DNA from: Candidatus Bathyarchaeota archaeon
Lineage (GTDB): Archaea; Thermoproteota; Bathyarchaeia; Bathyarchaeales; Bathycorpusculaceae
Assembly (NCBI GenBank): GCA_963832745.1
Contig: CAWHVC010000003.1
Location: 256,001 to 320,000 of the forward strand
Direction: 5' to 3'
Length of the DNA: 64,000 nucleotides
Shown here: positions 1 to 64,000 of the stretch, piece by piece
How the letters are laid out: every line of letters begins with the position of its first letter
Numbering within the stretch: position 1 is the first letter of the stretch
The notes under the pieces: model-generated
What the model was told of the DNA's origin: nothing
The model's database searches: none
Seen by the model: the letters and a program-made list of their open reading frames with translations, nothing else
Translations under genes and position numbers: made by a program

Positions 1-716
1 AAAGTGTTAGTTCGAAAATCCTTAAAGCCCGCCCGGGCAAGCGCCTTGTTATAGCAGACGGCTTGGTTGCCTTTCTCTTTGTAAACTATTATGCGTAAGT
101 CGTAGAACCATTTGTTTACTAGTTCTTGGGCGACTACACCGATTGGGTTAATGATGTTTGGTTTTGTTTCTTGAATGTTAGCGATGAGTTCTTCACGGGT
201 TTTTGAGAGCATAATCATTTTGCCGTGGGTTCCAGCATCTGCCTTAATCACGATACCATCTTCAAAGGGAATTTCCGCTTGGAAAAGGTCGGCGATGTCT
301 TTTTCGTTGTGTATTTCTTTGCCATTCTTCATGAAGTCAGAAGCGTCACAGGGCACAAACACGGTTTTTGGAATTGGCAACCCTGCTTTCCAAAGGTTTA
401 GCAGTGTACGGAGTTTGCTGTAGCAGGTAAATTCCGCTTGGCTGGTGTTAATGGTTTTTTTGCCAAGCATCTCCATAATGTATGAAGCCTGCAGTCGACG
501 GTTTTTGCTTTGGGCCCGGTTAAGTACAGCAGCGGTTTGGTTGAAAGTTTCAATATAGTCTTTGCCTTTGGTTTTGGCGCTGAAACCCTCCTTTGAAATT
601 GCCAAAGCAATTTTGCGGAATGGAATAAATTTTAGGTCAATTCCAAGTTGTTGCGCTGTCTGTTTTATGCCAGCTTCATCATTTTCTGAGCGTTCATAAA
701 GAAGGGCTATGCTCAT
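1..716 (-). CDS. lysX: LysX/ArgX-type RimK-family ATP-grasp ligase (3' end runs off the window)
   Basis: Manual translation from ATG at 716: MSIALLYERSENDEAGIK...VLNRAQSKNRR...CYSKLRT...GLPIPKTVF...VIKADAGTHGK...VAQELVNKWFYDLRIIV...RAGFKDFRTN (ATP-grasp motifs); directly downstream of lysW. Confidence 0.85.
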   Translation of the reverse strand, partial: MSIALLYERSENDEAGIKQTAQQLGIDLKFIPFRKIALAISKEGFSAKTKGKDYIETFNQTAAVLNRAQSKNRRLQASYIMEMLGKKTINTSQAEFTCYSKLRTLLNLWKAGLPIPKTVFVPCDASDFMKNGKEIHNEKDIADLFQAEIPFEDGIVIKADAGTHGKMIMLSKTREELIANIQETKPNIINPIGVVAQELVNKWFYDLRIIVYKEKGNQAVCYNKALARAGFKDFRTNT

Positions 717-792
717 CGCTAATCGTCCTTTAAAGCAAATATTTCAAAAATAATGGTAACATTCTAAAATAGTAGGATGATTGATTGACTGC

Positions 793-1020
793 TTATTCGC
801 CCCAGTCTTCGCCTTCGATGGTTAACTCTTGTAGGTCGACGCATCCACCTTTAACGGTTTTTACTTCGAGTTCAAGTCCACATCCAGGGCAACTGACGAT
901 TTCGCCGGTTTCTGTGTCTGCTGGCACGTCTAGTTCTGCGTCACAGTCTGGGCATTTTGCTTTGCAGATGTCTGCTTCGTGGGTGTTTGGATTTGTGGGT
1001 TTTATCATTGTTTTACTCAC
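793..1020 (-). CDS. lysW: Alpha-aminoadipate/glutamate carrier protein LysW
   Basis: CPDC...CPGC zinc ribbon and the diagnostic C-terminal EDWGE. Confidence 0.95.
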   Translation of the reverse strand: MSKTMIKPTNPNTHEADICKAKCPDCDAELDVPADTETGEIVSCPGCGLELEVKTVKGGCVDLQELTIEGEDWGE

Positions 1021-1070
1021 TTTTTTATTGGAAATGAACTTTTTATTAAAAGCGGGTACCTTTTAAACAT

Positions 1071-1088
1071 TGTGACTTATATGTTACA
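1071..1088. promoter_or_regulatory. Imperfect palindrome TGTGACTTATATGTTACA, candidate operator between lysW and the divergent Lrp gene
   Basis: 7 of 9 dyad positions pair; lies in the divergent intergenic region. Confidence 0.3.
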
Positions 1089-1263
1089 GGTTGGAAAAGA
1101 AATGTTCCAAATATAACAAAAAGCCGTGAAAGGTTAAGCATGCAAGCTCAGGTTTTTGCGGTAAATAATAGCAGTTAAAAAACGATAAACGTACTTCTCA
1201 AGACGCATTAGTGCCGAAATCGTTAAATTCAAACAACCGCATCCTTACCACAGGCGCAAAGTA

Positions 1264-1674
1264 ATGGATGAAACAGACCGGAAAATTTTAAAGATCCTCA
1301 AAAACGACGCAAGAGCAGGCTACGTCGAAATCGGTAACCAAGTCGGCCTATCCGAAGGCGCAGTCCGAAAAAGAATCAAAAACCTAACCGACGATGACGT
1401 CATCCGCAAATTCACCGTTAAAATCGGCGTCAAAGAAGGCGCAGAAGCTATAACCCTGCTCACTGTAAACCCAGCCTACCCCACACAAGAAGTTACAAAA
1501 CGCATACAACTTATCCCAAATGTTGAAACAATCTATGAAGTTACAGGCGAATACGACATTGTCGCAGTCATCGGCGGCATGAACGTTGTCGAAGTTAACG
1601 AATGCATCGAAAAAATCCGCCGTGTAGAAGGCATAATGAAAACCAACACAATGATAGTTCTACGCAACCTCTAA
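1264..1674 (+). CDS. Lrp/AsnC-family transcriptional regulator (LysM-like)
   Basis: MDETDRKILKIL...GLSEGAVRKRIKNL HTH plus RAM domain (YEVTGEYDI); divergent from lysW-lysX. Confidence 0.9.
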   Translation: MDETDRKILKILKNDARAGYVEIGNQVGLSEGAVRKRIKNLTDDDVIRKFTVKIGVKEGAEAITLLTVNPAYPTQEVTKRIQLIPNVETIYEVTGEYDIVAVIGGMNVVEVNECIEKIRRVEGIMKTNTMIVLRNL

Positions 1675-2179
1675 CTTTATTACTTACACTATTTTTGGGA
1701 TTACACGATTAGTTCTCTTTCATATTCAACTTTTCACACCTAAACACCCCAACCCCTAACAATCAATACAAAGCCTGCAGCGGCAACCTCAGAGTACAGA
1801 TACTAAAGGGACATGCAAGCCAAAGATTGAAGCGGTAAACTCACCTTTTATCTCTGGGTATCATCAAACGCATAATAAAACCGACACCAAGGTAGTGCTT
1901 CTTAACTCTTAGCGGCACTTTCCTTTGCGGTTGGACCAAAAGGGTAGGCCTTTACTTATTTAGGTGGCTTAGGAAACTGCAAACACTTACTGAGGTAAAC
2001 CACAAGCAGAGCCACCTATTTTTTGATTTACACATAAAGGAGGACTCAGTAAAACGAAACGCCCGCGTTGTTACAGCCCATCTGGCACAGCATGTTTACT
2101 TAAAACATTTATTGATAAACAATAATGCCTATAGCCTGTGTACCCTCAATTTGTATCTTACATAGGAAGATACACGTTA

Positions 2180-3010
2180 ATGAAAAACTTTAAAATAATC
2201 ATAACTTTCATGGCAGTTTTATTAATCGCTTCAATCGGCGCAAACGTCTACTTCGCAAGCTCTATGACAGCGTCAAACAACAACGACACAACCAAACTTG
2301 GGATGGTCTCAGCCCTCTCACAGGTTCAAGTCAATATAAACACGGAACTACAAAAGATCGGCAGCAGTCTCGCCCTCGCTTCACAGCAACTCACTTACAC
2401 GGGCTTAACCGGTGAACAAGCAGATGCAGTACTAAGTGAGTTAGCCTCTAACAGCACCTACATCATCGACGCAGGAACCGAAGACATGAACAACATAATG
2501 GTCGCCGTGCAGCCTCCTGCATGCAACAATGTAATCGGCATAAGCGTCGGCGAACAAACCTGGCTAAACACTAATCCTAACGGTCCCATAAATCCCATGA
2601 TGACTCCAGTTATACCCCTTATAGAAGGCACAACAGGCATAGCAATGGCAGCACCAGTCTTCAACACAGATAAAGAAATGATAGGTACAGTCAGCATCAT
2701 CTTTAACCCTCAAACACTCATCAGCACAGCTGTCGCAAAAGCCCCAGACAACGCCAAATACGAATTCTCAGCTATGCAGACAGACGGTTACTCAATGTAC
2801 GACAGCGAGCCAGAGTACCAGGGCACAAATCTCCTTACAAACACTTCAATACCAGGCTACAGCCTCATCTATAATTCAGTAAGCAACACCGCCAACAGCA
2901 TCTCTGGATACTACCTCTACGACTACCAAGGCACCAATTGGCAATGTTACTGGACAACCATAAACGCTTTCGGTCAAGACTGGCGACTATCAGTTCACCA
3001 CACAGCATAA
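2180..3010 (+). CDS. Membrane-anchored stand-alone Cache (dCache-like) domain protein
   Basis: N-terminal hydrophobic anchor; TPVIPLIEG..GIAMAAPVF..EMIGTVSIIF..MQTDG..YDSEPEYQG-NL pattern; no cytoplasmic output domain; ATG at 2180 preferred. Confidence 0.65.
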   Translation: MKNFKIIITFMAVLLIASIGANVYFASSMTASNNNDTTKLGMVSALSQVQVNINTELQKIGSSLALASQQLTYTGLTGEQADAVLSELASNSTYIIDAGTEDMNNIMVAVQPPACNNVIGISVGEQTWLNTNPNGPINPMMTPVIPLIEGTTGIAMAAPVFNTDKEMIGTVSIIFNPQTLISTAVAKAPDNAKYEFSAMQTDGYSMYDSEPEYQGTNLLTNTSIPGYSLIYNSVSNTANSISGYYLYDYQGTNWQCYWTTINAFGQDWRLSVHHTA

Positions 3011-3127
3011 AACAATCAACTTTTCCTTTTTTGTTAAACCGGCAAGTAACGTCTAGGTTGTTTTATTTTGATTTCCTGCCTAGTTATGCAAGCTGTTTAA
3101 AGTTGAACCAAAACATAGCGCTTTAAT

Positions 3128-3574
3128 TTATGGTTCTACTTTTATGCAGGTTACTTTTATGCCGTTTTTCTTTAGCAACGCAGCCGTTACCCCATCGCCG
3201 GTTACAAATTTACCTTTGAAGGAACCATCAAAGATTTTTCCGCAACCACATGAGGGGCTTCTTTCTGTCAGCAACGCTTCTTTTGCTCCTACAGCCTGAG
3301 CAATCCGCAGCGCCTCATTGGCACCTTTTAGGAATTGGCTGGTTACGTCTTCGCCTTGCATGTTAACGACTTTGGCTTTTCCCGTAAGTACGTCTGCGCC
3401 GGTTCCGCCTTGAATCTCTGCTGGCACCCGAGGCAATGGCAGGCCTCCAAGGATTTCGGGGCAGATTGGGAACAGGTTGCCTTTCTGGAACTCTTTACGT
3501 AATGTGGGGTTTAGCCAGTTTTTGGCTTCAAAATTGCAGTTTACACCGAGTAGGCAAGCGCTGACGAGTTTCAT
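3128..3574 (-). CDS. DUF523 / 2-thiouracil desulfurase-family protein
   Basis: VSACLLG, CPE..GGL..PR, SPSCG and GDGVTA motifs. Confidence 0.9.
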   Translation of the reverse strand: MKLVSACLLGVNCNFEAKNWLNPTLRKEFQKGNLFPICPEILGGLPLPRVPAEIQGGTGADVLTGKAKVVNMQGEDVTSQFLKGANEALRIAQAVGAKEALLTERSPSCGCGKIFDGSFKGKFVTGDGVTAALLKKNGIKVTCIKVEP

Positions 3575-3749
3575 GAGTTTAAACGTTCCGTGGTTTAATG
3601 TAAGATTGCTTTGTTTTTGAAAAAGATATGCTTTGTTGGACAGTTATCTGATTTAAAGGTTGCATAGGTTGAACTTATAGTCAGAGTTCATAACTTATAA
3701 TAGCCAAAAAACCCCAATTAACCAATAATTCTCAACGGAGAAATCGATT

Positions 3750-5180
3750 TTGACAGACCAACCTTCACAAACCACTTTAAACGCCAACATCAAAATAGCA
3801 GGATACCTTGATCGAATTCAGCAACCCGTAATGGCTGTTGATAAAGACTTCAACATACTCTACATAAACCAGTACGGTGCAACATTGCTAAATTCAACAC
3901 CTCAACAACTACAAGGACAAAAATGTTACAGTCAATTCAAAACAGGCGATTGTAATACAGAAAAATGTGCCTGCAAAATCGCCATGCAAGAAAAGAAGGA
4001 AGCTACGTCCAAAACAGTTGCAAATCCGTCAGGCTTAGAATTGCCGATTCAATATACTGGGGCACCCTTGGTTGATGAAAACGGCAACGTAACTGGCGCA
4101 GTTGAAGTTGTAACAAACATTGCAGACTTAAAAAATGCGTTGGACATGATTAATGGAATATTAAAGGCTGCCTCAAGTGCTTCTCAAGAAGTGGAGGGTT
4201 ATGCAACTGAAGTTTTAAGCACCGCAGAAAACGTTGGTACAATGGCAGCTCAAGCCGCTGAAGCATCAGAGAAACTAAGGACCTCTTTAGAGCAGGTGCA
4301 ACAAGCAGCCGAAAATGTTTCCAGTGGAGCGCAGAGCCTTTCGACTCTTGCTCAAAGCACAGCAAGAAACATTGAAGTTCTTACCACAAAAATAACTGAT
4401 GTAGACAGGAAAACAAATGAAGTCAACGTTGTTGTAGCTGAATCAAACAAGTTGGCTAATCAGGTAAAGTCTGGCGGTGAACACGCTTTGTCAGCTTTAG
4501 GCGAAATAAAGAAGGCTTCCTTTGGCGTGCAAAACATTATTTCAGAAGTAAACTCGTCTGTAAACAACGTTGCAAGTTTAGCTGATGATATTTCACAAAT
4601 AGCTGGGCAAGTAAACATGCTTGCACTTAATGCTGCTATTGAAGCTGCAAGAGCAGGAGAAGCAGGACGAGGCTTTGCAGTAGTAGCTGACGCAGTAAAA
4701 CAGTTAGCAGGTCAAGCAGGCAAAGCAGCAAACACAGCAGTACACTCAATCGACGGCATAACCAAATCAGGCAAAAATGCGGCTGAAATGTCAAAAAATG
4801 CTGGCGAAGTAGCAAACAACGGTGACAGCATCGTTAGTCAAACAATAAATGGTTCCCAAAAGGTAGCAGAATCAATGGATAAAATCTTGAATATAACTCA
4901 AAATTTAACTGCTATCGTGCAAGGCAGCGCCAAATCTCTTGAAGACGTAAACCACGCAATAGAACAAGTTGCAAGCGTTTCTGAGGAATCTGCGTCAGCC
5001 GCTGAAGAAACAACCGCCAGCATTGAAGAACAAACTGCAGCCACAGACCAAGTTGCTTCAGTAAGCAAGAAACTGCAGAACGAAGGCGAAAAAGCCATTG
5101 AGATTGCCAGAAAAATAAACGCTTCAATTAAAAAGCTAAACGAGGAACTTTCTAAAGCTGAAGCAATGCAGCTCAACTAA
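3750..5180 (+). CDS. Soluble PAS-domain methyl-accepting chemotaxis protein
   Basis: N-terminal PAS domain; MCP hairpin signature QVNMLALNAAIEAARAGEAGRGFAVVADAVKQLA; no TM segment. Confidence 0.92.
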   Translation: MTDQPSQTTLNANIKIAGYLDRIQQPVMAVDKDFNILYINQYGATLLNSTPQQLQGQKCYSQFKTGDCNTEKCACKIAMQEKKEATSKTVANPSGLELPIQYTGAPLVDENGNVTGAVEVVTNIADLKNALDMINGILKAASSASQEVEGYATEVLSTAENVGTMAAQAAEASEKLRTSLEQVQQAAENVSSGAQSLSTLAQSTARNIEVLTTKITDVDRKTNEVNVVVAESNKLANQVKSGGEHALSALGEIKKASFGVQNIISEVNSSVNNVASLADDISQIAGQVNMLALNAAIEAARAGEAGRGFAVVADAVKQLAGQAGKAANTAVHSIDGITKSGKNAAEMSKNAGEVANNGDSIVSQTINGSQKVAESMDKILNITQNLTAIVQGSAKSLEDVNHAIEQVASVSEESASAAEETTASIEEQTAATDQVASVSKKLQNEGEKAIEIARKINASIKKLNEELSKAEAMQLN

Positions 5181-5305
5181 ATTCAAGTTTCCGCCAACAT
5201 TTTTTATTCCGGTTCCTTTTTTGTCACGAAAGAACCATTATTTTCAAGTTTAGGCGGGACTCTTTTAATTATTAAGCCAAACAACGTTCAATTTAACGTC
5301 TGTTT

Positions 5306-5320
5306 CCGAAACGCTTATAT
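5306..5320 (+). promoter_or_regulatory. BRE + TATA promoter of the aromatic operon (CCGAAACGCTTATAT)
   Basis: Purine-rich BRE followed by TTATAT, about 40 nt upstream of the leader ATG. Confidence 0.55.
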
Positions 5321-5358
5321 TTTCTTGCCTATAACCAATTTCAAGGTTCGAAGCAAAA

Positions 5359-5433
5359 ATGATAAATCTTCACATTAACCCAAAAAGATTTCAAAGCTAC
5401 AGCTTCGAATACTGCTTTTATTATAACTTCTAA
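5359..5433 (+). CDS. Putative Phe/Tyr-rich leader peptide (24 aa, MINLHINPKRFQSYSFEYCFYYNF)
   Basis: ATG 5359 to TAA 5433; 4 Phe + 4 Tyr in the last 14 codons; lies between the promoter and the aromatic operon. Confidence 0.8.
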   Translation: MINLHINPKRFQSYSFEYCFYYNF

Positions 5434-5437
5434 CAGT

Positions 5438-5478
5438 AGCCCAGAACTAACTAAAATTTTAAAGAAATGTTCTGGGCT
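5438..5478 (+). promoter_or_regulatory. 10-bp hairpin AGCCCAGAAC/GTTCTGGGCT, candidate attenuator element
   Basis: Perfect inverted repeat starting 5 nt after the leader stop and ending just before the GGGGGT SD of aspartokinase. Confidence 0.7.
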
Positions 5479-5496
5479 GGCAAAGGGGGTAAAACG

Positions 5497-6741
5497 GTGG
5501 AAAATATAAAATCTGGCAAAAAAATTGTGGTTAAATTTGGCGGTTCAAGCCTTGCTGATCATGAAAAGCTACTGAAAGCTGTAATGGCTGTTGTTTCGGA
5601 AGCTAAACACGGTGTCAAAATCGCTGTTGTAGTTTCAGCTATGGGTAAAACTACTGATGTACTTATGACCACGGCTAAAAATACTTCAAACGGAAAACTA
5701 GCTAAACATGAATTGGATGACATTCTTTCTATGGGTGAACGCACAAGCGTACGCATCTTCGCTACTGCATTGCGGAACAATGGTGTTGACGCCTGCTACT
5801 TTGACCCCATGGAAGACAAGTGGCCAATAATCACTGATGAATCTTTCCAGAACGCTAACCCAATCGTTAAAGAATGCATCAAAAACATCAAAACCTGCGT
5901 TTTGCCGCTGGTTGAGAAAGGAACCATACCAGTAATTGCAGGTTTCGTAGGTAAAACTAAAGAAGGCAAAATTACCACTCTTGGCAGAGGCGGAAGTGAC
6001 ACCACAGCATTTATCCTTGGAGAAGGTATAGGCGCTGACCAAATCGTTCTTGTCACTGACGCGGATGGCATTATGTCAAGCGACCCCAAAATCATTAAGG
6101 CGCCTAAGCTTTTGCCAGAAATCAACGTTAATACCCTTATAGGTTTGGCTGATTCAGGAGCCAAATTTATCCACAGCAAAGCGCTTAAGTATAAACCGAA
6201 GGACATAGATGTTAAAGTTATGAGCAACAAGCATAACGACCTAAGCCAGCCAGGCACCCTAATTAAAGATGCATTAGCGTGGGAACTTGACGCTGAAATT
6301 GCTTATCCAACACCTGTTGCAGAGATAACGGTTATCGGAGAAGGCCTCTCAAGCAACACTAACATCATTACGGAAATGTTTGAAAAAGTCAGGCAGCAAA
6401 CTACACTGCTTGGCATGTCCATGAACTCAAATTCAATAATATTCTACGTAGCTCAAGAAAACAATATCGTGGAACTTTTCAACCAAATTCACCAAATCAC
6501 TATTGACAACAAAGAAACCATTGCAATGGCAGTCAAAAAAGACTTAGCTTTCATCCAAACCAGTGGTGTCGGTCTTGAAGAAACACGCGGTATCATCGGA
6601 AAAATCAGCGAAGACCTAAGACTTGCGGGCATCAACATTTCAGGCATCTTAACTATCACTTCCAGCATTTTACTGTTTGTAGATTGGAGCGAAAAAGAAA
6701 AAGCTCTAAAGCTCATTAAGACCTCATTAAAAACACACTAG
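5497..6741 (+). CDS. lysC: Aspartate kinase
   Basis: VVKFGGSS, VVVSAMG, TTLGRGGSDTTA and C-terminal ACT domains; GTG at 5497 follows SD GGGGGT (the track ATG 5467 overlaps the hairpin). Confidence 0.92.
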   Translation: MENIKSGKKIVVKFGGSSLADHEKLLKAVMAVVSEAKHGVKIAVVVSAMGKTTDVLMTTAKNTSNGKLAKHELDDILSMGERTSVRIFATALRNNGVDACYFDPMEDKWPIITDESFQNANPIVKECIKNIKTCVLPLVEKGTIPVIAGFVGKTKEGKITTLGRGGSDTTAFILGEGIGADQIVLVTDADGIMSSDPKIIKAPKLLPEINVNTLIGLADSGAKFIHSKALKYKPKDIDVKVMSNKHNDLSQPGTLIKDALAWELDAEIAYPTPVAEITVIGEGLSSNTNIITEMFEKVRQQTTLLGMSMNSNSIIFYVAQENNIVELFNQIHQITIDNKETIAMAVKKDLAFIQTSGVGLEETRGIIGKISEDLRLAGINISGILTITSSILLFVDWSEKEKALKLIKTSLKTH

Positions 6742-6745
6742 AGAG

Positions 6746-7546
6746 ATGGGATACTTGAATCAAGGCAAAACCAGGCGAATGAAACGAATCTTCCAGCAAG
6801 ATAACCGTACAGTAATTGTCCCAATGGACCACGGCGTAACCATCGGCCCAATCCAAGGCATCACCAACATGCAGCAAACAATAAACCAACTCGTTAAAGG
6901 TGGTGTTGACGCGGTTCTTGTTCACAAAGGCATCGCCAAAACTGTCGATACAACCGGCACCGGCTTAATCGTTATGCTCAGCGGCATGTCAAACCTTAGC
7001 CCAAACATAAACAATAAAGTTCAAGTCTGCAGCGTACAGGAAGCTATACGAATCGGCGCCGACGCAGTTTCCGTTCACGTTAACGTAGGTGCGCAAGATG
7101 AAGATAAAATGCTGCATAACTTGGGCAAAGTAGCTGAAGAATGCGACAGCTTTGGCATTCCTCTTCTTGCCATGATGTACCCGCGGGGACCAAGAATCGC
7201 AAATGAGCATGCACTTGAAGTAGTAGCCCACGCAGCCCGTATAGGTGCAGAACTCGGCGCAGATGTAATCAAAACTAACTACACGGGCACAATCGAATCA
7301 TTTAAGCAGGTTACTGAAAGTTGTCCAGCCCCAGTTCTAATCGCTGGTGGACCAAAATGCAAGTCCGTAGAGGAAATCTTGCAAACGACAAGTGACTCAA
7401 TCAAAGCAGGTGCAGCTGGACTCTCAATTGGACGCAATGTGTTTCAATGCGAAAATCAAGCATTAATCGTGAAGGCGCTCTCAGCTATCGTGCATAAAGG
7501 CGCATCTGTTGAGCAAGCCCAAAAAATTCTTGGTGAAAAACTTTGA
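6746..7546 (+). CDS. 2-amino-3,7-dideoxy-D-threo-hept-6-ulosonate (ADH) synthase, DhnA-type aldolase
   Basis: IVPMDHG, AMMYPRG, ELGADVIKT, AGGPK and IGRNVFQ; adjacent to DHQ synthase II. Confidence 0.92.
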   Translation: MGYLNQGKTRRMKRIFQQDNRTVIVPMDHGVTIGPIQGITNMQQTINQLVKGGVDAVLVHKGIAKTVDTTGTGLIVMLSGMSNLSPNINNKVQVCSVQEAIRIGADAVSVHVNVGAQDEDKMLHNLGKVAEECDSFGIPLLAMMYPRGPRIANEHALEVVAHAARIGAELGADVIKTNYTGTIESFKQVTESCPAPVLIAGGPKCKSVEEILQTTSDSIKAGAAGLSIGRNVFQCENQALIVKALSAIVHKGASVEQAQKILGEKL

Positions 7547-8556
7547 AAGAGCTCTGGATAGAAACAGGTAAGATAGATGCTTTATCCAACCTCATAAAGA
7601 AGTACTGTGATGTTGTAGTTGAAGGCGACAAAGCTTCTTTTTTGGCTACAATACAAGAACAAACCGTTTTGTCCCCAACTGTTGAGTCTTTCGAGGAATT
7701 AGATGTTAAAGGCAAAGTTCTACGTATCTGCATAAGCGATAAGACAACTGAAAACTTGATTGTTAAAGCCGCAGAAAAAGGCGCAAGTTACATACTTATC
7801 AGCACCGCAAACTGGCGAGTTATTCCACTAGAGAATCTCATTGCCCGCATTAAGGGTAAAAGCAAACTTATCGCTGAAGTAACCAACGCTGAAGAGGCAA
7901 AAGTTGCACTTGAAACCTTGGAACTTGGCACCGACGGCGTGCTGCTAAAAACTTCTGACCCAGATGAGGTCTTAAAAACCGTTGTAGTTGTTAAGCCTGA
8001 AGCTTTGAAACTTGAAATGGCGGTTGCCAAAATCATTTCTACTAAGCCCATAAGCAATGGTGCACGCGTTTGTGTTGATACCTGCGATTTGATGATTCAG
8101 GGCGAGGGTATGCTGGTTGGCAGTCAAAGTGCGGGATTGTTTTTGGTGGAAGCTGAAGTTAACGAGAACCCGTATGTTGCGTCGCGTCCTTTCCGTGTTA
8201 ACGCTGGTTCCTGTTCAATGTACACATTGGGCAACCTCCAAACTACGCGGTACCTTCAAGAATTTAAGGCAGGCGACGAAGTGGTCATTGTTAATCGTGA
8301 GGGTAAAACACGCAGGGGAAATGTGGGTAGAATAAAAATTGAAATCCGCCCCTTAATCCTCGTGGAAGCGCTGGTTGAAGGTAAACTAATCAAAACTATT
8401 CTGCAGAACGCTGAAACTATCCGTGTGGTTACTCCTAAATCGTCTAAACCAGTCACCGAACTTAAAGAGGGCGACGAAGTCATAGTCCACTTAGCAGCAA
8501 AAGGGGGCAGGCACTTCGGCGTCAGCGTACCCGACGAAACGGTGATTGAAAAGTGA
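7543..8556 (+). CDS. 3-dehydroquinate synthase II (archaeal type)
   Basis: WRVIPLENLIA, RVCVDTC, RPFRVNAG, LQNAETIR and GRHFG. Confidence 0.95.
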   Translation: MKELWIETGKIDALSNLIKKYCDVVVEGDKASFLATIQEQTVLSPTVESFEELDVKGKVLRICISDKTTENLIVKAAEKGASYILISTANWRVIPLENLIARIKGKSKLIAEVTNAEEAKVALETLELGTDGVLLKTSDPDEVLKTVVVVKPEALKLEMAVAKIISTKPISNGARVCVDTCDLMIQGEGMLVGSQSAGLFLVEAEVNENPYVASRPFRVNAGSCSMYTLGNLQTTRYLQEFKAGDEVVIVNREGKTRRGNVGRIKIEIRPLILVEALVEGKLIKTILQNAETIRVVTPKSSKPVTELKEGDEVIVHLAAKGGRHFGVSVPDETVIEK

Positions 8557-9233
8557 CCCCCAAAATTTGCGTGTCCATAAAACCCAAAACCACAATTGAA
8601 GCATGTAGCCTAATCAAGAAAGCTGAAAACGCAAAAGCCGACTTCATTGAGGTCCGCTTTGACAACCTAGAGGAAACCCGCAGGTTTGAAGAAATTTCAA
8701 GCGCAACAAAAATCCCGCTTATTGCCGCAAATAAGCTGCCAAGCGAAGGCGGCAACTTTTCAGGCACCCACAATCAACGTTGGGAAACTTTGGTTTACGC
8801 TGCAAAAAGCGGTTTCCAATATGTCGATTTGGATCTAACAAACCTCAAGCTAAAAGAGAACATTATAGACTTGAAAGAGTTGGGGGTTAAAACTATTGTT
8901 TCATTCCACAGGTTTAGCGACGCTTTTACAGTTCAAGAAATGCAACGCATTTTAAATGAACAAATAAGTAGCGGGGCAGATGTATGCAAAATCATTGGTA
9001 CCGCAAAACAGGTACAAGATAACCTGACTGCACTTAATTTCGTTTCTGAAAACGCGGTTAAAACCAAGCTTGTGTGCTTCTGCATGGGTGAACAGGGCAG
9101 AATTTCGAGGCTTCTTTCGCCAGTTTTTGGGGCATTCTTCACTTTTGCATCTCTGGAAGAAGGTAGCGAGACGGCACCTGGACAAATAAGCATAAAAGAA
9201 ATGAGGACTGCCTACTCTTTATTGAGGCAGTAA
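8553..9233 (+). CDS. aroD: Type I 3-dehydroquinate dehydratase
   Basis: DFIEVRFD, EGG, IVSFH, ADVCKI, MGEQGRISR and TAPGQ. Confidence 0.93.
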   Translation: MTPKICVSIKPKTTIEACSLIKKAENAKADFIEVRFDNLEETRRFEEISSATKIPLIAANKLPSEGGNFSGTHNQRWETLVYAAKSGFQYVDLDLTNLKLKENIIDLKELGVKTIVSFHRFSDAFTVQEMQRILNEQISSGADVCKIIGTAKQVQDNLTALNFVSENAVKTKLVCFCMGEQGRISRLLSPVFGAFFTFASLEEGSETAPGQISIKEMRTAYSLLRQ

Positions 9234-9235
9234 CC

Positions 9236-10093
9236 TTGGCTATTTCCGCTAAAACACGTGTTTGCGCAGTTATCGGTGACCCAATAGAGCATTCGCTAAG
9301 TCCAACAATTCAAAATGCAGCGTTTGACGCGTTGGGGCTTGATTTTGTTTATACAGCTTTCAGGGTGAAGTCGTCTATGGTTGCAAACGCTTTAGCTGGA
9401 GTGCGGGCTCTTGGCATTATCGGTTTGAATGTTACTATGCCGCATAAAGAAGCAATTATACCGCAGTTAGATGGGATAGATGAAACAGCCCAATTCCTAA
9501 ATTCAGTAAACACCATCCACAACAAGGATGGCAAACTGTTCGGGTACAGCACCGACGGCATAGGCGCCCTTAACGCGCTTAAAGAGAACGGTTCTGACCC
9601 AAAGGGTAAACAAGTGCTTATGCTTGGTTCAGGCGGAGCCGCAAGAGCAATTGCGTACACGCTTGTCCAAGAAACAGATGAACTTGTTGTTCTTAACCGA
9701 ACAGTTTCAGAAGCCAAAGAATTAGCGGAAACATTAAAACAAAAATTTAACAAAAAAGTCATTGCAGATTCACTCTCACCAGAAGTAATAAAAGAAAAAA
9801 TCTGCGATTCGGACATTCTGATTAACGCAACTTCTGTCGGGATGAAACCTAACTTAGCCCAAAGTTTAATTGCACAAAACAGCTTAAAATCTGACTTGAC
9901 CGTAATGGACATAGTTTACAATCCAGTTGAAACAAAACTTGTTATCGAAGCCAAAGCTGCGGGTGCCAAGGTAGTAAGCGGCGTAGAAATGTTAATTTAT
10001 CAAGGTGCTGCATCTTTTGAAATCTGGACTGGAAAGCAGGCTCCGGTCCAGGTTATGAGAAAAGCCGCGTTTGAACAGTTAATTAGGATGTAA
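9236..10093 (+). CDS. aroE: Shikimate dehydrogenase
   Basis: GDPIEHSLSP, NVTMPHK, GSGGAARA, NATSVGM and DIVYNP. Confidence 0.95.
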   Translation: MAISAKTRVCAVIGDPIEHSLSPTIQNAAFDALGLDFVYTAFRVKSSMVANALAGVRALGIIGLNVTMPHKEAIIPQLDGIDETAQFLNSVNTIHNKDGKLFGYSTDGIGALNALKENGSDPKGKQVLMLGSGGAARAIAYTLVQETDELVVLNRTVSEAKELAETLKQKFNKKVIADSLSPEVIKEKICDSDILINATSVGMKPNLAQSLIAQNSLKSDLTVMDIVYNPVETKLVIEAKAAGAKVVSGVEMLIYQGAASFEIWTGKQAPVQVMRKAAFEQLIRM

Positions 10094-10099
10094 ATTGTA

Positions 10100-10972
10100 G
10101 TGAAGGGAGAAGCTTTAGCGTTATCTCATGGTGCAGCAACAATCGTTAACGCCATAGCCACTGGTAAAGGGGCAGCATTCGGCGTTGACTTATACACTAA
10201 AGCACAAGTAAAACTAACCAGTGAACCGCAGGTTTTTGAATCCGAAATTACTTCAGACCAAAAAGAGAATCCAGTTTTGATACAAAAAACCGTTCAAGCA
10301 GTCCTCAAATGCTTCGGCAAAGAGAAAGAGTTTGGCGCAAAAGTCAAAACATGGAGCAACATCCCAATTGCTAGAGGACTTAAAAGCAGTAGCACAGCAG
10401 CCAACGCAGTAGCCCTCGCAACCCTTGGCGCTCTTGGCGAGACGCTGGAGGATTTGGAAACTGTAAAGCTGGGTGTACAGGCAGCTTTTGAGGCAAAGGT
10501 TACGGTTACAGGCGCTTTTGATGATGCTTGTGCCTCATTCTTTGGAGGCTTGGTAGTTACAGATAACCTGAACTGCAAACTTGTCAAGCAAGAAACCTTG
10601 ACTGAGGACTATGTAGTTCTGTTTCAGGTGCCCCCCAAAAAAGCCTACACCGTAAACACTGACATCAGCAAGCTTGCAGCGCTTAAGCCGCAGATTGAAG
10701 CAGCATACGACATGACACTGAAAGGTCTCCATTGGGAAGCTTTAACACTTAACGGATTAAGCTACTCGGCTGCTCTTGGTTTTAACTGCAAAGTCGCAGT
10801 TGACGCTTTAGCTGCGGGTGCACGGGCAGCAGGCTTGTGCGGTAAAGGACCAACAATCACTGCCGTCGTCTCCAAAGACCGCATTGAGCAAGTTAGGGCT
10901 GCTTGGCAGGATTATGAAGGGGAAATTTTACAAGCAAGTTTAAACCATGACAAAGCTAAGGTACTCGTATAA
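10100..10972 (+). CDS. aroK: Archaeal (GHMP-family) shikimate kinase
   Basis: TIVNAIATGKGAA, IPIARGLKSSS and VTGAFDDA. Confidence 0.93.
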   Translation: MKGEALALSHGAATIVNAIATGKGAAFGVDLYTKAQVKLTSEPQVFESEITSDQKENPVLIQKTVQAVLKCFGKEKEFGAKVKTWSNIPIARGLKSSSTAANAVALATLGALGETLEDLETVKLGVQAAFEAKVTVTGAFDDACASFFGGLVVTDNLNCKLVKQETLTEDYVVLFQVPPKKAYTVNTDISKLAALKPQIEAAYDMTLKGLHWEALTLNGLSYSAALGFNCKVAVDALAAGARAAGLCGKGPTITAVVSKDRIEQVRAAWQDYEGEILQASLNHDKAKVLV

Positions 10973-12276
10973 TGGTCACCGTAACCGTTAAACCCACAAG
11001 CAAACTTCAAGGCACCCTTTGCGCGCCTTCGTCAAAATCTTACACACAACGTATGCTTATAGCAGCGGCGCTTTCACAAGGTACAGGAAAAGTTTCAAAC
11101 CCGCTTTTGTCAGAAGACACTGAAGCAACTTTTAGGGCTATAACAGCTTTAGGTGCCCAAGTACAAAAAGCAGCAGGTTGCTGGAATGTTCAAGGAGCAG
11201 AAGAGCTCAAAGCAGCCAGCGACTTAATTGATGTAGGCGAATCAGGTGCAACCTTGCGGTTTATGATTCCCATCGCGGCACTGGCGTCTGGGCGTTCAGC
11301 GTTTCTGTTGTCGAGTTCTTTGGAAAAAAGGCCAATTGAGCCGCTTCTTTCCAGCCTAAAACAGCTTGGAGTTAACGCTTATCATAAACAGATTGGGGAC
11401 TTTCCAGTAATCGTGGTGGAAGGGAGCGGCTTAGCTGGAGGAAGAACCAGTATCTCAGGTGATGTCAGTAGCCAATTTATCAGCGGCTTAATGTTTGCTT
11501 GCCCAATGGCTAAGGCTGACACGGAGATAACTGTTACAACACCATTAGAATCCAAAGATTACGTAAAAATGACCCAAGAAGTGCTTGCCCAACATCACGT
11601 TGAAGTGCAAATCAGCGACGATTTCCGCCACATCCACATTCCGGGGAGGCAGATTTTCAAGCAGGTTAACTGCAAAGTACCCGGCGACTTTTCCTCAGCG
11701 GCTTTTCTTTTGGCAGCAGCAGCCATCACCAAGTCAAATGTAAAAATAAACAACCTGACCTACGAGACAGCGCAGGGTGACCGTGCAATTTTGGGTGTTC
11801 TTAAGCATATGGGTGTTGAAGGCAAAGTCTGCGAGGACAGCGTAGAAATTCAAGGCACTGGCGGCTTGCTTAAGGCGGTTGATATTGACGCAAAGAATAT
11901 TCCTGATCTAGTACCGATTTGCACGGTTTTGGCTTGCTATTCTGATGGCGAGTCGAGGATTTTTAATGCTCAGCGTTTGCGGTTTAAGGAGTCTGACCGT
12001 TTAGCCACTGTCCACGAGGAGTTAACAAGAATGGGAGCTGAAATCAGCATGGACGAATCGAGCTTAACTATCAAGGGACCTTGCAAACTACACGGCGCAA
12101 CCATCAACCCGCACAATGACCACCGAATCGCCATGTCCACTGCCGTAGCCGCGCTTCGAGCCACTGACGAAACCATAATTGAAAACGCTGAGTGCGTCAG
12201 AAAGTCTTATCCAGCATTCTACACTGATTTAGAAGCATTAGGAGCGGAAATCGTTGGCGGGAAACTCGTTAGGTAA
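10972..12276 (+). CDS. aroA: EPSP synthase
   Basis: PSSKSYTQR, GESGATLRF, SSQFISGL, RFKESDR and DHRIAM. Confidence 0.96.
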   Translation: MVTVTVKPTSKLQGTLCAPSSKSYTQRMLIAAALSQGTGKVSNPLLSEDTEATFRAITALGAQVQKAAGCWNVQGAEELKAASDLIDVGESGATLRFMIPIAALASGRSAFLLSSSLEKRPIEPLLSSLKQLGVNAYHKQIGDFPVIVVEGSGLAGGRTSISGDVSSQFISGLMFACPMAKADTEITVTTPLESKDYVKMTQEVLAQHHVEVQISDDFRHIHIPGRQIFKQVNCKVPGDFSSAAFLLAAAAITKSNVKINNLTYETAQGDRAILGVLKHMGVEGKVCEDSVEIQGTGGLLKAVDIDAKNIPDLVPICTVLACYSDGESRIFNAQRLRFKESDRLATVHEELTRMGAEISMDESSLTIKGPCKLHGATINPHNDHRIAMSTAVAALRATDETIIENAECVRKSYPAFYTDLEALGAEIVGGKLVR

Positions 12277-13357
12277 AGAATTCATTGTAACAACGTTTGG
12301 GGAAAGCCACGGCAAAATCGTCGGCGTATTAATCGATGGCTGCCCAGCAGGGCTTGCGCTTTCGGAAGAGGATTTTCAGGAAGAACTTGACCGTAGAATC
12401 CCAGCAGAGCCCAAGATTGTTTCAGCCCGAGTCGAAAAAGACACAGCTAAGATTCTTAGCGGAGTGTTTAACGGCAAAACCACAGGTGCCCCCATAGCAA
12501 TTACAGTAGATAATAAAGAAACCAAATCCAGCGATTACGATGACATTAAGGACTTGCCAAGACCTGGGCACTCAGATTACCCAGCCCGCATAAGGTATGG
12601 CGGCTTTAACGATTACCGAGGCGGCGGAAGATTCTCTGGAAGAGTCACAGTTGCTCTCATACTTGCAGGAGTCATAGCTAAGAAATTGCTCGGCAGATAC
12701 AACATTGACGTTTTAGCCTACACAGCGGCAATAGGCAAAATCAAGTCCGAAACCCGATTTAATGCCTTGGAAATTCGCAAAAACCGCAACGCCGCAGCCA
12801 CGCGATGCCCTGATTTGGCGTGTGCTGAGAAAATGGAGGAAGCAATTGTTGCAGCCAGAAATGCTGGCGATAGTCTGGGCGGGATAGTTGAGTGCGCCGT
12901 GCTTAACATGCCTGTGGGAATTGGGGAACCGTTGTTTGACGCGTTGGACGCCGATTTAGCTAAGGCACTGTTTGGAGTTTCCGCAGTTAAAGGTGTCGAG
13001 TTTGGAGCTGGATTTGCGGCAGCGGAAATGTTGGGTTCCCGAAATAACGATGCATTCAGATTAAAGAATGGGAAAGTTGAGGCAGTGACAGATAACGCTG
13101 GTGGCATCTTGGGCGGCATAAGCAGTGGTATGCCAATCACGATGCGGGTAGCAATTAAACCTACACCATCAATTAGCAAGGAGCAGAAAACCGTTAACCT
13201 ATGTACAATGCAAGACACCACGTTAAGCGTAAAAGGCCGACATGACCCATGCATAGTGCCTAAAGCAGTGCCAGCCATTGAATCCGTGGTCGCTTTAACT
13301 TTGGTTGACCATCTGATTCGCGCAGGCTATGTCCCAAAAATCCTCAAGGAGCAGTAA
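12254..13357 (+). CDS. aroC: Chorismate synthase
   Basis: TFGESHG, PRPGHSD, RGGGRFSGR and GRHDPC. Confidence 0.97.
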   Translation: MAGNSLGKEFIVTTFGESHGKIVGVLIDGCPAGLALSEEDFQEELDRRIPAEPKIVSARVEKDTAKILSGVFNGKTTGAPIAITVDNKETKSSDYDDIKDLPRPGHSDYPARIRYGGFNDYRGGGRFSGRVTVALILAGVIAKKLLGRYNIDVLAYTAAIGKIKSETRFNALEIRKNRNAAATRCPDLACAEKMEEAIVAARNAGDSLGGIVECAVLNMPVGIGEPLFDALDADLAKALFGVSAVKGVEFGAGFAAAEMLGSRNNDAFRLKNGKVEAVTDNAGGILGGISSGMPITMRVAIKPTPSISKEQKTVNLCTMQDTTLSVKGRHDPCIVPKAVPAIESVVALTLVDHLIRAGYVPKILKEQ

Positions 13358-13359
13358 AA

Positions 13360-13620
13360 ATGGAAGATTTGCAGACATTGCGTAAACGTGTCGACGAAAT
13401 TGACGAAAAAATTCTAAAAGCATTAAGTGAACGTGTTGAAGTCTGCAGGCAGATTGGCGAAGTTAAAAAGCAGCAGGGTCTGCCGGTGCGTGACCAATCC
13501 AGAGAAACCAAAGTTTACAGTAAAGTCAAAGAGAAAGCGGCCAATTTTCAGTTGGAACCCTCCCAAATTGAGGCGGTTTACCGCGAAATAGTTAATATGT
13601 GCAGTGCAGTTCAAAAATAG
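13360..13620 (+). CDS. Chorismate mutase (AroQ type)
   Basis: LRKRVDEIDEKILKALSER..IGEVK..PVRDQSRE. Confidence 0.93.
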   Translation: MEDLQTLRKRVDEIDEKILKALSERVEVCRQIGEVKKQQGLPVRDQSRETKVYSKVKEKAANFQLEPSQIEAVYREIVNMCSAVQK

Positions 13621-13651
13621 AAAGTAACTCTTAACGGAGAGTCATCTCACC

Positions 13652-14731
13652 TTGTTGTATGAAATAAATGAGAAAGCACTCAAACTTGAAAGTGAAGGAA
13701 AAAAGATAATCCGACTAAACCTCGGCGACCCAGACATGGCTACGCCCCCTGAAATCGTAGAAGCAGCATACGCTTCAATGAAAGCAGGCAAAACCAAGTA
13801 TTCATCATCTTACGGCGAGCTAAAACTACGTCAAAAAATCGCTGAGTTACACGGCGTTAAAGTAGAAAACGTTGTCATAACACCCGGTTCAAAATGGGCT
13901 ATTTTCAGCACCATGTTCTTAACCATGAAGAACGGCGGCAACGTAATCATCCCAACACCATACTGGACAGCTTACGATTTAATCGCAAAAAGCATCGGCG
14001 CTCAAACCAAACTACTTAAAACAGAAATGGAAACAGGCTGGAAAGTTGACTTAGAAAAACTTGAAAACCTAATTGACAATGAAACAAAAATGATTATCCT
14101 CAACAACCCAAACAATCCAACAAGCAAAGTCATGGATGACGAAACCCTTGACGGCATTGTTGAAATCGCCAACAAAAAAGGCGTCACCATACTCTCTGAC
14201 GAGGTTTACGGTGCAATCGCTTTTAAAAAGACCAAAAGCATCCTTGACTACGACAAAGAATGCAAACACATCCTTTCAAACGGGTTCAGTAAAACCTTTA
14301 CCATGACTGGTTGGCGTATCGGCTACATAGTTGCAAACAAAATGCTCGTTGACAAAGTAACCAAACTAAACCAAATCACCTTCAACAACGTACCAGTCTT
14401 TATTCAAGATGCAGCCATGAAAGGCTTAGAACTCCGCGAACGAATTGCAGAAAACATCAAAGCAAAATACAAACAACGTGCAGACCTTGCAAGCAAAAAA
14501 CTTTCAGCGGCAGGCTTCAAATTCACAACGCCAGAAGCACCATTCTATGTGTTTCCCAAACGTGACGGCTTAGACGGCGACAAATTTACGCTAAACCTGC
14601 TTGACAGCGGCGTAGCAGTTGCTCCAGGTTCAAGCTTTGGCGACTACCATGAACATTTCCGCATAAGCTTAACTGCACCAGACGACCAAATAGAAACAGC
14701 ACTAGACAAAATCGGTGAGGCAGCTCAGTAA
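13652..14731 (+). CDS. Class I PLP-dependent (aromatic/aspartate) aminotransferase
   Basis: NNPNNPT, SDEVY and FSKTFTMTGWRIG. Confidence 0.93.
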   Translation: MLYEINEKALKLESEGKKIIRLNLGDPDMATPPEIVEAAYASMKAGKTKYSSSYGELKLRQKIAELHGVKVENVVITPGSKWAIFSTMFLTMKNGGNVIIPTPYWTAYDLIAKSIGAQTKLLKTEMETGWKVDLEKLENLIDNETKMIILNNPNNPTSKVMDDETLDGIVEIANKKGVTILSDEVYGAIAFKKTKSILDYDKECKHILSNGFSKTFTMTGWRIGYIVANKMLVDKVTKLNQITFNNVPVFIQDAAMKGLELRERIAENIKAKYKQRADLASKKLSAAGFKFTTPEAPFYVFPKRDGLDGDKFTLNLLDSGVAVAPGSSFGDYHEHFRISLTAPDDQIETALDKIGEAAQ

Positions 14732-14733
14732 AA

Positions 14734-15609
14734 ATGAGGACAGCCATTCTTGGCGCGGGAAAGATGGGCGTTTGGTTCGCTCGGTTCTGTAAAGGGAAAG
14801 GCGACACCGTGGTCCTTGCTGACCGTAAAGCTGAGAAACTGGCTAAACTCCGAACTGAGTTGCAAGTTGAAACAACCACAGATTTTGTTGAAGCAGTAAA
14901 GGGCGCCGATAACGTCCTAATCTGCACTTCCATATCTTCTTTTGAAGAAATAATTAAAAAAATCGCTCCTACAACCCATAAGGGGCAAGCAGTCATGGAT
15001 ATTTGCTCTGTTAAAGAGTACCCTGTTAACATTATGCATCAATATATTAAAGACGCAACCGTGCTTGGCACGCACCCAGTTTTTGGTCCAGGCAGCAACG
15101 GCGTAGCCCACAAAGCCTACGTTTTAACGCCTACTAATCCACAAGAAGAAGCCTTCGCGGAACGATACAAACTGTGGCTCGAAAAAGAAGGCGCCAACGT
15201 TTTCATCATGTCACCTCAGAAACATGACGAACTTATGTCTATCATTTTGGGTTTGCCACACTTTGTTGGGTTAGTTGCCTGCGAAACCTTGCTGGAGCAG
15301 TCAAGTTTTGCTGAATCCAAAAAGCTCGCTGGAACCACTTACCGCATGCTTTTAACACTTGCAGAAGCGACCGCACAAGAAACCCCAGACCTTTACGCTA
15401 ACGTACAAACCAAACTGGGAGACTTGGGCAAAATGGAGGAACTCTTCATCGAAAACGCGCAGGCGTGGCTTGATTTGATGAAAAACAAAGATCAGGCGGG
15501 CATTGTTGAGCGCATGGCTAAGCTGCGTGCTAAACTCGACAAAGTAGACGGCGATTACGCGAAAAGCTACCAGACTATGTATAAGATGCTGGAATCCACC
15601 GAGTCTTAA
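14734..15609 (+). CDS. tyrA: Prephenate/arogenate dehydrogenase
   Basis: GAGKMG, DICSVK, GTHPVFGP and HDELMS..GLPH. Confidence 0.93.
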   Translation: MRTAILGAGKMGVWFARFCKGKGDTVVLADRKAEKLAKLRTELQVETTTDFVEAVKGADNVLICTSISSFEEIIKKIAPTTHKGQAVMDICSVKEYPVNIMHQYIKDATVLGTHPVFGPGSNGVAHKAYVLTPTNPQEEAFAERYKLWLEKEGANVFIMSPQKHDELMSIILGLPHFVGLVACETLLEQSSFAESKKLAGTTYRMLLTLAEATAQETPDLYANVQTKLGDLGKMEELFIENAQAWLDLMKNKDQAGIVERMAKLRAKLDKVDGDYAKSYQTMYKMLESTES

Positions 15610-15710
15610 ACGTCATTGCCCTTTTTTCGGTTTAGAAACCGATTTAAAGCTAATCGGGCTCTATTTCTATAGTCAATTTTTTTGACAGTAACAGTTTTGG
15701 GCTGGAATTT

Positions 15711-16724
15711 TTGAAGAAAATAGAGGTTATCGTCAATCAGGAACAGGCAGGTACGGTTGAGAGGGTGTTTAACGAGTTAGGAATCCTCTATTTTTCTTCA
15801 GAAGTAAAAATCAACCTTAAAACTCAAGCGTACTATTCAGCTTCGTTGCCTGATGAGTTTTCTGAAAAAGTCATGAACAAAATTTCTGAAGCGCTAAACC
15901 TTGACGAAAAAGAAAATTTTGTAATGATAAGCGAAATTGAAGGATTTAGTTCAAAATATTTAGATGAACTTGAAGAAAAAGCTGGCAAAGAAGGCTCCAC
16001 CCCAAATCCAACCGAGGCATTGGTAGAAAGAACCGACCGCTATACACACTTAACCAAAGATATTGTAGCCCTAACGCTTCTAACAACCTTGGTGGCGTTG
16101 GCAGGGCTACTTTTGGATAACGTAGTTATTTTAATTGGAGCCATGATATTGGCGCCGCTCATTGGTCCCATAACCGCTTTAGCCATCAACACAAATTTGG
16201 GACGCCCAAAGAAACTGCTTCATAGCCAAACAAACGTACTTGCCCTGTTAGGTATGATTGTTTTGTTATCTGCGTTTACAACTTTTGTCATTGCTCAATT
16301 CGCGACTGTACCCTCAAGCACAATACAAATTGCAATACGAACCCACGTAAGCATCCTAGACGTGTTTATTGCCTTGGTTATTGGTTTTGCTGCGGGGTTA
16401 GCGTTTAGAGTAGAGTTGCCTGAGTATCTTTTCGGGGTAGCCATTGCGGCAGCACTTGTTCCACCTGCAGCCGTTGCGGGCATCGAATTGGCATTCCTTA
16501 ATCAAGCGTCTTTTATGAACGCTTTACTTTTGATGCTTGTCTACACGTTTGGGTTAGAATTTGGTTGTACTTTGACGTTGAGGATTATGGGTGTTTCGCC
16601 GCGTAACTTTTTTGAAAAAAGGGAAGCCAGAAAACCCACACTTTACTCTATCACGTTTCTTGCAGTGCTACTTGCTGTTCTGATTATTTTTATACTGCTA
16701 TCTCCTTTGGGACCAACCAGTTAA
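15711..16724 (+). CDS. TIGR00341/DUF389-family membrane protein
   Basis: IGAMILAPLIGP and GVAIAAALVPPAA motifs; multiple TM segments. Confidence 0.85.
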   Translation: MKKIEVIVNQEQAGTVERVFNELGILYFSSEVKINLKTQAYYSASLPDEFSEKVMNKISEALNLDEKENFVMISEIEGFSSKYLDELEEKAGKEGSTPNPTEALVERTDRYTHLTKDIVALTLLTTLVALAGLLLDNVVILIGAMILAPLIGPITALAINTNLGRPKKLLHSQTNVLALLGMIVLLSAFTTFVIAQFATVPSSTIQIAIRTHVSILDVFIALVIGFAAGLAFRVELPEYLFGVAIAAALVPPAAVAGIELAFLNQASFMNALLLMLVYTFGLEFGCTLTLRIMGVSPRNFFEKREARKPTLYSITFLAVLLAVLIIFILLSPLGPTS

Positions 16725-16844
16725 ACACAACATTAAAAGGAAAAGCAGTTAACCATTAAGTTAGCTCTGCACAGGTTTTTTCAGGCACAAACAAGACGAT
16801 TTTATCAAAAAATCTATTACCTCCCAAACCAACCATTAAGAAAA

Positions 16845-17270
16845 GTGGCGTCTATGGAAAACTGTGCTAAATGCGGAAAAGAACTGGCTTGGAACGAACA
16901 GAAAATGGTTTTCTGGAACAAACAACTCAAGAAAGGCTATATCAGATGGATGGTTCTGGGGTCACCCTATTTTAATAAACAAAAAGATTTTCCACAGTAC
17001 GAGGGCAAAAAGTTGTGTCAAGACTGCGCTATAGACGTTTTCGACGAAGCCATGTCCCAAACCCCCACAGTGCAGATTAAAGGCGAAGATTTTGCGGACC
17101 TCAGAAAAAGCCTTGAAGAAAGCGGAATAGTGGTTTCAGCGTTTAACTGCCCCAAATGCAACGGCATGAATGATATCCCAGAAAAAGGCAAACTTTTAAT
17201 CTGCAAACACTGTGGAGCACCAATCAAACCTAAAGACATTTACGAAAAAATAAAAGAATTAACAAAATAA
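16845..17270 (+). CDS. Hypothetical double zinc-ribbon protein
   Basis: Four CxxC pairs (CAKC, CQDC, CPKC, CKHC). Confidence 0.7.
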   Translation: MASMENCAKCGKELAWNEQKMVFWNKQLKKGYIRWMVLGSPYFNKQKDFPQYEGKKLCQDCAIDVFDEAMSQTPTVQIKGEDFADLRKSLEESGIVVSAFNCPKCNGMNDIPEKGKLLICKHCGAPIKPKDIYEKIKELTK

Positions 17271-17276
17271 CGGTTT

Positions 17277-18089
17277 TTAGATGATTCTTGGGTAAGACCC
17301 TAGAATCTTAACGAAAGTAGCATATTTTTCCAGCGCTTGCAGGGCTTCTGTGCAGCGTTTTTCTGTTCTGTGTCCTTCGAAGTCGAGGTAAAAATTGTAT
17401 TGCCAAGCGGTGGTTTTGGTTGGTCGGGATTCGATGCGTGTTAGGTTAATGTTTCTGGATGCGAATTCGCCTAGGGCATGATATAGGGTTCCGGGCGCGT
17501 GTTTGGCGCTGAAGATTATGCTGGTTTTGTCGTCTCCTGTTGGAGCTGCGTCTTCTTTTGAAAGTACAAGGAAGCGGGTGTAGTTGGATGGGTTGTCGGC
17601 GATGTCTCGGGCTACGATTTTCATGTTGTAGAGGTCTGCGGCTTTTTCGCTGGCGATTGCTGCTGCGTTAAAGAGAGCTTTTTCTTTTATCATTTTCACG
17701 CTGCCAGCGGTGTCGTAAGCTGGAATGATTTCCCATTTGTGCTTTTCAAGGTAACTGCGGCATTGACCAAGCGCTTGAGGATGGGAATAAACTGATTCGA
17801 TGTCTTCAAACTTTGTTTGAGGATTAGCGATTAAGACATGGGCGAGTTTGACGGCGACTTCTCCGCACACTTTAAGGTCATACGCTAAGAAAAGGTCATA
17901 GTTTTGGTTGACGCTACCCTCGATTGAGTTTTCAATCGGCACAACACCATTGGGAACTGCGCCGGTGTTTACGGATTCAAAGACGTCTCGGAAATCCTTA
18001 CAGGGCACAGGCTCTATTTTGCTGCCGAAAAATTTGTAGACAGCCATTTCGCTGTAAGCGCCAGTTTCTCCCTGATAGGTTACTTTCAT
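17277..18089 (-). CDS. pheA: Prephenate dehydratase
   Basis: YQGETGAYSE, PIENSIEGSV, SHPQALGQC, NYTRF and LTRIESRP (ACT domain). Confidence 0.96.
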   Translation of the reverse strand: MKVTYQGETGAYSEMAVYKFFGSKIEPVPCKDFRDVFESVNTGAVPNGVVPIENSIEGSVNQNYDLFLAYDLKVCGEVAVKLAHVLIANPQTKFEDIESVYSHPQALGQCRSYLEKHKWEIIPAYDTAGSVKMIKEKALFNAAAIASEKAADLYNMKIVARDIADNPSNYTRFLVLSKEDAAPTGDDKTSIIFSAKHAPGTLYHALGEFASRNINLTRIESRPTKTTAWQYNFYLDFEGHRTEKRCTEALQALEKYATFVKILGSYPRII

Positions 18090-19615
18090 TGTTTCTTGAC
18101 CTGATTACGATTCTTTAGTAGGCACTTGTTTATACCGTTTATCATAGCTTCCACGGACGCCATTACGATGTCTTCACGGGCTGCACGGGCGGATACGATG
18201 TTTCCTTTTTCGTCTTCAACTTTTATGATTACTTCAGCCACTGCGTTAGATCCACCAGTGATTGCTTCGAGACGATATTCGCTTAGCTTTATTTTTTCAA
18301 GGTTGCTTGTTAGCTTCTGTATGGCTTTTAGGACGGCGTCTACTGGGCCTACGCCGGTTTCTGCTGCCACGTACTCTTTGCCGTCCAAGGTTAAGCGTAC
18401 GGAAGCGGTTGGGATAACTTTGATGCCGGTTACGACGGCCATGTCGCATAGGTCAACAATTTTTTCTTCACCGAGGACCTCACCCATAACTGCTGAGGTT
18501 AAAGCGATTAAGTCAGCGTCGGTTACCATTTTGCCTTTGTCACCGAGTTCTTTGACGCGTTGCACGATTTCGGTTAATTGTTGCTCGGTTGGGTGGATGC
18601 CAATTTCGTTTAGTTCTGCTTGGATGCCTCTTGTGCCTGCCAGTTTGCCTGCGACGAGTTTGCGGGTTCTTCCGACTAGTTCGGGGCTGATTGGTTCAAA
18701 CGTTAAGGGCTGCTCTGTGACGCCGCGGGTGTGGATGCCTGATTCGTGGGCAAACGCGTTTTCTCCAACAATTGCTTTGTTTACTTGTACTGAGACGCCG
18801 CTTAATGATGCAACCATCCTAGATGTGCTGTACAGTAAACGCGTGTTTACGTTTGTTTTGTACCCGTAAACCACATGCAAGGTTGTTACTACTTCTTCGA
18901 GCGCCGCGTTGCCTGCACGTTCACCGAGCCCGTTGACGGCGACGTGAACTTGGTCTGCGCCTGCTTCAACTGCTGCAAGGCTGTTGGCAACTGCTAAACC
19001 AAAGTCGTTGTGACAGTGAGCGCTAATTGGAACCTTAATGTAACTCTTTAGCTCCTTGAAAAACTCAAAAGTTGTTCTGGGTATCATGCAGCCGACTGTA
19101 TCTGGCGTGTTTAGGCTGTCCATTCCTGCATCTTGGGCTGCCAAGCAGATTTGACGTAGAAAAGACGCTTCGGTGCGGGTGGCATCCATGGGTGAGAATT
19201 CACATTTTACGCCATGCTTCTTAACGTACTGGATTGAATCAACTGCCGCAGATAGGACTTGTTCCGGAGTCATGTTTACAGCGTGTTTCATCTGCACTGG
19301 TGAAGTTGGGATGAATACGTGAATCAAATCTACATTGCATTCTAAGGCGGCGTCGATATCTTTTCTTGTACATCTGGATAAAGCACAAACTTTTGAGTTT
19401 AGGCCTAATTTGGAGATTTCTTTTACGACTTTACGTTCGCCCTCTGAACTACTGGGAAAACCTGCTTCTATAATGTCGACGCCAAGCTTGTTTAGTTGCT
19501 GGGCGATTTCGATTTTATCTTCCAGAGTCAAAGAAACACCGGGGGTTTGTTCCCCGTCACGTAGTGTCGTGTCTAAGATTTTGATAAATCGGGGGTTTTG
19601 AGTCATTGTTTTCAC
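18086..19615 (-). CDS. leuA: 2-isopropylmalate synthase
   Basis: [24 protein letters not shown] and C-terminal regulatory domain; inside the leuCDB operon. Confidence 0.9.
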   Translation of the reverse strand: MKTMTQNPRFIKILDTTLRDGEQTPGVSLTLEDKIEIAQQLNKLGVDIIEAGFPSSSEGERKVVKEISKLGLNSKVCALSRCTRKDIDAALECNVDLIHVFIPTSPVQMKHAVNMTPEQVLSAAVDSIQYVKKHGVKCEFSPMDATRTEASFLRQICLAAQDAGMDSLNTPDTVGCMIPRTTFEFFKELKSYIKVPISAHCHNDFGLAVANSLAAVEAGADQVHVAVNGLGERAGNAALEEVVTTLHVVYGYKTNVNTRLLYSTSRMVASLSGVSVQVNKAIVGENAFAHESGIHTRGVTEQPLTFEPISPELVGRTRKLVAGKLAGTRGIQAELNEIGIHPTEQQLTEIVQRVKELGDKGKMVTDADLIALTSAVMGEVLGEEKIVDLCDMAVVTGIKVIPTASVRLTLDGKEYVAAETGVGPVDAVLKAIQKLTSNLEKIKLSEYRLEAITGGSNAVAEVIIKVEDEKGNIVSARAAREDIVMASVEAMINGINKCLLKNRNQVKKQ

Positions 19616-19619
19616 AAGC

Positions 19620-20645
19620 TTAAGCTTTTAGCGCTGCAGCAATGGCTTGTGCCATCTGCATTGTAGAGGCTTTGCCGCCTAAATCTGGAACGGTAACGCC
19701 GTTAACCAATGTTTGGACTGTAGCGTTTTCTATTGCCGCAGCTGCCTTTAAGCATTTAGAATCATTAAACCGTTCACCCAGCCAATCCAGCATCATCTTT
19801 GCGGACAGTATCATGGATATGGGGTTTGCGATATGCTTACCAGCAATGTCAGGAGCTGAACCATGAATAGGTTCAAACAATGCAAAGTTATCGCCGATGT
19901 TTGCGCCTGGAGCCATGCCCAGACCGCCGATTAACTGCGCTGCCTCGTCACTTAGGATGTCACCGAACATGTTACACGTGCATAGCACGTCGAAGTCTTG
20001 GGGAGTTCGGATAAGGTGCATTGTCGCTGCGTCAACATACATTTCATTGTATTTGATATCTGGATATTTTTCTGCAGTTTCTTGACAGACTTTTTTGAAT
20101 AAGCCGTCGGTTACACGCATGACGTTTGCTTTATGAATTGCTGTTACTTTCTTTTTAGGGCGCAGTCTTGCGGTTTCAAACGCGCGTTTGGCGATGCGTT
20201 CACAGTTTTGCCTTGAAATTACTCGTAAGCACACGGTTACGTCGTTGCCGATTGTGTATTCTAAGCCTTTGTAGACGTCTTCAGTGTTTTCGCGTACGAA
20301 AATCATGTCTATGTCTGGGCGGGCAACTGGCACGTTTGGAAACGCCTTTAATGGGCGCACGTTAGCGTACAAGTCAAACAGCAAGCGTAATCGGACTATA
20401 ACGTCTGCTGCGGTTTCGCCTACTGGACCTTTCAGGCAAGCGTGTGATTCACGAATAACTTTTAGGCTATCCTCTGGCAGGGCGGCACCACGTTTTTTGA
20501 GCACTGCATCGCCTGCTTCAGCTTTGACTAAGTTGAGGTTTACGCCAAAGTTTTCTTGCACTACATCTATTATTTTCAAGGTTGCTTCAGTTAACTCGGG
20601 TCCGATGCCATCGCCGGGCATTAAGGCGATTTTGTATTCGGTCAT
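19620..20645 (-). CDS. leuB: 3-isopropylmalate dehydrogenase
   Basis: PGDGIGPE, RENTED, NMFGDILSD and FEPIHGSAPDIAG. Confidence 0.9.
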   Translation of the reverse strand: MTEYKIALMPGDGIGPELTEATLKIIDVVQENFGVNLNLVKAEAGDAVLKKRGAALPEDSLKVIRESHACLKGPVGETAADVIVRLRLLFDLYANVRPLKAFPNVPVARPDIDMIFVRENTEDVYKGLEYTIGNDVTVCLRVISRQNCERIAKRAFETARLRPKKKVTAIHKANVMRVTDGLFKKVCQETAEKYPDIKYNEMYVDAATMHLIRTPQDFDVLCTCNMFGDILSDEAAQLIGGLGMAPGANIGDNFALFEPIHGSAPDIAGKHIANPISMILSAKMMLDWLGERFNDSKCLKAAAAIENATVQTLVNGVTVPDLGGKASTMQMAQAIAAALKA

Positions 20646-21145
20646 TTCTTGTTCATCCTTTTACGTAAGTTCTCAATTAATCCGCCGTCAGTCAATATTT
20701 CCATGATGAACGGTGGCAAATTAGTGCCCTGCAAACTCTTTTTAGTTGACAGGTTTTCTATTTTGCCTGTTGTCAAATCGACGGAAACCTCATCGCCAGT
20801 TTTTACGGTTTCAGAGATGCCCTTGCATTCAATGACTGGCAAACCAATGTTTATGGCGTTACGGTAGAAGATGCGTGCAAAGGTTTCAGCGATGACACAT
20901 TTTACACCTGAATACTTCAAGGCTAAAGGAGCTTGTTCTCTGCTTGAGCCGCAGCCAAAGTTTTTGCCGCCAATCAGTATGACGCCGCCTTTTGCTTTGT
21001 TAACAAATTCGGTGTCTAAACTTTCCAAGGCGTGTTTGCCTAACTCGTAAGGGTCAACTAGTACCAAGTATTTTCCAGGTAAGATAACGTCGGTGTCAAT
21101 GTTGTTTCCGAATTTTATTGCTGGAGCTTTAATTTTTGAATCCAT
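20642..21145 (-). CDS. leuD: 3-isopropylmalate dehydratase small subunit
   Basis: NIDTDVILP, NFGCGSSREQA and FARIFYRNAINIG. Confidence 0.93.
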   Translation of the reverse strand: MDSKIKAPAIKFGNNIDTDVILPGKYLVLVDPYELGKHALESLDTEFVNKAKGGVILIGGKNFGCGSSREQAPLALKYSGVKCVIAETFARIFYRNAINIGLPVIECKGISETVKTGDEVSVDLTTGKIENLSTKKSLQGTNLPPFIMEILTDGGLIENLRKRMNKK

Positions 21146-22413
21146 TACTGTTTTGCCTCCACTGTTGCTGGGTTGGTGATTTTTCCTGTTAACGCTGAAG
21201 CCGCGACCACTGCTGGTGAAGCTAAGTAAACGTTGGCTTGAGTGCTGCCCATTCTGCCGATGAAGTTGCGGTTGCTGGTGCTAACGCATGTTTCGCCTGC
21301 TGCTAGTAAACCGATGTGTCCACCTAAGCATGGACCACAGGCGGAGCCGCAAACGATTGCGCCTGCTTCAGTAAAGATTTCTGTTAAACCTTCAGCTAAT
21401 GCTTGCTTGTAAACTTCCTGTGAAGCCGGAATAACCAAGGCGCGAACGCCGTCTTTGACTTTTTTGCCCTTCATTACTTGAGCGGCTAAACGTAAGTCTT
21501 CTAGTCTACCATTAGTGCATGAACCAATGAATGCTTGGTCAACTACTACATCGCCAACCTCAGAGATTGGCTTAACATTGTCGACACTTGATGGGCACGC
21601 GATTTGAGGCTCCATTTTTGAAACATCAAAATCCATTGTGCATTCATATTGGGCGTCTTTGTCACTTTTCAGTGTTGCAAAGTCTGGCAAGTTTTTGACT
21701 CGGTTTTGTAGGAACTCTTTGGTTGTTTGGTCAGGTTCGACAATTCCGTTTTTGGCACCCATTTCTACTGCCATGTTACATACAGTCATTCTTCCTGCGA
21801 TGCTCATGGCTTTTATGGTTGGACCAGTGAATTCTGCGCTCTTGTAAATTGCGCCATCAACACCTAACTTGCCTATTATGTTTAGGACTAGGTCTTTTGG
21901 TGTGACGTATTTGGGGAATGTTCCGTTAACTTCGATTTTGATTGCTGAGGGTACTTTGAACCAGATTTTTCCGGTTGTCATTACTGCGGCTGCTTCTGTT
22001 GAGCCGATGCCAGTCGCGAAAGCGCCGAATGCGCCATACGTACATGTGTGTGAGTCTGCGCCGACTATTACTGAGCCAGGCACTACATGACCTTGTTCAG
22101 GCATGACTTGGTGGCAGATACCGCCCCGTCCTACGTCATAGATACGTAGTTTTTGTTCTTTAGCAAATTGACGCATTGTTTTATGAAGTTCAGCTGCTTT
22201 AACAGATTCAGCAGGAATCTGGTGGTCTAGAATGACTACTACTTTTTCGTTGTTCCAAACTTTTTCTGCGCCAATTTTTTTAAACGACTCTACAGCTAAA
22301 GGTCCAGTTAAATCGTGAATCATCAAGACGTCAACGTTTGCGTCCACAATTTCTCCTGGGGCGACAGATTTTTTGCCTGATGCTTTAGCTAAGATTTTTT
22401 CTGTAATATTCAT
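21145..22413 (-). CDS. leuC: 3-isopropylmalate dehydratase large subunit
   Basis: GADSHTCTYG, IGSCTNGR, CGPCLG and STSNRNF. Confidence 0.93.
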   Translation of the reverse strand: MNITEKILAKASGKKSVAPGEIVDANVDVLMIHDLTGPLAVESFKKIGAEKVWNNEKVVVILDHQIPAESVKAAELHKTMRQFAKEQKLRIYDVGRGGICHQVMPEQGHVVPGSVIVGADSHTCTYGAFGAFATGIGSTEAAAVMTTGKIWFKVPSAIKIEVNGTFPKYVTPKDLVLNIIGKLGVDGAIYKSAEFTGPTIKAMSIAGRMTVCNMAVEMGAKNGIVEPDQTTKEFLQNRVKNLPDFATLKSDKDAQYECTMDFDVSKMEPQIACPSSVDNVKPISEVGDVVVDQAFIGSCTNGRLEDLRLAAQVMKGKKVKDGVRALVIPASQEVYKQALAEGLTEIFTEAGAIVCGSACGPCLGGHIGLLAAGETCVSTSNRNFIGRMGSTQANVYLASPAVVAASALTGKITNPATVEAKQ

Positions 22414-22535
22414 GTTTTTTCTTCTCTTAATATTCTATTTTCCACTAAGCAAATGCGTCTTAAGATTAATCCTCTAAGAGACGTCACTAAAATTTTAAAA
22501 AGGGAAAATTAAGCCTTTCCATTCAGTAAACGCTT

Positions 22536-23048
22536 TTACTCGTCGATTCTGATGGATTTAGCGCCTCGAGCTAATGCGGTTATGCCTGTTCTTGCAAGTT
22601 CAAGGACTCCGAAGGTTTTCATCAAGTTTAGAAAGGCATCGATTTTGTCGGGTCCACCAGTAATCTCTATTGTTAAGCTGTCAGTTGAAACATCGATAAT
22701 TCTGCCTCTGAAGACATTAACGAAGTTGATTACGTCAGAGCGTTCCTTGGAATCCATGATTTTGACTTTAATCAGCGCTAGTTCGCGCATGACAAAGTTG
22801 CCTTGTTCGAGTTCCTCAACTTTTAACACATCGATTTGTTTAGCGACCTGTTTGGTTACCTGTTCAAGGGTTTTTTCGTCCTCGTTGACTGTTATGGTCA
22901 TGCGGGCAATGTCTTTTTGCTGTGTTGCACCTACAGTTATGCTTTCAATGTTGAAGTTTCGTCGTCTAAACAAGTTGGCGATGATATGAAGTACACCGGG
23001 CTTGTTTTCGACTAAGACAGATATGACTTTTGTTTTTCCTGCTTCCAT
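22536..23048 (-). CDS. ilvN: Acetolactate synthase small (regulatory) subunit
   Basis: SVLVENKPGVL..LFRRRNFNIESI, RELALIKV and ELARTG. Confidence 0.95.
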   Translation of the reverse strand: MEAGKTKVISVLVENKPGVLHIIANLFRRRNFNIESITVGATQQKDIARMTITVNEDEKTLEQVTKQVAKQIDVLKVEELEQGNFVMRELALIKVKIMDSKERSDVINFVNVFRGRIIDVSTDSLTIEITGGPDKIDAFLNLMKTFGVLELARTGITALARGAKSIRIDE

Positions 23049-24760
23049 TAGTAGTCACCTCTCTGTTGTGGTAATCCACAGCCTGGAGGCACAAATGGAA
23101 CCACATCGGTTTCTGAGCCTATAGGCACATCGATTACCGTTGTAACTTTACTTGACATGGCTGTTTTAACGGCGTTGCGGAACTCGTCAATTGAAGCTGC
23201 ACGGATGCCTTGTGCCCCGTATGCTTCAGCCAACTTGACAAAATCCGTTGTCTTGCCCAAGTTAACAGCGTTGTAGCGTCGGTTATAGAGTGTTCTTTGC
23301 CATTGAGCAACCATACCTAACACGCTATTGTTTAACACTATAACGATTACGGGAATGTCTTCCGTGACGCTGCAGGCTAATTCTTGCTCAGACATGATAA
23401 AGCTGCCATCACCAGCAATGTCGACGACCATGCGGTCGGAACAAGCAACTTTTGCTCCGATAGCTGCAGGGAAACCAAAGCCCATTGTTCCAAGTCCACC
23501 TGAACTGATGAAAGTGCGTGGCTGCAACGTTTGCATGTATAGGGCTGACCACATTTGGTTTTGGCCAACTTCTGTTGTTACTATGCCGCTTTCAGGCAAC
23601 AGTTTACGCAGTTCAGACAGCAAAGCTTTTGGCAGCAAGTCACGCGGCAACTCTTTCATTAAGGGGCTTAACTGTTCCTTGGCTTCCTTGACGCGGTTAG
23701 TCCAGGCTTTGCCTTCGCCTTTCTTTAGCTTCTTAGATGTAGCATTCAGTAGCATTTTCATTGCAGCTTTAGCGTCAGCAACAATAGCTAAGTCAACCTC
23801 AATGTTCTTGTTAATTTCTGCTGGGTCAACATCAATCTGAATTTTTTTAGCGTCCGCTGCAAAAGAGTCCAAGTTGGCGGTTGCACGGTCAGAGAATCTT
23901 GTTCCAATTGCCAGCAAAACGTCGGCTTCACCGATTAACCTGTTAGCGGCTGGGTTGCCATGCATGCCTATGCTTCCTAAAGATAACGGGTGATTCTCTG
24001 GAAATGCGCCTTTACCCATGAAGGTTGTTGCAACAGGCGCCATTAGCAGGTCGGACATTTGCACTATTTCGTCAGATGCGCCTGCCCAGATGACTCCGCC
24101 TCCAACTAGCAAGATTGGGCGTTCTGCTTTTGCTAAGAGTTCGGCGGCTTCGCTGATTTTGGTTGGGTCTGGCGGTTGGGGTAGCCTGTATCCGCGAACG
24201 TTGGGTTTGTTTGTGAATTCAACCTCGGAGATGCCGGCTTGCACGTTTTTGGGCAAGTCAATTAGGACGGGTCCTGGCCTGCCGGTGGTTGCAATGTGGA
24301 AGGCGTTGGTGACCATTTGGGGAATTTCGGAGACGGTGCGTGGTTGGTAATTGTATTTGGTGATGGCTGTGGTGATGCCTAAGATGTCTGCTTCTTGGAA
24401 TGCGTCTCTGCCAATCATGTAGCTTGAGTTGGCGCTGAATGTTGGGATTTGGCCTGTGAGGGCGATGACGGGGCTGGAATCCATGTAAGCGTTTGCGATG
24501 CCTGTTACCAGGTTAGTGGCGCCTGGACCACTGGTTGCCATACATACGCCTGCGCGTCCGCTGGCTCTTGCGTAACCTTCTGCTTCGTGTGCAGCGCATT
24601 GCTCGTGTCGTGCCAGTATGTGTCGGATTTTTTTGTTGCCGCAGAGCGCATCGTATACTGGAAGTATGGCGCCTCCTAAGATTCCAAAGATGGTGTCAAC
24701 ATTTTGACGTTCAAGGGATTCTAAAAGTGCTTGTGCACCAGACATTTTTGGCATGTTCAA
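23048..24760 (-). CDS. ilvB: Acetolactate synthase large subunit
   Basis: RHEQCAAH, TSGPGATN, GRPGPVLID and GDGSF...NN TPP motif. Confidence 0.96.
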   Translation of the reverse strand: MNMPKMSGAQALLESLERQNVDTIFGILGGAILPVYDALCGNKKIRHILARHEQCAAHEAEGYARASGRAGVCMATSGPGATNLVTGIANAYMDSSPVIALTGQIPTFSANSSYMIGRDAFQEADILGITTAITKYNYQPRTVSEIPQMVTNAFHIATTGRPGPVLIDLPKNVQAGISEVEFTNKPNVRGYRLPQPPDPTKISEAAELLAKAERPILLVGGGVIWAGASDEIVQMSDLLMAPVATTFMGKGAFPENHPLSLGSIGMHGNPAANRLIGEADVLLAIGTRFSDRATANLDSFAADAKKIQIDVDPAEINKNIEVDLAIVADAKAAMKMLLNATSKKLKKGEGKAWTNRVKEAKEQLSPLMKELPRDLLPKALLSELRKLLPESGIVTTEVGQNQMWSALYMQTLQPRTFISSGGLGTMGFGFPAAIGAKVACSDRMVVDIAGDGSFIMSEQELACSVTEDIPVIVIVLNNSVLGMVAQWQRTLYNRRYNAVNLGKTTDFVKLAEAYGAQGIRAASIDEFRNAVKTAMSSKVTTVIDVPIGSETDVVPFVPPGCGLPQQRGDY

Positions 24761-24856
24761 TTCTGTCTCCTTTGTTTTGAATTAGCGTTTAGACTGTTGT
24801 CTATGAAAAAATTGTTTGAGAACCGTGTTGCTTGTTTAGAGGTTAACCTAGGAATG

Positions 24857-24907
24857 TTAGAGAATAAGTACCCGTCGATCCCAGCTATTGAGGTGACAAT
24901 CCCTCAT
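24857..24907 (-). CDS. Putative branched-chain amino-acid leader peptide (16 aa, MRDCHLNSWDRRVLIL)
   Basis: ATG 24907 to TAA 24857 with GAGG upstream; last four codons GTA CTT ATT CTC (V-L-I-L); 96 nt upstream of ilvB. Confidence 0.75.
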   Translation of the reverse strand: MRDCHLNSWDRRVLIL

Positions 24908-25051
24908 GTTCTTGCCTCTTTAAAGTTCACGTTAAAATAAAAATACGCAATTGTTCAAATAAAAACCTATCGGTACAGAGGCGTTTTTACAGTAAATTGT
25001 GAATAAACATCATACAAAGCATACAGCCATCTAAGGTTTTTAGGCATGTTT

Positions 25052-25513
25052 TTAGAATGTGCGGTTTCTGAATTCCCGCCTCAGCTTCTCTGAGTCACTT
25101 TCCTCTTCAGCAGCGGGGACTTCTGGTGGGGCGGGTGCCCATTTAATTTGAACTGGCGGTGGCGGCGGTGACGTTTTTTTGGCTGAGAAGTCTTCTGTTT
25201 GGCTTGGCGGGTTTCTGCTTGGCTGGTCTTCTTGGGGTTGTGGCGGCGTTATTTGGTTTTTTGATGTGCCAATGGTGTTTTGGAGTAGTTTGGGTGAAAC
25301 GTAAAGTATTAGCCAAATTATTGAGCCGATGATGAATGTTAAACCTACATAGTAAACAAGTATAACCCATGCTGAGTCATACCCGGAAAAGAGAACATTT
25401 GAAGCTTCAATTATCCAAGCCACAATAATTAGGGCGAAAGCAACAATTATGCATTTAAACCAAGCGTAAAGGTCAAACTGTTTTTTGGCTTTATCAAATG
25501 ACGCTTTAAAGAT
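25052..25513 (-). CDS. Hypothetical two-TM protein with Pro-rich tail; start uncertain (GTG 25423 or non-canonical ATC 25513)
   Basis: Frame is open upstream of the track start and completes the first TM helix; strong GGAGG sits 5 nt before ATC. Confidence 0.6.
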   Translation of the reverse strand: MFKASFDKAKKQFDLYAWFKCIIVAFALIIVAWIIEASNVLFSGYDSAWVILVYYVGLTFIIGSIIWLILYVSPKLLQNTIGTSKNQITPPQPQEDQPSRNPPSQTEDFSAKKTSPPPPPVQIKWAPAPPEVPAAEEESDSEKLRREFRNRTF

Positions 25514-25650
25514 GTCTCCCTCCCCCCTAACAATAGGTATATGGTTGATTAATTTAAAAAACCTAGTGCTTAAAATAGTTAAAAATTTGCAGTTGAACTA
25601 AGAAAACCGTGTTTTTTGTGAAATTCAGGTTTAAGGAAGAATGTGGGGGG

Positions 25651-27184
25651 TTAGGGCTTTTTTGCGCCGTTGCCGTTTCGGTAATCTGTAATTAGCACGT
25701 TCATGCAGCTTAAGACTGCTTCCATGCTGGCTTTGACGATGTCTTCGCGGACTCCCATGGCGGTAACGGTTCGGTTGCCTTTACGCATGTGAACTACGAC
25801 TTCGACCATTGCGTCAGTTCCGCCGGTGATAGCTTTAACGTTGTATTGTTCCAGCGTTATGGGTTCTTTTTCTTTTATGGCGTTCTTAGCCGCGTTTATA
25901 GCTGCGTCAACTGGGCCTACGCCGACTGCTGTTCCCCAAACGTCTTTGCCGTTAACGCATAAGCGAACGGATGCGGTTGCGGTTACTTTGTCGCCGCCCA
26001 CGAAAGTCATTTCTTCCAGCTTAATCGGTTTAACCCCGCCTAAGCCCATGACGTTTTCTGCTATGGCTAAGACGTCGGCGTCCATGACGGTTTTGCCTTT
26101 GTCGCCGAGTTCTTTGATGCGTTGGAAGATTTCTTTGAATTGGTCGTCTGTGGGTTTTAGTCCCATGCTGTCAAGGTCTGCTTTGATTGCGTGTGAACCG
26201 CTGTGTTTGCCGGGTGCGATGCGGCGTGTACAGCCAACGAGTTCGGGAGCGATGGGTTCGTAGGTTAAGGGGTTTGCAAGCATGCCCTGTGTGTGGATGC
26301 CTGATTCGTGTTTGAACGCGTTTTCGCCAACAATTGCCTTGTTGGGCTGGGTGTGTACACCTGTTAAGCGGGCAACGAGTTGGGATGTGCTGTAGAGGAG
26401 TTCAGTTTTGATGCGTAACTCCTGCTGGTAAAGGGTGCGAAGGGTGATTACGATTTCTTCTATGGCGGCGTTTCCTGCACGTTCGCCTAGGCCGTTTATG
26501 GTTCCGTGGGCTTCCTGCGCGCCTGCTCCAAGGGCGGCGATGGTGTTTGCTACTGCCATGCCGAAGTCGTTGTGGCAATGCACGCCAACAGGAACCTTGA
26601 GTGTTTCTGTGAGTTTGGTGAAGAACTCGAAAGAGCGGTCAGGTGTTAAGATGCCTACTGTGTCGCATGGCGTGACTCGGTCTGCTCCGCAAGCTTCGGC
26701 TGCTTGGAAAACTTGGGTCAGGTAGTCAAAGTCTGAGCGTGTTGCGTCTTCGGCGAGCAGGTCAACTTTTAAGCCGTGTGCTTTGGCGTAGCTGACACAG
26801 TCCTCTGTGATTTTGACAACTTGGTCACGGGTCTTGCGCAGTTTACACTCGATATGCAAGTCTGACGTGGGTATTATCATGCACATTGTTTGTGCGCCAC
26901 TTTTGATGACGGCGTCTATGTCGCCTATTGTACCTCTGCCTGCGCTTGCCACTTCTGCTCTTAGGCCCTGCTTGGCAATCAAGCTTACAGCTTCAAGTTC
27001 GCCTTCAGAAACCGCGGCAAACCCAGCCTCAATCACATCCACGCCCAACTCGTCAAGACGCTGAGCTATGCGCAACTTGTTTTCTGGTACAAGAGATACT
27101 CCGGGTGTTTGTTCACCATCACGAAGGGTGGTGTCTAAAAAGTTTATACGCTTAGGGAAGCGGTTGAATAAAGCAATACCCCAT
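25651..27184 (-). CDS. cimA: (R)-citramalate synthase (LeuA paralog); 5' end lacks an in-frame canonical start
   Basis: Frame extends upstream of the track start through [14 protein letters not shown]; [22 protein letters not shown] is CimA-like; ATG 27184 is out of frame by one base. Confidence 0.8.
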
Positions 27185-27232
27185 TTAAAGTCACTCTATG
27201 GTTCACCGTCAAGCACAGATATAAAAATTATG
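27167..27232. repeat. Direct repeat copy 1 (cimA promoter and start region)
   Basis: AATAAAGCAATACCCCATTTAAAGTCACTCTATGGTTCA...GATATAAAAATTATG, repeated at 27997-28063. Confidence 0.9.
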
Positions 27233-27277
27233 GTAGGAGGGTTTTTGTTTGAATTCTGAAAAGGCTTTTAAGATTGG

Positions 27278-27298
27278 TCCCACATGATGTGTGTGGGA
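27278..27298. promoter_or_regulatory. Palindromic operator TCCCACA-N7-TGTGGGA of the TA operon
   Basis: Perfect 7-bp inverted repeat between TTTTAA and the antitoxin ATG. Confidence 0.65.
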
Positions 27299-27304
27299 TA
27301 ACGA

Positions 27305-27553
27305 ATGGAGGAACAGGTTATACTAAAAGTTGATTCTAAAGGGAGATTGTGCATTCCCGCCGAATTCAGGGAAGAAATCGGAGACGCCGCAATCATGAAA
27401 AAAACGCCCCAAGGCTTTCTCATTGTACCGGGCAAACAAGAAAACTTTATTGAATCCTTCAACAAAACCATAACCTCCGAGCCAAAACGTAAAGGCAAAC
27501 CTAAACTTGCCACTCCAGAAGAAATGAAGACTGCTTGGAGAACAGTCAAGTGA
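27305..27553 (+). CDS. AbrB/MazE/SpoVT-family antitoxin
   Basis: KVDSKGRLCIPAEFREEIG; overlaps the PIN gene. Confidence 0.88.
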   Translation: MEEQVILKVDSKGRLCIPAEFREEIGDAAIMKKTPQGFLIVPGKQENFIESFNKTITSEPKRKGKPKLATPEEMKTAWRTVK

Positions 27554-27987
27554 TAACTGGCTTAGACACAAACATCCTCTGCTACGCTCTTGACAAAATT
27601 TACCCAGAAAACACCCACATCAAAGAATTACTTACCAGTCTTTCGCCCGAAAACCTTGTTGCCATTAACCCAACAGTGCTCCATGAAACATACCACACAC
27701 TTGTTTACTATCTAGAATGGGCCCCCGAAGAAGCAGCAAAACGGCTGTCACTAATGCTAAAACATCCCTATATCAAATTCTACAACCAAACCCAAAAAAC
27801 CAGTCAAATAGCACTAAACCTTGCCGTAAAACATGGTTTAGAGGGCAGAGACGCCCTAATAGTCGCCAATTATTTGGCAAACAAAACCCCAATTATCTAC
27901 ACCCACGACAAAGCACTGCTAAAACTACAAAAAATCACTTGGAAAAATACCTGCCTAACACTAAAAGACCCAATCAACCAAAAATGA
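27550..27987 (+). CDS. vapC: VapC PIN-domain toxin
   Basis: LDTNIL, HETY, RDALIVA and YTHD acidic PIN residues; GTGA overlap with the antitoxin stop. Confidence 0.9.
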   Translation: MITGLDTNILCYALDKIYPENTHIKELLTSLSPENLVAINPTVLHETYHTLVYYLEWAPEEAAKRLSLMLKHPYIKFYNQTQKTSQIALNLAVKHGLEGRDALIVANYLANKTPIIYTHDKALLKLQKITWKNTCLTLKDPINQK

Positions 27988-27996
27988 AAAATGCAA

Positions 27997-28063
27997 AATA
28001 AAGCAATACCCCATTTTAAAGTCACTCTATGGTTCAGGGTCAATGAACGATATAAAAACTATG
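27997..28063. repeat. Direct repeat copy 2 (duplicate of the cimA promoter and start region)
   Basis: First ~40 bp identical to 27167-27205 except a 1-nt indel; TATA segment also conserved. Confidence 0.9.
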
Positions 28064-28079
28064 ATATAAGAGCATAACC

Positions 28080-28622
28080 TTGTCGGAGAATTTTGTGACA
28101 CGCTTATCTATAATATCCAAAACTGATGTCTATTTTAAAATGGAGACCAATAAAATGGAAAAACCTGATACAGCTGATAAAATTCTCAAAATAGTAGTTT
28201 TTGTTGGCCTCATTGTAGCCGTTGCCTTAACAATTGCATGTATAGAAAATAATCTACACAGCACAACGCGACCAGTTCGACCAATCATTGACGTTAGCAA
28301 CCAAGGCATTGCGGTAAGCGACGGAAACTACAACATTTCGTACTCAATAAAAGCGCAACAATCAACAACAATTGATAAGATACAAATTAAATCAAGAAAC
28401 ATTTCTGACCCAATCTCACATACTGAAGTTAAGGAAACAATGATTTTCGTAAACGGCACAAAAATGAACACAGAAAAAATAGGCTATGATTTGGATAGCG
28501 GCAGCATTCTTGAAGTGAACGCTATAATCCCTTGCACAAAAGTTCTCTCGAACGAAACATCAATCATCATAGTTACCCTTGAACCTTACAGTTCTAATTA
28601 TTTAACAACAATGCTTGCATAA
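28080..28622 (+). CDS. Hypothetical membrane-anchored protein (start probably ATG 28140 or 28156 region)
   Basis: Single hydrophobic segment followed by a beta-rich domain; AT-rich. Confidence 0.6.
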   Translation: MSENFVTRLSIISKTDVYFKMETNKMEKPDTADKILKIVVFVGLIVAVALTIACIENNLHSTTRPVRPIIDVSNQGIAVSDGNYNISYSIKAQQSTTIDKIQIKSRNISDPISHTEVKETMIFVNGTKMNTEKIGYDLDSGSILEVNAIIPCTKVLSNETSIIIVTLEPYSSNYLTTMLA

Positions 28623-28636
28623 AACAATCCTTTGTC

Positions 28637-28834
28637 TTATGCTATCATATACATTTTGGCTCTTCCGACTGTTCGGGAGTTTTTGATTTTTCCAGCTTTT
28701 TCGAGCCCGAATAGATATTTTGAAACGGTATTCCTATGTAATCCGGTCTTTTCGGCTATCTCTTCTATCGAAAAGTCTTTTGGGCACTCTTTTTGTAGGA
28801 ATTCTAGAATTGTGTTTTCTATTTCTTGACTCAT
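28637..28834 (-). CDS. Small winged-helix DNA-binding protein
   Basis: FSIEEIAEKTGLHRNTVSKYLFGLEKAGKI..RTVGRAKMY. Confidence 0.85.
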   Translation of the reverse strand: MSQEIENTILEFLQKECPKDFSIEEIAEKTGLHRNTVSKYLFGLEKAGKIKNSRTVGRAKMYMIA

Positions 28835-28943
28835 CAGGTGCACTGATGAACACTGTTATTAAACAACAAATATATACTTGGTTGTATATTAATATTGTGC
28901 ATAATTAAACAACATCATTACACACAGGAGAGAGACTTTAAAA

Positions 28944-29195
28944 ATGTTAACCAAAAAAGCAGTTATTGTTGTAGAGTTGGGTTTTGAGTCGGCTCAAGCG
29001 TCAGATTCCCAGATTGTGAAGGATATTCGAAAAGAAGCGCAGATTCCTTGGTGCAGCAAAATCCGCAAAATCGACGTCTACATAGCCAATAACCCAAGCC
29101 GTGACGCCTATGGTTCCTTGTCCACGTTGCGGCAAAAACCTAACCAAACCCACACGCACACGGGAAACCTTTCTTTTCAGAATCGACGACTATGA
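28944..29195 (+). CDS. Small hypothetical protein divergent from the wHTH gene
   Basis: SD AGGAG; protein-like N-terminal 46 aa; C-terminal part overlaps the next ORF. Confidence 0.6.
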   Translation: MLTKKAVIVVELGFESAQASDSQIVKDIRKEAQIPWCSKIRKIDVYIANNPSRDAYGSLSTLRQKPNQTHTHTGNLSFQNRRL

Positions 29196-29235
29196 ATGCG
29201 ATCAATGCGGAAAACACTTCGAAGCAATCAGCTAA
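29110..29235 (+). CDS. Small zinc-ribbon protein (41 aa, MVPCPRCGKNLTKPTRTRETFLFRIDDYECDQCGKHFEAIS), not in the ORF track
   Basis: CPRCG...CDQCGK knuckles; GTGA upstream of the ATG. Confidence 0.7.
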   Translation: MVPCPRCGKNLTKPTRTRETFLFRIDDYECDQCGKHFEAIS

Positions 29236-29240
29236 CCCCC

Positions 29241-29295
29241 ACCTATTTGGATCCTAATATTCAATCTATGCAGAAAACCTATAGGGGGGTAGGCG
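29241..29295 (+). repeat. Dispersed non-coding repeat, partial copy A
   Basis: ACCTATTTGGATCCTAATA..CTATGCAGAAAACCTATAGGGGGGTAGGCG shared with copies B-D. Confidence 0.8.
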
Positions 29296-29304
29296 AAAGC
29301 TAGT

Positions 29305-30021
29305 CTACCGATGTTTTCTTTGGTCGTAAACAAAAAGTCCACCTCCAAGAACAATCACAACTGCTATAATAATCGGCGTTACGTAAGGCAGGTAGGCTGG
29401 GGGTTGCTCTAGGGTTGGCGTTGGAGTGATTGGCATAGATGTTGTAGTGGTGGCAGATTTGTCTATTGCAGCTATGGAGCCTATCCGGTTCATTGTTAAG
29501 ATTTGTGTTGGACTCCAGTCGGTGATGCGGGTAATTGCGAAGTCAGGATAAAATATTGGTTGTAACATAAATGGGGCGTATTGTTTGAAATACCCTTCTA
29601 TTGCTTGTACTTGGTAGTCTCTTTTGGCGTTGTCTAAGGGGAGGCTTTGAAACATCTTGGAGGTGTAGTTTGTGTCGGACTGTTTTATGTAGCCACCTCC
29701 AGTGTTAACCCATTTATCTCGGGCATACTGCAAATTATCTGATTCAGTCCATTCAGTTTCATTGTGGAGTTTTGTGCGTATGTTGTAGTATAGGTTTACT
29801 TCATAACCCTGTGAATTGTTGTAGGGTGTGAAGGGCTGATTTTTAATTTGCAGCTCTACAGCTTGCGGATATTCAACATCCCACGTAAGCGGAACAACCT
29901 TCACAGTAAATTCTGGCACCGACAGACTATTAGAGGCAGAAGCAGAATCAACCATTATCAGGCTTGATGAAGCCAAAACAACGATAAGCAGTAAGGAGAG
30001 TTGTTTAGGAGATACACCCAC
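29305..30021 (-). CDS. Secreted/surface protein with C-terminal TM anchor
   Basis: Signal peptide, SVPEFTVK..IKNQPF..LYYNIR..YQVQA pattern, Thr/Pro linker, TM and basic tail. Confidence 0.75.
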   Translation of the reverse strand: MGVSPKQLSLLLIVVLASSSLIMVDSASASNSLSVPEFTVKVVPLTWDVEYPQAVELQIKNQPFTPYNNSQGYEVNLYYNIRTKLHNETEWTESDNLQYARDKWVNTGGGYIKQSDTNYTSKMFQSLPLDNAKRDYQVQAIEGYFKQYAPFMLQPIFYPDFAITRITDWSPTQILTMNRIGSIAAIDKSATTTTSMPITPTPTLEQPPAYLPYVTPIIIAVVIVLGGGLFVYDQRKHR

Positions 30022-30231
30022 GCTTGTTCGCCTAAAATATGCTAATTCTTTTTTGGATTAAAGGGTTCTCGTAAAGACTTGTTTACTAAGGCAAGTCAGT
30101 TTTTCTTTACTAAAGCACATTTTGTATTAACACTTTTTAATCGCCATTTTTTAAGCCCAAAATTCTTTAAAAGGCGCGAATTGCTGCTTTTTTAACTGTT
30201 GGAGCGTGAGAAATGCTTTAGCCTTTGCAGA

Positions 30232-30472
30232 ATGGGTCATGCTAGTACCCGATTTGCATCTTGCTTTTCATTGAGCTCAGTGCTTTACTTTTCATACCAA
30301 CCTATTAGGATCCAAATAGCAGATCTATGCAGAAACCTATAGAGGGGTCTACCTTTCTTGATAGGGGTAGACTCTACCTGCACTTTTCCAAGCCCAAAAC
30401 TGCAAAACACTAAGGGGGGTAGGTGCTAATGGCTGAAAAATACGCCAATAAGCATGTTAAAAAACAGTGGTT
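30232..30472 (+). repeat. Dispersed non-coding repeat, copy B
   Basis: ATGGGTCATGCTAGTACCCGATTTGCAT...CCTATTAGGATCC...CTATGCAGAAACCTATAGAGGGG...TAAGGGGGGTAGGTGCTAATGGCTGAAAA. Confidence 0.85.
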
Positions 30473-30578
30473 TGTCGGGCTGTAATTGTTTTTTGGACAC
30501 ATAAAAGCTTAACAGCAACAGCCGCCCAATATGACAACAAAAGCAGCTTAATTGCAAATTTATACAGAGGAAGATAAG

Positions 30579-32204
30579 TTGAGAAGCAACGAAGTTAAGG
30601 TTGGATGTGAGCATGCGCCGCATCGGGCGCTTCTTAAATCGTTAGGATTAGACAATGATGACATAGCTAAACCATTCATTGGAGTAGCTAACAGTTACAA
30701 CACAATTGTTCCAGGACACATTCACCTGCGAACCTTAGGTGAAGCCGTAAAAGAAGGCATCTACGCCGCCGGCGGAACACCATTCGAATTCAACACAATC
30801 GCAGTCTGCGACGGAATCGCCATGGGACACCAAGGCATGCGATACAGCCTCCCAAGCCGCGAAATCATCGCCGACTCAGTCGAAATCATGCTACAAGCAC
30901 ACCGCTTCGACGGCTTAGTAATGGTAAGCAACTGCGACAAAGTCACACCCGGCATGCTAATGGCAGCAGCACGGGTAGACATACCAGCCATCCTACTCAC
31001 CGGAGGACCAATGGCAGCAGGAAAACTTAACGGCAAAAAAGTCAGCTACTCAGCAGTCCCCGAAGCCGTAGGCCAAGTTGTCGCAGGAAAAATGAGCGAA
31101 GACGAACTATACGCGCTCGAAAACGCCGCCTGCCCAGGATGCGGCAGCTGCAGCGGAATGTTCACCGCAAACACAATGGCATGCCTAAGCGAAGCATTAG
31201 GAATTTCACTACCCTACTGCGGAACCACAATGGCAACCAGCGCCCAAAAAGTCCGCTTAGCACGCCAAACAGGCAAAAGAATACTACAACTCGTCAAAGA
31301 AAACATTAAACCCTCAGACATCCTCACGCTGGAAGCCTTCAAAAACGCCGTCTCAGTTGACATGGCACTTGGCGGCTCAACCAACACAACACTACACTTA
31401 CCAGCAATCGCAAAAGAAGCCGGCGTAAAATTGCCCCTCGCCATGTTTGACGAAATCGGCAGAAAAGTCCCACACATCTGCAGCATGATACCAAGCGGCA
31501 CCTACGCCATCGAAGACCTAGACGCAGCAGGAGGAGTCCCAGCAGTCATGAACCAAATCCAAACACTCCTAAACCTAGACGCCCAAACCGTTTCAGGAAA
31601 AGTCTCAGACAACATCAAAAACGCCAAAGTCCTCAACGAAGAAGTAATTCACCCATTAAGCAACCCCGTTCACCCAGAAGGCGGCATAGCCATCCTAACC
31701 GGCAACCTTGCACCAAAAGGAGCAGTCATCAAAACCGCAGCAATCTCACCAAAAATGCAAAAACACACAGGCCCAGCCAAAGTTTACGATTCAGAAAACG
31801 AAGCCTTAACCGCAATACGCGGCAAACAAATCAGCCCCGGAGACGTCGTAGTCATACGGTACGAAGGCCCAAGAGGTGGACCAGGAATGCCCGAAATGCT
31901 TTTCCCAACAGCAACCATTGCCGGCATGGGTTTAGCTGAAAGTGTCGCTTTGATTACTGACGGCAGATTCAGCGGAGCCACACGCGGCGGAAGCATCGGT
32001 CACGTTGCCCCTGAAGCCTTTGACGGCGGCCCAATAGCAATTTTGCAAAACGGCGACACAATAACCATTGACATACCAAACAGGGTTCTAAAGGTCAATT
32101 TGAGTGACGAAGAAATTAAAGCCCGTTTGGCTGCTTGGAAGCCTAGAAAACCCAAGTTTTCTAAAGGAATTCTTTCCAGGTATTCGCCTGTTTCTCTTGA
32201 ATAA
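30579..32204 (+). CDS. ilvD: Dihydroxy-acid dehydratase
   Basis: CDGIAMGH, NCDKVTPG, CSGMFTANTM, GPRGGPGMPEM and TDGRFSG; TTG 30579 after GAGG preferred. Confidence 0.97.
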   Translation: MRSNEVKVGCEHAPHRALLKSLGLDNDDIAKPFIGVANSYNTIVPGHIHLRTLGEAVKEGIYAAGGTPFEFNTIAVCDGIAMGHQGMRYSLPSREIIADSVEIMLQAHRFDGLVMVSNCDKVTPGMLMAAARVDIPAILLTGGPMAAGKLNGKKVSYSAVPEAVGQVVAGKMSEDELYALENAACPGCGSCSGMFTANTMACLSEALGISLPYCGTTMATSAQKVRLARQTGKRILQLVKENIKPSDILTLEAFKNAVSVDMALGGSTNTTLHLPAIAKEAGVKLPLAMFDEIGRKVPHICSMIPSGTYAIEDLDAAGGVPAVMNQIQTLLNLDAQTVSGKVSDNIKNAKVLNEEVIHPLSNPVHPEGGIAILTGNLAPKGAVIKTAAISPKMQKHTGPAKVYDSENEALTAIRGKQISPGDVVVIRYEGPRGGPGMPEMLFPTATIAGMGLAESVALITDGRFSGATRGGSIGHVAPEAFDGGPIAILQNGDTITIDIPNRVLKVNLSDEEIKARLAAWKPRKPKFSKGILSRYSPVSLE

Positions 32205-32317
32205 TTAATTTTTTTCCTTTAAATTTTTTAAATTTTTCTTGTATATTAAGTTCAAACTTACAATAGTTTTATAACTTCAACTCAACAACCGAACCCTCAC
32301 GGAATTGAGAGAAAAAA

Positions 32318-34795
32318 ATGTCAAAAAAATTTTATTCTTCAGCACTAGCTATAATCTTTATTGTATCAATTGCAACATCAATCATTGCAATGCCAAACCC
32401 CACCACAGCAGCAACAGGCGCCAAAACTTACCCGTTCGTTGAAGCAGTACCAAACCCAGTCGGTGTCAATCAAAGAACACTGATTAACTTTGGTTTACTA
32501 AACTACCTCAACGTCGATGGCGACGGCTGGAACGTAACTTTAACCATCACCGACCCAAGCGGACACGTCACAACAGTTGACCGCAAAACATGGTCCACCG
32601 GCACAGTAGGCTACAGTTTTGTTCCAGAAACAAACGGCACATACATCCTCAAATGCAGCTTCAAAGAATCATGGTACAACTCATCATATGTAGGATGGTT
32701 TGGACCAGTAACCTCTAGCACATACATGGCATCAAGCGAAACCGACCCATACGAACTCATAGTTACTAATGAACCTACAGCATCATACCCGGGACATGCA
32801 ATGCCAACTGAATACTGGAGCAGACCTATCGATCCACAACTTCGTGAATGGTGGTCCGTTTCAGGCAGCTGGGTCTCAGCACCATTAAACCTGTTTGCAC
32901 CATACAATGATGCACCAGAAAGTGCACACATTCTATGGACAATGCCAATCGGCGACACAATGGGCGGCTTAATCGGCGGCGACTCAGAAGTAGGATACCA
33001 AAACGGAGACGCGTATGAAGGCAAATGGGCTGGTTCAGTAATAATCAGCGGAGTACTATACTACAACCGGTACACAACCTCTTTCTATTCAACCTCGCCA
33101 AAACAGGAAGTAGTAGCAGTTGATTTGCACACAGGCCAAACACTCTGGTCAAAAGTACTTGACACCAACGGGAGAATCGCTTTTGGACAAATCTTAAAAT
33201 GGGACTGCCTAAATAACCGTGGCGGATTTTCATACCTTTGGGTATCCAGCGGCACAAGCCTATACGCTTTTGAAGCCCTAACAGGCGACTGGCTATACAA
33301 CTATACTAACGTACCAAGCGGCACTAACTATTATGGTCCAAACGGTGAATTCCTAAGATACCAAATCAGCAACGGCAGATTGCTCAGATGGAACTCAAGC
33401 TACGTAGTTACAGCAGGTAAAAGTGGCATGGCTGAAAGCTGGGGAAGCCAGATACAGGGAATGTCATTTGACGCATCTAAAGGCTATGACCTGAACGTTT
33501 CAATTTCAGGCACCATACCAAGTACTAGCATCTTGCAAGTGTTTCCAGGCGACAGAGTTATAGGAGGAAACTATACTGTTGGGGCACCAAGCGGTAACGG
33601 CGTTACTCTTTGGGGCTTAAGCTTAGCACCAGGCCATGAAGGTACAGTACTCTTTAGCAATACTTGGGCAGCACCAGCAACTTGGGCAGACCTAGCAGGC
33701 ACAATGCAAAGCTACTTCACCGCATACAGTCAAGAAGACTACGTTGCAACATTCTGGGCAAAAGAAGAAAGAATCAACTATGGCTTTAGCCTTGAAACAG
33801 GCAAAAACCTGTGGGCAACTGAACCACAAAACTATGCAGACGCATGGACAGATTCCCCAGCAGATGAGAGAAACATTGCTTATGGCAAACTCTACTCAGC
33901 AAGCTGCGGTGGTACAGTCTACTGCTTTGATATACAAAATGGTGAAACACTGTGGACATATAATGCAACCGACCCGTACACAGAATCATACATCACAAAC
34001 AACTGGTGGCTCATGACGACTTTCATTTCAGACGACAAAATCTACCTCGGACACATGGAACACTCAGCACAAGAACCAAAACCAAGAGGCGCACCCTTCA
34101 TATGCCTAAACGCAACAGACGGCACACTAATCTGGGAAATCGACGGTGCATTCAGACAAACACGCTGGGGCGGACGAGCTATAATCGGCGACTCCATAAT
34201 AGTAACACAAGACACTTATGATCAACAAATTTATGCTATCGGTAAAGGTCCAAGCGCAATGAGCGTTACAGCACCAGATGCAGGTGTAACAACCAGTTCA
34301 GGTGTTATGATTAGAGGCACAATAACCGATGTATCTCCAGGCACAACAGACTCATCTATTGCTATGCGGTTCCCCAATGGTGTTCCAGTGGTTTCAGACG
34401 CAAGCCAAAGCGACTGGATGCTTTACGTATACAAACAATTTGAGCAACCAAGCGGCGCAACCGGTGTTCCAATCTCTATTGACGCAGTTGATCCTAACGG
34501 CAACTATGTTCACCTTGGCGATACAACAAGCGATTCAAGCGGCAGATTCCACTTAAGCGTCTGCCCAGATACTCCAGGTGACTATGTCATCTATGCCACA
34601 TTTGGCGGTTCAGCAGCTTTCTATTCATCATTTGCCCAAACAGAAATGACAGTGATGAATGCTCAATCAGAATCAACTCCAGCGCCATCTCAAGCTACAC
34701 AAACACCATACGAATTGTACACTATCGGATCAGCCATTGTAATTATCATTGCAATAGCATTAGTAGCATTATTGCTGCTTAGAAGAAGACCATAA
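32318..34795 (+). CDS. Secreted PQQ-like beta-propeller repeat surface protein with C-terminal TM anchor
   Basis: Signal peptide; repeated 'AVDLHTGQTLW / CFDIQNGETLW / CLNATDGTLIW' blade motifs; TM plus RRRP. Confidence 0.85.
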   Translation: MSKKFYSSALAIIFIVSIATSIIAMPNPTTAATGAKTYPFVEAVPNPVGVNQRTLINFGLLNYLNVDGDGWNVTLTITDPSGHVTTVDRKTWSTGTVGYSFVPETNGTYILKCSFKESWYNSSYVGWFGPVTSSTYMASSETDPYELIVTNEPTASYPGHAMPTEYWSRPIDPQLREWWSVSGSWVSAPLNLFAPYNDAPESAHILWTMPIGDTMGGLIGGDSEVGYQNGDAYEGKWAGSVIISGVLYYNRYTTSFYSTSPKQEVVAVDLHTGQTLWSKVLDTNGRIAFGQILKWDCLNNRGGFSYLWVSSGTSLYAFEALTGDWLYNYTNVPSGTNYYGPNGEFLRYQISNGRLLRWNSSYVVTAGKSGMAESWGSQIQGMSFDASKGYDLNVSISGTIPSTSILQVFPGDRVIGGNYTVGAPSGNGVTLWGLSLAPGHEGTVLFSNTWAAPATWADLAGTMQSYFTAYSQEDYVATFWAKEERINYGFSLETGKNLWATEPQNYADAWTDSPADERNIAYGKLYSASCGGTVYCFDIQNGETLWTYNATDPYTESYITNNWWLMTTFISDDKIYLGHMEHSAQEPKPRGAPFICLNATDGTLIWEIDGAFRQTRWGGRAIIGDSIIVTQDTYDQQIYAIGKGPSAMSVTAPDAGVTTSSGVMIRGTITDVSPGTTDSSIAMRFPNGVPVVSDASQSDWMLYVYKQFEQPSGATGVPISIDAVDPNGNYVHLGDTTSDSSGRFHLSVCPDTPGDYVIYATFGGSAAFYSSFAQTEMTVMNAQSESTPAPSQATQTPYELYTIGSAIVIIIAIALVALLLLRRRP

Positions 34796-35095
34796 GAAAA
34801 CCTAAACAATCATTTCCTTTTTTCTTTTTAAATTTTCAAAAAAAATATGAAACAGGATTAATTTGTGTGCTTTTATCTGGTTTACCAGATAAGCCCATGC
34901 ATGCCCTCGCCCAGTTGGAATTGCCCGTTTATAGTTTAACCTTGACAGTAACCGTAAGGTGAGCCTTTGCAAGTATTGGTAACAGTTTTGACCTAGGCGC
35001 TGTTGTATGGTACTCTTGTTGGTTCAGTGGTATTGTATACGCTAAAAGATGAGCAGCTACTACGAGAGCAACGCCGACTAATGTGACCGCGATAA

Positions 35096-35311
35096 GTACC
35101 AAGACACAAAGTTATCAATACCCTAAATCTTCATCAGGACAAATATCTGCAAAAATGCAGCATAAAAGAAGCAGGCTTAAGCAAACTTAAAACCCACCGC
35201 ATAGTTACACGCCTTTCTGAAGGCGGCATTGTTGCCCTGGAAAAAACTGGAAACACAAACACGGTATACTTGGATGATAGGCTAAAAAGAAAGAAGACGG
35301 ATACCCCGTAA
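35096..35311 (+). pseudogene. Start-less fragment of a MarR-like winged-helix regulator
   Basis: Frame reads KVINTL..KYLQK..KEAGLSKLKTHRIVTRLSEGGIVALEKTGNTNTVYL with a stop immediately upstream and no start codon before the domain. Confidence 0.55.
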
Positions 35312-35346
35312 GCCCCAGGGTTTTGGAGCTTTAGGGTTTTTCTGTT

Positions 35347-38300
35347 TTATTGTTTTGCTTTTTTGTTGTTGTCGGTTTTGATTCTTTGCAGTCGTCTGAT
35401 TGGGTTGTACCAGTTCCATTTTCCAAGCATCGACATTACTGCCGGCACAAGGTAAGTGCGCACGACTAAAGCGTCGATAAGTATGGAGAATGAGAAAGCA
35501 AATCCCATTTCTCTTAGTAGCAGATTGCTTGATAGCATAAGTGCACCTAGTGAGCCGGCAAGGATGATGGCTGCTGCTGTGATGATTCCACCTGTTTGCT
35601 CTATTGAGTGGACGATTGCCGTTTTGAGTTTTTCACCTTTGGCTGCTTCTTCACGGATACGGGTTAGGATGAAAATGTTGTAGTCCATGCCTAAACCGAG
35701 GAGCAGCACGAAGAGAATCAGTGGTGTCATGAAGAGTAAGCCGTAGTTGAAGGCTGACTGGAACACGACTGCTGTTACAGCAAGAGTCCAAACAATGCTC
35801 ATTAACACTGAAACAAGAGCGAACAATGGTAGAACCAAGGAGCCAAGCACAAAGAACAGCACCAAGCTTACGCCGACTGCAACGATTGGCAATATAACGT
35901 TGAATTGGTCTACGAACACGTTTTTGGTATCAAGGATACCGCCTGTTGTTCCGCCCATGTAAATGCCAGTAACTCCGTCTGTGTTGTCAAAGTTTGTGTG
36001 TAGATTATTTCTCATGTCTTGGGCGGCGTTCATTGCGGGTGTGGAGTATGGGTCAACGTTGAAACGCAGTGTAATTAGGGCTGATTTGTTGCCTGAGCCA
36101 ATGTTTGACATTATAGAGTTGTAAGTGGTTGGGTCTGATGTTGAGTTGATGTTTTGGTAATCTATTGGCACGTCATAGGGCATTGTGGGACTTGAAACTT
36201 CTTGCACGTCAGCATGGCTTGATACTTGGTTGGAAATTTGTTGTATAGTCGCCATTGCATCATGGTTAAAAACGCCGTCCTTAACGATAGGTTCATCGAA
36301 AGTGACTACCACGTATGAGGGGAACAGTTTGCCGCCGCCAAAAGAGTTGGTCAAAGTGTGTGAAGCCTGTATGGATTCTAGACTGTTTGATGCGCCGCCA
36401 AGGAAGTCGTAGGTTGGAACTGTTGTCATGTAAACATAGAATGTTGGCACTGTTACCAAGATTGCTACAAGCACGACTACTTTTGCGTGTTTTACTGAAA
36501 AGTTGCCACTTTTTGCGAAGTAGCCGTTTTTGTGTACTGATTTTTGTTTTACTGATTCGGCGTATTTTTGGAAGCGCGAGCCAGTGTTTGGCCAAAATAT
36601 TCTGTCACCAAGTATTGCGGTTAAGGCTGGCGCAAATGTTAAAGATACGGCGAGCATGACGATTACGCCTAAACCGACGACTAGGCCCATTGTTTGCATT
36701 AGCACGATTGAGGTTATTGCTAGTGAGAGGAAGGATATGATGACTGTTGCGCCGCTTGTGGTGATGGATTCGCCTGCCCAAGTGACTGATTGTATGATGG
36801 CTTTATGCAGGGGTAAACCGTTAACGCGTTCTTCTCGGTGGCGGGCAATAATGAAGATACTATAGTCGGTGCCCACCCCGATTAACACGGTTAAGAGGAT
36901 AGTGGGAATCATGAAGTCAACGTGGTTGATGTATGTGCCAACGAGGTAGAGAAATATTTGTGAGATTCCCAAACCGACGCCTATTGTGCCTAAAGTTATC
37001 AGTGGAGTTACTATTGAGCGGAAGAACAAGCCAGTTGCAACCAGCAGTAGCACTATGGTTACTGGAAGAATCAGTTCAAGGTCAGCCATGGTGGAAACGT
37101 TGAAGTCATAGTTTAATGCGTCAGTTCCTGTAACAAGTGCGGATTCAACGGTTGGGTTCTGCGCTACCAAGGTTTTTATGTGGTCTCTTATTGCTAACAG
37201 GTTGCTTTCGCTTGACTTGTTAAAATCAACAGAGATTATTGTAACATCTTTTGCTGGCGAAACAAACGATGAAACCAAAGTGTCGAATTCTTGACCAACA
37301 TTGTAAACGTCTGGGTTGTAAACTATGTCACCTGCCAATACACGCAGTTGAGCTTCAGTGGGGTTTTCACCTAAACCATAAATGGTTTTAACCAAGTCTT
37401 CTGAGAGGCCTGATTGACCTGCAAGATAGGTGATTGTGAAGTTGTAGAGTTTGTCGTTGTTTTGTGTTTGGTTGTTGTTTAGGAAATCGTTTAAGCTGAA
37501 AGTGTTTGCCAGTGAAGTTGCAAAATCGTTGATTGTACTGTTGTCGTTAAGGTAGTGACTTATGAATTGGCTTGTTGCTTGGTCGGTGATGGCAAGGGCG
37601 CGTTCTGTTGCTGTGTAGTCGTTCATTGAAGCGTTGTTGAAGGTTGCCGCCCATGAAGCATCAAAAATGTCAAGCAAATGTGAAGTGTATTGGTCAAATG
37701 CTGCTTGGTCAGCGTCTTTGAGGATTGTTTGGCTTTGATTGAGGGACACTTCGTTGAGCATTGTTATGAAGCTGTCCATGTTGTAGTCGTCAGCATTCCA
37801 GATGACATCGTCTGGTTAAGGTTTTTATTTGGGTTTGGCTTGGGTTTCTTCCCAAATTGAAAGCCGCATTAACAAATGCTACTGTTGCGTCTGACTGGTT
37901 AGCAATGTAGTGGATAGAGAAGTCTTGGAGTGCTGCAGCGTTTTGTTCAGCCGTGTTGTAGAGGAAATTTTCAAGCTTTAAGGCTGCTGGTTAAGGAGTT
38001 TGCGAAGTCAATAGCGGTTTGGTTTCCTGCCAAGAAATTGTTAATGTACAATTGTACGGTTTGGTCGGTTGCTGCTGAAGCACGTTGTATTGGAGTTAAT
38101 TGTTGGGTTGCGGGGTTTTGGAAACTTATTGTCCAAGTAGCGTTGAAAGCGTCAAGCAATGGTTTTGTGTACATTTGGTAGGATGCGGGGTCAAGTTGCT
38201 GCATCATCGCGGCTGTCTGGTTGTAAGCCACTTCGTTAAACATTGGAATGAATGTTTGACCCATATTGTAGCTTTCTGGGTTAAGGATGATTGCGTCAGC

Positions 38301-39530
38301 TGCTGATGTAAGCTGGACTGCAGTTGGGTTTTGTCCTAGATTGTAAGCTGCAGTTACAAACTCTACTGATTGCCCTGACTGAGCAACTACAGTTTGGATT
38401 GCAAAATTGGCAAGTGCCGCTGTGTATTGGGTTTGGTTGCTTTGCAAGAATTGGTCAAAGGTGATGGCGCTGGTTAAAGCAGTTGTGAATTGCTGTGCTG
38501 TTTGGTCGCCGGCAAGGAAAGTGTTAATGTACATTTGAGTTGTTTGGCTTGAAACAGCTGATGCCCGCTCAACTGGAGTTAAAGTTTGAGTTGTGGGGTC
38601 TTGGAAGCTTTGGACCCATCCATTGTAGAAGGCGTCAAGTAATGGTGAAGCGTACATTGAAAATGAAGCGGGGTCTGCTTGGTAGAGGATTTGTGCGGTT
38701 TGGTTGTAGGCAAGCTGGTTTGCCATGTCAACGTTCTGTGTTTGAGTGTAGGTTTGTGTCCAAACGTTTAGGTAAGTTGCTGGAACGCCGTAGAGTAGGT
38801 TGAGGGTCATGTTAGCATTGTTGAAAACTGTGTAGACGCCTTGGTTTGTCTGGTTAAGACCATCGGCGAATTGGGTTTGGGTTTGGTTGTAAGCAGAAGA
38901 CCACACCATCGTGTACATGGCTGGAACGCCGTAAAGCAGATTATAAGTCATGTTTGCGTTGTCAAAAACCATGTAAACATTAGGGTTTAACTGTTCAAGC
39001 CCGTTTGAAAGCTCGGTTTGGGTTTGTCCATACGCTGTTTCCCAAATGGTCTTGTACATGACGGGGACGCCGTAAAGCATGCTGTAGGTCATGTTTGCGT
39101 TAGTGTAAAGAGTGTAGGCGCCCTCGTTTGTTTGGTTGAGCGCTGGAATCAAAATGGTGTAAACGTTTGTAACATTCTGCACGCCAGTGATGTCTGGGTC
39201 AGACTTTATTTGGTCTGATAATTGTTCAAGAAATCGTTGCGTCTCGATTGATGAAGCGTTATTTGTTGATACAACTATAACTAAAGAATTGTTTGCTACG
39301 GACGAAGAGAAGTAATCTCCGATTAAATCGTCTGCTTTAACAGATTCAAGGCTGCTGTCACTTGAGGCACCCATCTGAAGCGATACCACGCCTGTTGCGC
39401 TAAGCGCAAACGGAATGATAAGAACCAAGAGAAGAAGCCAAGCGAAGATGACAACGTATTTGCGTTTTAGTACCAGTTGTCCGATTTTTCCAAAGAAGTT
39501 TACCTTTTCGGTTTTCATGTTGGGAATCAC
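35347..39530 (-). pseudogene. Large MMPL/RND-family transporter, split by frameshifts at ~37800-37980 (pseudogene or sequence error)
   Basis: N-part 37971-39530 (TM1 plus repetitive Q/N/T-rich ectodomain) and C-part 35347-37779 (GVGTDYSIF, GLGMDYNIF, GGIITAAAII). Confidence 0.8.
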
Positions 39531-39669
39531 TACTTTTTCGTTTTTCTATGTTAGTTATTAAGTAACGTTGAATTCAGAAAGCAAACACTCACCACTCGGA
39601 TATACATTCTACCGCACAGGTTCGGCTCTAGTCGAAGCATATTTAAACAGTGACACAGGTTCCTTTTGT

Positions 39670-40332
39670 ATGCGTCGCTTAATCTTGGAAGCCTCCCAAA
39701 AAGAAATATCTAAAATAGGCATCGAAATGCCACAATTTGATAAAATAAAATCACTGGAACTACTATATATCCTACGGCAGGACCAAGAAGAATTTACCGC
39801 AATCTCGCAAGTAGAATTCAAAGACCACAGCACAGAAGTGATGGAACTACAAAAAAACGGTTTTCTTATGGAAATTCAAGTGTTAGAGCACCAAAAAAAC
39901 GGCGTCTACACAGTTTTTATGCGTGGAGCCCCAAGCCTTTCCTCAGTTTTAGAGTCTATCGGAGTAGAAAGCGGTTACCTGTTTCCGCCAATTGGCATAA
40001 GCGACGGAAAAATCAAAATTTCCTTCCTCGGCAGCGAAGGGCAAGTTCGCGCTTTCTTGGAAAAAGTTGATGCCGCACAAATCCACTACAAAGTCGTCAT
40101 GCTAACCGACGCAAACTTCGCACCATCCTCACCCCTAAACGAGCTAACCGAGAAACAGAGGGAAGTGCTGCTTGCCGCCTACAAAAACGGTTACTACGAC
40201 ATCCCAAGACGCACAAACACACGACAGTTATCCAAAAAACTCGGCATAGGCGACTCCACGCTGGCGGAGCATTTGCGCAAAGCAGAAAGACACCTCTTAG
40301 TTAGCCTGTTAAGCCAAAACACCAACACCTAA
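39670..40332 (+). CDS. Transcriptional regulator with C-terminal bacterio-opsin-activator-type HTH (HTH_10)
   Basis: LTEKQREVLLAAYKNGYYDIPRR..LSKKLGI..STLAEHLRKAE; divergent from the MMPL gene. Confidence 0.88.
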   Translation: MRRLILEASQKEISKIGIEMPQFDKIKSLELLYILRQDQEEFTAISQVEFKDHSTEVMELQKNGFLMEIQVLEHQKNGVYTVFMRGAPSLSSVLESIGVESGYLFPPIGISDGKIKISFLGSEGQVRAFLEKVDAAQIHYKVVMLTDANFAPSSPLNELTEKQREVLLAAYKNGYYDIPRRTNTRQLSKKLGIGDSTLAEHLRKAERHLLVSLLSQNTNT

Positions 40333-40373
40333 ACAATGGACTTTTAACCGTTTTAAAAAAAAGAAAAAGTGGT

Positions 40374-41840
40374 TTATAATGAATACCATGCATGCAAATC
40401 AGTATCACCCGTAATCTGCCTGCTTGCACCATTCCCTAAACCATCACTGAAAAAATAAAAATTCCAATAAATATACGGAGTATCCACATAAACAGTATGC
40501 GACCCCACAGCAACCTGAACAGTAGGCGGTGCGTATCCAACAAGATTGCCATCAACATACACAGCAGGACACAACGTATACCCGCCACCATCACTAGCAG
40601 TAACAGTCAACGAATAATACGTTTGCTGGTTTTGAATAGTTACAGTTTTTGGGCTTGATGAACCACTGGAACGACCTGTAGAATCCTGAGCAGTCACCCT
40701 CACTGAATATTGACATGCACTAGGCCATGAATGCGAAGCATACGCTGTTGAACCACTTGAATAATAGCCCGTAGTAGTTGAAGTACCATCACCCCAATCA
40801 AAAGTGTACCTTATGTTATCACCGTTTGCATCAGTAGACACCGCCGAAAACTGATAACTCGAACCAACATAACCAGAGGAAGGACCGCCAACAGACGGCG
40901 TACTAGGTGGGGCTGGCTGGTTCGAAATAGTTACAGTTAATGGACTTGACTGGCTACTTGAACGATAAGTGCTGTCTTCTGCAGTCACCTGCACCGAGTA
41001 TTGTCCCGTACTAGACCAGCTATGAGAAGCATAAACAGTTGCACCGCTTGAATACCAGCCAGTAGTAGTTGATGTTCCATCGCCCCAGTTGAAAGTGTAA
41101 CGTATATTGTCACCATTTATATCAGTAGATACCGCCGAGTACTGGTAGCTCTGACTAATATAACCCGACGAAGGCCCACCAACAGAAGGTGTACTTGGAG
41201 GTGAAGGGTCCGGAATACGTTCATACCGCGCCGTTAACGTACTATCAGAAGTGATTGAAAGCGTCACAGGACGAGAATAATAGTTCAAACCATTAAGGGT
41301 AAAGTAACGGAAAGTATAGCCAGCAATATCATCAACCGATATACTATGAGAACCAGAATAAATTTAGATCAGCAGTATAATAAGCATTACCATGGATTCT
41401 AAATAATGCACAGCAAGTGTTCCAGTATCAAAAGCATTTAAATGTAAGAGTAGGCTGGTAAAGCTTCAAATTACTATTGCCATAAACCCTCATTTAGCTA
41501 CCATCACCACTTTCATCATGCCAAGCACCGTCATAGTACATTGGCCAAACCGAAAGATATCCTTGGTGAAGGTCGATTTCACCAAAATTGCCAGTATAGA
41601 ATTGTTGGAAGCCAGCCAAAGGTGAAGTGACATTAATTTAAAGAGTAAGCAAGGAAGGGATACTAGCACCACTAACATGTATATATACGAGCTATTGTGT
41701 GCAGTTACAACTTGGCTTAAAGCTGCTGAACCGTAATGAAAACCAAGGTAAACAAAGCTGCCAGTATCTGGACGAGCATAACCATCATCACTCATATGAT
41801 AGGCGGTATTAAATCCTTGAAAAGTATCCCTATTCTCCAC
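40374..41840 (-). pseudogene. Decayed PKD-repeat surface protein (intact 3' part 40374-41288, disrupted 5' part)
   Basis: Two ~98-aa repeats with YTF(N/D)WGDGT; upstream protein-like fragments broken by stops and frameshifts; no signal peptide. Confidence 0.7.
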
Positions 41841-41956
41841 AAGACGAGGGTTTATAAAAAAAGATGTAAAAAATCAATCGATAAGGCACCTCAATAGAAA
41901 CGAGAATAATTTTTAACAAAACAGATATTTTATTGTAATTATTTCAATAAACTATC

Positions 41957-42089
41957 ACTGAGAATTTCTGTTTCAGTTACAACATTTTTAAAAAAAACGA
42001 GTTTCAACAAATTTTTCAGCTTGGGGCAGTACTGAGATTTTGTTTAGTTACAACATTTAAAAAACGAGCTTTCAACAAATTTTTCAGCT
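41957..42089. repeat. Tandem ~60-65 bp imperfect duplication
   Basis: ACTGAGA..TGTTT(C)AGTTACAACATTT..AAAAAACGAG..TTCAACAAATTTTTCAGCT at 41957-42021 and 42031-42089. Confidence 0.85.
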
Positions 42090-42169
42090 CTTGCCACCCA
42101 TAAACTTTTGTTTTTAAGCTTTTTGGTTATTGTTGTTGCACCCTGCACCCACAAACTTGTTCCAACTAA

Positions 42170-42751
42170 ACAACCTCTAATATCACCGTTCTTAACAATA
42201 CTATACTCACAGCATCAGGAATTATATTTGAAACGTCAGAAAAGGCCCAAATCATAGGCAATGAAATAACAGGACAAGACAAGGGCTTTGGACATGGCAT
42301 ACGATTACTAAACTCATCTAACAACCTTATAGCCGCTAACAACTTCAAAGATACAGGTTCAGCAATCAGAATAGGCCTCACCAGCATAAACAACACATTC
42401 TATCATAACAATTTCTTAAACAACAAAAACAATGTGGGAGCTTATACAGAAGAGGATAATTTGGACTCTTTGAGCCATAATAAAGGCGTGTACTGGAGTA
42501 ACGCCAACAGCACAGATGCAAATAATGATGGCATAGGCGATACACCTTATATTATTGATGAGAAACGTCAAGACCCTTACCCCTTAATGACACCCTATAA
42601 CATCACCAACACAAACAACATAGACATACACACACCAAAAATAGAGAAGAACCAAAACCAAACAACCACCATAACAGCCGCCGCCACATTAGCAGCAGTA
42701 ATAACCATCGGAGCCCTCCTAACAATATACTACAAGAAACATCAACACTAA
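42170..42751 (+). pseudogene. 5'-truncated NosD/CASH parallel beta-helix surface protein
   Basis: Open frame from 42170: ..GIRLLNSSNNLIAANNF..NNTFYHNNF..GVYWS..DANNDGIGDTPY..DPYPLM plus TM; no start or signal peptide. Confidence 0.7.
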
Positions 42752-42911
42752 AACATTTAACGCATAAAAAATAACTGCATCTCTTAGCAGTTAAAAGACT
42801 GCTTTTTTAACAGCATTTTTGTAGATCTTTTTAATGCTAAAATTGTTTTTTGGGGTTGGGTGTTTTGGTTTTTTGTGTGGAGTGTGAACTGGTTGGCGTA
42901 GGCATTGTTTG

Positions 42912-43190
42912 ATGGGTTATGCTAATGCCCGACCTGCATTGTACTTACCGTTGCTTTATTTTTCATATTATCCTATTTGGATCCTATTAGAAACTCATTG
43001 TAGGAACCTATAGGGGGTCTATCTTTTCAGCGCTTTCTGCTACGAACCTATTTGGCGCCTATTAGTGGTTCTATGTTGAAACCTTAGAGGGGCAGGTAGA
43101 AAACTGGTTATTTCTCCACCAAATACAATAGGAAACCTATAGGGGATAGGCGCTAATGGTTGATTTTCACGTCATTAATATGATGAAAAA
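42912..43190 (+). repeat. Dispersed non-coding repeat, copy C (core unit internally duplicated)
   Basis: ATGGGTTATGCTAATGCCCGACCTGCAT...two CCTATTTGG..CCTATTAG..AACCT.TAG.GGG units...CCTATAGGGGATAGGCGCTAATGGTTGA. Confidence 0.85.
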
Positions 43191-43197
43191 CTTGGGG

Positions 43198-43968
43198 TTA
43201 GGCGCTGATTTTTGGTGGTGGACGAACACGCCTGCCCATTTTGATGCGGAGCGCAACGCGGTAGAGTTTGCGTAGTGATTTTACCAGTTGCTCAACCGTT
43301 GGGGCGGAAGAGTAAATCAAAGGTATCTGCTCATACTCAGCCAGTTTAGCAGCTTCTTCATCAGGCAAGGTTTTATGGAAAACCACCACCCGCGGCTTAA
43401 GCGTGCTAACGCGGACAATCATCATCGGCAAACTGCAGGCATCCACATTAGTAAAAATTAGCGCCCGCTCGGTGGAAGCACCAAAAAGTTGTGTATACTC
43501 GGAGCCTGAGAGAGCTTCAACAGCACGTTTACTGTCAATAACCGTGTAACCCGTGATTTCTCTAACAGATTTTTCTTCTTTAAAAGCAACTACTTCGCCG
43601 TTAATTGCCCGGCACAAGTATTCAACGCGAACTGGAATAGGAAATTCCCGCAGGTCAATAATGGCCATGCTTGGGGAACTGGTAAGTTTAGCAAATTCAC
43701 GTATGAAACGACTGCCCTTAGACTCATCAAGCTGCAATAGCGCCAAGACGAAGCGACGGATGAATTTGGCTCCGGGGCTTTTTCGGCGTCCACTTTCATA
43801 ATCGCTAATAACTGAGGAAGATAAACCCATGCCTTCTGAGAGACTAAGCTGCGAAACTGCGAAAAGTTCACGCCATTTTCTCATAGTAGCGCCTGGTCTT
43901 GCGGAAAGAATTATTTCGCCAGCGATTCTTCTTGCCAAAACTTCACGAGTACTAGGTGACACAGACAT
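43198..43968 (-). CDS. Conserved archaeal XRE-family HTH transcriptional regulator (COG1709-like)
   Basis: RIAGEIILS..PGATMRKWRELF..SVISDYESGRRKSPG, GYTVIDS and STERALIFT; ATG 43968 preferred; neighbour of alba. Confidence 0.85.
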   Translation of the reverse strand: MSVSPSTREVLARRIAGEIILSARPGATMRKWRELFAVSQLSLSEGMGLSSSVISDYESGRRKSPGAKFIRRFVLALLQLDESKGSRFIREFAKLTSSPSMAIIDLREFPIPVRVEYLCRAINGEVVAFKEEKSVREITGYTVIDSKRAVEALSGSEYTQLFGASTERALIFTNVDACSLPMMIVRVSTLKPRVVVFHKTLPDEEAAKLAEYEQIPLIYSSAPTVEQLVKSLRKLYRVALRIKMGRRVRPPPKISA

Positions 43969-44235
43969 TAAGGGACTCTCTTGGTTTTGCACTGTTTTCT
44001 TTAAACAAGTATAAAGCCATAACGATTTAAGATATGGATGAATTAAAATTTTTTGAAATTCAAACATGGAAGCTTTTTTTATCAAAAAACTAAAAAAATG
44101 GCAGTCAAGAGAGTCATTTTATGCTTGACACCATAACGAGTTTTTGAATTGCGTTTATAAGGAAGTTCCAACATAATTGGCTGTAACGGGCTGTCAAAGA
44201 ACACGACAGAACGATAACCACAATAAGTGATAGAA

Positions 44236-44523
44236 ATGACAGAAAAACAACAAGACGTTATATTCGTTGGAAATAAACCCCCAATGAGCTATGTTCTAGC
44301 TATCATCACGGCATTCTCGTCAGGAACCGCAAAAGAAATAACCCTAAAAGCACGAGGCCAAGCAATCACTACCGCTGTTGACGTTGCAGAAATCACAAGA
44401 AGCCGCTTCATTAAAGAACTCAAAGTTCAAAAGATTGCCATAGGAACAGCCGAGATGCCGCCAAGAGAAGGCGAGAACAAGTCCAGAATGGTTTCAACAA
44501 TAGAGATTACTCTACAAAAATAA
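44236..44523 (+). CDS. albA: DNA/RNA-binding protein Alba
   Basis: VGNKPPMSYVLA, LKARGQAITTAVDVAE and VSTIEI. Confidence 0.95.
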   Translation: MTEKQQDVIFVGNKPPMSYVLAIITAFSSGTAKEITLKARGQAITTAVDVAEITRSRFIKELKVQKIAIGTAEMPPREGENKSRMVSTIEITLQK

Positions 44524-44552
44524 ACCAGAAAGGACCAAAAAGCAGTTTAAAA

Positions 44553-44582
44553 TGAGAGTTCAATTGACTCTCAACCCTTTTT
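44553..44582 (+). terminator. Hairpin plus T-tract downstream of alba
   Basis: TGAGAGT/ACTCTCA inverted repeat followed by CCCTTTTT, between convergent genes. Confidence 0.4.
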
Positions 44583-44608
44583 ACATACAAAAATTTTTTG
44601 CCTACAGG

Positions 44609-45508
44609 CTATGCCATAAAAATTAAGCCAACACCAGTCACAATCGCCAATGCACCTAAAACTGTTCCAGCTGAAGCTTTTTCCCTAAACAAAAACATAC
44701 CAGCAAATGCTGCAAATAAGGGTGAAACAGACGAAATTGGAACCGCCTGAGCCTCAGCTACACTTAGAAAACTGTAATTCAACAAAAACCAGCCTAAACC
44801 GTTAGCGATTAAGCCACCGATACACAGTTGGAGCACGGTTTTGCGTTTCATCTTTAAAAAACCACGGTTTTTATCAACTAAAGGCGTCAACGCTATAAAG
44901 AAGACCGCCATAGAAACAACCCTTAATGCTACAAGGGCGTAGTCGGCTTGCAAACTGGGCATGGCTGCATTAGAAACGGCGACGTCCATAAGTGTAACAC
45001 CAATCGACCAAAACACAGCCGTAGCTAGACACAGGCCTACACCAAAAATTACAGCTTTACCTTTCACGTTTGTTACTTCAACATTTTTTTGGCTACTTAA
45101 AAGCCAAATTCCAAAAACAATAAAGACTGCGCCAACAACAGCCGCTTCGGATAAGGGTTGACCAAGAAACGCTATAGCCCACAAAAGACTAAATAAAGGA
45201 TAAGTTGCAGCCAACGGCACCGCTCTAGATACACCTAAAGTTTTGAGGCCAAACATGTACAGGGTATCCCCGATTCCTAACCCGACGATGCCGCTTATTA
45301 TGGTGACAGCTAAAATCCACAGGGGCAACTCAGCTAAAATGCTGACGCCGCCTAAAATAAACAGGACAACAACAAGCACGGCAGCGTTAGTTACACTGCG
45401 TATGATGTTTGCTGAAACAGGTTTTGTGCCTTCGAGGGCTTTTCGGTAAAGTAATGGCGCTATTGCCCAGCTTAAAGCTGCACCTAAAGCCGCTAGTTCC
45501 CCAATCAT
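44609..45508 (-). CDS. EamA/DMT-family transporter
   Basis: About ten TM segments in two repeats; GVSRAVPLAATYPLF and SPLFAA..LFRE. Confidence 0.9.
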   Translation of the reverse strand: MIGELAALGAALSWAIAPLLYRKALEGTKPVSANIIRSVTNAAVLVVVLFILGGVSILAELPLWILAVTIISGIVGLGIGDTLYMFGLKTLGVSRAVPLAATYPLFSLLWAIAFLGQPLSEAAVVGAVFIVFGIWLLSSQKNVEVTNVKGKAVIFGVGLCLATAVFWSIGVTLMDVAVSNAAMPSLQADYALVALRVVSMAVFFIALTPLVDKNRGFLKMKRKTVLQLCIGGLIANGLGWFLLNYSFLSVAEAQAVPISSVSPLFAAFAGMFLFREKASAGTVLGALAIVTGVGLIFMA

Positions 45509-45603
45509 TAATTAACCTAAGGCAAGGCAAAAAACCGAGGATAAAGAGGTTTTGATTAAATAAAAAGAAAAACAGATAAAAAATGGCTGTACCGAAGAAA
45601 AGG

Positions 45604-46455
45604 CTATTTTTTGAGTTTAGCCTCAACTTTCTCTACGATTTGATTGAAGATTTTGGATGCTTCAGATTCAGGGTAAGAAATAACAAACGGCAACCCTTTA
45701 TCAGCGTCAACACCGATTTTGGGGTCAATCGGGATGCTTCCAAGAAAATCAACATTCATTTCTTTAGCCATTTGTACTCCGCCGCCAGACTGGAAAATCT
45801 CAGTTTTTACACCGCAATGCGGACAAATGAAGCCGCTCATGTTTTCCACTACGCCAAGGACGGGCATGTTGAGGTTTTCGGCAAACGTGACAGCTTTTTT
45901 AACGATTTCGCTGGACAATACCGAGGGCATGGTAACGATGATTACGCCGTCCATTTCGGGCAACAATTGTGCTACGCTTAAGGGTTCATCGCCAGTTCCA
46001 GGAGGCAAATCTATAAGAAGATAGTCTAATTCGCCCCATAGGACGTCGGAGAGGAACTGTTTGATTGCTTTCATTTTAAGGGGGCCACGCCAAATGGTTG
46101 GGGTTTGTCCCGGCAGGAAAAAGTCTATTGACATGACTTTAATGCCCATGGGTCCTTCGACAGGGAAGGCACCTGCAATGTTGGACCGGACTGTTTTGCC
46201 CTCTAAACCGTACAGTCGGGGAATACTTGGGCCGTGAATGTCAGCGTCTAAAACGCCGACGCGGTAGCCTTCTTTAGCCAATGCGGCACCCAAGTTGGCG
46301 GTTACGGTGCTTTTACCTACTCCGCCTTTGCCGCTGATTATGGCGATTTTATGTTTAATTTGCTTCATGTTATCTTGGAGCCGTTGTTGGTCTTCGGCTT
46401 CTTGTTGACGATAAGCTTCAAGTTGGGCTCTGTTTTGCTCTAACCGACTACTCAT
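45604..46455 (-). CDS. Mrp/NBP35 Fe-S cluster carrier ATPase
   Basis: SGKGGVGKST, DADIHGPS, WRGP, DLPPGTGD and ENMSGFICPHC. Confidence 0.95.
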   Translation of the reverse strand: MSSRLEQNRAQLEAYRQQEAEDQQRLQDNMKQIKHKIAIISGKGGVGKSTVTANLGAALAKEGYRVGVLDADIHGPSIPRLYGLEGKTVRSNIAGAFPVEGPMGIKVMSIDFFLPGQTPTIWRGPLKMKAIKQFLSDVLWGELDYLLIDLPPGTGDEPLSVAQLLPEMDGVIIVTMPSVLSSEIVKKAVTFAENLNMPVLGVVENMSGFICPHCGVKTEIFQSGGGVQMAKEMNVDFLGSIPIDPKIGVDADKGLPFVISYPESEASKIFNQIVEKVEAKLKK

Positions 46456-46552
46456 AAAAACACACTTTTCCTAAGGCTTTGTTTAGGGTTGATTATTGAA
46501 GTAAACTAAAAAGGTTTATGGTAAAATCGACGGCAATAAGGATTAAAAAAAA

Positions 46553-47038
46553 TTAACCCTGTTTGTAACCGATTTTTCTTAGAAACGCCCTTCGCTCTGC
46601 AATGTCTTGTTCTGTTTCTATTCCTTTGCTTTTGAACCCGTCTACAACGCCGATTATGCCTCTGCCCTGTTCTGTTTCAACAATCAGGACCTGCAATGGA
46701 TTGGCTGTTGCTGCGTAAACGGTGCAGACTTCGGGGACTTTTTTGATTTTGTCAAGCACGTTTAGGGGGTAAGCGTTTTTGAGGTAGATTAAAAAGCTGT
46801 GTCCGCAGGCGATTTCAAAAGCTTTCTCCGCTGCCAGCCTTCGCAGTTCGGCGTCATTGCCTTCGTGTCGTACAAGGCAGGGTCCTGAGCTTTCACAGAA
46901 GCCTAGCCCAAACTGGATTTGTGGAACAGAATTAATTAGTGCCTCATAGAGGTCTTCGGCTGTTTTAATGAAGTGTGCCATGCCAAGGATGATGTTGCAG
47001 TCTTTTGGTGGGTCGATTTTTATGGTTTTAAAATCCAA
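46553..47038 (-). CDS. Adenosine-specific kinase family protein (DUF355)
   Basis: [21 protein letters not shown] and [10 protein letters not shown]. Confidence 0.9.
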
Positions 47039-47207
47039 AGCTTTTCGCCTAAAACATTTTGGTCTAATTAGCTTTTAAGAATTTGGCAAGTTTTTTGGCT
47101 GTCACGCTTGCTTATGATAAATTTTATATGGCACATACAACAGTCCAATAAAGCGAAGTGCAAACCACAAATTTTGCACCTTAAACGTTTAGAAGGAGTT
47201 GAAAGTA

Positions 47208-47351
47208 GTGTCCGAGAAAGAAATGCACAAGGCAACTTGCTCTGAATGTGGTCAAGAATGTGAAGTTCCATTCAAACCAGACCCAGCCAGGCCAGTTTAC
47301 TGCCGTGAATGCTGGTCCAAGAAACGTCCAGCAAGACCACGCAGATACTAA
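47208..47351 (+). CDS. CxxC-x17-CxxC zinc-binding protein (47 aa), not in the ORF track
   Basis: MSEKEMHKATCSECGQECEVPFKPDPARPVYCRECWSKKRPARPRRY; SD AGGAG. Confidence 0.9.
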   Translation: MSEKEMHKATCSECGQECEVPFKPDPARPVYCRECWSKKRPARPRRY

Positions 47352-47499
47352 GCAAGTTAAGCTTAGCCTTCCAAAATCCAATTTATTCTTTATTTTTTCA
47401 AGCTTGAACCAAACAGTTTTTTTAGTAGGATAACATGTTGTGGTGAATGCAAAAGCTAAATATTGCTGGAAACCAATGTTTTCCAGTCGCATAGGTCAA

Positions 47500-47576
47500 G
47501 GGCCGATAGTTCAGCTGGTATGAACGCTTGACTTGCACTCAAGAGGTCGGGGGTTCAAATCCCCCTCGGTCCACCA
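47500..47576 (+). tRNA. tRNA-Ala(UGC), CCA encoded, no intron
   Basis: Acceptor stem GGGCCGA/TCGGTCC with G3:U70; anticodon arm CTTGA-CTTGCAC-TCAAG; T arm GGGGG-TTCAAAT-CCCCC. Confidence 0.96.
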
Positions 47577-47689
47577 GAAACCGCTTCATTAATTAATACT
47601 TAGAAACGTGGGATTCCAGTTTTACTAAGTTGATGTTTTGAGAAACAATTAATTAGTTGCTGTTCCTAATTTGGTGTTGAGGTTTTTTA

Positions 47690-48124
47690 GTGTTGTCAGA
47701 TGATGATACTCCACTCCATTTTGAAGGCCGTGAAGATGTAATATCAGAGAAAGTTCTCCGTTTTGAGGGAAAAAATAAAGATTTAGATAAATTATCTAGG
47801 CAAATCATTGAGAAACTATCTTCCAAAGGCTACAAAACACAGTCAACCACAAATTCTATGGGCATAATCATACAAGCTAAGAAAGCTGGAGTTCTAAGGG
47901 ACATCATCACTGCAGAAAGAGCGTTTACAATTTTAATATCTGGTCAGCCCAACGATTTCACAATTCACATAGGCATAGGCAAATTTTACCAGAATTTAGC
48001 AGTGGCATCAGTTGAAGCCGTCTTAACGGTCGGCCTGTTTCTTATAGTTGACATACCCGAAATGCTTTGGAATGATGAGGTAGAAAAAGGAATCATTAGA
48101 GACATGGTTGAAATCGTGGGTTAA
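47690..48124 (+). CDS. Hypothetical protein in the tRNA-adjacent islet
   Basis: 144-aa ORF with upstream GAGG; AT-rich. Confidence 0.7.
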   Translation: MLSDDDTPLHFEGREDVISEKVLRFEGKNKDLDKLSRQIIEKLSSKGYKTQSTTNSMGIIIQAKKAGVLRDIITAERAFTILISGQPNDFTIHIGIGKFYQNLAVASVEAVLTVGLFLIVDIPEMLWNDEVEKGIIRDMVEIVG

Positions 48125-48149
48125 ACTGTAAAAAGCAGCTAACTCGATT

Positions 48150-48929
48150 TTAGCAATCACTGATTACCTTTAATTGACTGCTTGGCAGATGAGATTTCAA
48201 GGGAGCGAGGCAGTACATAGCCCAGCCCATATCTTTACTTTGATACTGTAAATAATCATCCTGATCAGTACGGAAGAATTTGAATACCTGTTCATAATCA
48301 GGGTGGCTAGGATTTTCTTCAAGCCAACGAATCAGTCCATACCAACTATCAGAAATGTATCTATCCCAGTCATCGCGGCTGGAACGGATAATATATTCGA
48401 GTTCAAAGCCTTCGTTTCGGGTAAATTGGGCAAGTTCTGGTTCGGTATGGGTAGTTGTCTGTTTTTGGGCATATTCTGGATGTACCTGATTGCTAAGCCA
48501 GTGAGTTTCACCGATGCCGAGGCGTCCATTCTGATGCACTGCCCGCTGCATCGCTTGGATTGTCTGCTGGAAGCCGCCAAAAGCAAAAGTTGCCCCAATA
48601 CATGTTGCGGCATCAAAAGCCCCCTCTTCGAACAGGTAGTCAGCCGCTGGAGCGCATACGATTTCGATTTGACCCGACAACCCTCTTTTAACCAGCTTAT
48701 CTCTGGCACGGTCGCATAACTCTCCAGATATATCTATGCCAACACCGGTGATGCCGAATTTTTCAGCCCAGAGAGTGAGAGCTTCGGCGCAACCACAACC
48801 AAAGTCGATAACTCGACTACCTTTTTTCAACCTGAGCAGTTTGCCGAGTTGGACGATTTTTTCAGGCGTGGAAGGGTTAAGTATCTCCATATAGCGGTGT
48901 GAGATACCCATAAGGTCAAAGAAGTCCAT
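48150..48929 (-). CDS. Class I SAM-dependent methyltransferase
   Basis: VIDFGCG, GVGIDIS and FDAATCIGA. Confidence 0.92.
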   Translation of the reverse strand: MDFFDLMGISHRYMEILNPSTPEKIVQLGKLLRLKKGSRVIDFGCGCAEALTLWAEKFGITGVGIDISGELCDRARDKLVKRGLSGQIEIVCAPAADYLFEEGAFDAATCIGATFAFGGFQQTIQAMQRAVHQNGRLGIGETHWLSNQVHPEYAQKQTTTHTEPELAQFTRNEGFELEYIIRSSRDDWDRYISDSWYGLIRWLEENPSHPDYEQVFKFFRTDQDDYLQYQSKDMGWAMYCLAPLKSHLPSSQLKVISDC

Positions 48930-49043
48930 GATTCATTCAGCCGTCTAACAATAACTTCAGATATTAGCATTATGGCGATAAAGGATGATGTGGTTTCTTT
49001 CTGGCGGTAAAGAAATAGGTTTCCGCGGGCGATTTCTCCACTA

Positions 49044-49071
49044 GACGAGGGTTCAAATACCCTCGATCCAC
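49044..49071 (+). repeat. Degenerate copy of a tRNA 3' end (att-like scar)
   Basis: GACGAGGGTTCAAATACCCTCGATCCAC versus tRNA-Ala GTCGGGGGTTCAAATCCCCCTCGGTCCAC. Confidence 0.7.
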
Positions 49072-49079
49072 TTTTTAAT

Positions 49080-49499
49080 TCATTTAATCGTCTTTTTGTA
49101 TTCGAGTGGTCGAATTATTGCAAATTGTTTAAATTTCTTCCAGTCGCCAACGTCTTCAGTGATAATTTTTTCTAAACCCTTAAGACGCATACATGCTGCA
49201 TGCACTGAATCATAACCAACACCTGACGCACTCGTTAACTTGGCCGCTTCCTCCATGGTTTGCTCGTCAATTGTTATCATATTAATGGGAAGCGAAAATA
49301 ACGCTTGCAACGCCAAACCAGCCTTTTGCGCGTCAATTCGAGCTAAAGCCCCAAGAAGCTCAATTGGCACCATAAAACTGCAGTAAGCCTTAATTTTTTG
49401 GTCTTGAATATCATCAACTATTTGTTTGCAGGATTCACCGTAGACTGGATGCGCTAAAGCGGAGTAAATGAAAATGTTAGTGTCTATGTAGTAACTCAA
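49080..49499 (-). CDS. vapC: VapC PIN-domain toxin
   Basis: YIDTNIF, PIEL, YDSVHAA and ITED. Confidence 0.9.
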   Translation of the reverse strand: MSYYIDTNIFIYSALAHPVYGESCKQIVDDIQDQKIKAYCSFMVPIELLGALARIDAQKAGLALQALFSLPINMITIDEQTMEEAAKLTSASGVGYDSVHAACMRLKGLEKIITEDVGDWKKFKQFAIIRPLEYKKTIK

Positions 49500-49777
49500 T
49501 TTTTGTTTGCCCTTTTGGTTTTTCTCACTTCAAGAGACGGTTGGGTATTTTCTAAGGATTCTTCAATCAGCTTTACAGCATCAACATCCATCGGTTTCCC
49601 AAAAAGACACCACAACGTGTCTGAAGGATTAGAAACACGCTTCGGAGACTCCATTATGATGCGGTTGTTCTCAGATTTCACTAAAAGTTTGTCGCCTATT
49701 TTGACACCCAATTCAGAGCGTACACTTTCAGGGATAGTAACTTGGTATTTCCGAGTAACTTTAACCTCGTCTTTCAA
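49496..49777 (-). CDS. AbrB/MazE-family antitoxin
   Basis: KVTRKYQVTIPESVRSELGVKIGD; TTG 49777 preferred over the longer track start. Confidence 0.88.
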   Translation of the reverse strand: MKDEVKVTRKYQVTIPESVRSELGVKIGDKLLVKSENNRIIMESPKRVSNPSDTLWCLFGKPMDVDAVKLIEESLENTQPSLEVRKTKRANKN

Positions 49778-49869
49778 AAGGAACCCCAAAAACTTAGTAG
49801 TACATGAGTAGTACTTAAAAATATCTGAAAGAACACCTGATTTGCAAAAGGGCATAAAAAATTTTGTAC

Positions 49870-50328
49870 TCATTCTTTTCGGAAAACCGATCCGAACATC
49901 ATTTGTTCTATTTTGCCGTTTTTGCCTGTAACCCACACCTCATCCGCCAGCTCAACCACCTTATCGACACTTTCGCCTGCCGTCTCGGGAAAAACTGCGA
50001 CCACATAACTGTCCCGGGGCAAACACTTCTGCAGCACAGCAAGCCGCACCCTAAGCCTACTCAACCTCACCTTGGAGGCGCATTCAACCCCAAACACTGT
50101 GCCTATTGAATGCTTGGCAAGGACTTTAACAAAAACCGTTTTGCCTCCAAAAGCGATGGGTACATCAAACTTTATGTCGGTAAATCCTCTGTCGTTCCAA
50201 AGCTTCAAAGCCGCTGCAACCTTGAGGGCTCCAATGGTTGGGGAACTTTTGCGTGCTGCCATGTAATTTGCTTTGAGTTCAGCAGGTAATTTGGCTATAA
50301 TATCAGCCTGAGAATCATCGGGTGACAT
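49870..50328 (-). CDS. Hypothetical protein, possibly a degenerate PD-(D/E)XK-like fold
   Basis: ALK..AALKLW..GF..VKVLAK..GVECAS..ADEVWV pattern; overlaps the upstream RHH gene. Confidence 0.6.
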   Translation of the reverse strand: MSPDDSQADIIAKLPAELKANYMAARKSSPTIGALKVAAALKLWNDRGFTDIKFDVPIAFGGKTVFVKVLAKHSIGTVFGVECASKVRLSRLRVRLAVLQKCLPRDSYVVAVFPETAGESVDKVVELADEVWVTGKNGKIEQMMFGSVFRKE

Positions 50329-50486
50329 TTGGAGCAGCCTCCATTTTTTTTGAGTAATTGTGCTTTTTCGTTAACTAAAACTCTGATGAGTTCGGCATTA
50401 TTTTGAATACCATAATATTTTTTCAGGGCTTCAATCTTTCTTTTTAGGTCTTCTTCCAATTCTACGTTTACTTGTGTGATACTCAT
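50295..50486 (-). CDS. Ribbon-helix-helix-like small protein
   Basis: QVNVELEEDLKRKIEALKKYYGIQNNAELIRVLV. Confidence 0.8.
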   Translation of the reverse strand: MSITQVNVELEEDLKRKIEALKKYYGIQNNAELIRVLVNEKAQLLKKNGGCSKCHPMILRLIL

Positions 50487-50490
50487 TTCA

Positions 50491-50535
50491 GTAACCGCCA
50501 GTAACTATTAGTTACATTTCATTATGAGCGGTTAC
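50491..50535. promoter_or_regulatory. Nested GTAAC/GTTAC palindromes (candidate RHH operators)
   Basis: GTAACTATTAGTTAC at 50501-50515; GTAACCGC at 50491-50498 is the reverse complement of GCGGTTAC at 50528-50535. Confidence 0.65.
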
Positions 50536-50645
50536 AATTTAAGTTCTTTCATCAAATTCGTGACTAAAATTAAAGACAACAAAACAACGGCTTGTAAAAC
50601 CTTATATTCACTTTTTACACAAATGATTACAAGACGTGATAATCT

Positions 50646-50813
50646 ATGACGGAACATGACGATGCACCGCAAGTAAGAGTGGTTTTTGAAGGCGAACTCA
50701 GAAATAGATTCGAAGCTGTAAAAAGATATTATGGCATAGCAAGAAACGCAGATTTAATCCGAATGCTTGTCACCCTAAAATATGAAGACCTGAAAAAGGA
50801 AGGACGAATCTAA
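50646..50813 (+). CDS. Ribbon-helix-helix-like small protein (55 aa), paralog of 50295-50486, not in the ORF track
   Basis: MTEHDDAPQVRVVFEGELRNRFEAVKRYYGIARNADLIRMLVTLKYEDLKKEGRI; GTGA SD. Confidence 0.85.
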   Translation: MTEHDDAPQVRVVFEGELRNRFEAVKRYYGIARNADLIRMLVTLKYEDLKKEGRI

Positions 50814-50933
50814 ACACACAAGCCTTTAGACACTTTTGTCTTTTTAATAGGGCTTATTTTATTCGGTTTTTTGATTGCCAAAATTGCTTATATGGACTGG
50901 CTGGTTGTGGCTTGTTGGGCGGGAAGCTCCATA

Positions 50934-51165
50934 ATGGGCCATGCTAGTGCCCGACTTGCATTTTGCTGTTCAACGCTTATCATTGCTTTCTTTGAAGCTC
51001 TATGTCGCTGCCAACCTATTAGCAACCTATTAGAAACTTTATGCAGAAACCTATAGGGGCAGGTAAAAACCAACCTCTTTTTGGAATAACGGAAAAAAAT
51101 CCCTAAGGGGGGTGTAGGTCCGTATTGGCTGAAAACACGCTCATGAGTATGTTGAAAATCAGTAG
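50934..51165 (+). repeat. Dispersed non-coding repeat, copy D
   Basis: ATGGGCCATGCTAGTGCCCGACTTGCAT...CCTATTAGCAACCTATTAG...ATGCAGAAACCTATAGGGGCAGGTA...CTAAGGGGGGTGTAGG..TTGGCTGAAAA. Confidence 0.85.
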
Positions 51166-51177
51166 TTATTTTTGTGG

Positions 51178-52032
51178 TTAGAGTTGCCATAGCGTTTTGG
51201 CGGTGTGTGAGGCTTTCTCTATCAAAGACAGAACCGTTGGGTGCGGCAAACCGAGTTTGTGTTCGTAAAAGTCTATGTCATGTTCAAGCACCTGCCGTAT
51301 GAGCACAATGCCAACATCAACCAGCCTTAGTCTGGTTTCGATACTGACACCCCGCAGGCAACTCAACGGGTACAGCTTATGTTTTTCAACCACGTCCCGC
51401 AAGCCAGAACCTTCCGGAGAAGCCCAACCAATCTGCACGATGCCCCGGCAGCCGCCATAAGTCAAAGCGTGCTCGGAGTACTTGGTGTTTGTGACTATGA
51501 CGGCTTTGTCGATTTTGATTTTGGTTACGCCTTGCTGGTAGCCTTCTGTTACGTCTTCAAGTATTGCTCGGGCGATGCGTGTTTCGTCCAAGCCAGTTAA
51601 GCCGTGGTAATTGAAGTGGTGTTTTGCTTCAACAAAATAGGTTAAACCATTCTTGGATGCAATCGCGTCAGCCTCATGTTCCCCACACAAACCCTGCAGA
51701 ATCGTGTTAGGTTGAACCTCAAAGCCGCTGTGTGCCAAGACGGTTTGGATGAAAACTTCAAATTCGGGTTTAGGCTCCATCAAACTTATGCCCCGACGCA
51801 AATCAAAGATGTGCCGAAGGGCAGGTTTGGGTTTACGCATCAAACTAAAAATGTACTGGAGAACCTTGCGTGTCGGTATGCCCTCGTAAAGGCGCCGTTC
51901 AACCTGCACGGCTACACGTTCAGCAGTTTCAGGGTCAGCACCCATCCGCAGGCAAGTCTGCACCACTTTTCCGTGGTCATACTGTTGTGTGGAACCGTCT
52001 GCTTTAGTTACAAAAGTCAAACGCCAAATCAT
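51178..52032 (-). CDS. ATP-cone plus Mrr-like restriction endonuclease domain protein
   Basis: VTKADGSTQQYDHGKV (ATP cone); FE..HEADAIA..FVEAKHH..IVTNTKYS (Mrr-cat). Confidence 0.85.
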   Translation of the reverse strand: MIWRLTFVTKADGSTQQYDHGKVVQTCLRMGADPETAERVAVQVERRLYEGIPTRKVLQYIFSLMRKPKPALRHIFDLRRGISLMEPKPEFEVFIQTVLAHSGFEVQPNTILQGLCGEHEADAIASKNGLTYFVEAKHHFNYHGLTGLDETRIARAILEDVTEGYQQGVTKIKIDKAVIVTNTKYSEHALTYGGCRGIVQIGWASPEGSGLRDVVEKHKLYPLSCLRGVSIETRLRLVDVGIVLIRQVLEHDIDFYEHKLGLPHPTVLSLIEKASHTAKTLWQL

Positions 52033-52154
52033 CCTGCAATGACATTGGAGCCAAGGTTGTTTAAACTTTTACTGCAAAACAGCATTTTTAAGCATAATTT
52101 TGCAAAAAAACAGTGACTTTATAAGGAAACACAACTTTTTAATCAATCGGTGAT

Positions 52155-53282
52155 TTGCAATTGAAAAAATTGCTCACGACAAGTTTAGTAATATTAACTA
52201 CAATCCTGTTGTTTTCAGTTATTCCAACCAATTTTGGCAACGCACAAGACCAAACTAAATACAAGATTTCAGGTTACGTTTTAAATTCAAACGGTCAAGG
52301 AATTGACCATGCAAACGTTCTACTCCCAGGAGAGTACACTTCATTTGACACTGTTTGGTCTAACGCTTCAGGCTACTACGAGCTTTCAGCTCCAGAAGGC
52401 ACATACATTTTAGGCGTTTGGCCACCATTTGACTCAAACTACATGAACTACGCCGAATCAGGCTTTGTAGTTAACTCAGACGTAAGCAAAAACATAACTC
52501 TGGAAACAGGCATCAAAGTTTCAGGTTACATAACAAGCGAATCAGGCACGCCTGTTTTAGGAGCCTCAGTTCACTTCAGCACCAACGGAGGCTACTACGG
52601 TTCAGGATACTTCACAAATCAAGCAGGTTACTATTTCATAAATGTTCCAGCAGGAACTTACACAATAACTGCTTACCCAAGAACTGGCAACTATACAACC
52701 CCCACAACCCAATTCACACCTTACACGGAAGAAAACTTTGCAGTCTCCGAAACAACAACCAAAAACATAACAGTACAAACAACCGAGCCCACACCAACAC
52801 CCACTCCCGCTTCTACACCCACCCCTACTGGTGGAATACAAATCTTCAAAATCGAATCAAACAGCACATGGACTAACCTGTACTTCAACAGCACAAGTGT
52901 AACCTTAACCTTCACTGTCAGCGGAGAAAACGGAACCACCGGCTACACCAAAGCATACATAGCAAAAACCTTAGTACCCGCCTTCACAGGAGCCACAGTA
53001 GCCTTAGATGGAAAAAGCACAAACTTCACCGTCACCGAAACAACAGACTACTGGGTTTTCGAATTCACATACCACCACAGCACACACCAAGTAGCAATAG
53101 ACTTAGCCAACGATGACAACCAAGAAGTTGACACAAACCCGTTACCAAACACAAGCCCAGCAGACACAAGCACAATCCCCGAATTCCCACTATTTGCAGT
53201 AGTCGGAACCATTGTTTTAGCAAGTGCCGCATTAGTCTTGGTAAGAAAGAAAAACAGCCAGCCATCAATGCGCCCCGTTTAA
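52155..53282 (+). CDS. Secreted carboxypeptidase-regulatory-like repeat protein with PEF-CTERM sorting signal
   Basis: Signal peptide, two ISGYV..G.Y..P.GTY repeats, PT linker, IPEFP plus TM plus RKK. Confidence 0.85.
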   Translation: MQLKKLLTTSLVILTTILLFSVIPTNFGNAQDQTKYKISGYVLNSNGQGIDHANVLLPGEYTSFDTVWSNASGYYELSAPEGTYILGVWPPFDSNYMNYAESGFVVNSDVSKNITLETGIKVSGYITSESGTPVLGASVHFSTNGGYYGSGYFTNQAGYYFINVPAGTYTITAYPRTGNYTTPTTQFTPYTEENFAVSETTTKNITVQTTEPTPTPTPASTPTPTGGIQIFKIESNSTWTNLYFNSTSVTLTFTVSGENGTTGYTKAYIAKTLVPAFTGATVALDGKSTNFTVTETTDYWVFEFTYHHSTHQVAIDLANDDNQEVDTNPLPNTSPADTSTIPEFPLFAVVGTIVLASAALVLVRKKNSQPSMRPV

Positions 53283-53409
53283 CAACCAAGTTTTAAAAAC
53301 TTGCTAACCCAGATCTTTTTTAGTTTTTACTCAATTTTACCTGAATTAATTTTGGGAGATTGCAAATTCTTTTTAGTAGCCTCTGATACTCAATCACAGA
53401 GAACAGAAA

Positions 53410-53610
53410 ATGCCCAAAGTAAAGTATAACCCAGAAAAAGTCCAAAAACAAAAAAGAATAATCGGCGTAGTAGCAGTAATACTTCTGTTGATTGTTACAG
53501 TTTACGCAATAGTTACGGGGCTTGGCTTTATTGTTTGGGTTATCATTGACTTGATTATAGCAGGGGTAGCTAATTTGCTGCTGCGAAGAGTCGGAAAAGT
53601 ACCCCTATAG
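53410..53610 (+). CDS. Small two-TM membrane protein
   Basis: Basic N-terminus followed by two hydrophobic helices. Confidence 0.7.
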   Translation: MPKVKYNPEKVQKQKRIIGVVAVILLLIVTVYAIVTGLGFIVWVIIDLIIAGVANLLLRRVGKVPL

Positions 53611-53674
53611 CAAAGCTTTAGAGCGAACAATGTTAAATATCAATTCAACGCTAATGCTACAGTAGTGACCAGTT

Positions 53675-53998
53675 ATGAGCAGCCAGTTTGTTTGGGCCAT
53701 AAGAAGTGACGATTTAAAAGAAAACACCATAAAAACGGTTACAGTTGTTGGCAGAAACATTTTGCTAATTAAACGTGAAGGCAACGTTTATGCGGTTGCA
53801 AGCCGCTGCCCCCACATGGGATGCGACCTATCAAAAGGACAACTAAAAGACAACATCCTTATTTGCCCCTGCCACTTCTGGAGTTTTGACATCACAAACG
53901 GTGAATACCAAAGCAACAAAGCAATTAAACTGTTAACTTTTGACTGCAAAATAGAAAACGGAGACGTCTACGTTAGACCGTTTAAAGACTTCTACTAA
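53675..53998 (+). CDS. Rieske [2Fe-2S] ferredoxin
   Basis: CPHMG...CPCH motifs. Confidence 0.92.
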   Translation: MSSQFVWAIRSDDLKENTIKTVTVVGRNILLIKREGNVYAVASRCPHMGCDLSKGQLKDNILICPCHFWSFDITNGEYQSNKAIKLLTFDCKIENGDVYVRPFKDFY

Positions 53999-54024
53999 TA
54001 ATCATCCCTTCAGAGATAAACGGC

Positions 54025-55137
54025 GTGTTAAATCAAAAAGCTCCAGAAACAAGCCAAGAAAAACAGGAAATTCCAGCCTCAATTGGCAAAAGCTCAACTG
54101 CAGTCTCTGCTGACCTAATCCGCACAATAGCTGTACTACTAATTATTCTTCTTCACGCAGCCGCTTTTCCCCCACAATTACCCGCTGAAATTACGACTCA
54201 AGCAGCATTTGGCTGGTTTACTGCAGACATTTATGATGCTTTTGGACGCATAGGGGTTCCACTGTTTGTTATGTTGAGCGGTTTTTTTCTGCTTGATAAA
54301 TCTAAAGCCGACGAACCGTTGGGAGTGTTTTTTAAGAAACGGTTTAACCGTGTTGGATTGCCGTTTATTTTTTGGAGTGTCACTTACTTTTTTTGGAACG
54401 GCTATGTTCATGGAGCCTCGTTAACGTTTGATAGTGCCGTTGATGCAGCGTTTTCTGGGGCGTATGTTCATTTGTGGTTTTTGTATCTGCTTGTCGGATT
54501 ATATCTTGTTACGCCCCTGCTCAGAGTGTTTGTTAAGTATCTGGATTGGAAACGTTTCAAGTACCTTGTGGCTTTATGGTTTTTAGGCACAGTTACTGTT
54601 CCGTTAATCATCACTTTTGCTGGATTAGACTTTAATCCGGTAATTTTTGTTTTCACTGGCTGGATGGGCTACTACCTTTTGGGTGTTTTCCTGCAGAAAA
54701 TCAAGATTCGAAAATCTATTCTTTTGCTTGCCGCAGCGTTAGGGTTAACTGGCGCAGTTTTAGGTGCATATGTTTCGACAGCTTTAATCGGTGAGAGAGT
54801 TACCACTTTTTTCCATGAATCATTAAGCTTCAATTTGATTATAGCTTCAGTGGCAGTGTATTTACTACTGAACACCCTTGCCTCAAACAGAATCCTGAGT
54901 TACAACAAAGTAAACACCTTACTGCATTGGGTTGGTCAGAACACGTTACCGATTTACTTGATGCATTACATGATTTTGGAAAGCTTGATGTTTGGTTTTT
55001 TCGGGTTCACCCTAAACGCTTCTGTGCTTAACCCAATAATAGAAATTCCTCTACTCACAGTGGTCACGTTTAGTTTGACTGTTTTGATTGTTTACCCGTT
55101 AAAGAAAATACCTATCGTGAAAAGAATAATCGGGTAA
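54025..55137 (+). CDS. Acyltransferase-3 family membrane protein
   Basis: DLIR..LH, VPLFVMLSG, KRFNR, HLWFLY and IYLMH. Confidence 0.92.
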   Translation: MLNQKAPETSQEKQEIPASIGKSSTAVSADLIRTIAVLLIILLHAAAFPPQLPAEITTQAAFGWFTADIYDAFGRIGVPLFVMLSGFFLLDKSKADEPLGVFFKKRFNRVGLPFIFWSVTYFFWNGYVHGASLTFDSAVDAAFSGAYVHLWFLYLLVGLYLVTPLLRVFVKYLDWKRFKYLVALWFLGTVTVPLIITFAGLDFNPVIFVFTGWMGYYLLGVFLQKIKIRKSILLLAAALGLTGAVLGAYVSTALIGERVTTFFHESLSFNLIIASVAVYLLLNTLASNRILSYNKVNTLLHWVGQNTLPIYLMHYMILESLMFGFFGFTLNASVLNPIIEIPLLTVVTFSLTVLIVYPLKKIPIVKRIIG

Positions 55138-55192
55138 AGATTTGCAAGCCTTTGATGCTTGGATTATTCAGCTACATTAAATAAGAGCGTTA

Positions 55193-55672
55193 ATGCTTTT
55201 TGGTCAAAACGACAATATCATATTTGAGGGGAACCCAGGTTTGGACGAAGTCTTAGAAATGTTAGACAGAACCACTAAAAGATTACAAAATCTACTTGAA
55301 GAAACAAAATCAACCGCAAACAAGCAGGCAACAGCTTACGCTCAGATTTTGCAGTCACCAACAGCTACACAAGACCAGAAAATCAAAATTTTCATAGCTA
55401 GAAATCTGGAGCTTGACCGAATTGACCGAGTATCCTCTCAGTTAAGTTTGCTTTATGCGCTTCAGATTTTCGCTTTCAAAGTTAAAGTGCTTGAAGTCTC
55501 CGTTGGCAACATTAACGAGCAGTTAACCAAGTCAGGCATGATGCAGAAAAGCGGCGAATTGGATGATATTAAAAAGAATATTGATGCTCTCAAAATTCTA
55601 GTTGAAGCTCAGTATGAAGCAATGAAGCAAGTACGAGAAGACCAGAATAAAACGTTAAATTATATTCATTAA
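55193..55672 (+). CDS. Hypothetical coiled-coil protein
   Basis: 159-aa helical ORF with host-like composition. Confidence 0.7.
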   Translation: MLFGQNDNIIFEGNPGLDEVLEMLDRTTKRLQNLLEETKSTANKQATAYAQILQSPTATQDQKIKIFIARNLELDRIDRVSSQLSLLYALQIFAFKVKVLEVSVGNINEQLTKSGMMQKSGELDDIKKNIDALKILVEAQYEAMKQVREDQNKTLNYIH

Positions 55673-55850
55673 CGTCAATTTTTGGGCAACAAGTTTGCCT
55701 ATAACGTTTTTTCTTACATAAATAGCTAAAAAGCATCTTTGGGCTAACCGATAATTTCAGCGATTAACTGCGCAAGCCTTTTTAAGCAAAATCTCCCCTA
55801 ATCGCAAGTTCAGAATTATAAAAATAGTGTTTCGTGGTGCTGCCCAAAAT

Positions 55851-58481
55851 ATGAGTCAATGGCATTCCAAACAAACACAAGAACTCATTGACGAGTCAGA
55901 AGTGAATCCAAATAAGGGTTTAACTGATGAAGAGGTAGCAAAAAGGCTAAATCAGTACGGCAAAAACAGTTTAGTCGAGGAGCATCAGATTCGGTTTTTG
56001 GAGATTTTCAAGGAAGAAGTCACTGAACCGATGATTCTGCTGCTTTTAGCCATCGGTGTGCTTTACAGCGTTTTAGGTTTTGTTACAGGCTCAGGCTTCA
56101 CTGACGCCATAACAATCATAGTCATTATCGTTTTGCTTGTTTTAGCTGAAGTCTATAACGAGTACAGAGCCAAACGGTCCATTTCAGCGTTAAGACAACT
56201 GGCGCCGCCAACTGCACAGGTATTAAGAAACAGCCAAACCACTATAGTGCAAACCGCTGATTTGGTTCCCGGCGATGTTTTGCTCTTAAAAGTTGGGCAG
56301 CGTGTTCCAGCAGATGCCAGACTTTTGGAAGCTTACGGTTTAGAAGTTGACGAGTCATCCTTAACTGGTGAATCATTCCCTGTCTCCAAAGACGCCGCAG
56401 TTGTTTTACCAAAGGAGGCACGCATCACTGACCAAACCAACATGTTGTTTACAGGCACGGTTATTACTCGTGGACGCGCTAAAGCGCTCATCACTACAAC
56501 AGGCGTAAAAACGGAACTGGGCAGAGTTGCAGGTATAACTAAAGCTGGAAAAGAACCTAAAACAGCGCTTCAACTCGCAATGAAACAGTTGTCTAAAACG
56601 CTTGTGTGGGTTGCGTTATTCTTTAGCATACTAATCCCCCTGCTTAGTTACCTCCGTGGGTTGCAGCCTAACCCAGCAGAAGCAGTCCTTTATGGGTTAT
56701 CATTAGCGTTTGTGGTTATTCCAGAAGAACTTCCAATTATAATTACTATGGTTTTAGGCGTCGGCAGCTATGCGCTTTCACGTAAAGGCGCCATAGTAAA
56801 ACGTTTACGTGCCGCGGAAACCTTAGGAAACGTAACAGTGATTGCTACTGATAAAACAGGCACTATAACAGAAAACAAGATGCGAATCGAACATCTTTAC
56901 TTTGACGGAAAAATCAGCGGCACAGGCGCATTTCATGAAAACGAGAAAGCTGCCCTTCGAACAGCCCTTCTCGCAAGCGATGGCATTAAATCAGACAGCA
57001 CCAGCCTAGGCAACCCGATGGCTCAAGCGGTTCTTGAACGCTTAAAACAGGACGGAGTTAATGCCGCAACTGTTGCAAAAGGCTGGATTCTTAGGGACGA
57101 ATACAGTTTCGACGTTAAACGTAAACTTGCCTCATACATTTACCAGTACGGCAACTCCAACATTGCCTTATCAAGCGGTGCCCCAGAGAACCTACTGGCA
57201 AACGCCTCTAAAATCTTGCTCAGAGGCGAAGAAGCCCCATTAACCGAGACTTTACGGACAGAAGCTACACAAGCCATGACACGGATGGCGCATGCTGGTG
57301 AAAGGCTTTTAGCGTTTGGTTACCGCCGAATCCACCTGGACCAAACAAGCGATATTATAACAGATGTTGAACGAGACATCGTTTTTGTAGGCATCATCGG
57401 CTTTATTGACCCTCCACGCAAAGAAGTTCAAGGCGCAATCCGCACTTGCCAACAAGCAGGCATAAAAGTAGTCATGATTACAGGTGACCACCCAGAAACT
57501 GCAAAGGCAATCGCTGGCCAAGTTGGCATAAACAGCAGCAACATACTCACAGGCGTTCAAATCGCTCAGATGTCTGATGAAAGCTTAAAGGAAGCATTAA
57601 AACGCACGTACGTGTTTGCACGGGTTACGCCTGAAGATAAGTTGCGGTTGGTTAAGCTGCTGCGCGAAAACGGGGAAATCGTTGCAGTTACAGGCGACGG
57701 CATCAATGATGCACCAGCCCTTAAGGAAGCACACATTGGCATTGCAATGGGCATAAGGGGCACTGATGTCGCTAAAGAAGCTGCAAGTATGATACTGACC
57801 GATGATAATTTTGCAACAATCGAAACTGCCGTCAGTCAAGGCCGCAAACTCTACAGCAATCTCCGCAAAGGCGTACGTTACTACTTAGCATGCAAAGTCG
57901 CTTTGGTATCAATCTTTCTTGTTCCAGTCATGTTAGGCATCCCACTGCCTTTTGCGCCTATACAAATTATTGTGCTTGAACTATTCATGGACCTTGCCGC
58001 ATCCGCCACCTTCGTCGCAGAACCAGCTGAAAAAGGTTCAATGAGAAAGCCGCCAACAGAAAAAGAAGAGAAATTCATGAACCAATCCATGCTGCAAGGC
58101 TTATTTGCAGGCGCGGTTAGCCTGTTTGCAGCAGTCACAGCCACTTACCTATTCACATGGTTTACAACCCAGAACATGCCTTATGCCCAGACGGTTGCGT
58201 TTGCAACATGGATGTTTGGACACATCTTTTTGGCTTTCAACTTCCGTTCAGAACAGACGCCGTTGATTAAGCAGGGTGTGTTGTCAAACAAGGTGATGCT
58301 GCTTTGGGCCCTGCTGGCGATTGTTGTACTGCTTGTGGGCACAAACCTTGCGTTCGTTCAGACGGCACTGCAGATTACAAGCTTAAGCTTAACTGATTGG
58401 GTGCTTGTTGTTTTGGTTTCCTTTGTTTCTACCTTCTGGATGGAAATTAGAAAAATCTTGCAAAGAAGCAACAACTTTTAA
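55851..58481 (+). CDS. Cation-transporting P-type ATPase (P2A-like)
   Basis: TGES, PEEL, DKTGT, DPPR, TGD and GDGINDAP. Confidence 0.95.
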   Translation: MSQWHSKQTQELIDESEVNPNKGLTDEEVAKRLNQYGKNSLVEEHQIRFLEIFKEEVTEPMILLLLAIGVLYSVLGFVTGSGFTDAITIIVIIVLLVLAEVYNEYRAKRSISALRQLAPPTAQVLRNSQTTIVQTADLVPGDVLLLKVGQRVPADARLLEAYGLEVDESSLTGESFPVSKDAAVVLPKEARITDQTNMLFTGTVITRGRAKALITTTGVKTELGRVAGITKAGKEPKTALQLAMKQLSKTLVWVALFFSILIPLLSYLRGLQPNPAEAVLYGLSLAFVVIPEELPIIITMVLGVGSYALSRKGAIVKRLRAAETLGNVTVIATDKTGTITENKMRIEHLYFDGKISGTGAFHENEKAALRTALLASDGIKSDSTSLGNPMAQAVLERLKQDGVNAATVAKGWILRDEYSFDVKRKLASYIYQYGNSNIALSSGAPENLLANASKILLRGEEAPLTETLRTEATQAMTRMAHAGERLLAFGYRRIHLDQTSDIITDVERDIVFVGIIGFIDPPRKEVQGAIRTCQQAGIKVVMITGDHPETAKAIAGQVGINSSNILTGVQIAQMSDESLKEALKRTYVFARVTPEDKLRLVKLLRENGEIVAVTGDGINDAPALKEAHIGIAMGIRGTDVAKEAASMILTDDNFATIETAVSQGRKLYSNLRKGVRYYLACKVALVSIFLVPVMLGIPLPFAPIQIIVLELFMDLAASATFVAEPAEKGSMRKPPTEKEEKFMNQSMLQGLFAGAVSLFAAVTATYLFTWFTTQNMPYAQTVAFATWMFGHIFLAFNFRSEQTPLIKQGVLSNKVMLLWALLAIVVLLVGTNLAFVQTALQITSLSLTDWVLVVLVSFVSTFWMEIRKILQRSNNF

Positions 58482-58497
58482 ACCATTAAAGCCCTAC

Positions 58498-58935
58498 ATG
58501 AAAAGCAACACGGAGACAGAAACAGTGCCAATTAAGTATTTTGATGCTCCAGAAATCAAAAAGCAAGTGGACCAGCTTGCAGCAGAATGCGAATTTTACC
58601 ATGTTGTACCCCAATTCGTATTCTGTGTAAGAAGCAGAGGCTCTAAAGCAAGGCGCACGATTGCGCGCATTCATGGATTGGGAAAAATTTGGCAAGGCGT
58701 CCTAAACCAGCCTCCAACGTACACTATTGAGGTTATCTCTGAAATCTTTGATAAAATGTCTCCGGAAGATAAGGAGCGAGTTTTGATTCATGAGTTGATG
58801 CATATTCCAGGTGGTTTCAGCGGCGGTTTCCGACCCCACAAAGGCTATGTGGAACGCAAAAACGTGGAGGCAGTATATAAGAAACTGCAGCAGTCGAGGA
58901 ACACAAAAAAACAAAAAAACCTGTTTGCCCCGTAA
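58498..58935 (+). CDS. Putative metallopeptidase (HExxH)
   Basis: RSRGSKARRTIARIHG..YTIEVISE..LIHELMHIP..G..RPH. Confidence 0.85.
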   Translation: MKSNTETETVPIKYFDAPEIKKQVDQLAAECEFYHVVPQFVFCVRSRGSKARRTIARIHGLGKIWQGVLNQPPTYTIEVISEIFDKMSPEDKERVLIHELMHIPGGFSGGFRPHKGYVERKNVEAVYKKLQQSRNTKKQKNLFAP

Positions 58936-59088
58936 ACTTTGCCGTTTTTTACAGTAGATTTTTAAACTACGTAATAAATGGGTATAGAAAGTTGTAGATT
59001 CAACAGCGAAAAATAAAAAAACCAAGAACAGGCACTTAATGGCAAGGTTTACTGAAATGCCTGCCTGCCAAGAGTTGAGGTATAAATT

Positions 59089-60777
59089 ATGAAGCACGTT
59101 ATGAAAAGTTTAAGGCATAACGGAATATACGTTCCCCCTTACGACCTTAAAGGGTTTAATATCAAAATTCAAGGTCAAACAGTCACGCTTACAAGTAAGT
59201 CTGAACCTATGGCAGTTGCTTGGGTTAGAAGAACCTTATCAACTACAATACCACCACCAGACGCAGTTTACACTAAAAACTTCATGAAGGAATTTCTTGA
59301 ACAGTTAAAGAAAGAAAACCCTCAAGCAAGTTACTTAGACAGCTTTACACCGAAATATCTTGAAAGCATCGAAAATCCGCCAGCAACCCAAAACAACGGT
59401 GGTGGACAATTACAAGAAATCGATTTTAGCCAAATTAAAAGCTTCATTCTTGAAGAGAAAGCAAAGAAAGAAGCCTTAACCAAAGAAGAAAAGAAAGCGC
59501 AAGCTGAAGAACGAAAAGTTAAACGCCTTGAAATGAAAGAAAAATTCGGCTTCGCCGAAGTTGACGGCCAACGTCTAGAAGTAGCTAACTGGACCTCTGA
59601 GCCTTCATGCCTTTTCGCGGGGCGTGGTGACCATCCGCAACGTGGCAAATGGAAGGAAGGACCAAACCAAGAAGATATAACACTTAACCTTCAAAAGGAC
59701 AAAGAAGGAAACCTATTAGTTCCACGTCCAGAAGGAAACTGGAAAGACATTGTTTGGGAACCTAACAAGATGTACGTTGCCAAATGGGTAGATAAACTCA
59801 CAGGCAAAGTCAAATACGTCTGGTTCAGTGACACCGCTTTTCTGAAACAGAATCGTGAAAAAGAAAAGTTCCAGAAAGCTGAAAACCTTGGAAAACAAAT
59901 AGGCCAAGTTGAAAAACACATATCCAAAAATCTTGAAGCTAAAGATTTAGAACGCCGAAAAGTAGCAACGGTTGCCTGGCTGATTTTTGCCGTCAACATG
60001 AGGGTTGGCGACGAAAAAGATCCAGATGAAGCAGACACTGTAGGCGCCATTACGCTTCGCGATGAACACGTAAACATTGAGGGCGACAAAATAACTTTTG
60101 ACTTCTTAGGCAAAGACAGCGTCAGATGGGTAAAAACAATTCAGGTACCACCTCAAGTAATTAAAAACCTTCAAGAATTCAAGAGAGATAAAACCAAACA
60201 GTACCTCTTTGAAGGCATCGACAGCAAAAAGGTTTCAAGATTCCTATCTGAAAAAGTACCTAAACTTACAGCCAAAGTGTTCCGTACCTGGAAATGCACC
60301 AAAACCCTAAAAGAAGAACTGGATAAAAGCGGCGTAACCAAAGCAGACCCAGTCTACAAAAAGAATTTTGCTGCAAAAATGGCTAACCTTAAAGTTGCAG
60401 AAGTGGCAAATCACAAACGTAAGATTCCACCCACCTTTGATGACCGTCTAAAGAAGAAGGAAGAAAATCTCAAGACGATGAAGGCAATGCTTAAGGCAAA
60501 GAAGGCAGAAGGCAAAAAAACCGAGTCCCTAGAGGCACGCATTGAAAAGGCTAAACTGGACCTTGAATTAACAAGACTCACCCGAGAATACAATTTGGGC
60601 ACTTCTTTAAAGTCGTATATTGACCCTCAAGCGTACGTGAAATGGGCAAAGAAAGTAAAGTTTGACATAATCAAATTTTACCCGACAACTCTTCGCAACA
60701 AGTTCAGTTGGGCACTAATGGGCAAAACCAAACCAGTCGTACCTGACGACGAAGTAACTGAGTGCACGCCTGCATGA
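59089..60777 (+). CDS. DNA topoisomerase IB (eukaryote-like)
   Basis: GRGDHP.RG, MRVGDEKD..ADTVG, FDFLGKDS, AKVFRTW, NH and LGTSLKSYIDP (catalytic Tyr). Confidence 0.95.
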   Translation: MKHVMKSLRHNGIYVPPYDLKGFNIKIQGQTVTLTSKSEPMAVAWVRRTLSTTIPPPDAVYTKNFMKEFLEQLKKENPQASYLDSFTPKYLESIENPPATQNNGGGQLQEIDFSQIKSFILEEKAKKEALTKEEKKAQAEERKVKRLEMKEKFGFAEVDGQRLEVANWTSEPSCLFAGRGDHPQRGKWKEGPNQEDITLNLQKDKEGNLLVPRPEGNWKDIVWEPNKMYVAKWVDKLTGKVKYVWFSDTAFLKQNREKEKFQKAENLGKQIGQVEKHISKNLEAKDLERRKVATVAWLIFAVNMRVGDEKDPDEADTVGAITLRDEHVNIEGDKITFDFLGKDSVRWVKTIQVPPQVIKNLQEFKRDKTKQYLFEGIDSKKVSRFLSEKVPKLTAKVFRTWKCTKTLKEELDKSGVTKADPVYKKNFAAKMANLKVAEVANHKRKIPPTFDDRLKKKEENLKTMKAMLKAKKAEGKKTESLEARIEKAKLDLELTRLTREYNLGTSLKSYIDPQAYVKWAKKVKFDIIKFYPTTLRNKFSWALMGKTKPVVPDDEVTECTPA

Positions 60778-61049
60778 GCATCAAAGAAACAGCCGACGGC
60801 GTCATCCTCACCATTTTTGTTAAACCTAACAGCCCAAAATTTTATGTTCAGCTTGACGGCAACGAAATCGTTATCCACGCTACCGAAGAGCCAGAAAAGG
60901 GAAAAGTGAACAAGGAAATATTGAAAGAATTAACTAGACTTTTTCATGCTAGAGTTGAATTGGTTTCGGGGGCTACATCACGTCAGAAGCAGTTAGCAGT
61001 TTTGGGCGTTAAAAAAGCAGATTTGGAAGAGCGCCTAAAAAATTTTTAA
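60774..61049 (+). CDS. DUF167 (YggU-like) protein
   Basis: VKPNS, PEKGKVN and GATSRQK. Confidence 0.9.
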   Translation: MSIKETADGVILTIFVKPNSPKFYVQLDGNEIVIHATEEPEKGKVNKEILKELTRLFHARVELVSGATSRQKQLAVLGVKKADLEERLKNF

Positions 61050-61149
61050 AACCAATTTTTGCACTTGATTAATAAAAGAGATTTTCCCCTGCTAAGTAGC
61101 AACCACAAAAAGGACGTTTAAATTAAGAATGGAAGTTTTGAAATAGAGG

Positions 61150-62415
61150 TTACTGCATTTTGAATCTCAGTATCGCTGCTAAACCGCCAAAAGCGTTCTT
61201 GAGCATTTGACCTTCCTCAGTTTCTGTTGAGATTACTTCAACGTCCGTGTTTGTATTTTCCGCAAGCACCGCCAAGTCGTCTATAATGTCAATTTTCTCA
61301 ACTATCGTCAACGATGGGGCGGAACATTTGGGACATGGCTTCCCAGATAGGCTTTGCTCAAACGTTTGCAGGTTCGGAGTTTTGACGGTTTCTTGTTCTT
61401 GATAGTTGCATGCGCCGCATTTGAAGGTTACACGTTGCATGTCAAGTGCTTCTGAAATCAAAAGTGTCCTAACCATACCGGATTCAAGGGCTTTTCGCAC
61501 TTCGGCTTCACCGTAAGTAATTAAGCCTGTGTCATGACCGACTTCATAGAGGAATTTCTGCATGATTTGTTTTTCCTCGATATAACGGACTTTCTTCACG
61601 ATTTCAGGAGCTTTATCTACAACTTCTTTTACTCCCTGCTCTTCCACGTATGCAGTGTCAAGTACGTCTAAAATTTTGTTTTTTAATTGATAATTGAGGT
61701 AATCGCCTTTTTGAAAGTCATACTTAGTTGGCCCTGGACCCCCAAGAATTATTCCCTTCAAATTATCTATAGGCAAAAAGATTTCGTCTGCATGTTTACC
61801 TACACGGGTAAAGTATTCGTTAAGATGCATTTCCCTCAGGCGTTCATAACGTCTTGCTGACTGGCCACCAGCACGAGTTTTACCTTCTACACCTGAATGC
61901 ATTTCCCGCACTATGTTTAGGTGTTTACCGGTTAAGGTTGCTATTGTAGCGTTTGAAGCGTCAACAAGCAATATTCCGTAGGTTTCTTTTTCCCTAAGCA
62001 TTTCTTGCAGGTGCTCGGTATGGAAACGTGAGTCGCAGCGGTAAAGAAAAATGCGGATTGGTTCAGGTGGAGCAATTACCCAAGATTCCATGCGTTCGGT
62101 TCCGGGGCCACCGCCTTCTTGTGGAAGTGCACCACAGAAAATTACCAGACCTTTCTCGCCGGGGTCTTTGAATAGTTTAAGTTTTTGTTGAGCTTTTACG
62201 ATGGCATCTAGAACGTTTTTGCGTGTAACGTTTGATTTAATGTTTGTTGCTGTACCGTATTCTTCACGTAGAAGGTTAAGGGCGTCGCTGATTTGTTTGC
62301 CAGGAGGAACATAAATTGTAATCAACTCTGTGTGGCTGCCCTCTTTCTTGGCTAGCGTGTTGATTGCTTTTCTGGTTCGATATAGCTCTAAGCTATCTTT
62401 TTTTGCTGTGCTCAC
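61150..62415 (-). CDS. prf1: Peptide chain release factor aRF1
   Basis: NIKS, YRCDSRF and GGQSARR. Confidence 0.97.
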   Translation of the reverse strand: MSTAKKDSLELYRTRKAINTLAKKEGSHTELITIYVPPGKQISDALNLLREEYGTATNIKSNVTRKNVLDAIVKAQQKLKLFKDPGEKGLVIFCGALPQEGGGPGTERMESWVIAPPEPIRIFLYRCDSRFHTEHLQEMLREKETYGILLVDASNATIATLTGKHLNIVREMHSGVEGKTRAGGQSARRYERLREMHLNEYFTRVGKHADEIFLPIDNLKGIILGGPGPTKYDFQKGDYLNYQLKNKILDVLDTAYVEEQGVKEVVDKAPEIVKKVRYIEEKQIMQKFLYEVGHDTGLITYGEAEVRKALESGMVRTLLISEALDMQRVTFKCGACNYQEQETVKTPNLQTFEQSLSGKPCPKCSAPSLTIVEKIDIIDDLAVLAENTNTDVEVISTETEEGQMLKNAFGGLAAILRFKMQ

Positions 62416-62495
62416 AATAATTCACGTAAGTTGAGATTAGACTCTTTTAGTTAGGGTATAAGAACAAAATAAAAGTTCCTACAGAAGAAAGGAAA

Positions 62496-63509
62496 CTATG
62501 CTTTTGGTTTCTCTGCGGGGGCGGCTGCTGGTTCAGGGGCAGGAGCACCGATGGCGTCTCTTAGGTACGACTTGAATGGACCTAGTTTACCGCCGTAGTT
62601 ACCTGCTGAAATCTTGACTACACCAGGACAGTTAATTGAGGCTGCAACACCGACCTGCATAGCTTTGTTAACTGCTTCAAGAGTTAAACCGTTTAGCACT
62701 ATTTCAAAAACGCTGTTAACGCCTTCTGGAACAACCGTGTCTGGAACAACTGTCCGCAATGTTGGGCAGTAGGCTTGGTTTGTTGAAGCTTTTAGCTTGT
62801 ATTTTAATGAGCCTGCTTTGCTTCCTGAACGGCATACACCGCCCGGGAAAGGCATAATTACATCAGGAACTTGCGCACGTATTGCATCTACTGCTGCTTC
62901 TGATGCCGCTAAGGCTTCTGGCTGTGTTTTAGCAAAAATCATATAGTTTCCGCCTGCAACTGCTTCCATTGCGCCAAACCCGTCTTCTACGATAAAGTTT
63001 CCTTCCATTACAGGGATTTTCCAGCATTTTCTTCCGCCAACCATGGTTTTCTTTTGGAAACCGTCACCGAAGTAGCGTAGGCTGCTGCCAATGTTAAGGG
63101 TGCGTTTGCCAAGTAAACCGTTAAACGCAGCGGTTGAAGGGCAAGTCATGACACATTGTCCAATGCGTCCCATAAGTTGACCTTTTAGTTCGAAGCGGTC
63201 ACGGTTGTAAATCTGAATCAGTACACCTGGTCGCTTGTCTGGTGTTTGATCCGCTGGAACTGCGCGTTCGATAGATGCTTCTGCTGAAGCAGCAATTACG
63301 CTTGTGGCGTAACCTGTAGTTATGCTTCCAGCGATTTGTGCCCATTTCTCGTTTTGGGCTGTGATTAGAACTCTTCCCACCCAAAGCGGGAACATTTCAG
63401 CGAAAGTATCACTTACTTTAACGGTTTGACCCGAGGCTGACTTTACAAGAAAAACCTTTTCTTTATCGTCATAACCGGTAATTTCAAGCTTGTTAGTATT
63501 TAATGACAT
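62496..63509 (-). CDS. ftr: Formylmethanofuran--tetrahydromethanopterin N-formyltransferase
   Basis: DTFAE.F, TPD.RPG, RIGQCVMTCP, PFPGGVCRSGSK and ISAGNYGGKLG. Confidence 0.93.
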   Translation of the reverse strand: MSLNTNKLEITGYDDKEKVFLVKSASGQTVKVSDTFAEMFPLWVGRVLITAQNEKWAQIAGSITTGYATSVIAASAEASIERAVPADQTPDKRPGVLIQIYNRDRFELKGQLMGRIGQCVMTCPSTAAFNGLLGKRTLNIGSSLRYFGDGFQKKTMVGGRKCWKIPVMEGNFIVEDGFGAMEAVAGGNYMIFAKTQPEALAASEAAVDAIRAQVPDVIMPFPGGVCRSGSKAGSLKYKLKASTNQAYCPTLRTVVPDTVVPEGVNSVFEIVLNGLTLEAVNKAMQVGVAASINCPGVVKISAGNYGGKLGPFKSYLRDAIGAPAPEPAAAPAEKPKA

Positions 63510-63699
63510 GGAAGAGACCTTGGATTCACTTGGGACTTGTATAATTTAAGAGTTTTCTTAAAAACCACTTTGTTTGTTCGAGTTTAGGCTTAATTTAATT
63601 GTTAAATCATGCATTTAGTGCTTATTTGACGCTTTATCAAACAGGGCACAACTACAAAACGCGTTAATTCAAGGGCCATTAAAAGAACAGAAAATGTCT

Positions 63700-64000
63700 T
63701 TAGAATAGCGCGTAAGGATAGAATTGCTTGGAAGAGTAATATTTGCCTTTGATAGGCAATTGGTTTCCACAGAATTTACAGTGCATGTCACCGGTTAAGT
63801 TCCATTGGACGATTTCGAATCCTTCACGGCGTATCACTGCTTCCCTGCATGCGGGACAATAGGTGTTTTCTGCAACGTGCCCAGGCACATTTCCAAGATA
63901 CGTAAACAGTAACCCTTCACCTTTGGCAACAAGGTAAGCATGCTCCATATCTTCAATAGGCGTAGCTGGAACAGTGGTCATTTTGTAATCTGGATGAAAC
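63700..64000 (-). CDS. C-terminus of an AmmeMemoRadiSam/PflX-type radical SAM enzyme (5' end off the window)
   Basis: FHPDYKM..PATP..YLGNVPG..ENTYCP.C..IRREG..C.FCG. Confidence 0.8.
   Translation of the reverse strand, partial: FHPDYKMTTVPATPIEDMEHAYLVAKGEGLLFTYLGNVPGHVAENTYCPACREAVIRREGFEIVQWNLTGDMHCKFCGNQLPIKGKYYSSKQFYPYALF

Follow-up and report, generated by a model that had tools for sequence, protein, structure and literature searches.

The locus described here raises the question of whether a short, Phe/Tyr-rich open reading frame that precedes an archaeal operon for aromatic amino acid synthesis is a regulatory leader peptide. In bacteria, attenuation by leader peptides is textbook knowledge. 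Our literature search found no description of such an attenuator in archaea, and a source from 2021 states, in the portion available, that no examples of archaeal attenuation or antitermination were known (PMC8448881). In the available portions of two further papers, uORFs are said in general terms, with no example given, to act in archaea (the uORF4u paper) and candidate uORFs are listed without attenuation (a Methanosarcina Ribo-seq paper).

Leader and operon in the window

The window, a 64,000-nucleotide stretch of a Candidatus Bathyarchaeota genome, was found to carry an operon of 11 genes from 5497 to 15609 on the forward strand, on which all features described below also lie. Based on Pfam, the first gene (5497..6741, GTG start) encodes an aspartate kinase with AA_kinase and ACT domains; the ten further ORFs (6746..15609) are contiguous or overlapping and encode, in order, a DeoC-type aldolase, DHQ synthase II, DHQase I, shikimate dehydrogenase, a GHMP kinase, EPSP synthase, chorismate synthase, chorismate mutase, an aminotransferase and prephenate dehydrogenase. 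The Pfam assignments support the initial annotation of an 11-gene operon leading to chorismate, prephenate and Tyr, by the archaeal (ADH synthase/DHQ synthase II) route.

The leader elements listed in the initial annotation (BRE/TATA, a Phe/Tyr-rich uORF devoid of Trp, a 10-bp stem, and the SD and GTG of the first gene) were all found on reading the sequence. The putative promoter is the BRE/TATA element CCGAAACGCTTATATTT at 5306..5322 (letters CCGAAACGCTTATAT at 5306-5320), from which the transcription start is predicted at 5343..5347, given the distance that typically separates the two in archaea; the 5′ UTR would thus be ~12-16 nt. The uORF (5359..5433) consists of 24 codons, from ATG 5359 to TAA 5431-5433, and would encode the peptide MINLHINPKRFQSYSFEYCFYYNF, with an aromatic codon tract at 5389-5430 and 8 Phe/Tyr among the last 14 codons. 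An in-frame TAG (5437-5439) lies two codons past this stop and marks the stop position of relatives L003-L008. Two helices are associated with the uORF: (i) P1, with a 5′ arm GTTCGAAGC (5346..5354) that is directly 5′ of the ATG and contains an SD-like GGT, and a 3′ arm GCTTCGAAT (5402..5410) that spans the Ser-Phe-Glu codons plus the initial base of the Tyr codon after them; and (ii) P2 (5438..5478), a hairpin with a perfect 10-bp stem in which AGCCCAGAAC (5438-5447) pairs with GTTCTGGGCT (5469-5478) around a 21-nt A/U-rich loop with a U4 run. In the window, the uORF stop is 4 nt upstream of P2 rather than on it. The SD-like GGGGGT presumed to serve the first operon gene is at 5485..5490, and G-rich motifs occupy the equivalent place in the leader alignment of relatives. 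The 181-nt leader was predicted to fold at -39.4 kcal/mol (z = -3.23), with none of 200 shuffles as stable. Further upstream, T6 runs were observed at 5210-5235, 3′ of the preceding chemotaxis gene.

The start of the first gene merits comment, as an in-frame ATG at 5467 within the 3′ arm of P2 was taken as the start by the ORF caller. All seven of the closest relatives (L002-L008) align an ATG with GTG 5497, and because of this alignment the GTG, which had been chosen in the initial annotation, is the likely start of the aspartate kinase gene rather than ATG 5467.

Conservation of the leader in the genus, family and class

All 35 same-genus loci were found to retain the BRE/TATA, an ATG-started uORF, P2 and the ribosome-binding site of the aspartate kinase gene, with the caveat here and below that the genomes compared are related and not independent samples. 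The BRE/TATA was nearly invariant in 29 of the 30 same-genus leaders long enough upstream to include it, at a TATA-to-ATG spacing of 39-47 nt. The same-genus uORFs span 24-29 codons and combine a variable N-terminus with a Phe/Tyr-rich tail, while P2 is a strong hairpin whose base touches the uORF stop codon. The P2 pattern GCCCAGRRC-N10-30-GYTCTGGGC matched once in each of 50 of the 61 same-genus genomes and twice in another, without exception at this locus type; a regulon defined by the pattern was rejected, as the pattern is single-copy. When compared with dinucleotide shuffles, the P2 segment had z ≤ -2 in 43 of 45 genus and family leaders. P1 was also recurrent: the duplex of the window (5346-5354/5402-5410) was calculated at -13.9 kcal/mol, a duplex of 7-13 bp was present in 38/38 distinct arm pairs listed for the genus and family, and P1 and P2 were the only helices predicted by RNAalifold. 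The TTCGAAGC/GCTTCGAA pairing proposed in the initial annotation corresponds to P1 and was borne out, as was the conservation of the 10-bp stem in same-genus leaders. That annotation had also suggested checking orthologous operons for an F/Y-rich uORF and for stem covariation; the former is kept in relatives, while the latter proved scant.

The reading frame of the uORF is constrained. In 43 distinct leaders, the Phe codon inside P1 lies 45, 48 or 51 nt from the ATG, a spacing invariably divisible by 3. Summed over the leaders, the variable N-terminal part amounts to 1860 nt and had 0 stops in frame compared with 18 and 37 in the other two frames (L007 and L049 were left out of this test as the script motif was unmatched), and indels in the conserved tail were of 3 or 6 nt, with Phe, Tyr, Trp and His interchanging there. 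These three properties argue against the proposal that the leader is untranslated, i.e., a structured RNA, a protein-binding site or a repressor DNA operator in which the ORF is incidental. Consistent with that proposal, the palindrome TTCGAA is found in the P1 arms, the arms of both helices show almost no variation, with a two-sided change in just 1 of 15 predicted pairs (in P1 of L005, C-G to U-A), and transcription factors are the known archaeal control of these pathways in the available part of PMC6737238. However, an Rfam cmscan of 4000-7000 returned three matches, all far below gathering scores and none a leader family, with the best leader-overlapping match at 15.7 bits against a gathering score of 120.4. 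P1 is, moreover, limited to one family (mean z of 0.01 for P1-like pairing outside the window's family, with z < -2 in 1/23 leaders), and the same amino acid bias arises across families from unrelated nucleotide sequences of 33-59% GC. We therefore regard an untranslated element as very unlikely, though a transcription factor may act in addition to the leader. By these comparisons, P1 is a family-specific helix between the leader's 5′ end and the Ser-Phe-Asp/Glu codons.

An aromatic-tailed uORF followed by a stop-abutting hairpin was found to recur across Bathyarchaeia in leaders of unrelated nucleotide sequence. At least 7 aromatic residues in the last 14 uORF codons were detected in 63 of 87 orthologous upstream regions compared with 8 of 972 control upstream regions from the window's genome, a null rate of 0.8% in which the eight positives include this leader. 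The same threshold was reached in 4/4 loci from other genera of the same family and in 17 of the 38 loci whose aspartate kinase identity is under 60%. The aromatic bias is not due to AT-richness, as the loci below 60% identity or from other genera range over 33-59% GC and draw on all four Phe/Tyr codons. By eye, an aromatic residue was present within the last 3 codons of nearly every type-1 peptide listed. The best hairpin, searched for from -6 to +9 relative to the stop, began at or before the last stop-codon base in 64 of 69 distinct leaders (median energy -18.1 kcal/mol), and its sequence was completely different between families. Outside the genus and family, the hairpin segment had z ≤ -2 versus dinucleotide shuffles in 14 of 23 leaders. 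The 3′ end of the hairpin was a median of ~17 nt from the estimated gene start, which leaves room for a ribosome-binding site and spacer only.

Could the uORF instead encode an aromatic micropeptide with a function of its own, or have arisen by chance from the local composition? Small ORFs are common, with 24,448 small ATG ORFs in the window's genome; just 24 of these have at least 8 Phe/Tyr in 14 codons. A micropeptide or chance origin is hardly credible given the null rate of 0.8%, the fixed position of the uORF relative to promoter, hairpin and operon, and the finding that aromatic richness alone, with no peptide motif, is conserved between families. Judged from the sequence comparisons, the arrangement is more than chance, with conservation as the decisive evidence. 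The claim of a leader peptide ahead of the aromatic operon is thus upheld as far as a conserved, frame-constrained and aromatic-rich uORF found class-wide behind a conserved archaeal promoter is concerned.

Models for the action of the leader on the operon

The reading that we favor, and to which we give about an even chance, is that the leader is a translated ribosome-stalling sensor of the supply of charged Phe- and Tyr-tRNA. In this model, transcription would start ~12-16 nt 5′ of ATG 5359 and a ribosome would translate the 24-codon uORF, in which the 8 Phe/Tyr codons among the last 14 run to a stop at the foot of P2, with the aspartate kinase ribosome-binding site directly 3′ of the hairpin. 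When both Phe and Tyr are plentiful, the ribosome would terminate and leave, P2 would close (as would P1 over the uORF start region in the window's family), and the operon would be expressed at a low level. When Phe or Tyr is scarce, the ribosome would linger on the 3′-proximal aromatic codons and hold the 5′ arm of P2 open, such that the operon would be expressed. Closed P2 would be the OFF element, most likely by hindering initiation at the adjoining ribosome-binding site, with polar termination as a consequence; in lineages with a U4-U6 run after the hairpin, the hairpin may also be a terminator-type signal.

A footprint model was consistent with part of this scheme. A ribosome whose A site holds either of the final two sense codons was predicted to disrupt P2 partly or wholly, whereas P2 would survive a stall on aromatic codons more than ~2 codons before the stop; simple occlusion thus leaves the 5-7 aromatic codons further upstream unexplained. 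Other pairings were considered. The aromatic codons pair with the aspartate kinase ribosome-binding site in the minimum-energy fold of the window, as a third helix stacked on P2. This candidate was rejected since, among 71 leaders, the unpaired probability of the SD was lower in the native sequence than in the shuffled one in only 25 (values of 0.33 free, 0.46 when the aromatic codons were masked and 0.26 when they were shuffled). Pairing of the P1 5′ arm with a P2 arm was likewise set aside, as it amounted to ~5 weak pairs by inspection and never appeared in constrained folds. RNAalifold and constrained folds also revealed no conserved alternative partner of P2 that could be termed an antiterminator. 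The competing helices GCTAC/GTAGC and TACTG/CAGTA of the initial annotation do exist in the window but were seen in just 1-2 of 30 aligned leaders, those of the window and, at most, its nearest relative, and the full pheL/trpL-type layout was not recovered, as no conserved mutually exclusive structure was found.

The location of U-runs bears on whether the output is termination. In the window and its genus, no U-tract was found 3′ of P2, as had been annotated; the sole U-run, that of the loop, is weak or lacking in the window's closest clade (L003-L008). A scan for bacterial-type terminators did not flag P2, and such sites were not enriched (23 found, 23.8 expected). The ribosome-binding site adjoins P2 and is not inside it. 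In other families, a T4-T6 run was seen by eye directly 3′ of the hairpin in 9 of 23 leaders.

A different output from the same sensor is shielding from the termination factor aCPSF1 (FttA), in which a parked ribosome would hide U-tracts that are otherwise bound and cut on the naked leader after normal termination, ending transcription or the mRNA. Here the UUU and UAU codons would form U4 tracts, with the P2 loop as a third U-run. In the available part of PMC8716108, aCPSF1 binds U4 tracts, with roughly two of them needed at the least for binding to be efficient, and archaeal termination is not considered to depend on hairpins. The leaders have features to match: the genus consensus elements CTTTTAT and TATTTTCC are almost invariant at the nucleotide level and are accompanied by a T5-T7 run in the loop, a T-run of at least 5 lies inside the hairpin in 32 of 69 leaders, and T6 runs (5210-5235) follow the upstream chemotaxis gene. 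Nonetheless, shielding leaves a stop codon that touches a strong hairpin unexplained, L004, L005, and L008, among the nearest relatives, lack the loop U-run, and few U4 runs occur in the leaders of GC-richer genomes. Furthermore, FttA is described as working beside the polymerase in the available portion of PMC11616081, such that a stalled, uncoupled ribosome should favor termination, which is the wrong sign for shielding. We consider this variant unlikely.

The U-runs, invariant at the nucleotide level, would also suit frameshifting at hungry codons on U-UUU-A type sites, in which a slipped ribosome would pass the 0-frame stop and P2 and end beside the aspartate kinase start, with coupling delivering ribosomes to the gene. 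Among 42 same-genus leaders, the +1 frame continued through P2 without a stop to a point at most 16 nt short of the gene start, or past it, in 34 and the -1 frame was open in 31, with at least one alternative frame open in all 42; in L007, L016, L018, L020, L022, and L029, the +1 stop falls 1 nt past the estimated gene start. However, this openness is not frame-specific, it was scored among related genomes, and it is partly expected from the lack of stop codons in the P2 arms. In L031, L032, L050, and L137, the two alternative frames both end 10-14 nt past the stop, and L148 and L159 are also among the leaders with both closed, so the feature is not universal. Frameshifting is accordingly viewed as quite unlikely.

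Relationship to known regulatory systems

The leader looks like the ribosome-based amino acid gauge of bacteria. As in the enterobacterial pheL-pheA (pheL is the subject of PMC3082878) and pheM-pheST and the trpL, hisL, thrL, and ilvL attenuators, a short ORF lies at the 5′ end of the operon transcript, its tail is enriched in codons for the end product, a stable hairpin separates it from the first gene, and the presumed logic is that the ribosome stalls on hungry codons. The differences are (i) the BRE/TATA promoter and archaeal host; (ii) one stop-touching hairpin in place of the 1:2, 2:3, and 3:4 set, with neither an antiterminator found nor a U-tract after the hairpin in the genus; (iii) the mixing of Phe and Tyr (and some Trp) codons; and (iv) an operon that starts with aspartate kinase and uses the ADH synthase/DHQ synthase II route.

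In ermC/cat-type translational attenuation, uORF stalling controls downstream translation. These systems and the mycobacterial polycysteine leaderless uORFs (bioRxiv 10.1101/834739) share with the Bathyarchaeial leader a uORF at or near the transcript 5′ end and a hairpin adjoining the next ribosome-binding site; in them, as would be the case for the leader, a ribosome stalled in a short uORF alters how accessible the following gene is, with no classical terminator involved. In contrast to the ermC/cat type, where the hairpin sequesters the ribosome-binding site, the Bathyarchaeial site is beside the hairpin, and the test for its sequestration by the aromatic codons gave no support. Archaeal termination at U-tracts by aCPSF1 (FttA) is similar in that U-runs are found in or beside the leader hairpin; we know of no description of its regulated (conditional) use.

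Within archaea, Tar (TK0271) of Thermococcus kodakarensis and TrpY of Methanothermobacter serve the same pathway and purpose, but unlike the leader they are DNA-binding proteins that act at promoters (PMC6737238, available part). The same 2019 source notes homologs of Tar/TrpY in almost no Crenarchaeota and suspects a third regulator or mechanism; the Bathyarchaeial leader could be such a third mechanism in Bathyarchaeia. We consider it rather probable that it is a working ribosome-mediated archaeal attenuator, in which a leader peptide reads Phe-/Tyr-tRNA charging and sets the aromatic operon via a single stop-abutting hairpin, conserved across the class Bathyarchaeia. If true, coupling-based leader-peptide control of genes would extend to archaea, in a form simpler than the bacterial three-hairpin design and different from it.

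Whether the window's genome holds other leader peptides was examined with crude scans restricted to ATG starts. Nothing convincing emerged from the composition of 1794 intergenic small ORFs or from the regions upstream of trpE and ilvB, and a uORF-plus-hairpin scan gave 69 matches with no amino acid bias. The aromatic leader ORF with its stop-abutting hairpin offers a concrete, mutable cis element for testing position-based control by archaeal ribosomes, and a handle on the link between such control, transcription-translation coupling and FttA/aCPSF1 termination. There is also a gain for annotation: gene callers overlook the uORF and tend to lengthen the first gene by starting it at the ATG within the hairpin.

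Anatomy of the leader and its operon

Within the window, which covers 256001-320000 of contig 3 in a 3.02-Mb genome, the archaeal host and the leader layout described in the initial annotation were both borne out. The parts were found on the plus strand as follows: a BRE/TATA promoter block, CCGAAACGCTTATAT, at 5306-5320; an upstream ORF (uORF) opening with ATG at 5359-5433 and encoding MINLHINPKRFQSYSFEYCFYYNF, both read from the sequence; a perfect 10-bp stem (P2) of 5438-5447 with 5469-5478, closing a 21-nt A/U-rich loop; a Shine-Dalgarno (SD)-like G-run plus T at 5485-5490; and the GTG of the first operon gene, aspartate kinase, at 5497. Eight of the last 14 uORF codons specify Phe or Tyr, and Trp is absent from the uORF. 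The folding energy of the 181-nt leader was −39.4 kcal/mol (z = −3.23), with none of 200 shuffles equally stable. The ORF caller placed the first-gene start at an ATG at 5467, within the 3′ arm of P2; GTG 5497 is likely the true start of aspartate kinase, since the ATG of L002-L008 (orthologous upstream regions of relatives) aligns with it.

Pfam analysis upheld the previously described 11-gene aromatic operon, which extends from 5497 to 15609 and encodes, in order, aspartate kinase (ACT domain), a DeoC-type aldolase (ADH synthase type), DHQ synthase II, DHQase I, shikimate dehydrogenase, a GHMP-type kinase, EPSP synthase, chorismate synthase, chorismate mutase, an aminotransferase, and prephenate dehydrogenase. 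The leading position of aspartate kinase fits the archaeal route, which consumes aspartate semialdehyde. In all four other Bathyarchaeia loci tested (L137, L141, L148, and L150), the kinase is separated from the ADH-synthase-type aldolase by a gene for aspartate-semialdehyde dehydrogenase; Pfam detected none between the kinase and the aldolase of the window operon (5497-7546). Directly upstream of the leader (2138-5180) are two chemotaxis-type sensor genes, one with Cache/HK-GC sensor domains and the other with PAS plus a methyl-accepting signalling domain. The stop of the PAS/MCP-signalling gene (3750-5180) is followed at 5181-5240 by two T6 runs with no hairpin, the shape expected of an archaeal U-tract terminator, which would part this gene from the leader promoter.

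Conservation and coding character of the uORF

A kinase-seeded search of 36 same-genus genomes identified an aspartate kinase ortholog in every one, and 35 of the 36 upstream regions were read (L001-L030, the window itself being one, and L037-L041). The initial annotation had proposed checking orthologous upstream regions for a retained Phe/Tyr-rich uORF, and all 35 carried one. The order of parts was likewise fixed in all 35: promoter block, GGTTCGAAGC or a close variant directly 5′ of the uORF ATG, uORF, stem, G-rich ribosome-binding site, and gene start. These uORFs span 24-29 codons; their first half varies strongly, their tail is conserved (type S-F-D/E-Y-x-F-Y-Y-x-x-Y/F-F-P), and their stop codon overlaps the stem GCCCAGAAC...GTTCTGGGC or sits 0-8 nt from it. 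The TAA of the window and its nearest relative is an acquired stop two codons ahead of the TAG used by L003-L008, which overlaps the P2 stem (window 5437-5439).

Reading frame was assessed in 43 distinct leaders with an aspartate kinase identity of at least 67% (L007 and L049 were dropped, as the script motif was unmatched). The Phe codon inside helix P1 lay 45, 48, or 51 nt from the ATG, always in frame. Over the variable N-terminal part (1860 nt summed over the leaders), the uORF frame contained 0 stops vs 18 and 37 in the other frames. In the alignment, gaps in the conserved tail were 3 or 6 nt, with Phe, Tyr, Trp, and His replacing one another. Taken together, these features argue for a translated frame, rather than a plain RNA or DNA motif.

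The wider set combined (i) loci of other genera found with aspartate kinase; and (ii) a class-wide survey seeded with DHQ synthase II, which had matches in 101 of 201 genomes and from which 40 loci were fetched. An upstream region was scored positive when a uORF ended 25-110 nt before the gene and had at least 7 Phe/Tyr/Trp among its last 14 codons. By this measure 63 of all 87 upstream regions collected were positive, a total that includes duplicates between collections; because related genomes are non-independent, the locus counts show spread and are no significance test. A score of at least 7 was reached in all four loci from other genera of the window's family (kinase 62-70% identical) and in 17 of 38 loci with a kinase less than 60% identical, a further 6 of which scored 5-6. 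Examples of the uORF tails are ..PFFGRFGYFGY, ..FYSFSYYFYN, ..RFFSWYTKYTTY, MFFDFFYYYFYFE, and ..PYFYFFYCYYFFEG. As a control, 972 upstream regions of the window's genome yielded 8 with a score of at least 7 (the studied leader included) and 55 with at least 5. AT-rich composition does not explain the aromatic bias, as GC content among the positive loci spans 33% to 59% and TTT, TTC, TAT, and TAC are all used. No such uORF was found at five kinase loci of Hadarchaeota, Methanobacterium, and Halococcus, taken regardless of whether the kinase heads an aromatic operon.

A second leader type, whose uORF has few aromatic codons, was observed upstream of aspartate kinase in other Bathyarchaeia families. 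It occurs in 11 of the 87 upstream regions, solely those with a low aromatic score of 0-4 (L051, L142, L143, L150, L151, L153, L154, L155, L157, L162, and L163). Here a Phe codon (TTC) or Tyr codon (TAC/TAT) stands directly before an SD-like block (GGTGAT, GGTGGT, AGGAGG, AGGGGG, or CGGAGG), sometimes as two direct repeats, with the peptide pattern ..(V/I/L)-F-(G/R)-(G/D)-x-(V/I)-Y...

Helices P1 and P2

RNAalifold predicted two helices from 30 same-genus leaders. In P1, the stretch just 5′ of the ATG (5346-5354) pairs with the Ser-Phe-Glu/Asp codons (5402-5410); across genus and family, each of the 38 distinct arm pairs formed a duplex of 7-13 bp. Outside the window's family P1-like pairing was not prominent (mean z 0.01; z < −2 in 1 of 23). 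Stem covariation, proposed earlier as a check, was slight: P1 varied by wobbles and one two-sided change, C-G to U-A in the same-genus leader L005, while the nearly invariant P2 offered several G-U pairs and one two-sided change. Two competing helices suggested by the initial annotation, GCTAC/GTAGC and TACTG/CAGTA, involve sequence present in 1-2 of the 30 leaders and are regarded as chance pairings. Of 61 same-genus genomes, 50 contain the P2 pattern once and one more, G260, contains it twice, on its short contigs 77 and 105; these two copies could reflect a duplication or a mixed bin.

Across families a hairpin is kept at the P2 position, with a wholly different sequence. Among 69 distinct leaders, the best hairpin (median −18.1 kcal/mol) started no later than the final base of the stop codon in 64, within a search range of −6 to +9. 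Compared with dinucleotide shuffles, the hairpin segment reached z ≤ −2 in 43 of the 45 genus/family leaders and 14 of the 23 others. The median distance from the hairpin 3′ end to the estimated gene start was about 17 nt, so only a ribosome-binding site and spacer fit between them. A run of T5 or longer lies inside the hairpin in 32 of the 69 leaders, the window's genus having its U-run in the loop. No U-run follows the P2 stem in this genus; by eye, 9 of the 23 leaders from other families show a T4-T6 run between the stem and the G-run.

Proposed mechanism and relation to known control systems

From these comparisons, three parts appear universal: an aromatic tail reaching to about three codons from the stop, a hairpin at the stop, and a ribosome-binding site right behind it. 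A ribosome slowed on the final aromatic codons would keep the P2 5′ arm from pairing; P2, when closed, would be the OFF element, and starvation would turn the operon on. This delayed-ribosome reading is the simplest with the right sign. A footprint model, in which P2 was lost or shortened with the A site at the last sense codon or the one before it, and left intact by stalls farther upstream, in part backs the stop-proximal geometry. Hungry-codon frameshifting through P2 is possible in the genus but is ruled out as a general mechanism. Within the family of the window, passage of the ribosome beyond the Ser-Phe-Asp codons would let P1 close over the uORF start, and P1 would stay open with a ribosome there; its closure may limit uORF reloading.

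Closed P2 might act (i) by steric block of initiation at the neighbouring ribosome-binding site, followed by polar termination; or (ii) like a terminator where a U-run comes after the hairpin. Archaeal terminators are described in PMC8716108 as U-tracts recognised by aCPSF1/FttA for which a hairpin is thought unnecessary, so a bacterial-type hairpin terminator cannot be assumed; shapes of that type were not enriched within the window (23 found vs 23.8 expected). Shielding of U-tracts from aCPSF1 by the ribosome is consistent with the U4 runs formed by TTT/TAT codons, but would leave the stop-hairpin contact unexplained. A test of whether the aromatic codons sequester the ribosome-binding site gave no support. 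Overall, the leader is real and conserved class-wide, and is very probably a translated, aromatic-codon element that regulates the operon. We consider a regulatory leader peptide of some kind quite likely, and give the stop-proximal hairpin-occlusion mechanism as stated roughly even chances.

Bacterial leader-peptide attenuators share the input (hungry codons in a leader ORF) and the position. The leader is nevertheless set apart from the pheL/trpL family, since the U-tract terminator is missing in this genus, no alternative antiterminator helix was found in the studied leaders, and no Rfam family is matched. There is also a resemblance to systems in which uORF stalling affects translation, such as the mycobacterial polycysteine uORFs described in bioRxiv 10.1101/834739. 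For archaeal aromatic operons, the transcription factors Tar and TrpY are known regulators; PMC6737238 reports both missing from almost all Crenarchaeota and suspects a third regulator or mechanism. PMC8448881 states that attenuation/antitermination had no known archaeal examples as of 2021, and full-text searches of openly available articles yielded no archaeal leader-peptide attenuator.

Other amino acid loci of the genome were also inspected. Prephenate dehydratase (pheA, ACT domain) lies outside the aromatic operon, at the end of an ilvB-ilvN-leuC-leuD-leuB-leuA-type cluster encoded on the minus strand, opposite to the operon (window 17277-24760); the region upstream of ilvB showed no leader ORF rich in Ile/Leu/Val. 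Upstream of anthranilate synthase (L123/L124; contig 2 of the window's genome, 196161-196923, minus strand) there was no Trp-rich leader ORF. The Chorismate_bind match of this gene is split in two, in different open frames, which points to a frameshift near the C-terminus or a sequencing error there.

Follow-up and report, generated by a model that had tools for sequence, protein, structure and literature searches.

Two kinds of putative amino-acid-sensing leader ORF ahead of biosynthetic operons in Bathyarchaeia, one of which may work by +1 ribosomal frameshifting

Bacterial leader-peptide attenuators (trpL, pheL, hisL, ilvL) consist of a short translated ORF ahead of a biosynthetic operon; the ORF contains end-product codons, and the supply of charged tRNA is sensed via the ribosome. 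Our literature search found no paper describing leader-peptide attenuation in archaea. A second point of comparison is the release factor 2 gene (RF2, prfB) of bacteria, in which a slow codon in a short zero-frame ORF precedes a functional product in the +1 frame; its shift site is CUU_U, rarely UUU_U, and its internal Shine-Dalgarno (SD) stretch reads GG_GGG or GG_AGG, according to the sections of PMC5009743 drawn on here. Those sections also describe hungry-codon +1 shifts (Ty1 at CUU_AGG_C; starved E. coli), where the A-site codon awaits a scarce aminoacyl-tRNA—they state that no such frameshifting is known to give trans-frame proteins with a starvation-specific function—and the ermC leader, at which ribosomes that changed frame under telithromycin translate into the intergenic spacer and allow downstream initiation. 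Within Archaea, the relevant part of PMC8211752 gives −1 frameshifting of fucA1 in Saccharolobus solfataricus as the only programmed frameshift reported as of 2021.

The window analysed here, a stretch of 64,000 nucleotides from a Bathyarchaeia archaeon, holds aro, ilv and cimA leader ORFs. The plus-strand operon runs aspartate kinase, ADH synthase, DHQ synthase II, aroD, aroE, aroK, aroA and aroC; the minus-strand operon runs ilvB, ilvN, leuC, leuD, leuB, leuA and pheA. A sequence-only reading of the same DNA had listed the three short ORFs, and all are present where it placed them (Table 1); its observation is partly confirmed and its interpretation partly supported by what follows. The best explanation of the comparative data is that the locus carries two kinds of putative amino-acid-sensing leader ORF, both conserved across Bathyarchaeia: type A, at aro, and type B, at ilv and cimA.

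Table 1. Coordinates of the leader ORFs and associated features in the window
Feature	Position	Strand	Remarks
aro putative promoter, BRE/TATA (CCGAAACGCTTATATTTT)	5306–5323	+	near-invariant in 22/23 genus loci, recognisable family-wide
aro stem 1, 5' arm (GGTTCGAAGC)	5345–5354	+	at about the predicted mRNA 5' end; pairs with 5401–5409
aro leader ORF (MINLHINPKRFQSYSFEYCFYYNF-stop)	5359–5433	+	F/Y codons at 5389–5430
aro stem 1, 3' arm (AGCTTCGAA; codons S-F-E)	5401–5409	+	pairs with 5' arm
aro hairpin 2 (GCCCAGAAC, loop, GTTCTGGGC)	5439–5477	+	begins 6 nt past leader stop
Aspartate kinase, first aro-operon gene	5497–6741	+	GTG 5497; SD AAGGGGG at 5483–5489
ilvB	23048–24754	−	conserved ATG 24754–24752; operon continues ilvN to pheA, down to 17277
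ilv +1 frame extension	24757–24891	−	44 stop-free codons; TGA 24759–24757, 2 nt before ilvB ATG
ilv leader, zero frame (MRDCHLNSWDRRVLIL-stop)	24857–24907	−	two units
ilv leader SD (AGAGG)	24915–24919	−	SD-like sequence common in relatives
ilv putative promoter, TATA (GGTTTTTATTTG)	24955–24966	−	CTTTTTATTT (nearly) invariant in 23 genus loci
LeuA/CimA-family synthase ('cimA'), in the leader's +1 frame	25651–27168	−	first canonical in-frame start TTG 27075
cimA leader, zero frame, 10-residue peptide	27152–27184	−	SD GAGTGA 27196–27191
cimA putative promoter, TATA (AATTTTTATATC)	27218–27229	−	TTTTATAT box ~45–55 nt upstream of leader ATG in family loci
Duplicate cimA promoter and leader (MGYCFILHFSFLVDWVF-stop)	27997–28066	−	no cimA behind

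That these leaders exceed chance, as the sequence-only reading had argued, holds by conservation in relatives and fails within the single genome. In a composition test on 2677 intergenic uORFs of this genome, the F/Y enrichment of the aro leader (p ~1.3e-4) tied at rank ~36–39, and those higher-scoring uORFs that were annotated, rich in W, T, H, N or Y, front unrelated genes (Ca-ATPase, RPA, SMC, GAPDH, glmS); the ilv zero-frame peptides have a mean ILV content of 0.236 against a background of 0.25. We judge the leader ORFs real because they are conserved. The locus counts below come from related genomes and are thus not independent trials, with relatives' gene starts placed by extrapolation from tblastn alignments.

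The aro leader looks closest in kind to the bacterial attenuators: it is an ORF ending in a Phe/Tyr run and bracketed by two conserved RNA stems. F/Y make up 8 of its last 14 residues, and an F/Y-rich uORF occupies the same place ahead of the aspartate-kinase/aro operon in 23/23 genus loci and 30/30 family loci, which upholds the product match first proposed for it. The tail is conserved as SF[DGE]Y.FYYY.F; the N-terminal half varies freely among relatives, and the peptide motif H-[IL]-N..[KR]R, once thought to be shared with the ilv leader, falls with it. Stem 1 has five pairs predicted by RNAalifold, with one-sided, G-U-compatible changes, and is kept across the family. Hairpin 2, which separates the leader stop from the ribosome-binding site of aspartate kinase, has nine predicted pairs, unbroken in the 23 genus sequences (five one-sided changes, all G-U compatible); at the family level there are compensatory GCG/CGT variants in L080 and L082, and a different hairpin at this position in L095, L096 and L099. 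Across the family, neither alternative frame of the aro leader stays open consistently (f+1 10/29, f+2 8/29). The aspartate-kinase start, GTG in the window, aligns with ATG in relatives. We infer from the archaeal consensus that the BRE/TATA box acts as the aro promoter; the TATA boxes ahead of ilv and cimA probably do the same for their leaders.

Type B leaders share a compact module—an SD, a start codon, RGG-NAU-YGY-NNN and then one end-product codon. The codon is Leu at ilvB, His at hisG, Trp at trpE and Ile at the cimA-like gene, fitting the regulated pathway at this fixed position in four of four operon types. Within the window the module occurs only at the ilv, cimA and duplicate cimA leaders; the hisG and trpE examples lie elsewhere in the genome. 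The suggestion made in the sequence-only reading, of lineage-wide, translation-dependent sensing at several biosynthetic operons, is supported; it reaches past the window to these two genes and across at least eight families of the class. The genome's own 16S rRNA 3' end is GGATCACCTCCT, and the R and Y degeneracies of the module would keep pairing with its U and G.

The 54 ilv loci start with ATG (36) or GTG (18); 51 of them have an SD-like sequence 5–16 nt upstream, and in all of them AGG and GAT are invariant, wobble positions included. In the window, unit 1 is ATG-AGG-GAT-TGT-CAC-CTC (Leu codon 24892–24890, minus strand) and unit 2 is TGG-GAT-CGA-CGG-GTA (Val codon 24871–24869, minus strand); ilvB leaders generally combine a Leu unit with in-frame Val units and sometimes Ile units. 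The proposed product match is borne out here by codon 6 (Leu in 51/54 loci, Val in 3), and not by the V-L-I-L tail on which it had been based, as relatives end in VQLF, VHFY, VPRN, VQIS, VPTDRFI and others. What is conserved is the module with its single cognate codon, rather than an aro-like run. The cimA leader, an out-of-frame 5' ORF previously rated weak, proves to be among the strongest members: M-G-(Y/N)-(C/R)-F-I is found in 28/30 family loci, with ATG and TTT in 28/28 and the Ile codon ATT in 10 and ATC in 18 (in the window, minus strand, the P-site codon TTT is at 27172–27170 and ATT at 27169–27167). Its duplication is made up of two direct repeats, one 57 nt long at 82% identity and one 23 nt long at 96%, 830–831 nt apart. 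The his leader is present in 28/30 family loci, where the start is ATG (15), TTG (12) or GTG (1), never a non-start codon, and codon 6 is CAT (20) or CAC (8). The trp leader, M-(R/G)-x-x-(V/I/L/F)-W, is present in 30/32 family loci and in 15/16 loci from eight other families.

The decisive evidence, as we read the sequences, is in the neighbouring reading frames. In 52/54 loci the ilv +1 frame, open for ~45 codons, meets its first stop at −16 to +16 nt relative to the ilvB start, whereas the zero and +2 frames meet stops ~100–130 nt upstream of that start. The background in this genome, counted as upstream frames that run open for 36 codons or more and stop no further than 16 nt from a called start, is 5.7% (189 of 3300). 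In 27/28 his loci the module is repeated 19 nt further downstream, in the +1 frame; a +1 shift at each of the two His codons would lead into a frame that stops at +10 of the hisG start in 20 loci and within −21 to +16 in 27/28. For both extensions, openness is conserved and amino-acid sequence is not. At cimA and trpE, the +1 frame is that of the enzyme itself. The cimA zero frame stops after 6–10 codons, and in 28/28 loci the cimA-like gene occupies the +1 frame relative to the leader, with no start codon of its own conserved; in the window the first canonical in-frame start comes only downstream of a conserved 10-residue cimA motif, and the profile alignment begins at open-frame residue 13–18, that start being residue 41. 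Similarly, trpE is in the +1 frame in 20/20 pattern matches, and likewise in 10 variants by reading of the printed sequences, again with no conserved start; the TrpE-arch profile begins at residue 36 of the open frame in one genome (G013), where the first canonical start is residue 53.

Together, the open ilv and his frames and the +1 placement of trpE and cimA suggest a pathway switch by a +1 slip, and we consider it somewhat probable that type B leaders sense amino acids by hungry-codon +1 ribosomal frameshifting. Under a shortage of the cognate aminoacyl-tRNA, the A site would stand empty at the sensing codon; the RGG..AUY stretch, pairing with the 16S rRNA 3' end, may hold the ribosome there, and the held ribosome would then shift +1. 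At trpE and cimA, it would enter the enzyme itself, fused to the leader, and the enzyme would thus be made only when its own product is short. At ilv a single shift would suffice, whether at the Leu unit, at the Val unit or, in some relatives, at an Ile unit; after it the ribosome would read ~45 codons across the 5' UTR and terminate at the ilvB start codon. At his it would take one shift and then another, each at a His codon, before termination at the start codon of hisG. In both operons, a ribosome reaching the start codon would turn on the first gene via translational coupling, unmasking of the ribosome-binding site or transcript protection. With the amino acid plentiful, the ribosome would stay in frame and terminate after 6–25 codons.

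The proposed switch shares with RF2 a short zero-frame ORF followed by a functional +1 product (here trpE and cimA), an NUU_U shift site ((C/A/G)UU_UGG in the trp leader), a slow A-site codon at which the speed of decoding reports on the product of that very pathway, and an upstream internal SD-like stretch, the module opening AUG_AGG or AUG_GGG. It differs in that sensing takes place at a sense codon awaiting aminoacyl-tRNA in the A site, not at a stop codon awaiting a release factor; in its archaeal host; in the position of the shift (codon 5/6, versus 25/26); and in that the shifted ilv or his ribosome makes no functional protein and just travels to the next start. SD spacing and P-site re-pairing differ as well: RF2 usually has short internal-SD spacing, and the 5–6 nt from RGG stretch to P-site codon in type B is longer; +1 re-pairing of the P-site tRNA is good for trp alone (CUU to UUU) and poor for ilv unit 1 (CAC to ACC). 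On the sections of the source drawn on above, ermC comes closest to the geometry seen at ilv and his; however, its trigger is a ribosome-bound drug, its host is bacterial and it controls a resistance gene. Ty1 and starved E. coli likewise shift +1 at a codon short of aminoacyl-tRNA, whereas type B would be a designed regulatory switch. The fucA1 case shares programmed frameshifting in an archaeon; as described in the part of the source cited, the ribosome there slips by −1 on a slippery heptamer, with no link to amino-acid sensing. Type B leaders are set apart from bacterial attenuators by a single cognate codon in each module in place of a run, by the lack of any terminator/antiterminator pair with a U-run that we could find, by an archaeal host and by an output proposed to depend on frameshifting.

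An account without recoding, the one preferred by the sequence-only reading, is that a ribosome pausing at the cognate codon(s) selects between RNA structures or governs access of termination factors (oligo-U, FttA/aCPSF1). The aro leader may well be a case of this, given its F/Y run, two conserved stems, second hairpin right after the stop, and A/T-rich loop with a T-run in most genomes, although the T-run 3' of the leader is degenerate in the window's own clade and no longer than T4 in several genomes. In many genomes, alternative hairpins at his could arise from the two GATTGCGTTCAY copies together with a GCAATC(C) downstream. Taken over all the leaders, we think this account unlikely: it leaves unexplained the missing conserved starts of trpE and cimA and their place in the +1 frame of the leader, and why the ilv +1 and his +2 frames are open up to the first gene's start so far above background, and at ilv no terminator/antiterminator pair was found by RNAalifold (15 pairs, no compensatory change).

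Two further accounts were considered. Ordinary but unusual initiation would have trpE and cimA start at near-cognate AUU, AUC or AUA or at lineage-specific GTG or TTG, the long ilv and his frames being independent uORFs with non-canonical starts and the short AUG ORFs merely competing. Indeed, the NAU-Y stretch reads AUY or AUA in the +1 frame at nt 8–10 of many modules, a possible near-cognate start; non-conserved in-frame GTG, TTG or ATG codons occur in 16/28 cimA loci (GTG/TTG 5–29 nt upstream of the leader ATG) and, before the conserved YLLES motif, in 12/30 trpE loci, and families f7 and f14 have ATG in the trpE frame at leader nt 11–13, so ordinary initiation may operate in those genomes. 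As a general reading we find it improbable. The near-cognate position reads GCU, ACU or GUU in several trpE loci; the upstream SD is 16–18 nt from it, and between it and the internal GAGG there is no spacer at all; where the leader opens with 'ATGAGG', a TGA overlapping the ATG closes the trpE frame, and 18/30 loci have no ATG, GTG or TTG between leader and YLLES; and the ilv +1 frame has none in its first 25 codons in 39/54 loci. Nor does it explain the pathway match of the fixed-position codon. An untranslated cis-element of ~12–50 nt, either an RNA resembling a riboswitch or the operator of a general amino-acid regulator common to the ilv, his, trp and cimA promoters, would suit the nucleotide-level invariance of AGG and GAT at ilv, the tolerated R/C and D/N/Y exchanges and the weak predicted GAGG..CCUC stems; we regard it as very improbable, since the start position is limited to ATG, GTG and TTG with an SD at the right distance, the sensing codon varies synonymously (CAT/CAC, ATT/ATC, CTC/CTT) yet fits the pathway in four operon types, the predicted stems lack compensatory change, the leaders have no Rfam match, and the frame-openness results speak against it.

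Our literature search found no paper describing amino-acid-sensing frameshift leaders of the type B kind. If the frameshifting proposed for them is true, hungry-codon frameshifting would serve these archaea as a designed regulatory switch of four pathways.

How archaea couple amino-acid supply to the expression of biosynthetic genes is, to our knowledge, poorly understood beyond a few DNA-binding regulators. The genome that contains the window (3.02 Mb, 42% GC) carries aro and ilv-leu operons there, along with a second LeuA/CimA-family synthase gene, here called cimA; gene content and leader features are collected in the table. The sequence-only reading had reported short ORFs ahead of all three. 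These ORFs are present, but within this single genome they do not exceed chance. When 2677 intergenic uORFs of the genome were scored for local enrichment in any residue, the leaders were not set apart: the F/Y enrichment of the aro leader (p ~1.3e-4) tied at about rank 36-39, and better-ranked annotated uORFs rich in W, T, H, N or Y precede genes for a Ca-ATPase, RPA, an SMC-like protein, GAPDH and glmS. The case therefore depends on relatives. A search of the genome with nhmmer profiles of the two leader regions, ilv and aro, turned up no extra copies.

Features of the window, with the conserved order of elements at the aro leader
Feature	Position	Strand	Content
aro operon		+	aspartate kinase first, then ADH synthase, dehydroquinate synthase II, aroD, aroE, aroK, aroA, aroC
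Aminotransferase and tyrA		+	after the aro operon
ilvB, ilvN, leuC, leuD, leuB, leuA, pheA		-
pheA (prephenate dehydratase)	17277-18089	-	last gene of the ilvBN-leuCDBA operon
Second LeuA/CimA-family synthase (cimA)		-	farther upstream than the ilvB operon
aro short ORF	5359-5433	+	encodes MINLHINPKRFQSYSFEYCFYYNF, then stop
aro element 1			BRE/TATA box
aro element 2			GGTTCGARGC, near predicted mRNA 5' end
aro element 3			ATG, then variable stretch
aro element 4			AGCTTCGR, pairs with the 5' element GGTTCGARGC
aro element 5			F/Y run, stop codon
aro element 6			hairpin 2, 9-bp, GCCCAGAAC...GTTCTGGGC
aro element 7	5497	+	SD, then kinase start (GTG in the window)
Longest-ORF aspartate kinase start (ATG)	5467	+	within 3' arm of hairpin 2
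ilv short ORF	24907-24857	-	encodes MRDCHLNSWDRRVLIL, then stop
ilv +1-frame stop (TGA)	24759-24757	-	2 nt upstream of ATG 24754
cimA short ORF	27184-27152	-
First canonical in-frame start of cimA (TTG)	27075	-	residue 41 of the open frame
cimA promoter and leader, two copies	27167-27235; 27997-28066		about 70 nt each
ORFs between the copies	27305-27553; 27535-27987	+

Across relatives, short ORFs with an SD at the proper distance lie upstream of the aro, ilv, cimA, his and trp genes, and they are conserved at the level of genus, family and class. We are highly confident that these are genuine amino-acid-specific regulatory leaders. The ilv leader ORF occurs in 23/23 genus loci, where its first ~40 nt are almost invariant, wobble positions included; its core, (A/G)TG-AGG-GAT-CGY-NNN-CTC, recurs in 26 of another 27 family loci and, among the order's other families, in 5 of 7. 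Over 54 loci the start codon is ATG (36) or GTG (18), no locus departs from AGG and GAT, codon 6 encodes Leu (51) or Val (3), and an SD-like sequence stands upstream in 51. The V-L-I-L tail that had been read as the sensing element does not hold up—among genus loci it varies (VLIL, VQLF, VHFY, VPRN, VQIS), and the ILV fraction of the ilv peptides over the 54 loci is 0.236 vs a background of 0.25. In many genera the peptide reads M-R-D-R-H-L, N-S, W-D-R-R-V, P, T-D-R-F-I and stop, that is, three x-D-R-x-X units in a single frame, whose last codons are for Leu, Val and Ile. The order's other families have V-R-D-N-R-V, R-G-N-R-F-L (Val, then Leu), and short leaders such as MRDRFLQV contain the Leu unit only. 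The operon ends with pheA, and an enzyme of the Phe branch would therefore be under a Leu/Val-sensing leader.

Leaders with a shared module also precede genes of other pathways. Before hisG, (A/T/G)TG-AGG-RAT-YGN-RTT-CAY, encoding M-R-D-(C/R)-(V/I)-H, is present in 28 of 30 family loci (start codon ATG 15, TTG 12, GTG 1; sensing codon CAT 20, CAC 8). Before trpE, M-(R/G)-x-x-(V/I/L)-W is found in 30/32 family loci, one of the two exceptions being cut by a contig end; among 16 loci that represent eight further families of the class, the leader is present in 15 and absent from the sole locus of family f24 (L348). At cimA the corresponding leader, M-G-(Y/N)-(C/R)-F-I, occurs in 28/30 family loci, with Ile encoded by ATT in 10 and ATC in 18, and its zero frame runs for 6-10 codons before a stop.

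These four leaders, which we call type B, share one module: the sixth codon is Leu at ilv, His at his, Trp at trp and Ile at cimA—pathway-matched each time—with one cognate codon per module and no tandem run. What the modules have in common is the nucleotide string RGG-NAU-YGY; the residues it encodes vary (R/G, D/N/Y, R/C), so the constraint acts on the RNA. Either base allowed at an R or Y position would still be able to pair with the U or G opposite it in the 16S 3' end of this genome (...GGATCACCTCCT); in this predicted pairing RGG..AUY is complementary to CCUCC..GAU provided that one rRNA base bulges. Among intergenic short ORFs of the genome, the module pattern matches at trp, his, ilv, cimA, a duplicate cimA leader and three others, which look like chance. 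Matches in the genome other than the leaders precede MinD-like, Sso10a-like, TrmO, ProRS, HAD hydrolase and dehydrogenase genes, and were judged to be chance; they are without the frame geometry or the nucleotide motif.

The frame geometry is most direct at trpE and cimA, where the product lies in the leader's +1 frame with no conserved start of its own, a minority of loci having non-conserved in-frame starts. The open trpE frame enters the leader in the +1 frame in 20/20 pattern hits, and ten variant loci show the same relation by reading of their sequences; in leaders beginning ATGAGG, the TGA overlapping the ATG closes the trpE frame. No canonical start precedes the conserved YLLES motif in 18 of 30 trpE loci, and in one genome (G013) the TrpE-arch profile begins at open-frame residue 36, the first canonical start being residue 53. 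The enzyme frame of cimA is the leader's +1 frame in all 28 loci. In the window, family profiles align from open-frame residue 13-18, over a stretch that includes a conserved motif, and the first canonical in-frame start is residue 41. Between a point 30 nt ahead of the leader and this motif, 12 of the 28 loci have no in-frame ATG, GTG or TTG; the other 16 have a non-conserved GTG or TTG upstream of the leader in the cimA frame.

Two local peculiarities of these genes were also seen. The genome's own trpE (G000:C2:196161-196923, on another contig than the window) gives a Pfam chorismate-binding match in two pieces, in different frames near the C-terminus; either the gene is broken or frameshifted or the assembly is in error here, and the region is intact in relatives. 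In the window, the promoter and leader of cimA are duplicated (repeats of 57 nt at 82% identity and 23 nt at 96%). The copies flank two plus-strand ORFs, the first of which resembles, by eye, an AbrB/SpoVT-type antitoxin; together the two may represent an inserted toxin-antitoxin module. Behind the upstream leader copy (MGYCFILHFSFLVDWVF, then stop) there is no synthase.

At ilv and his the alternative frame leads to the first gene's start. From codon 6 of the ilv leader the +1 frame is open for a median of 44.5 codons, and its first stop lies between -16 and +16 nt from the ilvB start in 52 of 54 loci, typically as TGAaATG, TAAaATG or ATGA; the exceptions are one locus with the stop at +47 (L103) and one fused in frame to ilvB (L123). 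The zero and +2 frames stop ~100-130 nt upstream of the ilvB start. The his leader carries a second copy of GATTGCGTTCAY 19 nt downstream of the first, in the +1 frame, in 27/28 loci, and a shift at the first His codon would put the second in frame. After two +1 shifts the frame is open for 50-57 codons and ends +10 from the hisG ATG in 20 loci, and within -21 to +16 in 27 of 28. The extension peptides at both operons show no sequence conservation, and only their freedom from stops is retained. As a control, 189 of 3300 upstream frames in this genome (5.7%) stay open over 36 codons or more and stop no more than 16 nt from a called start; the frame counts are not independent, the genomes being related, and they span more than 20 genera and highly diverged spacers.

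Some loci depart from these arrangements. In L123 (G076:C9) the +1 frame of the ilv leader continues into ilvB (...SGAKALVEALERQNV), a fusion like those of trpE and cimA. Locus L116 (G060:C1) has a cimA-type leader (MGYRFIEPLSS, then stop) before ilvB and no ilv leader; behind it comes a cimA-like frame of which just the first part (...IFDTILKDGEQ) is present. At his, a GCAATC(C) element ~15-20 nt downstream of the second module copy could pair with either GATTGC copy in most genomes of the set L287-L314, and is absent from the window's own clade.

The aro leader is of a different type (type A), with a run of sensing codons. Thirty ADH-synthase loci of relatives were collected, 23 of them with an adjacent aspartate kinase and upstream region, and all 23 have a uORF ending SF[DE]Y.FYYY.F ~45-70 nt upstream of the kinase start. 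A kinase-based search at family level (30 loci, kinase identity 57-100%) found an F/Y-rich uORF at the corresponding place in 30/30, with tails as diverged as FKYYYYF, FFKYYYY and FKCYYYRY in the most distant loci. The window's own leader has 8 F/Y in its last 14 codons, and this tail is conserved; the N-terminal half varies in sequence and length among the genus loci, and with it falls the H-[IL]-N..[KR]R motif once proposed as common to the aro and ilv leaders. The ADH-synthase loci of the order's other families (L055-L060) are without an adjacent aspartate kinase or a directly upstream F/Y leader. An exact scan of species-representative genomes for SF.Y.FYY...GCCCRG returned 104 stretches, and of the 80 that were listed nearly all carry a Bathyarchaeota or Bathyarchaeia label. 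A few contigs among the matches listed are labelled Methanocella sp., Sulfotelmatobacter, Nanoarchaeia, Acidimicrobium/Acidimicrobiales, Nitrososphaerota or Thermoproteota; they probably represent Bathyarchaeia contigs that were mis-binned or given a broad label.

The order of aro elements from BRE/TATA box to kinase start is conserved. Alignment with relatives puts the real kinase start at the downstream GTG, which follows an SD. Hairpin 2 has no breaks in the genus (five one-sided changes, all G-U compatible) and compensatory GCG/CGT variants at family level; three loci (L095, L096, L099) have a different hairpin in its place. From the F/Y run, the genus loci L031-L053 are often open to the kinase start in both alternative frames (f+1 18/23, f+2 15/23), which exceeds a rough chance expectation; in family loci an alternative frame reaches it in 10/29 (f+1) and 8/29 (f+2), neither consistently. 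For this leader, stalling and refolding around hairpin 2 is at least as likely an explanation. A stretch of anti-SD-like DNA before the leader was not considered further, since transcription is predicted to start downstream of it.

Several readings other than a change of frame were weighed. A classical leader-peptide attenuator would have clustered cognate codons, as aro does and ilv, his, trp and cimA do not, and mutually exclusive terminator and antiterminator structures with a U-run, which were not found at ilv or aro: RNAalifold gave single stems without an alternative pair at both, and no covariation at ilv. The aro T-run lies within the loop of the hairpin, and in the clade of the window it is degenerate, so an oligo-U terminator is not a conserved feature. 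The earlier proposal of lineage-wide amino-acid sensing thus keeps its core, in that sensing leaders exist across the lineage, but there is no support for a motif in common, for the ilv tail as sensor or for termination as the mechanism. A riboswitch or T-box was considered, with no Rfam match and no covariation; Rfam on the whole window at gathering threshold gives only a tRNA, and with E up to 10 on the two leader regions only chance-level hits. A DNA operator was rejected because the start and sensing codons behave as codons. Transcriptional slippage could also supply a +1 change, and was considered unlikely since the sites have only T3 runs.

We consider +1 recoding the rather probable mechanism for ilv, his, trp and cimA, judging from frame geometry. 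When the cognate aminoacyl-tRNA is scarce, the sensing codons would be decoded slowly, and a ribosome waiting with the cognate codon in its A site would then shift +1, possibly aided by anti-SD pairing of the RGG..AUY stretch. At trpE and cimA the shifted frame would be the enzyme itself. At ilv a shift at any single unit would suffice (OR logic)—Leu, Val and, in some relatives, Ile—and at his two shifts at two His units in successive frames would be needed (AND logic). The shifted ribosome at ilv and his would cross the 5' UTR and terminate at the first gene's start, where it could reinitiate, open the RBS or protect the transcript. Re-pairing in the P site after a +1 shift is poor save at trp, whose shift site (C/A/G)UU_UGG (NUU_UGG) fits the CUU_U rule; at cimA (UUU_AUY), his (GUU_CAY) and ilv (CAC_CUC) re-pairing can be no more than partial.

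Known recoding systems offer partial parallels. As described in the relevant sections of a 2016 review (PMC5009743), RF2 autoregulation uses a short zero-frame ORF with the product in the +1 frame, a shift site CUU_U (rarely UUU_U) and an internal SD, GG_GGG or GG_AGG; the trpE and cimA leaders are alike in placing their product in the +1 frame. In the telithromycin-induced frameshift of the ermC leader, shifted ribosomes enter the spacer and permit ermC initiation (same source), a likeness to ilv (52/54) and his (27/28, after two shifts), where the alternative frame is open across the spacer to the first gene's initiation region. The quantity sensed by the type B system is like that of bacterial leader peptides. 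For hungry-codon frameshifting, the section concerned states that "no examples are known" of starvation-specific trans-frame products, and pheL frameshifting is judged incidental there (PMC5009743). For Archaea, a 2021 review states that a single programmed frameshift, a -1, has been reported (PMC8211752). Our literature searches found no paper on archaeal leader-peptide (ribosome-mediated) attenuation, nor any that describes trpE, cimA, ilv or his as controlled by frameshifting. Since a terminator/antiterminator was sought and not found, we assign the type B system, pending experiment, to a variant of programmed-frameshift sensor/effector circuits rather than to classical attenuators.

The fullest form of the proposal is that Bathyarchaeia control at least four pathways (Trp, Ile, Leu/Val and His), and possibly Phe/Tyr, with one modular, hungry-codon, SD-assisted +1 frameshift device, TrpE and CimA, the first committed enzymes, being split-frame enzymes made only when their own end product is scarce, and the ilv and his operons following OR and AND logic; for this form as a whole we see about an even chance. 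Annotations of trpE and cimA-like genes in Bathyarchaeia genomes are likely wrong, the genes having been called N-terminally truncated or broken. The module is compact (~18 nt plus SD), which makes it a candidate for a reporter construct or a synthetic-biology part. If the proposal is true, Archaea would have their first +1 programmed frameshift, aminoacyl-tRNA-limited frameshifting would for the first time be seen in natural use as a metabolic sensor—and a large uncultured class would sense its charged-tRNA levels by general, modular and logically composable +1 frameshifting.

What the first reader, a model, noticed from the sequence alone, without database searches (positions are those of the whole stretch)
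24761..24970. V-L-I-L leader peptide and U-tract ahead of the ilvBN-leuCDBA operon
Seen (minus strand), in order: TATA-like TTTTTATTT (~24957-24965); GAGG then ATG 24907; MRDCHLNSWDRRVLIL-stop (24857), whose last four codons cover all three branched-chain amino acids; palindrome AGGTTAACCT; a T6 tract (24806-24811); a small TAGAC/GTCTA hairpin; then the AGGAG SD and TTG of ilvB. Known: bacterial ilvBL, ilvL and leuL leaders use clustered Val/Leu/Ile codons, and archaeal RNA polymerase terminates at oligo-U tracts. Inference: ribosome position at the leader end decides termination at the U6 tract about 45 nt downstream.
Basis: partly seen in the sequence, partly recalled or inferred. Interest (0 to 1): 0.88.

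Follow-up and report, generated by a model that had tools for sequence, protein, structure and literature searches.

The report
Two-frame leader before archaeal ilvB operon
The short leader gene ahead of this archaeon's branched-chain amino acid operon is real and conserved, but it is overlapped by a second reading frame without a start codon that runs to the first enzyme gene, which suggests that amino acid shortage is sensed by a ribosome slipping forward one base.

Summary
The uORF (SD, ATG 24907, MRDCHLNSWDRRVLIL, TAA 24857) is conserved ahead of ilvB in Bathyarchaeia: 44 distinct leaders. The ending V-L-I-L occurs in 12 of 31 close leaders. A run of 5 or more T at the matching place occurs in 12 of 30.

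Three things are conserved:
1. The first 40 nt, down to single bases.
2. Leu codon 6 and Val codon 13. Each lies 11 nt after a GGGAU motif that is complementary to the 16S 3' end.
3. A +1 reading frame with no start codon. It is closed upstream by UGA, open for 36-61 codons in 44 of 44 leaders, and ends on the ilvB start.

A sister leader, MGY[CR]F[I/V], occurs in 172 of 401 genomes of the class. With Ile at codon 6, its +1 frame is the LeuA/CimA-like gene itself (36 of 36). With Val, the +1 frame ends on the ATG of valS (5 of 5). One copy lies in this window (27184).

Best reading: a leader that senses an amino acid by programmed +1 frameshift. This rests on comparison alone; there are no expression data. 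I found no description in print.

The parts
24957..24965 (-). TATA-like box TTTTTATTT, with a conserved BRE-like ACCG(A/T)A(A/G)(A/G) just upstream; probable promoter of the leader transcript
   Evidence: the TTTTTAT columns are invariant in 23 of 23 aligned same-genus leaders, while sequence further upstream is not conserved. Promoter function is inferred.
24915..24920 (-). Shine-Dalgarno AAGAGG of ORF0, 7 nt before the ATG
   Evidence: GAGG or GGAG lies 7-9 nt before the start in all leaders listed (one GGGG variant).
24857..24907 (-).
   Evidence: 16 codons in 23 of 23 same-genus loci. The start is ATG or GTG. L038 has ACG there but an in-frame ATG two codons upstream.
24904..24906 (-). UGA in the +1 frame (nt 2-4 of ORF0) that closes ORF1 upstream
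   Evidence: present in all 44 leaders. It is part of the search motif, so this is by construction.
24890..24905 (-). Sensor module 1: GAGGGATT (complementary to the 16S 3' end), a 6-nt spacer, then Leu codon 6 CTC (24892-24890)
   Evidence: AGGGAT and CTC are invariant in 23 of 23 distinct blocks. The duplex with the genome's own 16S tail is -9.1 kcal/mol, in the top 1% of 6653 12-mers of the operon's coding sequence.
24869..24882 (-). Sensor module 2: GGGATC, a 6-nt spacer, then Val codon 13 GTA (24871-24869), with the same spacing as module 1
   Evidence: in other families the same two modules stand in the reverse order.
24757..24903 (-). ORF1: +1 frame, 48 sense codons (GIVTSIAGIDGYLFSN...RRQN) with no ATG, GTG or TTG at its head. 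Its stop TGA (24759-24757) overlaps the ilvB TTG and lies 2 nt before ATG 24754.
   Evidence: the +1 frame is open for 36-61 codons in 44 of 44 leaders and ends -16 to +26 nt from the ilvB start. Frame 0 is open in 0 of 44 over the same stretch.
24806..24811 (-). T6 tract, read as UUU UUC inside ORF1
   Evidence: not conserved.
23048..24760 (-). ilvB (acetolactate synthase large subunit); SD GGAG at 24770-24767; start at TTG 24760 or ATG 24754
17277..23048 (-). Rest of the operon: ilvN, leuC, leuD, leuB, a leuA-like gene and prephenate dehydratase
27152..27184 (-). Sister leader ORF0: [10 protein letters not shown] plus TAA, with Ile codon 6 ATT at 27169-27167; TATA TTTTTATAT at 27227-27219
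25651..27183 (-). LeuA/CimA-like gene lying in the +1 frame of that leader. It has no in-frame ATG, GTG or TTG between the upstream stop (27198-27196) and TTG 27075, which lies beyond the conserved DTTLRDGEQ.
27961..28014 (-). Second, orphan copy of the MGY promoter and leader start (ATG 28014), cut off from the LeuA/CimA-like gene by an inserted + strand PIN/antitoxin pair

Best explanation
The region is the head of a two-frame translational leader of the ilvBN-leuCDBA operon.

Proposed course of events:
1. Ribosomes start at ATG 24907 (ORF0).
2. ORF0 carries two sensor modules. Each is a GGGAU motif complementary to the 16S 3' end, a 6-nt spacer, and then one branched-chain codon: Leu6 CUC and Val13 GUA.
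3. When Leu-tRNA and Val-tRNA are charged, the ribosome stays in frame 0. It stops at 24857, about 100 nt before ilvB.
4. When one of them is scarce, the ribosome waits with the empty ('hungry') codon in the A site and shifts +1 into ORF1.
5. ORF1 has no start codon of its own. It runs through the whole leader and stops on the ilvB start (TTGA, 2 nt before the ATG).
6. This delivers ribosomes to ilvB by termination-reinitiation or by opening the site. It may also cover the U-rich leader RNA.

The MGYCFI leader at 27184 works the same way, with an Ile codon. There the +1 frame is the LeuA/CimA-like enzyme itself.

Shown: the conserved ORF0 with SD and start; the start-less open +1 frame ending at the target start; the match between sensor codon and target gene; the complementarity to the 16S tail.
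Inferred: the frameshift itself, its site, its dependence on charged tRNA, and the coupling.
For: 1. ORF0 with SD and ATG or GTG is conserved in 23 of 23 same-genus and 6 of 7 same-order ilvB loci, and in further named Bathyarchaeia records.

2. In 44 of 44 distinct leaders the +1 frame is open for 36-61 codons, and its stop falls -16 to +26 nt from the ilvB start, often as ATGA or TTGA. From nt 41 to 10 nt before ilvB the +1 frame is open in 43 of 44, frame 0 in 0 of 44 and the -1 frame in 8 of 44. Per-leader shuffle probabilities are 0.06-0.42. Their product over the 14 most divergent leaders is 4e-13.

3. pN/pS is about 0.85 in all three frames downstream of nt 41. Only openness is kept, as expected if the transit of the ribosome is what matters and not the peptide.

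4. The sister family RTGGGGTATNGNTTTNTN has 380 matches in 172 of 401 class genomes, against about 9 for the reversed control. With codon 6 = NVN there are 40 matches against about 28 for the control.

5. Sensor codon against target (distinct sequences):
- fused LeuA/CimA-like gene: 36 of 36 Ile;
- valS (NCBIfam valine-tRNA ligase, 980 bits): 5 of 5 Val, with the +1 ORF of 56-58 codons ending as ATGA in 4 of 5;
- ilvB: tandem modules Val then Ile, and once Val, Leu, Ile, all in one +1 frame.

6. In 31 of 40 LeuA/CimA-like genes there is no ATG, GTG or TTG in frame between the leader and DTTLRDGEQ; the window's gene is one of these.

7. L044 and L046 carry a hybrid leader: a Val module of the MRD kind plus MGDRFI, fused to the LeuA/CimA-like gene. 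The two types are therefore one family.

8. The modules are the best anti-SD partners in the leader: -9.1 and -7.4 kcal/mol.
Against: - There are no expression, ribosome or protein data of any kind.
- The P-site codon in the window (CAC) cannot re-pair in the +1 frame (ACC). There is no classical slippery site. In the MGY type, UUU to UUA/UUG re-pairs only in two positions.
- Within the conserved block, 8 of the 12 '+1 third positions' vary, and always synonymously in +1. Two of them (nt 10 and 13) lie before codon 6. The +1 frame may therefore be read from about nt 5-8. That would mean a shift at codon 2-3 or a start at AUH, which would undercut the codon-6 sensor.
- In the MGY type the A/G choice at nt 16 (Ile/Val) is also synonymous in +1 (UUA/UUG).
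- The codon-to-target counts come from related genomes, so they are not independent. Ile with the LeuA/CimA-like gene spans at least 8 families; Val with valS spans only 2.
- 9 of 40 LeuA/CimA-like genes do have an in-frame GTG or TTG.
- ilvB has its own GGAG, so it may be translated without ORF1.
- The spacing between the SD-like motif and the P-site codon (6 nt) differs from the 3 nt I recall for prfB.
Confidence: 0.6

Rival explanations
1. ORF1 is translated from a non-canonical start of its own: the AUH codon at nt 8-10, in the +1 frame. ORF0 is an overlapping competitor or decoy, and there is no frameshift.
For: Nt 8-10 is AUC, AUU or AUA in both leader types, and G at nt 10 is almost absent (1 of 149 listed matches). 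The variation at nt 10 and nt 13 is synonymous in the +1 frame.
Against: The absence of G at nt 10 is equally explained by avoidance of an unregulated AUG in the +1 frame. AUH would lie 14-15 nt from the SD. This reading does not explain why codon 6 of frame 0 follows the target gene (36 of 36 Ile, 5 of 5 Val). It does not explain why tandem modules carry different codons. A ribosome stalled in ORF0 would also block this start under starvation, which is the wrong direction.
Confidence: 0.12
2. The +1 frameshift is real but constitutive or corrective (a set ratio), or it occurs at codon 2-3 (AGG to GGG, or GGG to GGU). It does not report branched-chain amino acids.
For: G runs follow the start directly (A GGG A, G GGG U) and allow re-pairing. 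The +1-synonymous pattern begins at nt 10.
Against: The match between codon 6 and the target gene, and the restriction to NUN codons. Val and Leu modules stand in either order with fixed internal spacing. Nt 16 (C of CUC) is nearly invariant although it is a +1 third position.
Confidence: 0.12
3. One reading: a classical leader-peptide attenuator. The ribosome's position at the terminal V-L-I-L codons decides whether the archaeal RNA polymerase terminates at the U6 tract.
For: The leader ORF, the branched-chain codons at its end and the T6 tract exist in the window. A T-rich stretch at this place is common.
Against: V-L-I-L occurs in 12 of 31 leaders and some endings have no branched-chain residue after Val (HFY, PRN). 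A run of 5 or more T at the place occurs in 12 of 30, and 5 of 30 have no T4 at all. There is no structure. The model does not explain the open +1 frame or the start-less LeuA/CimA-like gene.
Confidence: 0.06
4. The conserved 40 nt are a binding site (a DNA operator or an RNA element) for a regulator or a ligand, and the reading frames are incidental.
For: Conservation down to single bases, a direct repeat GGGATCG 21 nt apart, and a possible GAGG/CCUC hairpin.
Against: Rfam finds nothing. None of the 15 predicted pairs shows a compensatory change. An 18-nt in-frame insertion splits the hairpin in other families. The SD, the start codon and an open 40-60-codon frame are kept in unalignable sequence. 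There is only one copy in the genome.
Confidence: 0.06

Closest known systems
prfB (bacterial release factor 2) autoregulatory +1 frameshift
   Same: A short frame-0 ORF with a start, and the useful product or route in the +1 frame without a start. A slowly decoded A-site codon acts as the sensor. An SD-like motif lies just upstream; the MGY leader even shares GGGGUAU with the prfB site as I recall it.
   Different: The proposed sensed codon is a sense codon (Leu, Val or Ile) and not UGA. There is no CUU-U slippery codon in the window. The spacer is 6 nt and not 3. The organism is an archaeon. In the ilvB and valS cases the +1 ORF yields no product of its own but leads to the next gene.
Antizyme +1 frameshift (polyamine sensor)
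   Same: Frameshift efficiency acts as both sensor and effector of a metabolic feedback loop (Atkins 2016, PMC5009743, passages read).
   Different: Antizyme senses a small molecule at a stop codon and uses nascent-peptide and 3' RNA elements. Here the proposed signal is the supply of aminoacyl-tRNA.
Enterobacterial ilvBL, ilvL and leuL leader-peptide attenuators
   Same: A short translated leader ahead of branched-chain operons in which cognate codons are the sensor.
   Different: There are no runs of regulatory codons, no alternative hairpins and no conserved terminator. The read-out is proposed to be the reading frame and translational coupling.
ermC leader: ketolide-induced frameshift that opens the downstream start; pheL frameshift (incidental)
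   Same: Shifted ribosomes read on through the spacer and so activate the downstream gene (Atkins 2016, passage read).
   Different: That shift is induced by a drug and relies on mRNA structure. pheL shifting was judged incidental. Here the new frame is kept open over 40-60 codons in 44 of 44 leaders.
T-box leaders of Firmicutes
   Same: The same regulon logic: one modular leader type, with a single specifier codon, controls both aminoacyl-tRNA synthetase and biosynthesis genes (valS, ilvB, LeuA/CimA-like).
   Different: T-boxes bind uncharged tRNA directly as structured RNA. No such structure or Rfam match is seen here.

Membership tests
Ribosome-mediated transcription attenuator (ilvL/leuL type) | Short translated leader ORF ahead of the biosynthetic operon | tested here: met
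   SD plus ATG or GTG plus ORF are conserved. Translation itself is inferred.
Ribosome-mediated transcription attenuator (ilvL/leuL type) | A cluster of cognate regulatory codons | tested here: not met
   Only the single codons Leu6 and Val13 are conserved. The terminal V-L-I-L occurs in 12 of 31 leaders.
Ribosome-mediated transcription attenuator (ilvL/leuL type) | Alternative terminator and antiterminator structures followed by a U run | tested here: not met
   Fold z = -0.04. RNAalifold gives 15 pairs with 0 compensatory changes. The T run is not conserved.
Regulatory programmed +1 ribosomal frameshift (prfB/antizyme kind) | A short ORF0 with a start, overlapped by a +1 ORF without a start that carries or leads to the product | tested here: met
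   44 of 44 ilvB leaders. The LeuA/CimA-like gene is fused in +1 in 36 of 36, and 31 of 40 lack any canonical in-frame start.
Regulatory programmed +1 ribosomal frameshift (prfB/antizyme kind) | A slowly decoded A-site codon at the shift site that reports the regulated quantity | tested here: inconclusive
   The codon's identity follows the target gene (Ile 36 of 36, Val 5 of 5) and only NUN codons occur. The shift site and slow decoding are not shown, and allows an earlier shift.
Regulatory programmed +1 ribosomal frameshift (prfB/antizyme kind) | A stimulatory SD-like element upstream of the shift site | tested here: met
   GAGGGAUU pairs with the genome's own 16S tail at -9.1 kcal/mol, top 1%. 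The spacing differs from the prfB spacing as I recall it.
Regulatory programmed +1 ribosomal frameshift (prfB/antizyme kind) | A P-site codon whose tRNA can re-pair in the +1 frame | tested here: not met
   In the window CAC shifts to ACC. Other leaders have UUC, UAC, AUU, GUU or CGG. The MGY type (UUU to UUA/G) re-pairs in part.
Regulatory programmed +1 ribosomal frameshift (prfB/antizyme kind) | A trans-frame product, or frameshifted ribosomes, observed | not testable with these tools
   No RNA or protein data; see Tried and rejected.
Riboswitch, T-box or other curated RNA family | A match to a covariance model, or a conserved structure | tested here: not met
   Rfam at E up to 10 gives only chance-level hits on the other strand.
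Translational coupling by overlapping stop and start | The stop of the upstream ORF overlaps or abuts the start of the target gene | tested here: met
   In the window TTGA overlaps the TTG and lies 2 nt before the ATG. ATGA occurs in many ilvB leaders and in 4 of 5 valS leaders.

The most novel reading that the evidence does not exclude
Bathyarchaeia carry a modular family of leaders that sense aminoacyl-tRNA by frameshift. In each module a motif complementary to the 16S tail holds the ribosome with one Leu, Ile or Val codon in the A site. If that tRNA is uncharged the ribosome moves +1 into a start-less frame. That frame either is the enzyme (LeuA/CimA-like) or carries the ribosome to the start of ilvB or valS. 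Modules are strung together as OR gates (Val+Ile; Val+Leu+Ile; Leu+Val in this window). This would be the first natural use of 'hungry-codon' frameshifting as a sensor. It would also be the first +1 programmed frameshift in Archaea and a functional counterpart of T-box and attenuator control.
Probability: 0.55. Interest if true: 0.97.

Novelty: categorically new. Interest (0 to 1): 0.92.

Why it matters
How archaea tie amino acid biosynthesis and aminoacyl-tRNA synthetase genes to the supply of amino acids is largely unknown. Leader-peptide attenuation and T-boxes are bacterial textbook cases.

If this reading holds, one short and portable cassette (SD-like motif, spacer, one codon) would turn the charging level of a chosen tRNA into gene expression, through the choice of reading frame. 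Two reviews bear on this:
- The 2016 frameshifting review says, about productive use of hungry-codon frameshifting, that 'no examples are known' (PMC5009743, passage read).
- The 2021 review of archaeal recoding lists a single -1 case (PMC8211752, abstract and section 7 part 1).

There is also a practical side. The LeuA/CimA-like gene has no canonical start in frame. Under ORF listing' first-start rule its ORF begins only at TTG 27075, beyond the conserved DTTLRDGEQ. Gene callers that require such a start would be expected to truncate it or miss its head in the same way. The leader gives a direct, testable handle in the cultivated Ca. Bathyarchaeum tardum, whose genome carries it.

Tried and rejected
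- Rfam at E up to 10 on 24500-25300: six chance-level hits, all on the + strand.
- Single-sequence fold of the leader: z = -0.04.
- RNAalifold on 23 leaders: SD/CCUCU, GAGG/CCUC and one weak third helix, with 0 compensatory pairs. By eye I considered a helix CUGGG/CCCAG and a small hairpin AGG..CCU. Both have some compensatory changes but also mismatches in 5 or more leaders, so I dropped them.
- Other copies of the MRD motif in the own genome: none. The look-alikes are tRNA T-arms on the opposite strand or lie inside genes.
- valS, ileS and leuS of the own genome: no such leader.
- Leaders for other amino acids: the MGY pattern with codon 6 = NVN is at control level.
- Protein-level constraint on ORF1: none. 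ORF1 is therefore not a small-protein gene.
- A tRNA that reads four bases: aragorn finds 40 tRNAs, none with a four-base anticodon and one odd two-base call. tRNAs with introns were not searched.
- Expression: no RNA holder listed. The four runs I laid are contigs of relatives, probably DNA, and show no start or end.
- Whether 25651-27183 is a citramalate or an isopropylmalate synthase: NCBIfam gives only the subfamily. The best PDB match is a LeuA. 'CimA' is therefore an inference from the Ile codon.
- Supplementary files of papers were not opened.
- A correction to my own notebook: one search gives 23 real leaders and 7 other hits among the 30 loci, not 24 and 6.
Full report
**1. The observation.** On the minus strand every listed item is present at the stated place. 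These are the TATA-like TTTTTATTT (24965-24957), GAGG (24918-24915), ATG 24907 and the 16-codon ORF MRDCHLNSWDRRVLIL with TAA at 24859-24857. They also include AGGTTAACCT (24849-24840), T6 (24811-24806), TAGAC/GTCTA, GGAG (24770-24767), and then TTG 24760 and ATG 24754. Pfam confirms ilvB, ilvN, leuC, leuD, leuB and a leuA-like gene, and adds a prephenate dehydratase gene at the end. Upstream lie a 123-aa ORF with no family and a second LeuA-like gene. Record titles of the nearest ilvB loci name Bathyarchaeia, among them Ca. Bathycorpusculum.

**2. What is conserved and what is not.** I took ilvB orthologues from 23 same-genus and 7 same-order genomes and 80 named loci, and read their upstream regions.
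- The uORF with a GAGG or GGAG 7-9 nt upstream and an ATG or GTG start is present in 23 of 23 same-genus loci, always with 16 codons, and in 6 of 7 same-order loci.
- In the seventh species the motif lies about 1560 nt upstream of ilvB, ahead of the preceding LeuA-like gene. It therefore marks the start of the operon.
- The first 40 nt are nearly invariant at the level of single bases.
V-L-I-L occurs in 12 of 31 close leaders; other endings are VQLF, VQLL, VQIL, VQIS, VLFC, VHFY, VPRN and VPIL.
- The T tract is not conserved either. A run of 5 or more T at 34-52 nt after the stop occurs in 12 of 30, and 5 of 30 have no T4 at all.
- The leader does not fold better than shuffles (z = -0.04). RNAalifold finds 15 pairs without one compensatory change. 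Rfam finds nothing.

**3. The hidden frame.** In all 44 distinct leaders the +1 frame behaves in a fixed way.
- It is closed by UGA at nt 2-4 of the uORF and then stays open for 36-61 codons.
- Its stop falls -16 to +26 nt from the ilvB start, often as ATGA or TTGA. In the window, TGA 24759-24757 overlaps TTG 24760 and lies 2 nt before ATG 24754.
- It has no ATG, GTG or TTG at its head.
- The -1 frame closes after two codons in 31 of 44.
- From nt 41 to 10 nt before ilvB the +1 frame is open in 43 of 44, frame 0 in 0 of 44 and the -1 frame in 8 of 44. Dinucleotide shuffles give 0.06-0.42 per leader.
- For the 14 most divergent leaders, whose sequences there cannot be aligned, the product of these probabilities is 4e-13.
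- Downstream of nt 41, pN/pS is 0.83-0.89 in all three frames. The peptide is not under selection; only the open frame is.
- Inside the conserved block the variable sites are 8 of the 12 +1 third positions, all synonymous in +1 and all replacements in frame 0. Against these stand 3 of 12 frame-0 third positions and 3 of 12 others.

**4. A sister leader in the same window.** Ahead of the second LeuA-like gene lies ATG 27184, [13 protein letters not shown] 27152.
- The enzyme's frame is the +1 frame of this uORF. It has no ATG, GTG or TTG between the stop at 27198-27196 and TTG 27075, which lies beyond the conserved DTTLRDGEQ.
- The pattern RTGGGGTATNGNTTTNTN has 380 matches in 172 of 401 genomes of the class, against about 9 (my count) for the reversed control.
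- Among the 149 listed matches, nt 16 is A or G in all but 4, and nt 10 is G once.
- With codon 6 = NVN there are 40 matches against about 28 for the control. The family is therefore confined to NUN codons.
- Of the 30 loci returned, 23 are leaders whose +1 frame runs straight into the LeuA/CimA-like ORF. The other 7 are unrelated hits.

**5. Sensor codon and target.** I fetched 20 more places from other families.
- Val-type leaders (MGY[CR]FV...) have a +1 ORF of 56-58 codons. Its stop overlaps the ATG of an 808-817-aa gene in 5 of 5 cases, as ATGA in 4. One of these genes (L145) was scanned against NCBIfam and is valine-tRNA ligase: 980 bits against a cut-off of 738. The other four were assigned by a sequence motif in the script.
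- Ile-type leaders are fused to the LeuA/CimA-like gene.
- ilvB in those families carries tandem modules 45 nt apart, Val then Ile, and once Val, Leu, Ile. All modules lie in one +1 frame that ends on the ilvB ATG.
- The tally over distinct sequences is: LeuA/CimA-like 36 of 36 Ile; valS 5 of 5 Val; ilvB 4 Val, 7 Ile and 1 Leu.
- 31 of 40 LeuA/CimA-like genes have no canonical in-frame start before DTT. Seven have GTG at a conserved Ile/Val position and two have TTG.
- Ca. Bathyarchaeum tardum has a hybrid ORF0, VRDHWVLEGQKMGDRFIH. It is a Val module of the MRD kind plus an MGD Ile module, with the +1 frame fused to the enzyme. The MRD and MGY leaders are therefore one family.

**6. The window's leader read as modules.** In frame 0 it is [AUG AGG GAU UGU CAC CUC] plus [AGC UGG GAU CGA CGG GUA].
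- In each module a GGGAU is followed at the same distance (11 nt from its first G) by a branched-chain codon: Leu6 and Val13.
- Other families carry the same two modules in the reverse order: GUG AGG GAU AGC CGG GUA, then CGG AGG AAU CGU UUC CUC.
- The genome's 16S rRNA ends in GGAUCACCUCCU.
- Modules 1 and 2 are the best partners of that tail in the leader: -9.1 kcal/mol (top 1% of 6653 12-mers of the operon's coding sequence) and -7.4 kcal/mol (top 3%). The MGY motif gives -6.1 kcal/mol, top 6%.

**7. Mechanism.** The data fit the architecture of a regulatory +1 programmed frameshift. There is a short ORF0 with a start, a start-less +1 ORF that is or leads to the product, an SD-like element upstream, and a single codon whose identity follows the regulated pathway. 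I propose that a vacant Leu or Val codon in the A site lets the ribosome move +1. In ORF1 the ribosome then reaches the ilvB start and hands over by termination-reinitiation. It may also shield the U-rich leader. With charged tRNA the ribosome ends ORF0 about 100 nt short of ilvB. The steps from 'vacant codon' onward are inference.

Points against this reading:
- There is no slippery P-site codon in the window (CAC).
- The +1-synonymous variation begins already at nt 10 and 13. This allows an earlier shift or an AUH start.
- The A/G choice at nt 16 of the MGY type is also silent in +1.
- The counts come from related genomes.
- ilvB has its own SD.

The rivals are scored in their own section.

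**8. Literature.** Five full-text searches found no description of such leaders. Each is a listing only, except as follows.
- Atkins et al. 2016 (PMC5009743, passages) describe prfB, antizyme, ermC and pheL. They state that no examples are known of hungry-codon frameshifting yielding useful trans-frame products.
- De Lise et al. 2021 (PMC8211752, abstract and section 7 part 1) report a single -1 case in Archaea.
- PMC13158618 (passages) mentions attenuation only for bacteria.
- The names Ty1, Ty3, the prfB site sequence and FttA/aCPSF1 in my reasoning are recalled, apart from what those passages contain.

**9. Limits.** Everything rests on comparative sequence analysis.

Noticed in passing
window 27152-27184 (-) and 25651-27183 (-): A second leader ([10 protein letters not shown]) lies ahead of the second LeuA-like gene. 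The enzyme lies in the leader's +1 frame and has no canonical in-frame start before its conserved DTTLRDGEQ. The Ile sensor codon suggests that it is the citramalate synthase of the Ile pathway, but NCBIfam places it only in the IPMS/citramalate subfamily.
   Followed up: yes
window 27305-28043: The promoter and the first 18 nt of the MGY leader occur twice (ATG 27184 and ATG 28014). Between the copies, on the + strand, lie a PIN-domain gene (27535-27987, Pfam E 1.8e-9) and a small AbrB/MazE-like gene (27305-27553, below the Pfam cut-off). It looks like a toxin-antitoxin pair inserted into the leader region, with duplication of the target.
   Followed up: partly
loci L055-L106 (Nitrososphaeria ilvB upstream regions): 39 of 53 loci carry a different short ORF that ends in a Leu/Val-rich run, for example MTKVDSTSISSILLLVELVL, MPRTDSEHNVHVLVLLELA and MNEELNQKTGLLLLVDLVL. 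It ends 23-57 nt before ilvB. In many loci a hairpin spans the stop (GCUGUAA..ACAGC) and a short U run follows. This looks like a classical branched-chain leader-peptide attenuator in Thaumarchaeota. A search for 'Nitrosopumilus', 'leader peptide' and 'attenuat' found 0 papers.
   Followed up: partly
L142 (G204:C1:497700-501600), nt 357-470: Three sensor modules in a row ahead of ilvB (MGYSFV.., MGYRIL.., MGYRFI), that is Val, Leu and Ile. They are 45 nt apart, and all share one +1 frame that ends on the ilvB ATG.
   Followed up: partly
window 17277-18089 (-): A prephenate dehydratase gene (PDT plus ACT domains) overlaps the end of the leuA-like gene by 4 nt. It seems to belong to the branched-chain operon.
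   Followed up: no
window 25052-25423 (-): A 123-aa ORF with no Pfam family lies between the LeuA/CimA-like gene and the ilvB leader.
   Followed up: no
own genome, contig not recorded, 85211-85296 (complement): aragorn reports one 86-nt tRNA-like gene with a two-base 'anticodon' (ca). It is probably a tRNA with an intron that was modelled wrongly.
   Followed up: no
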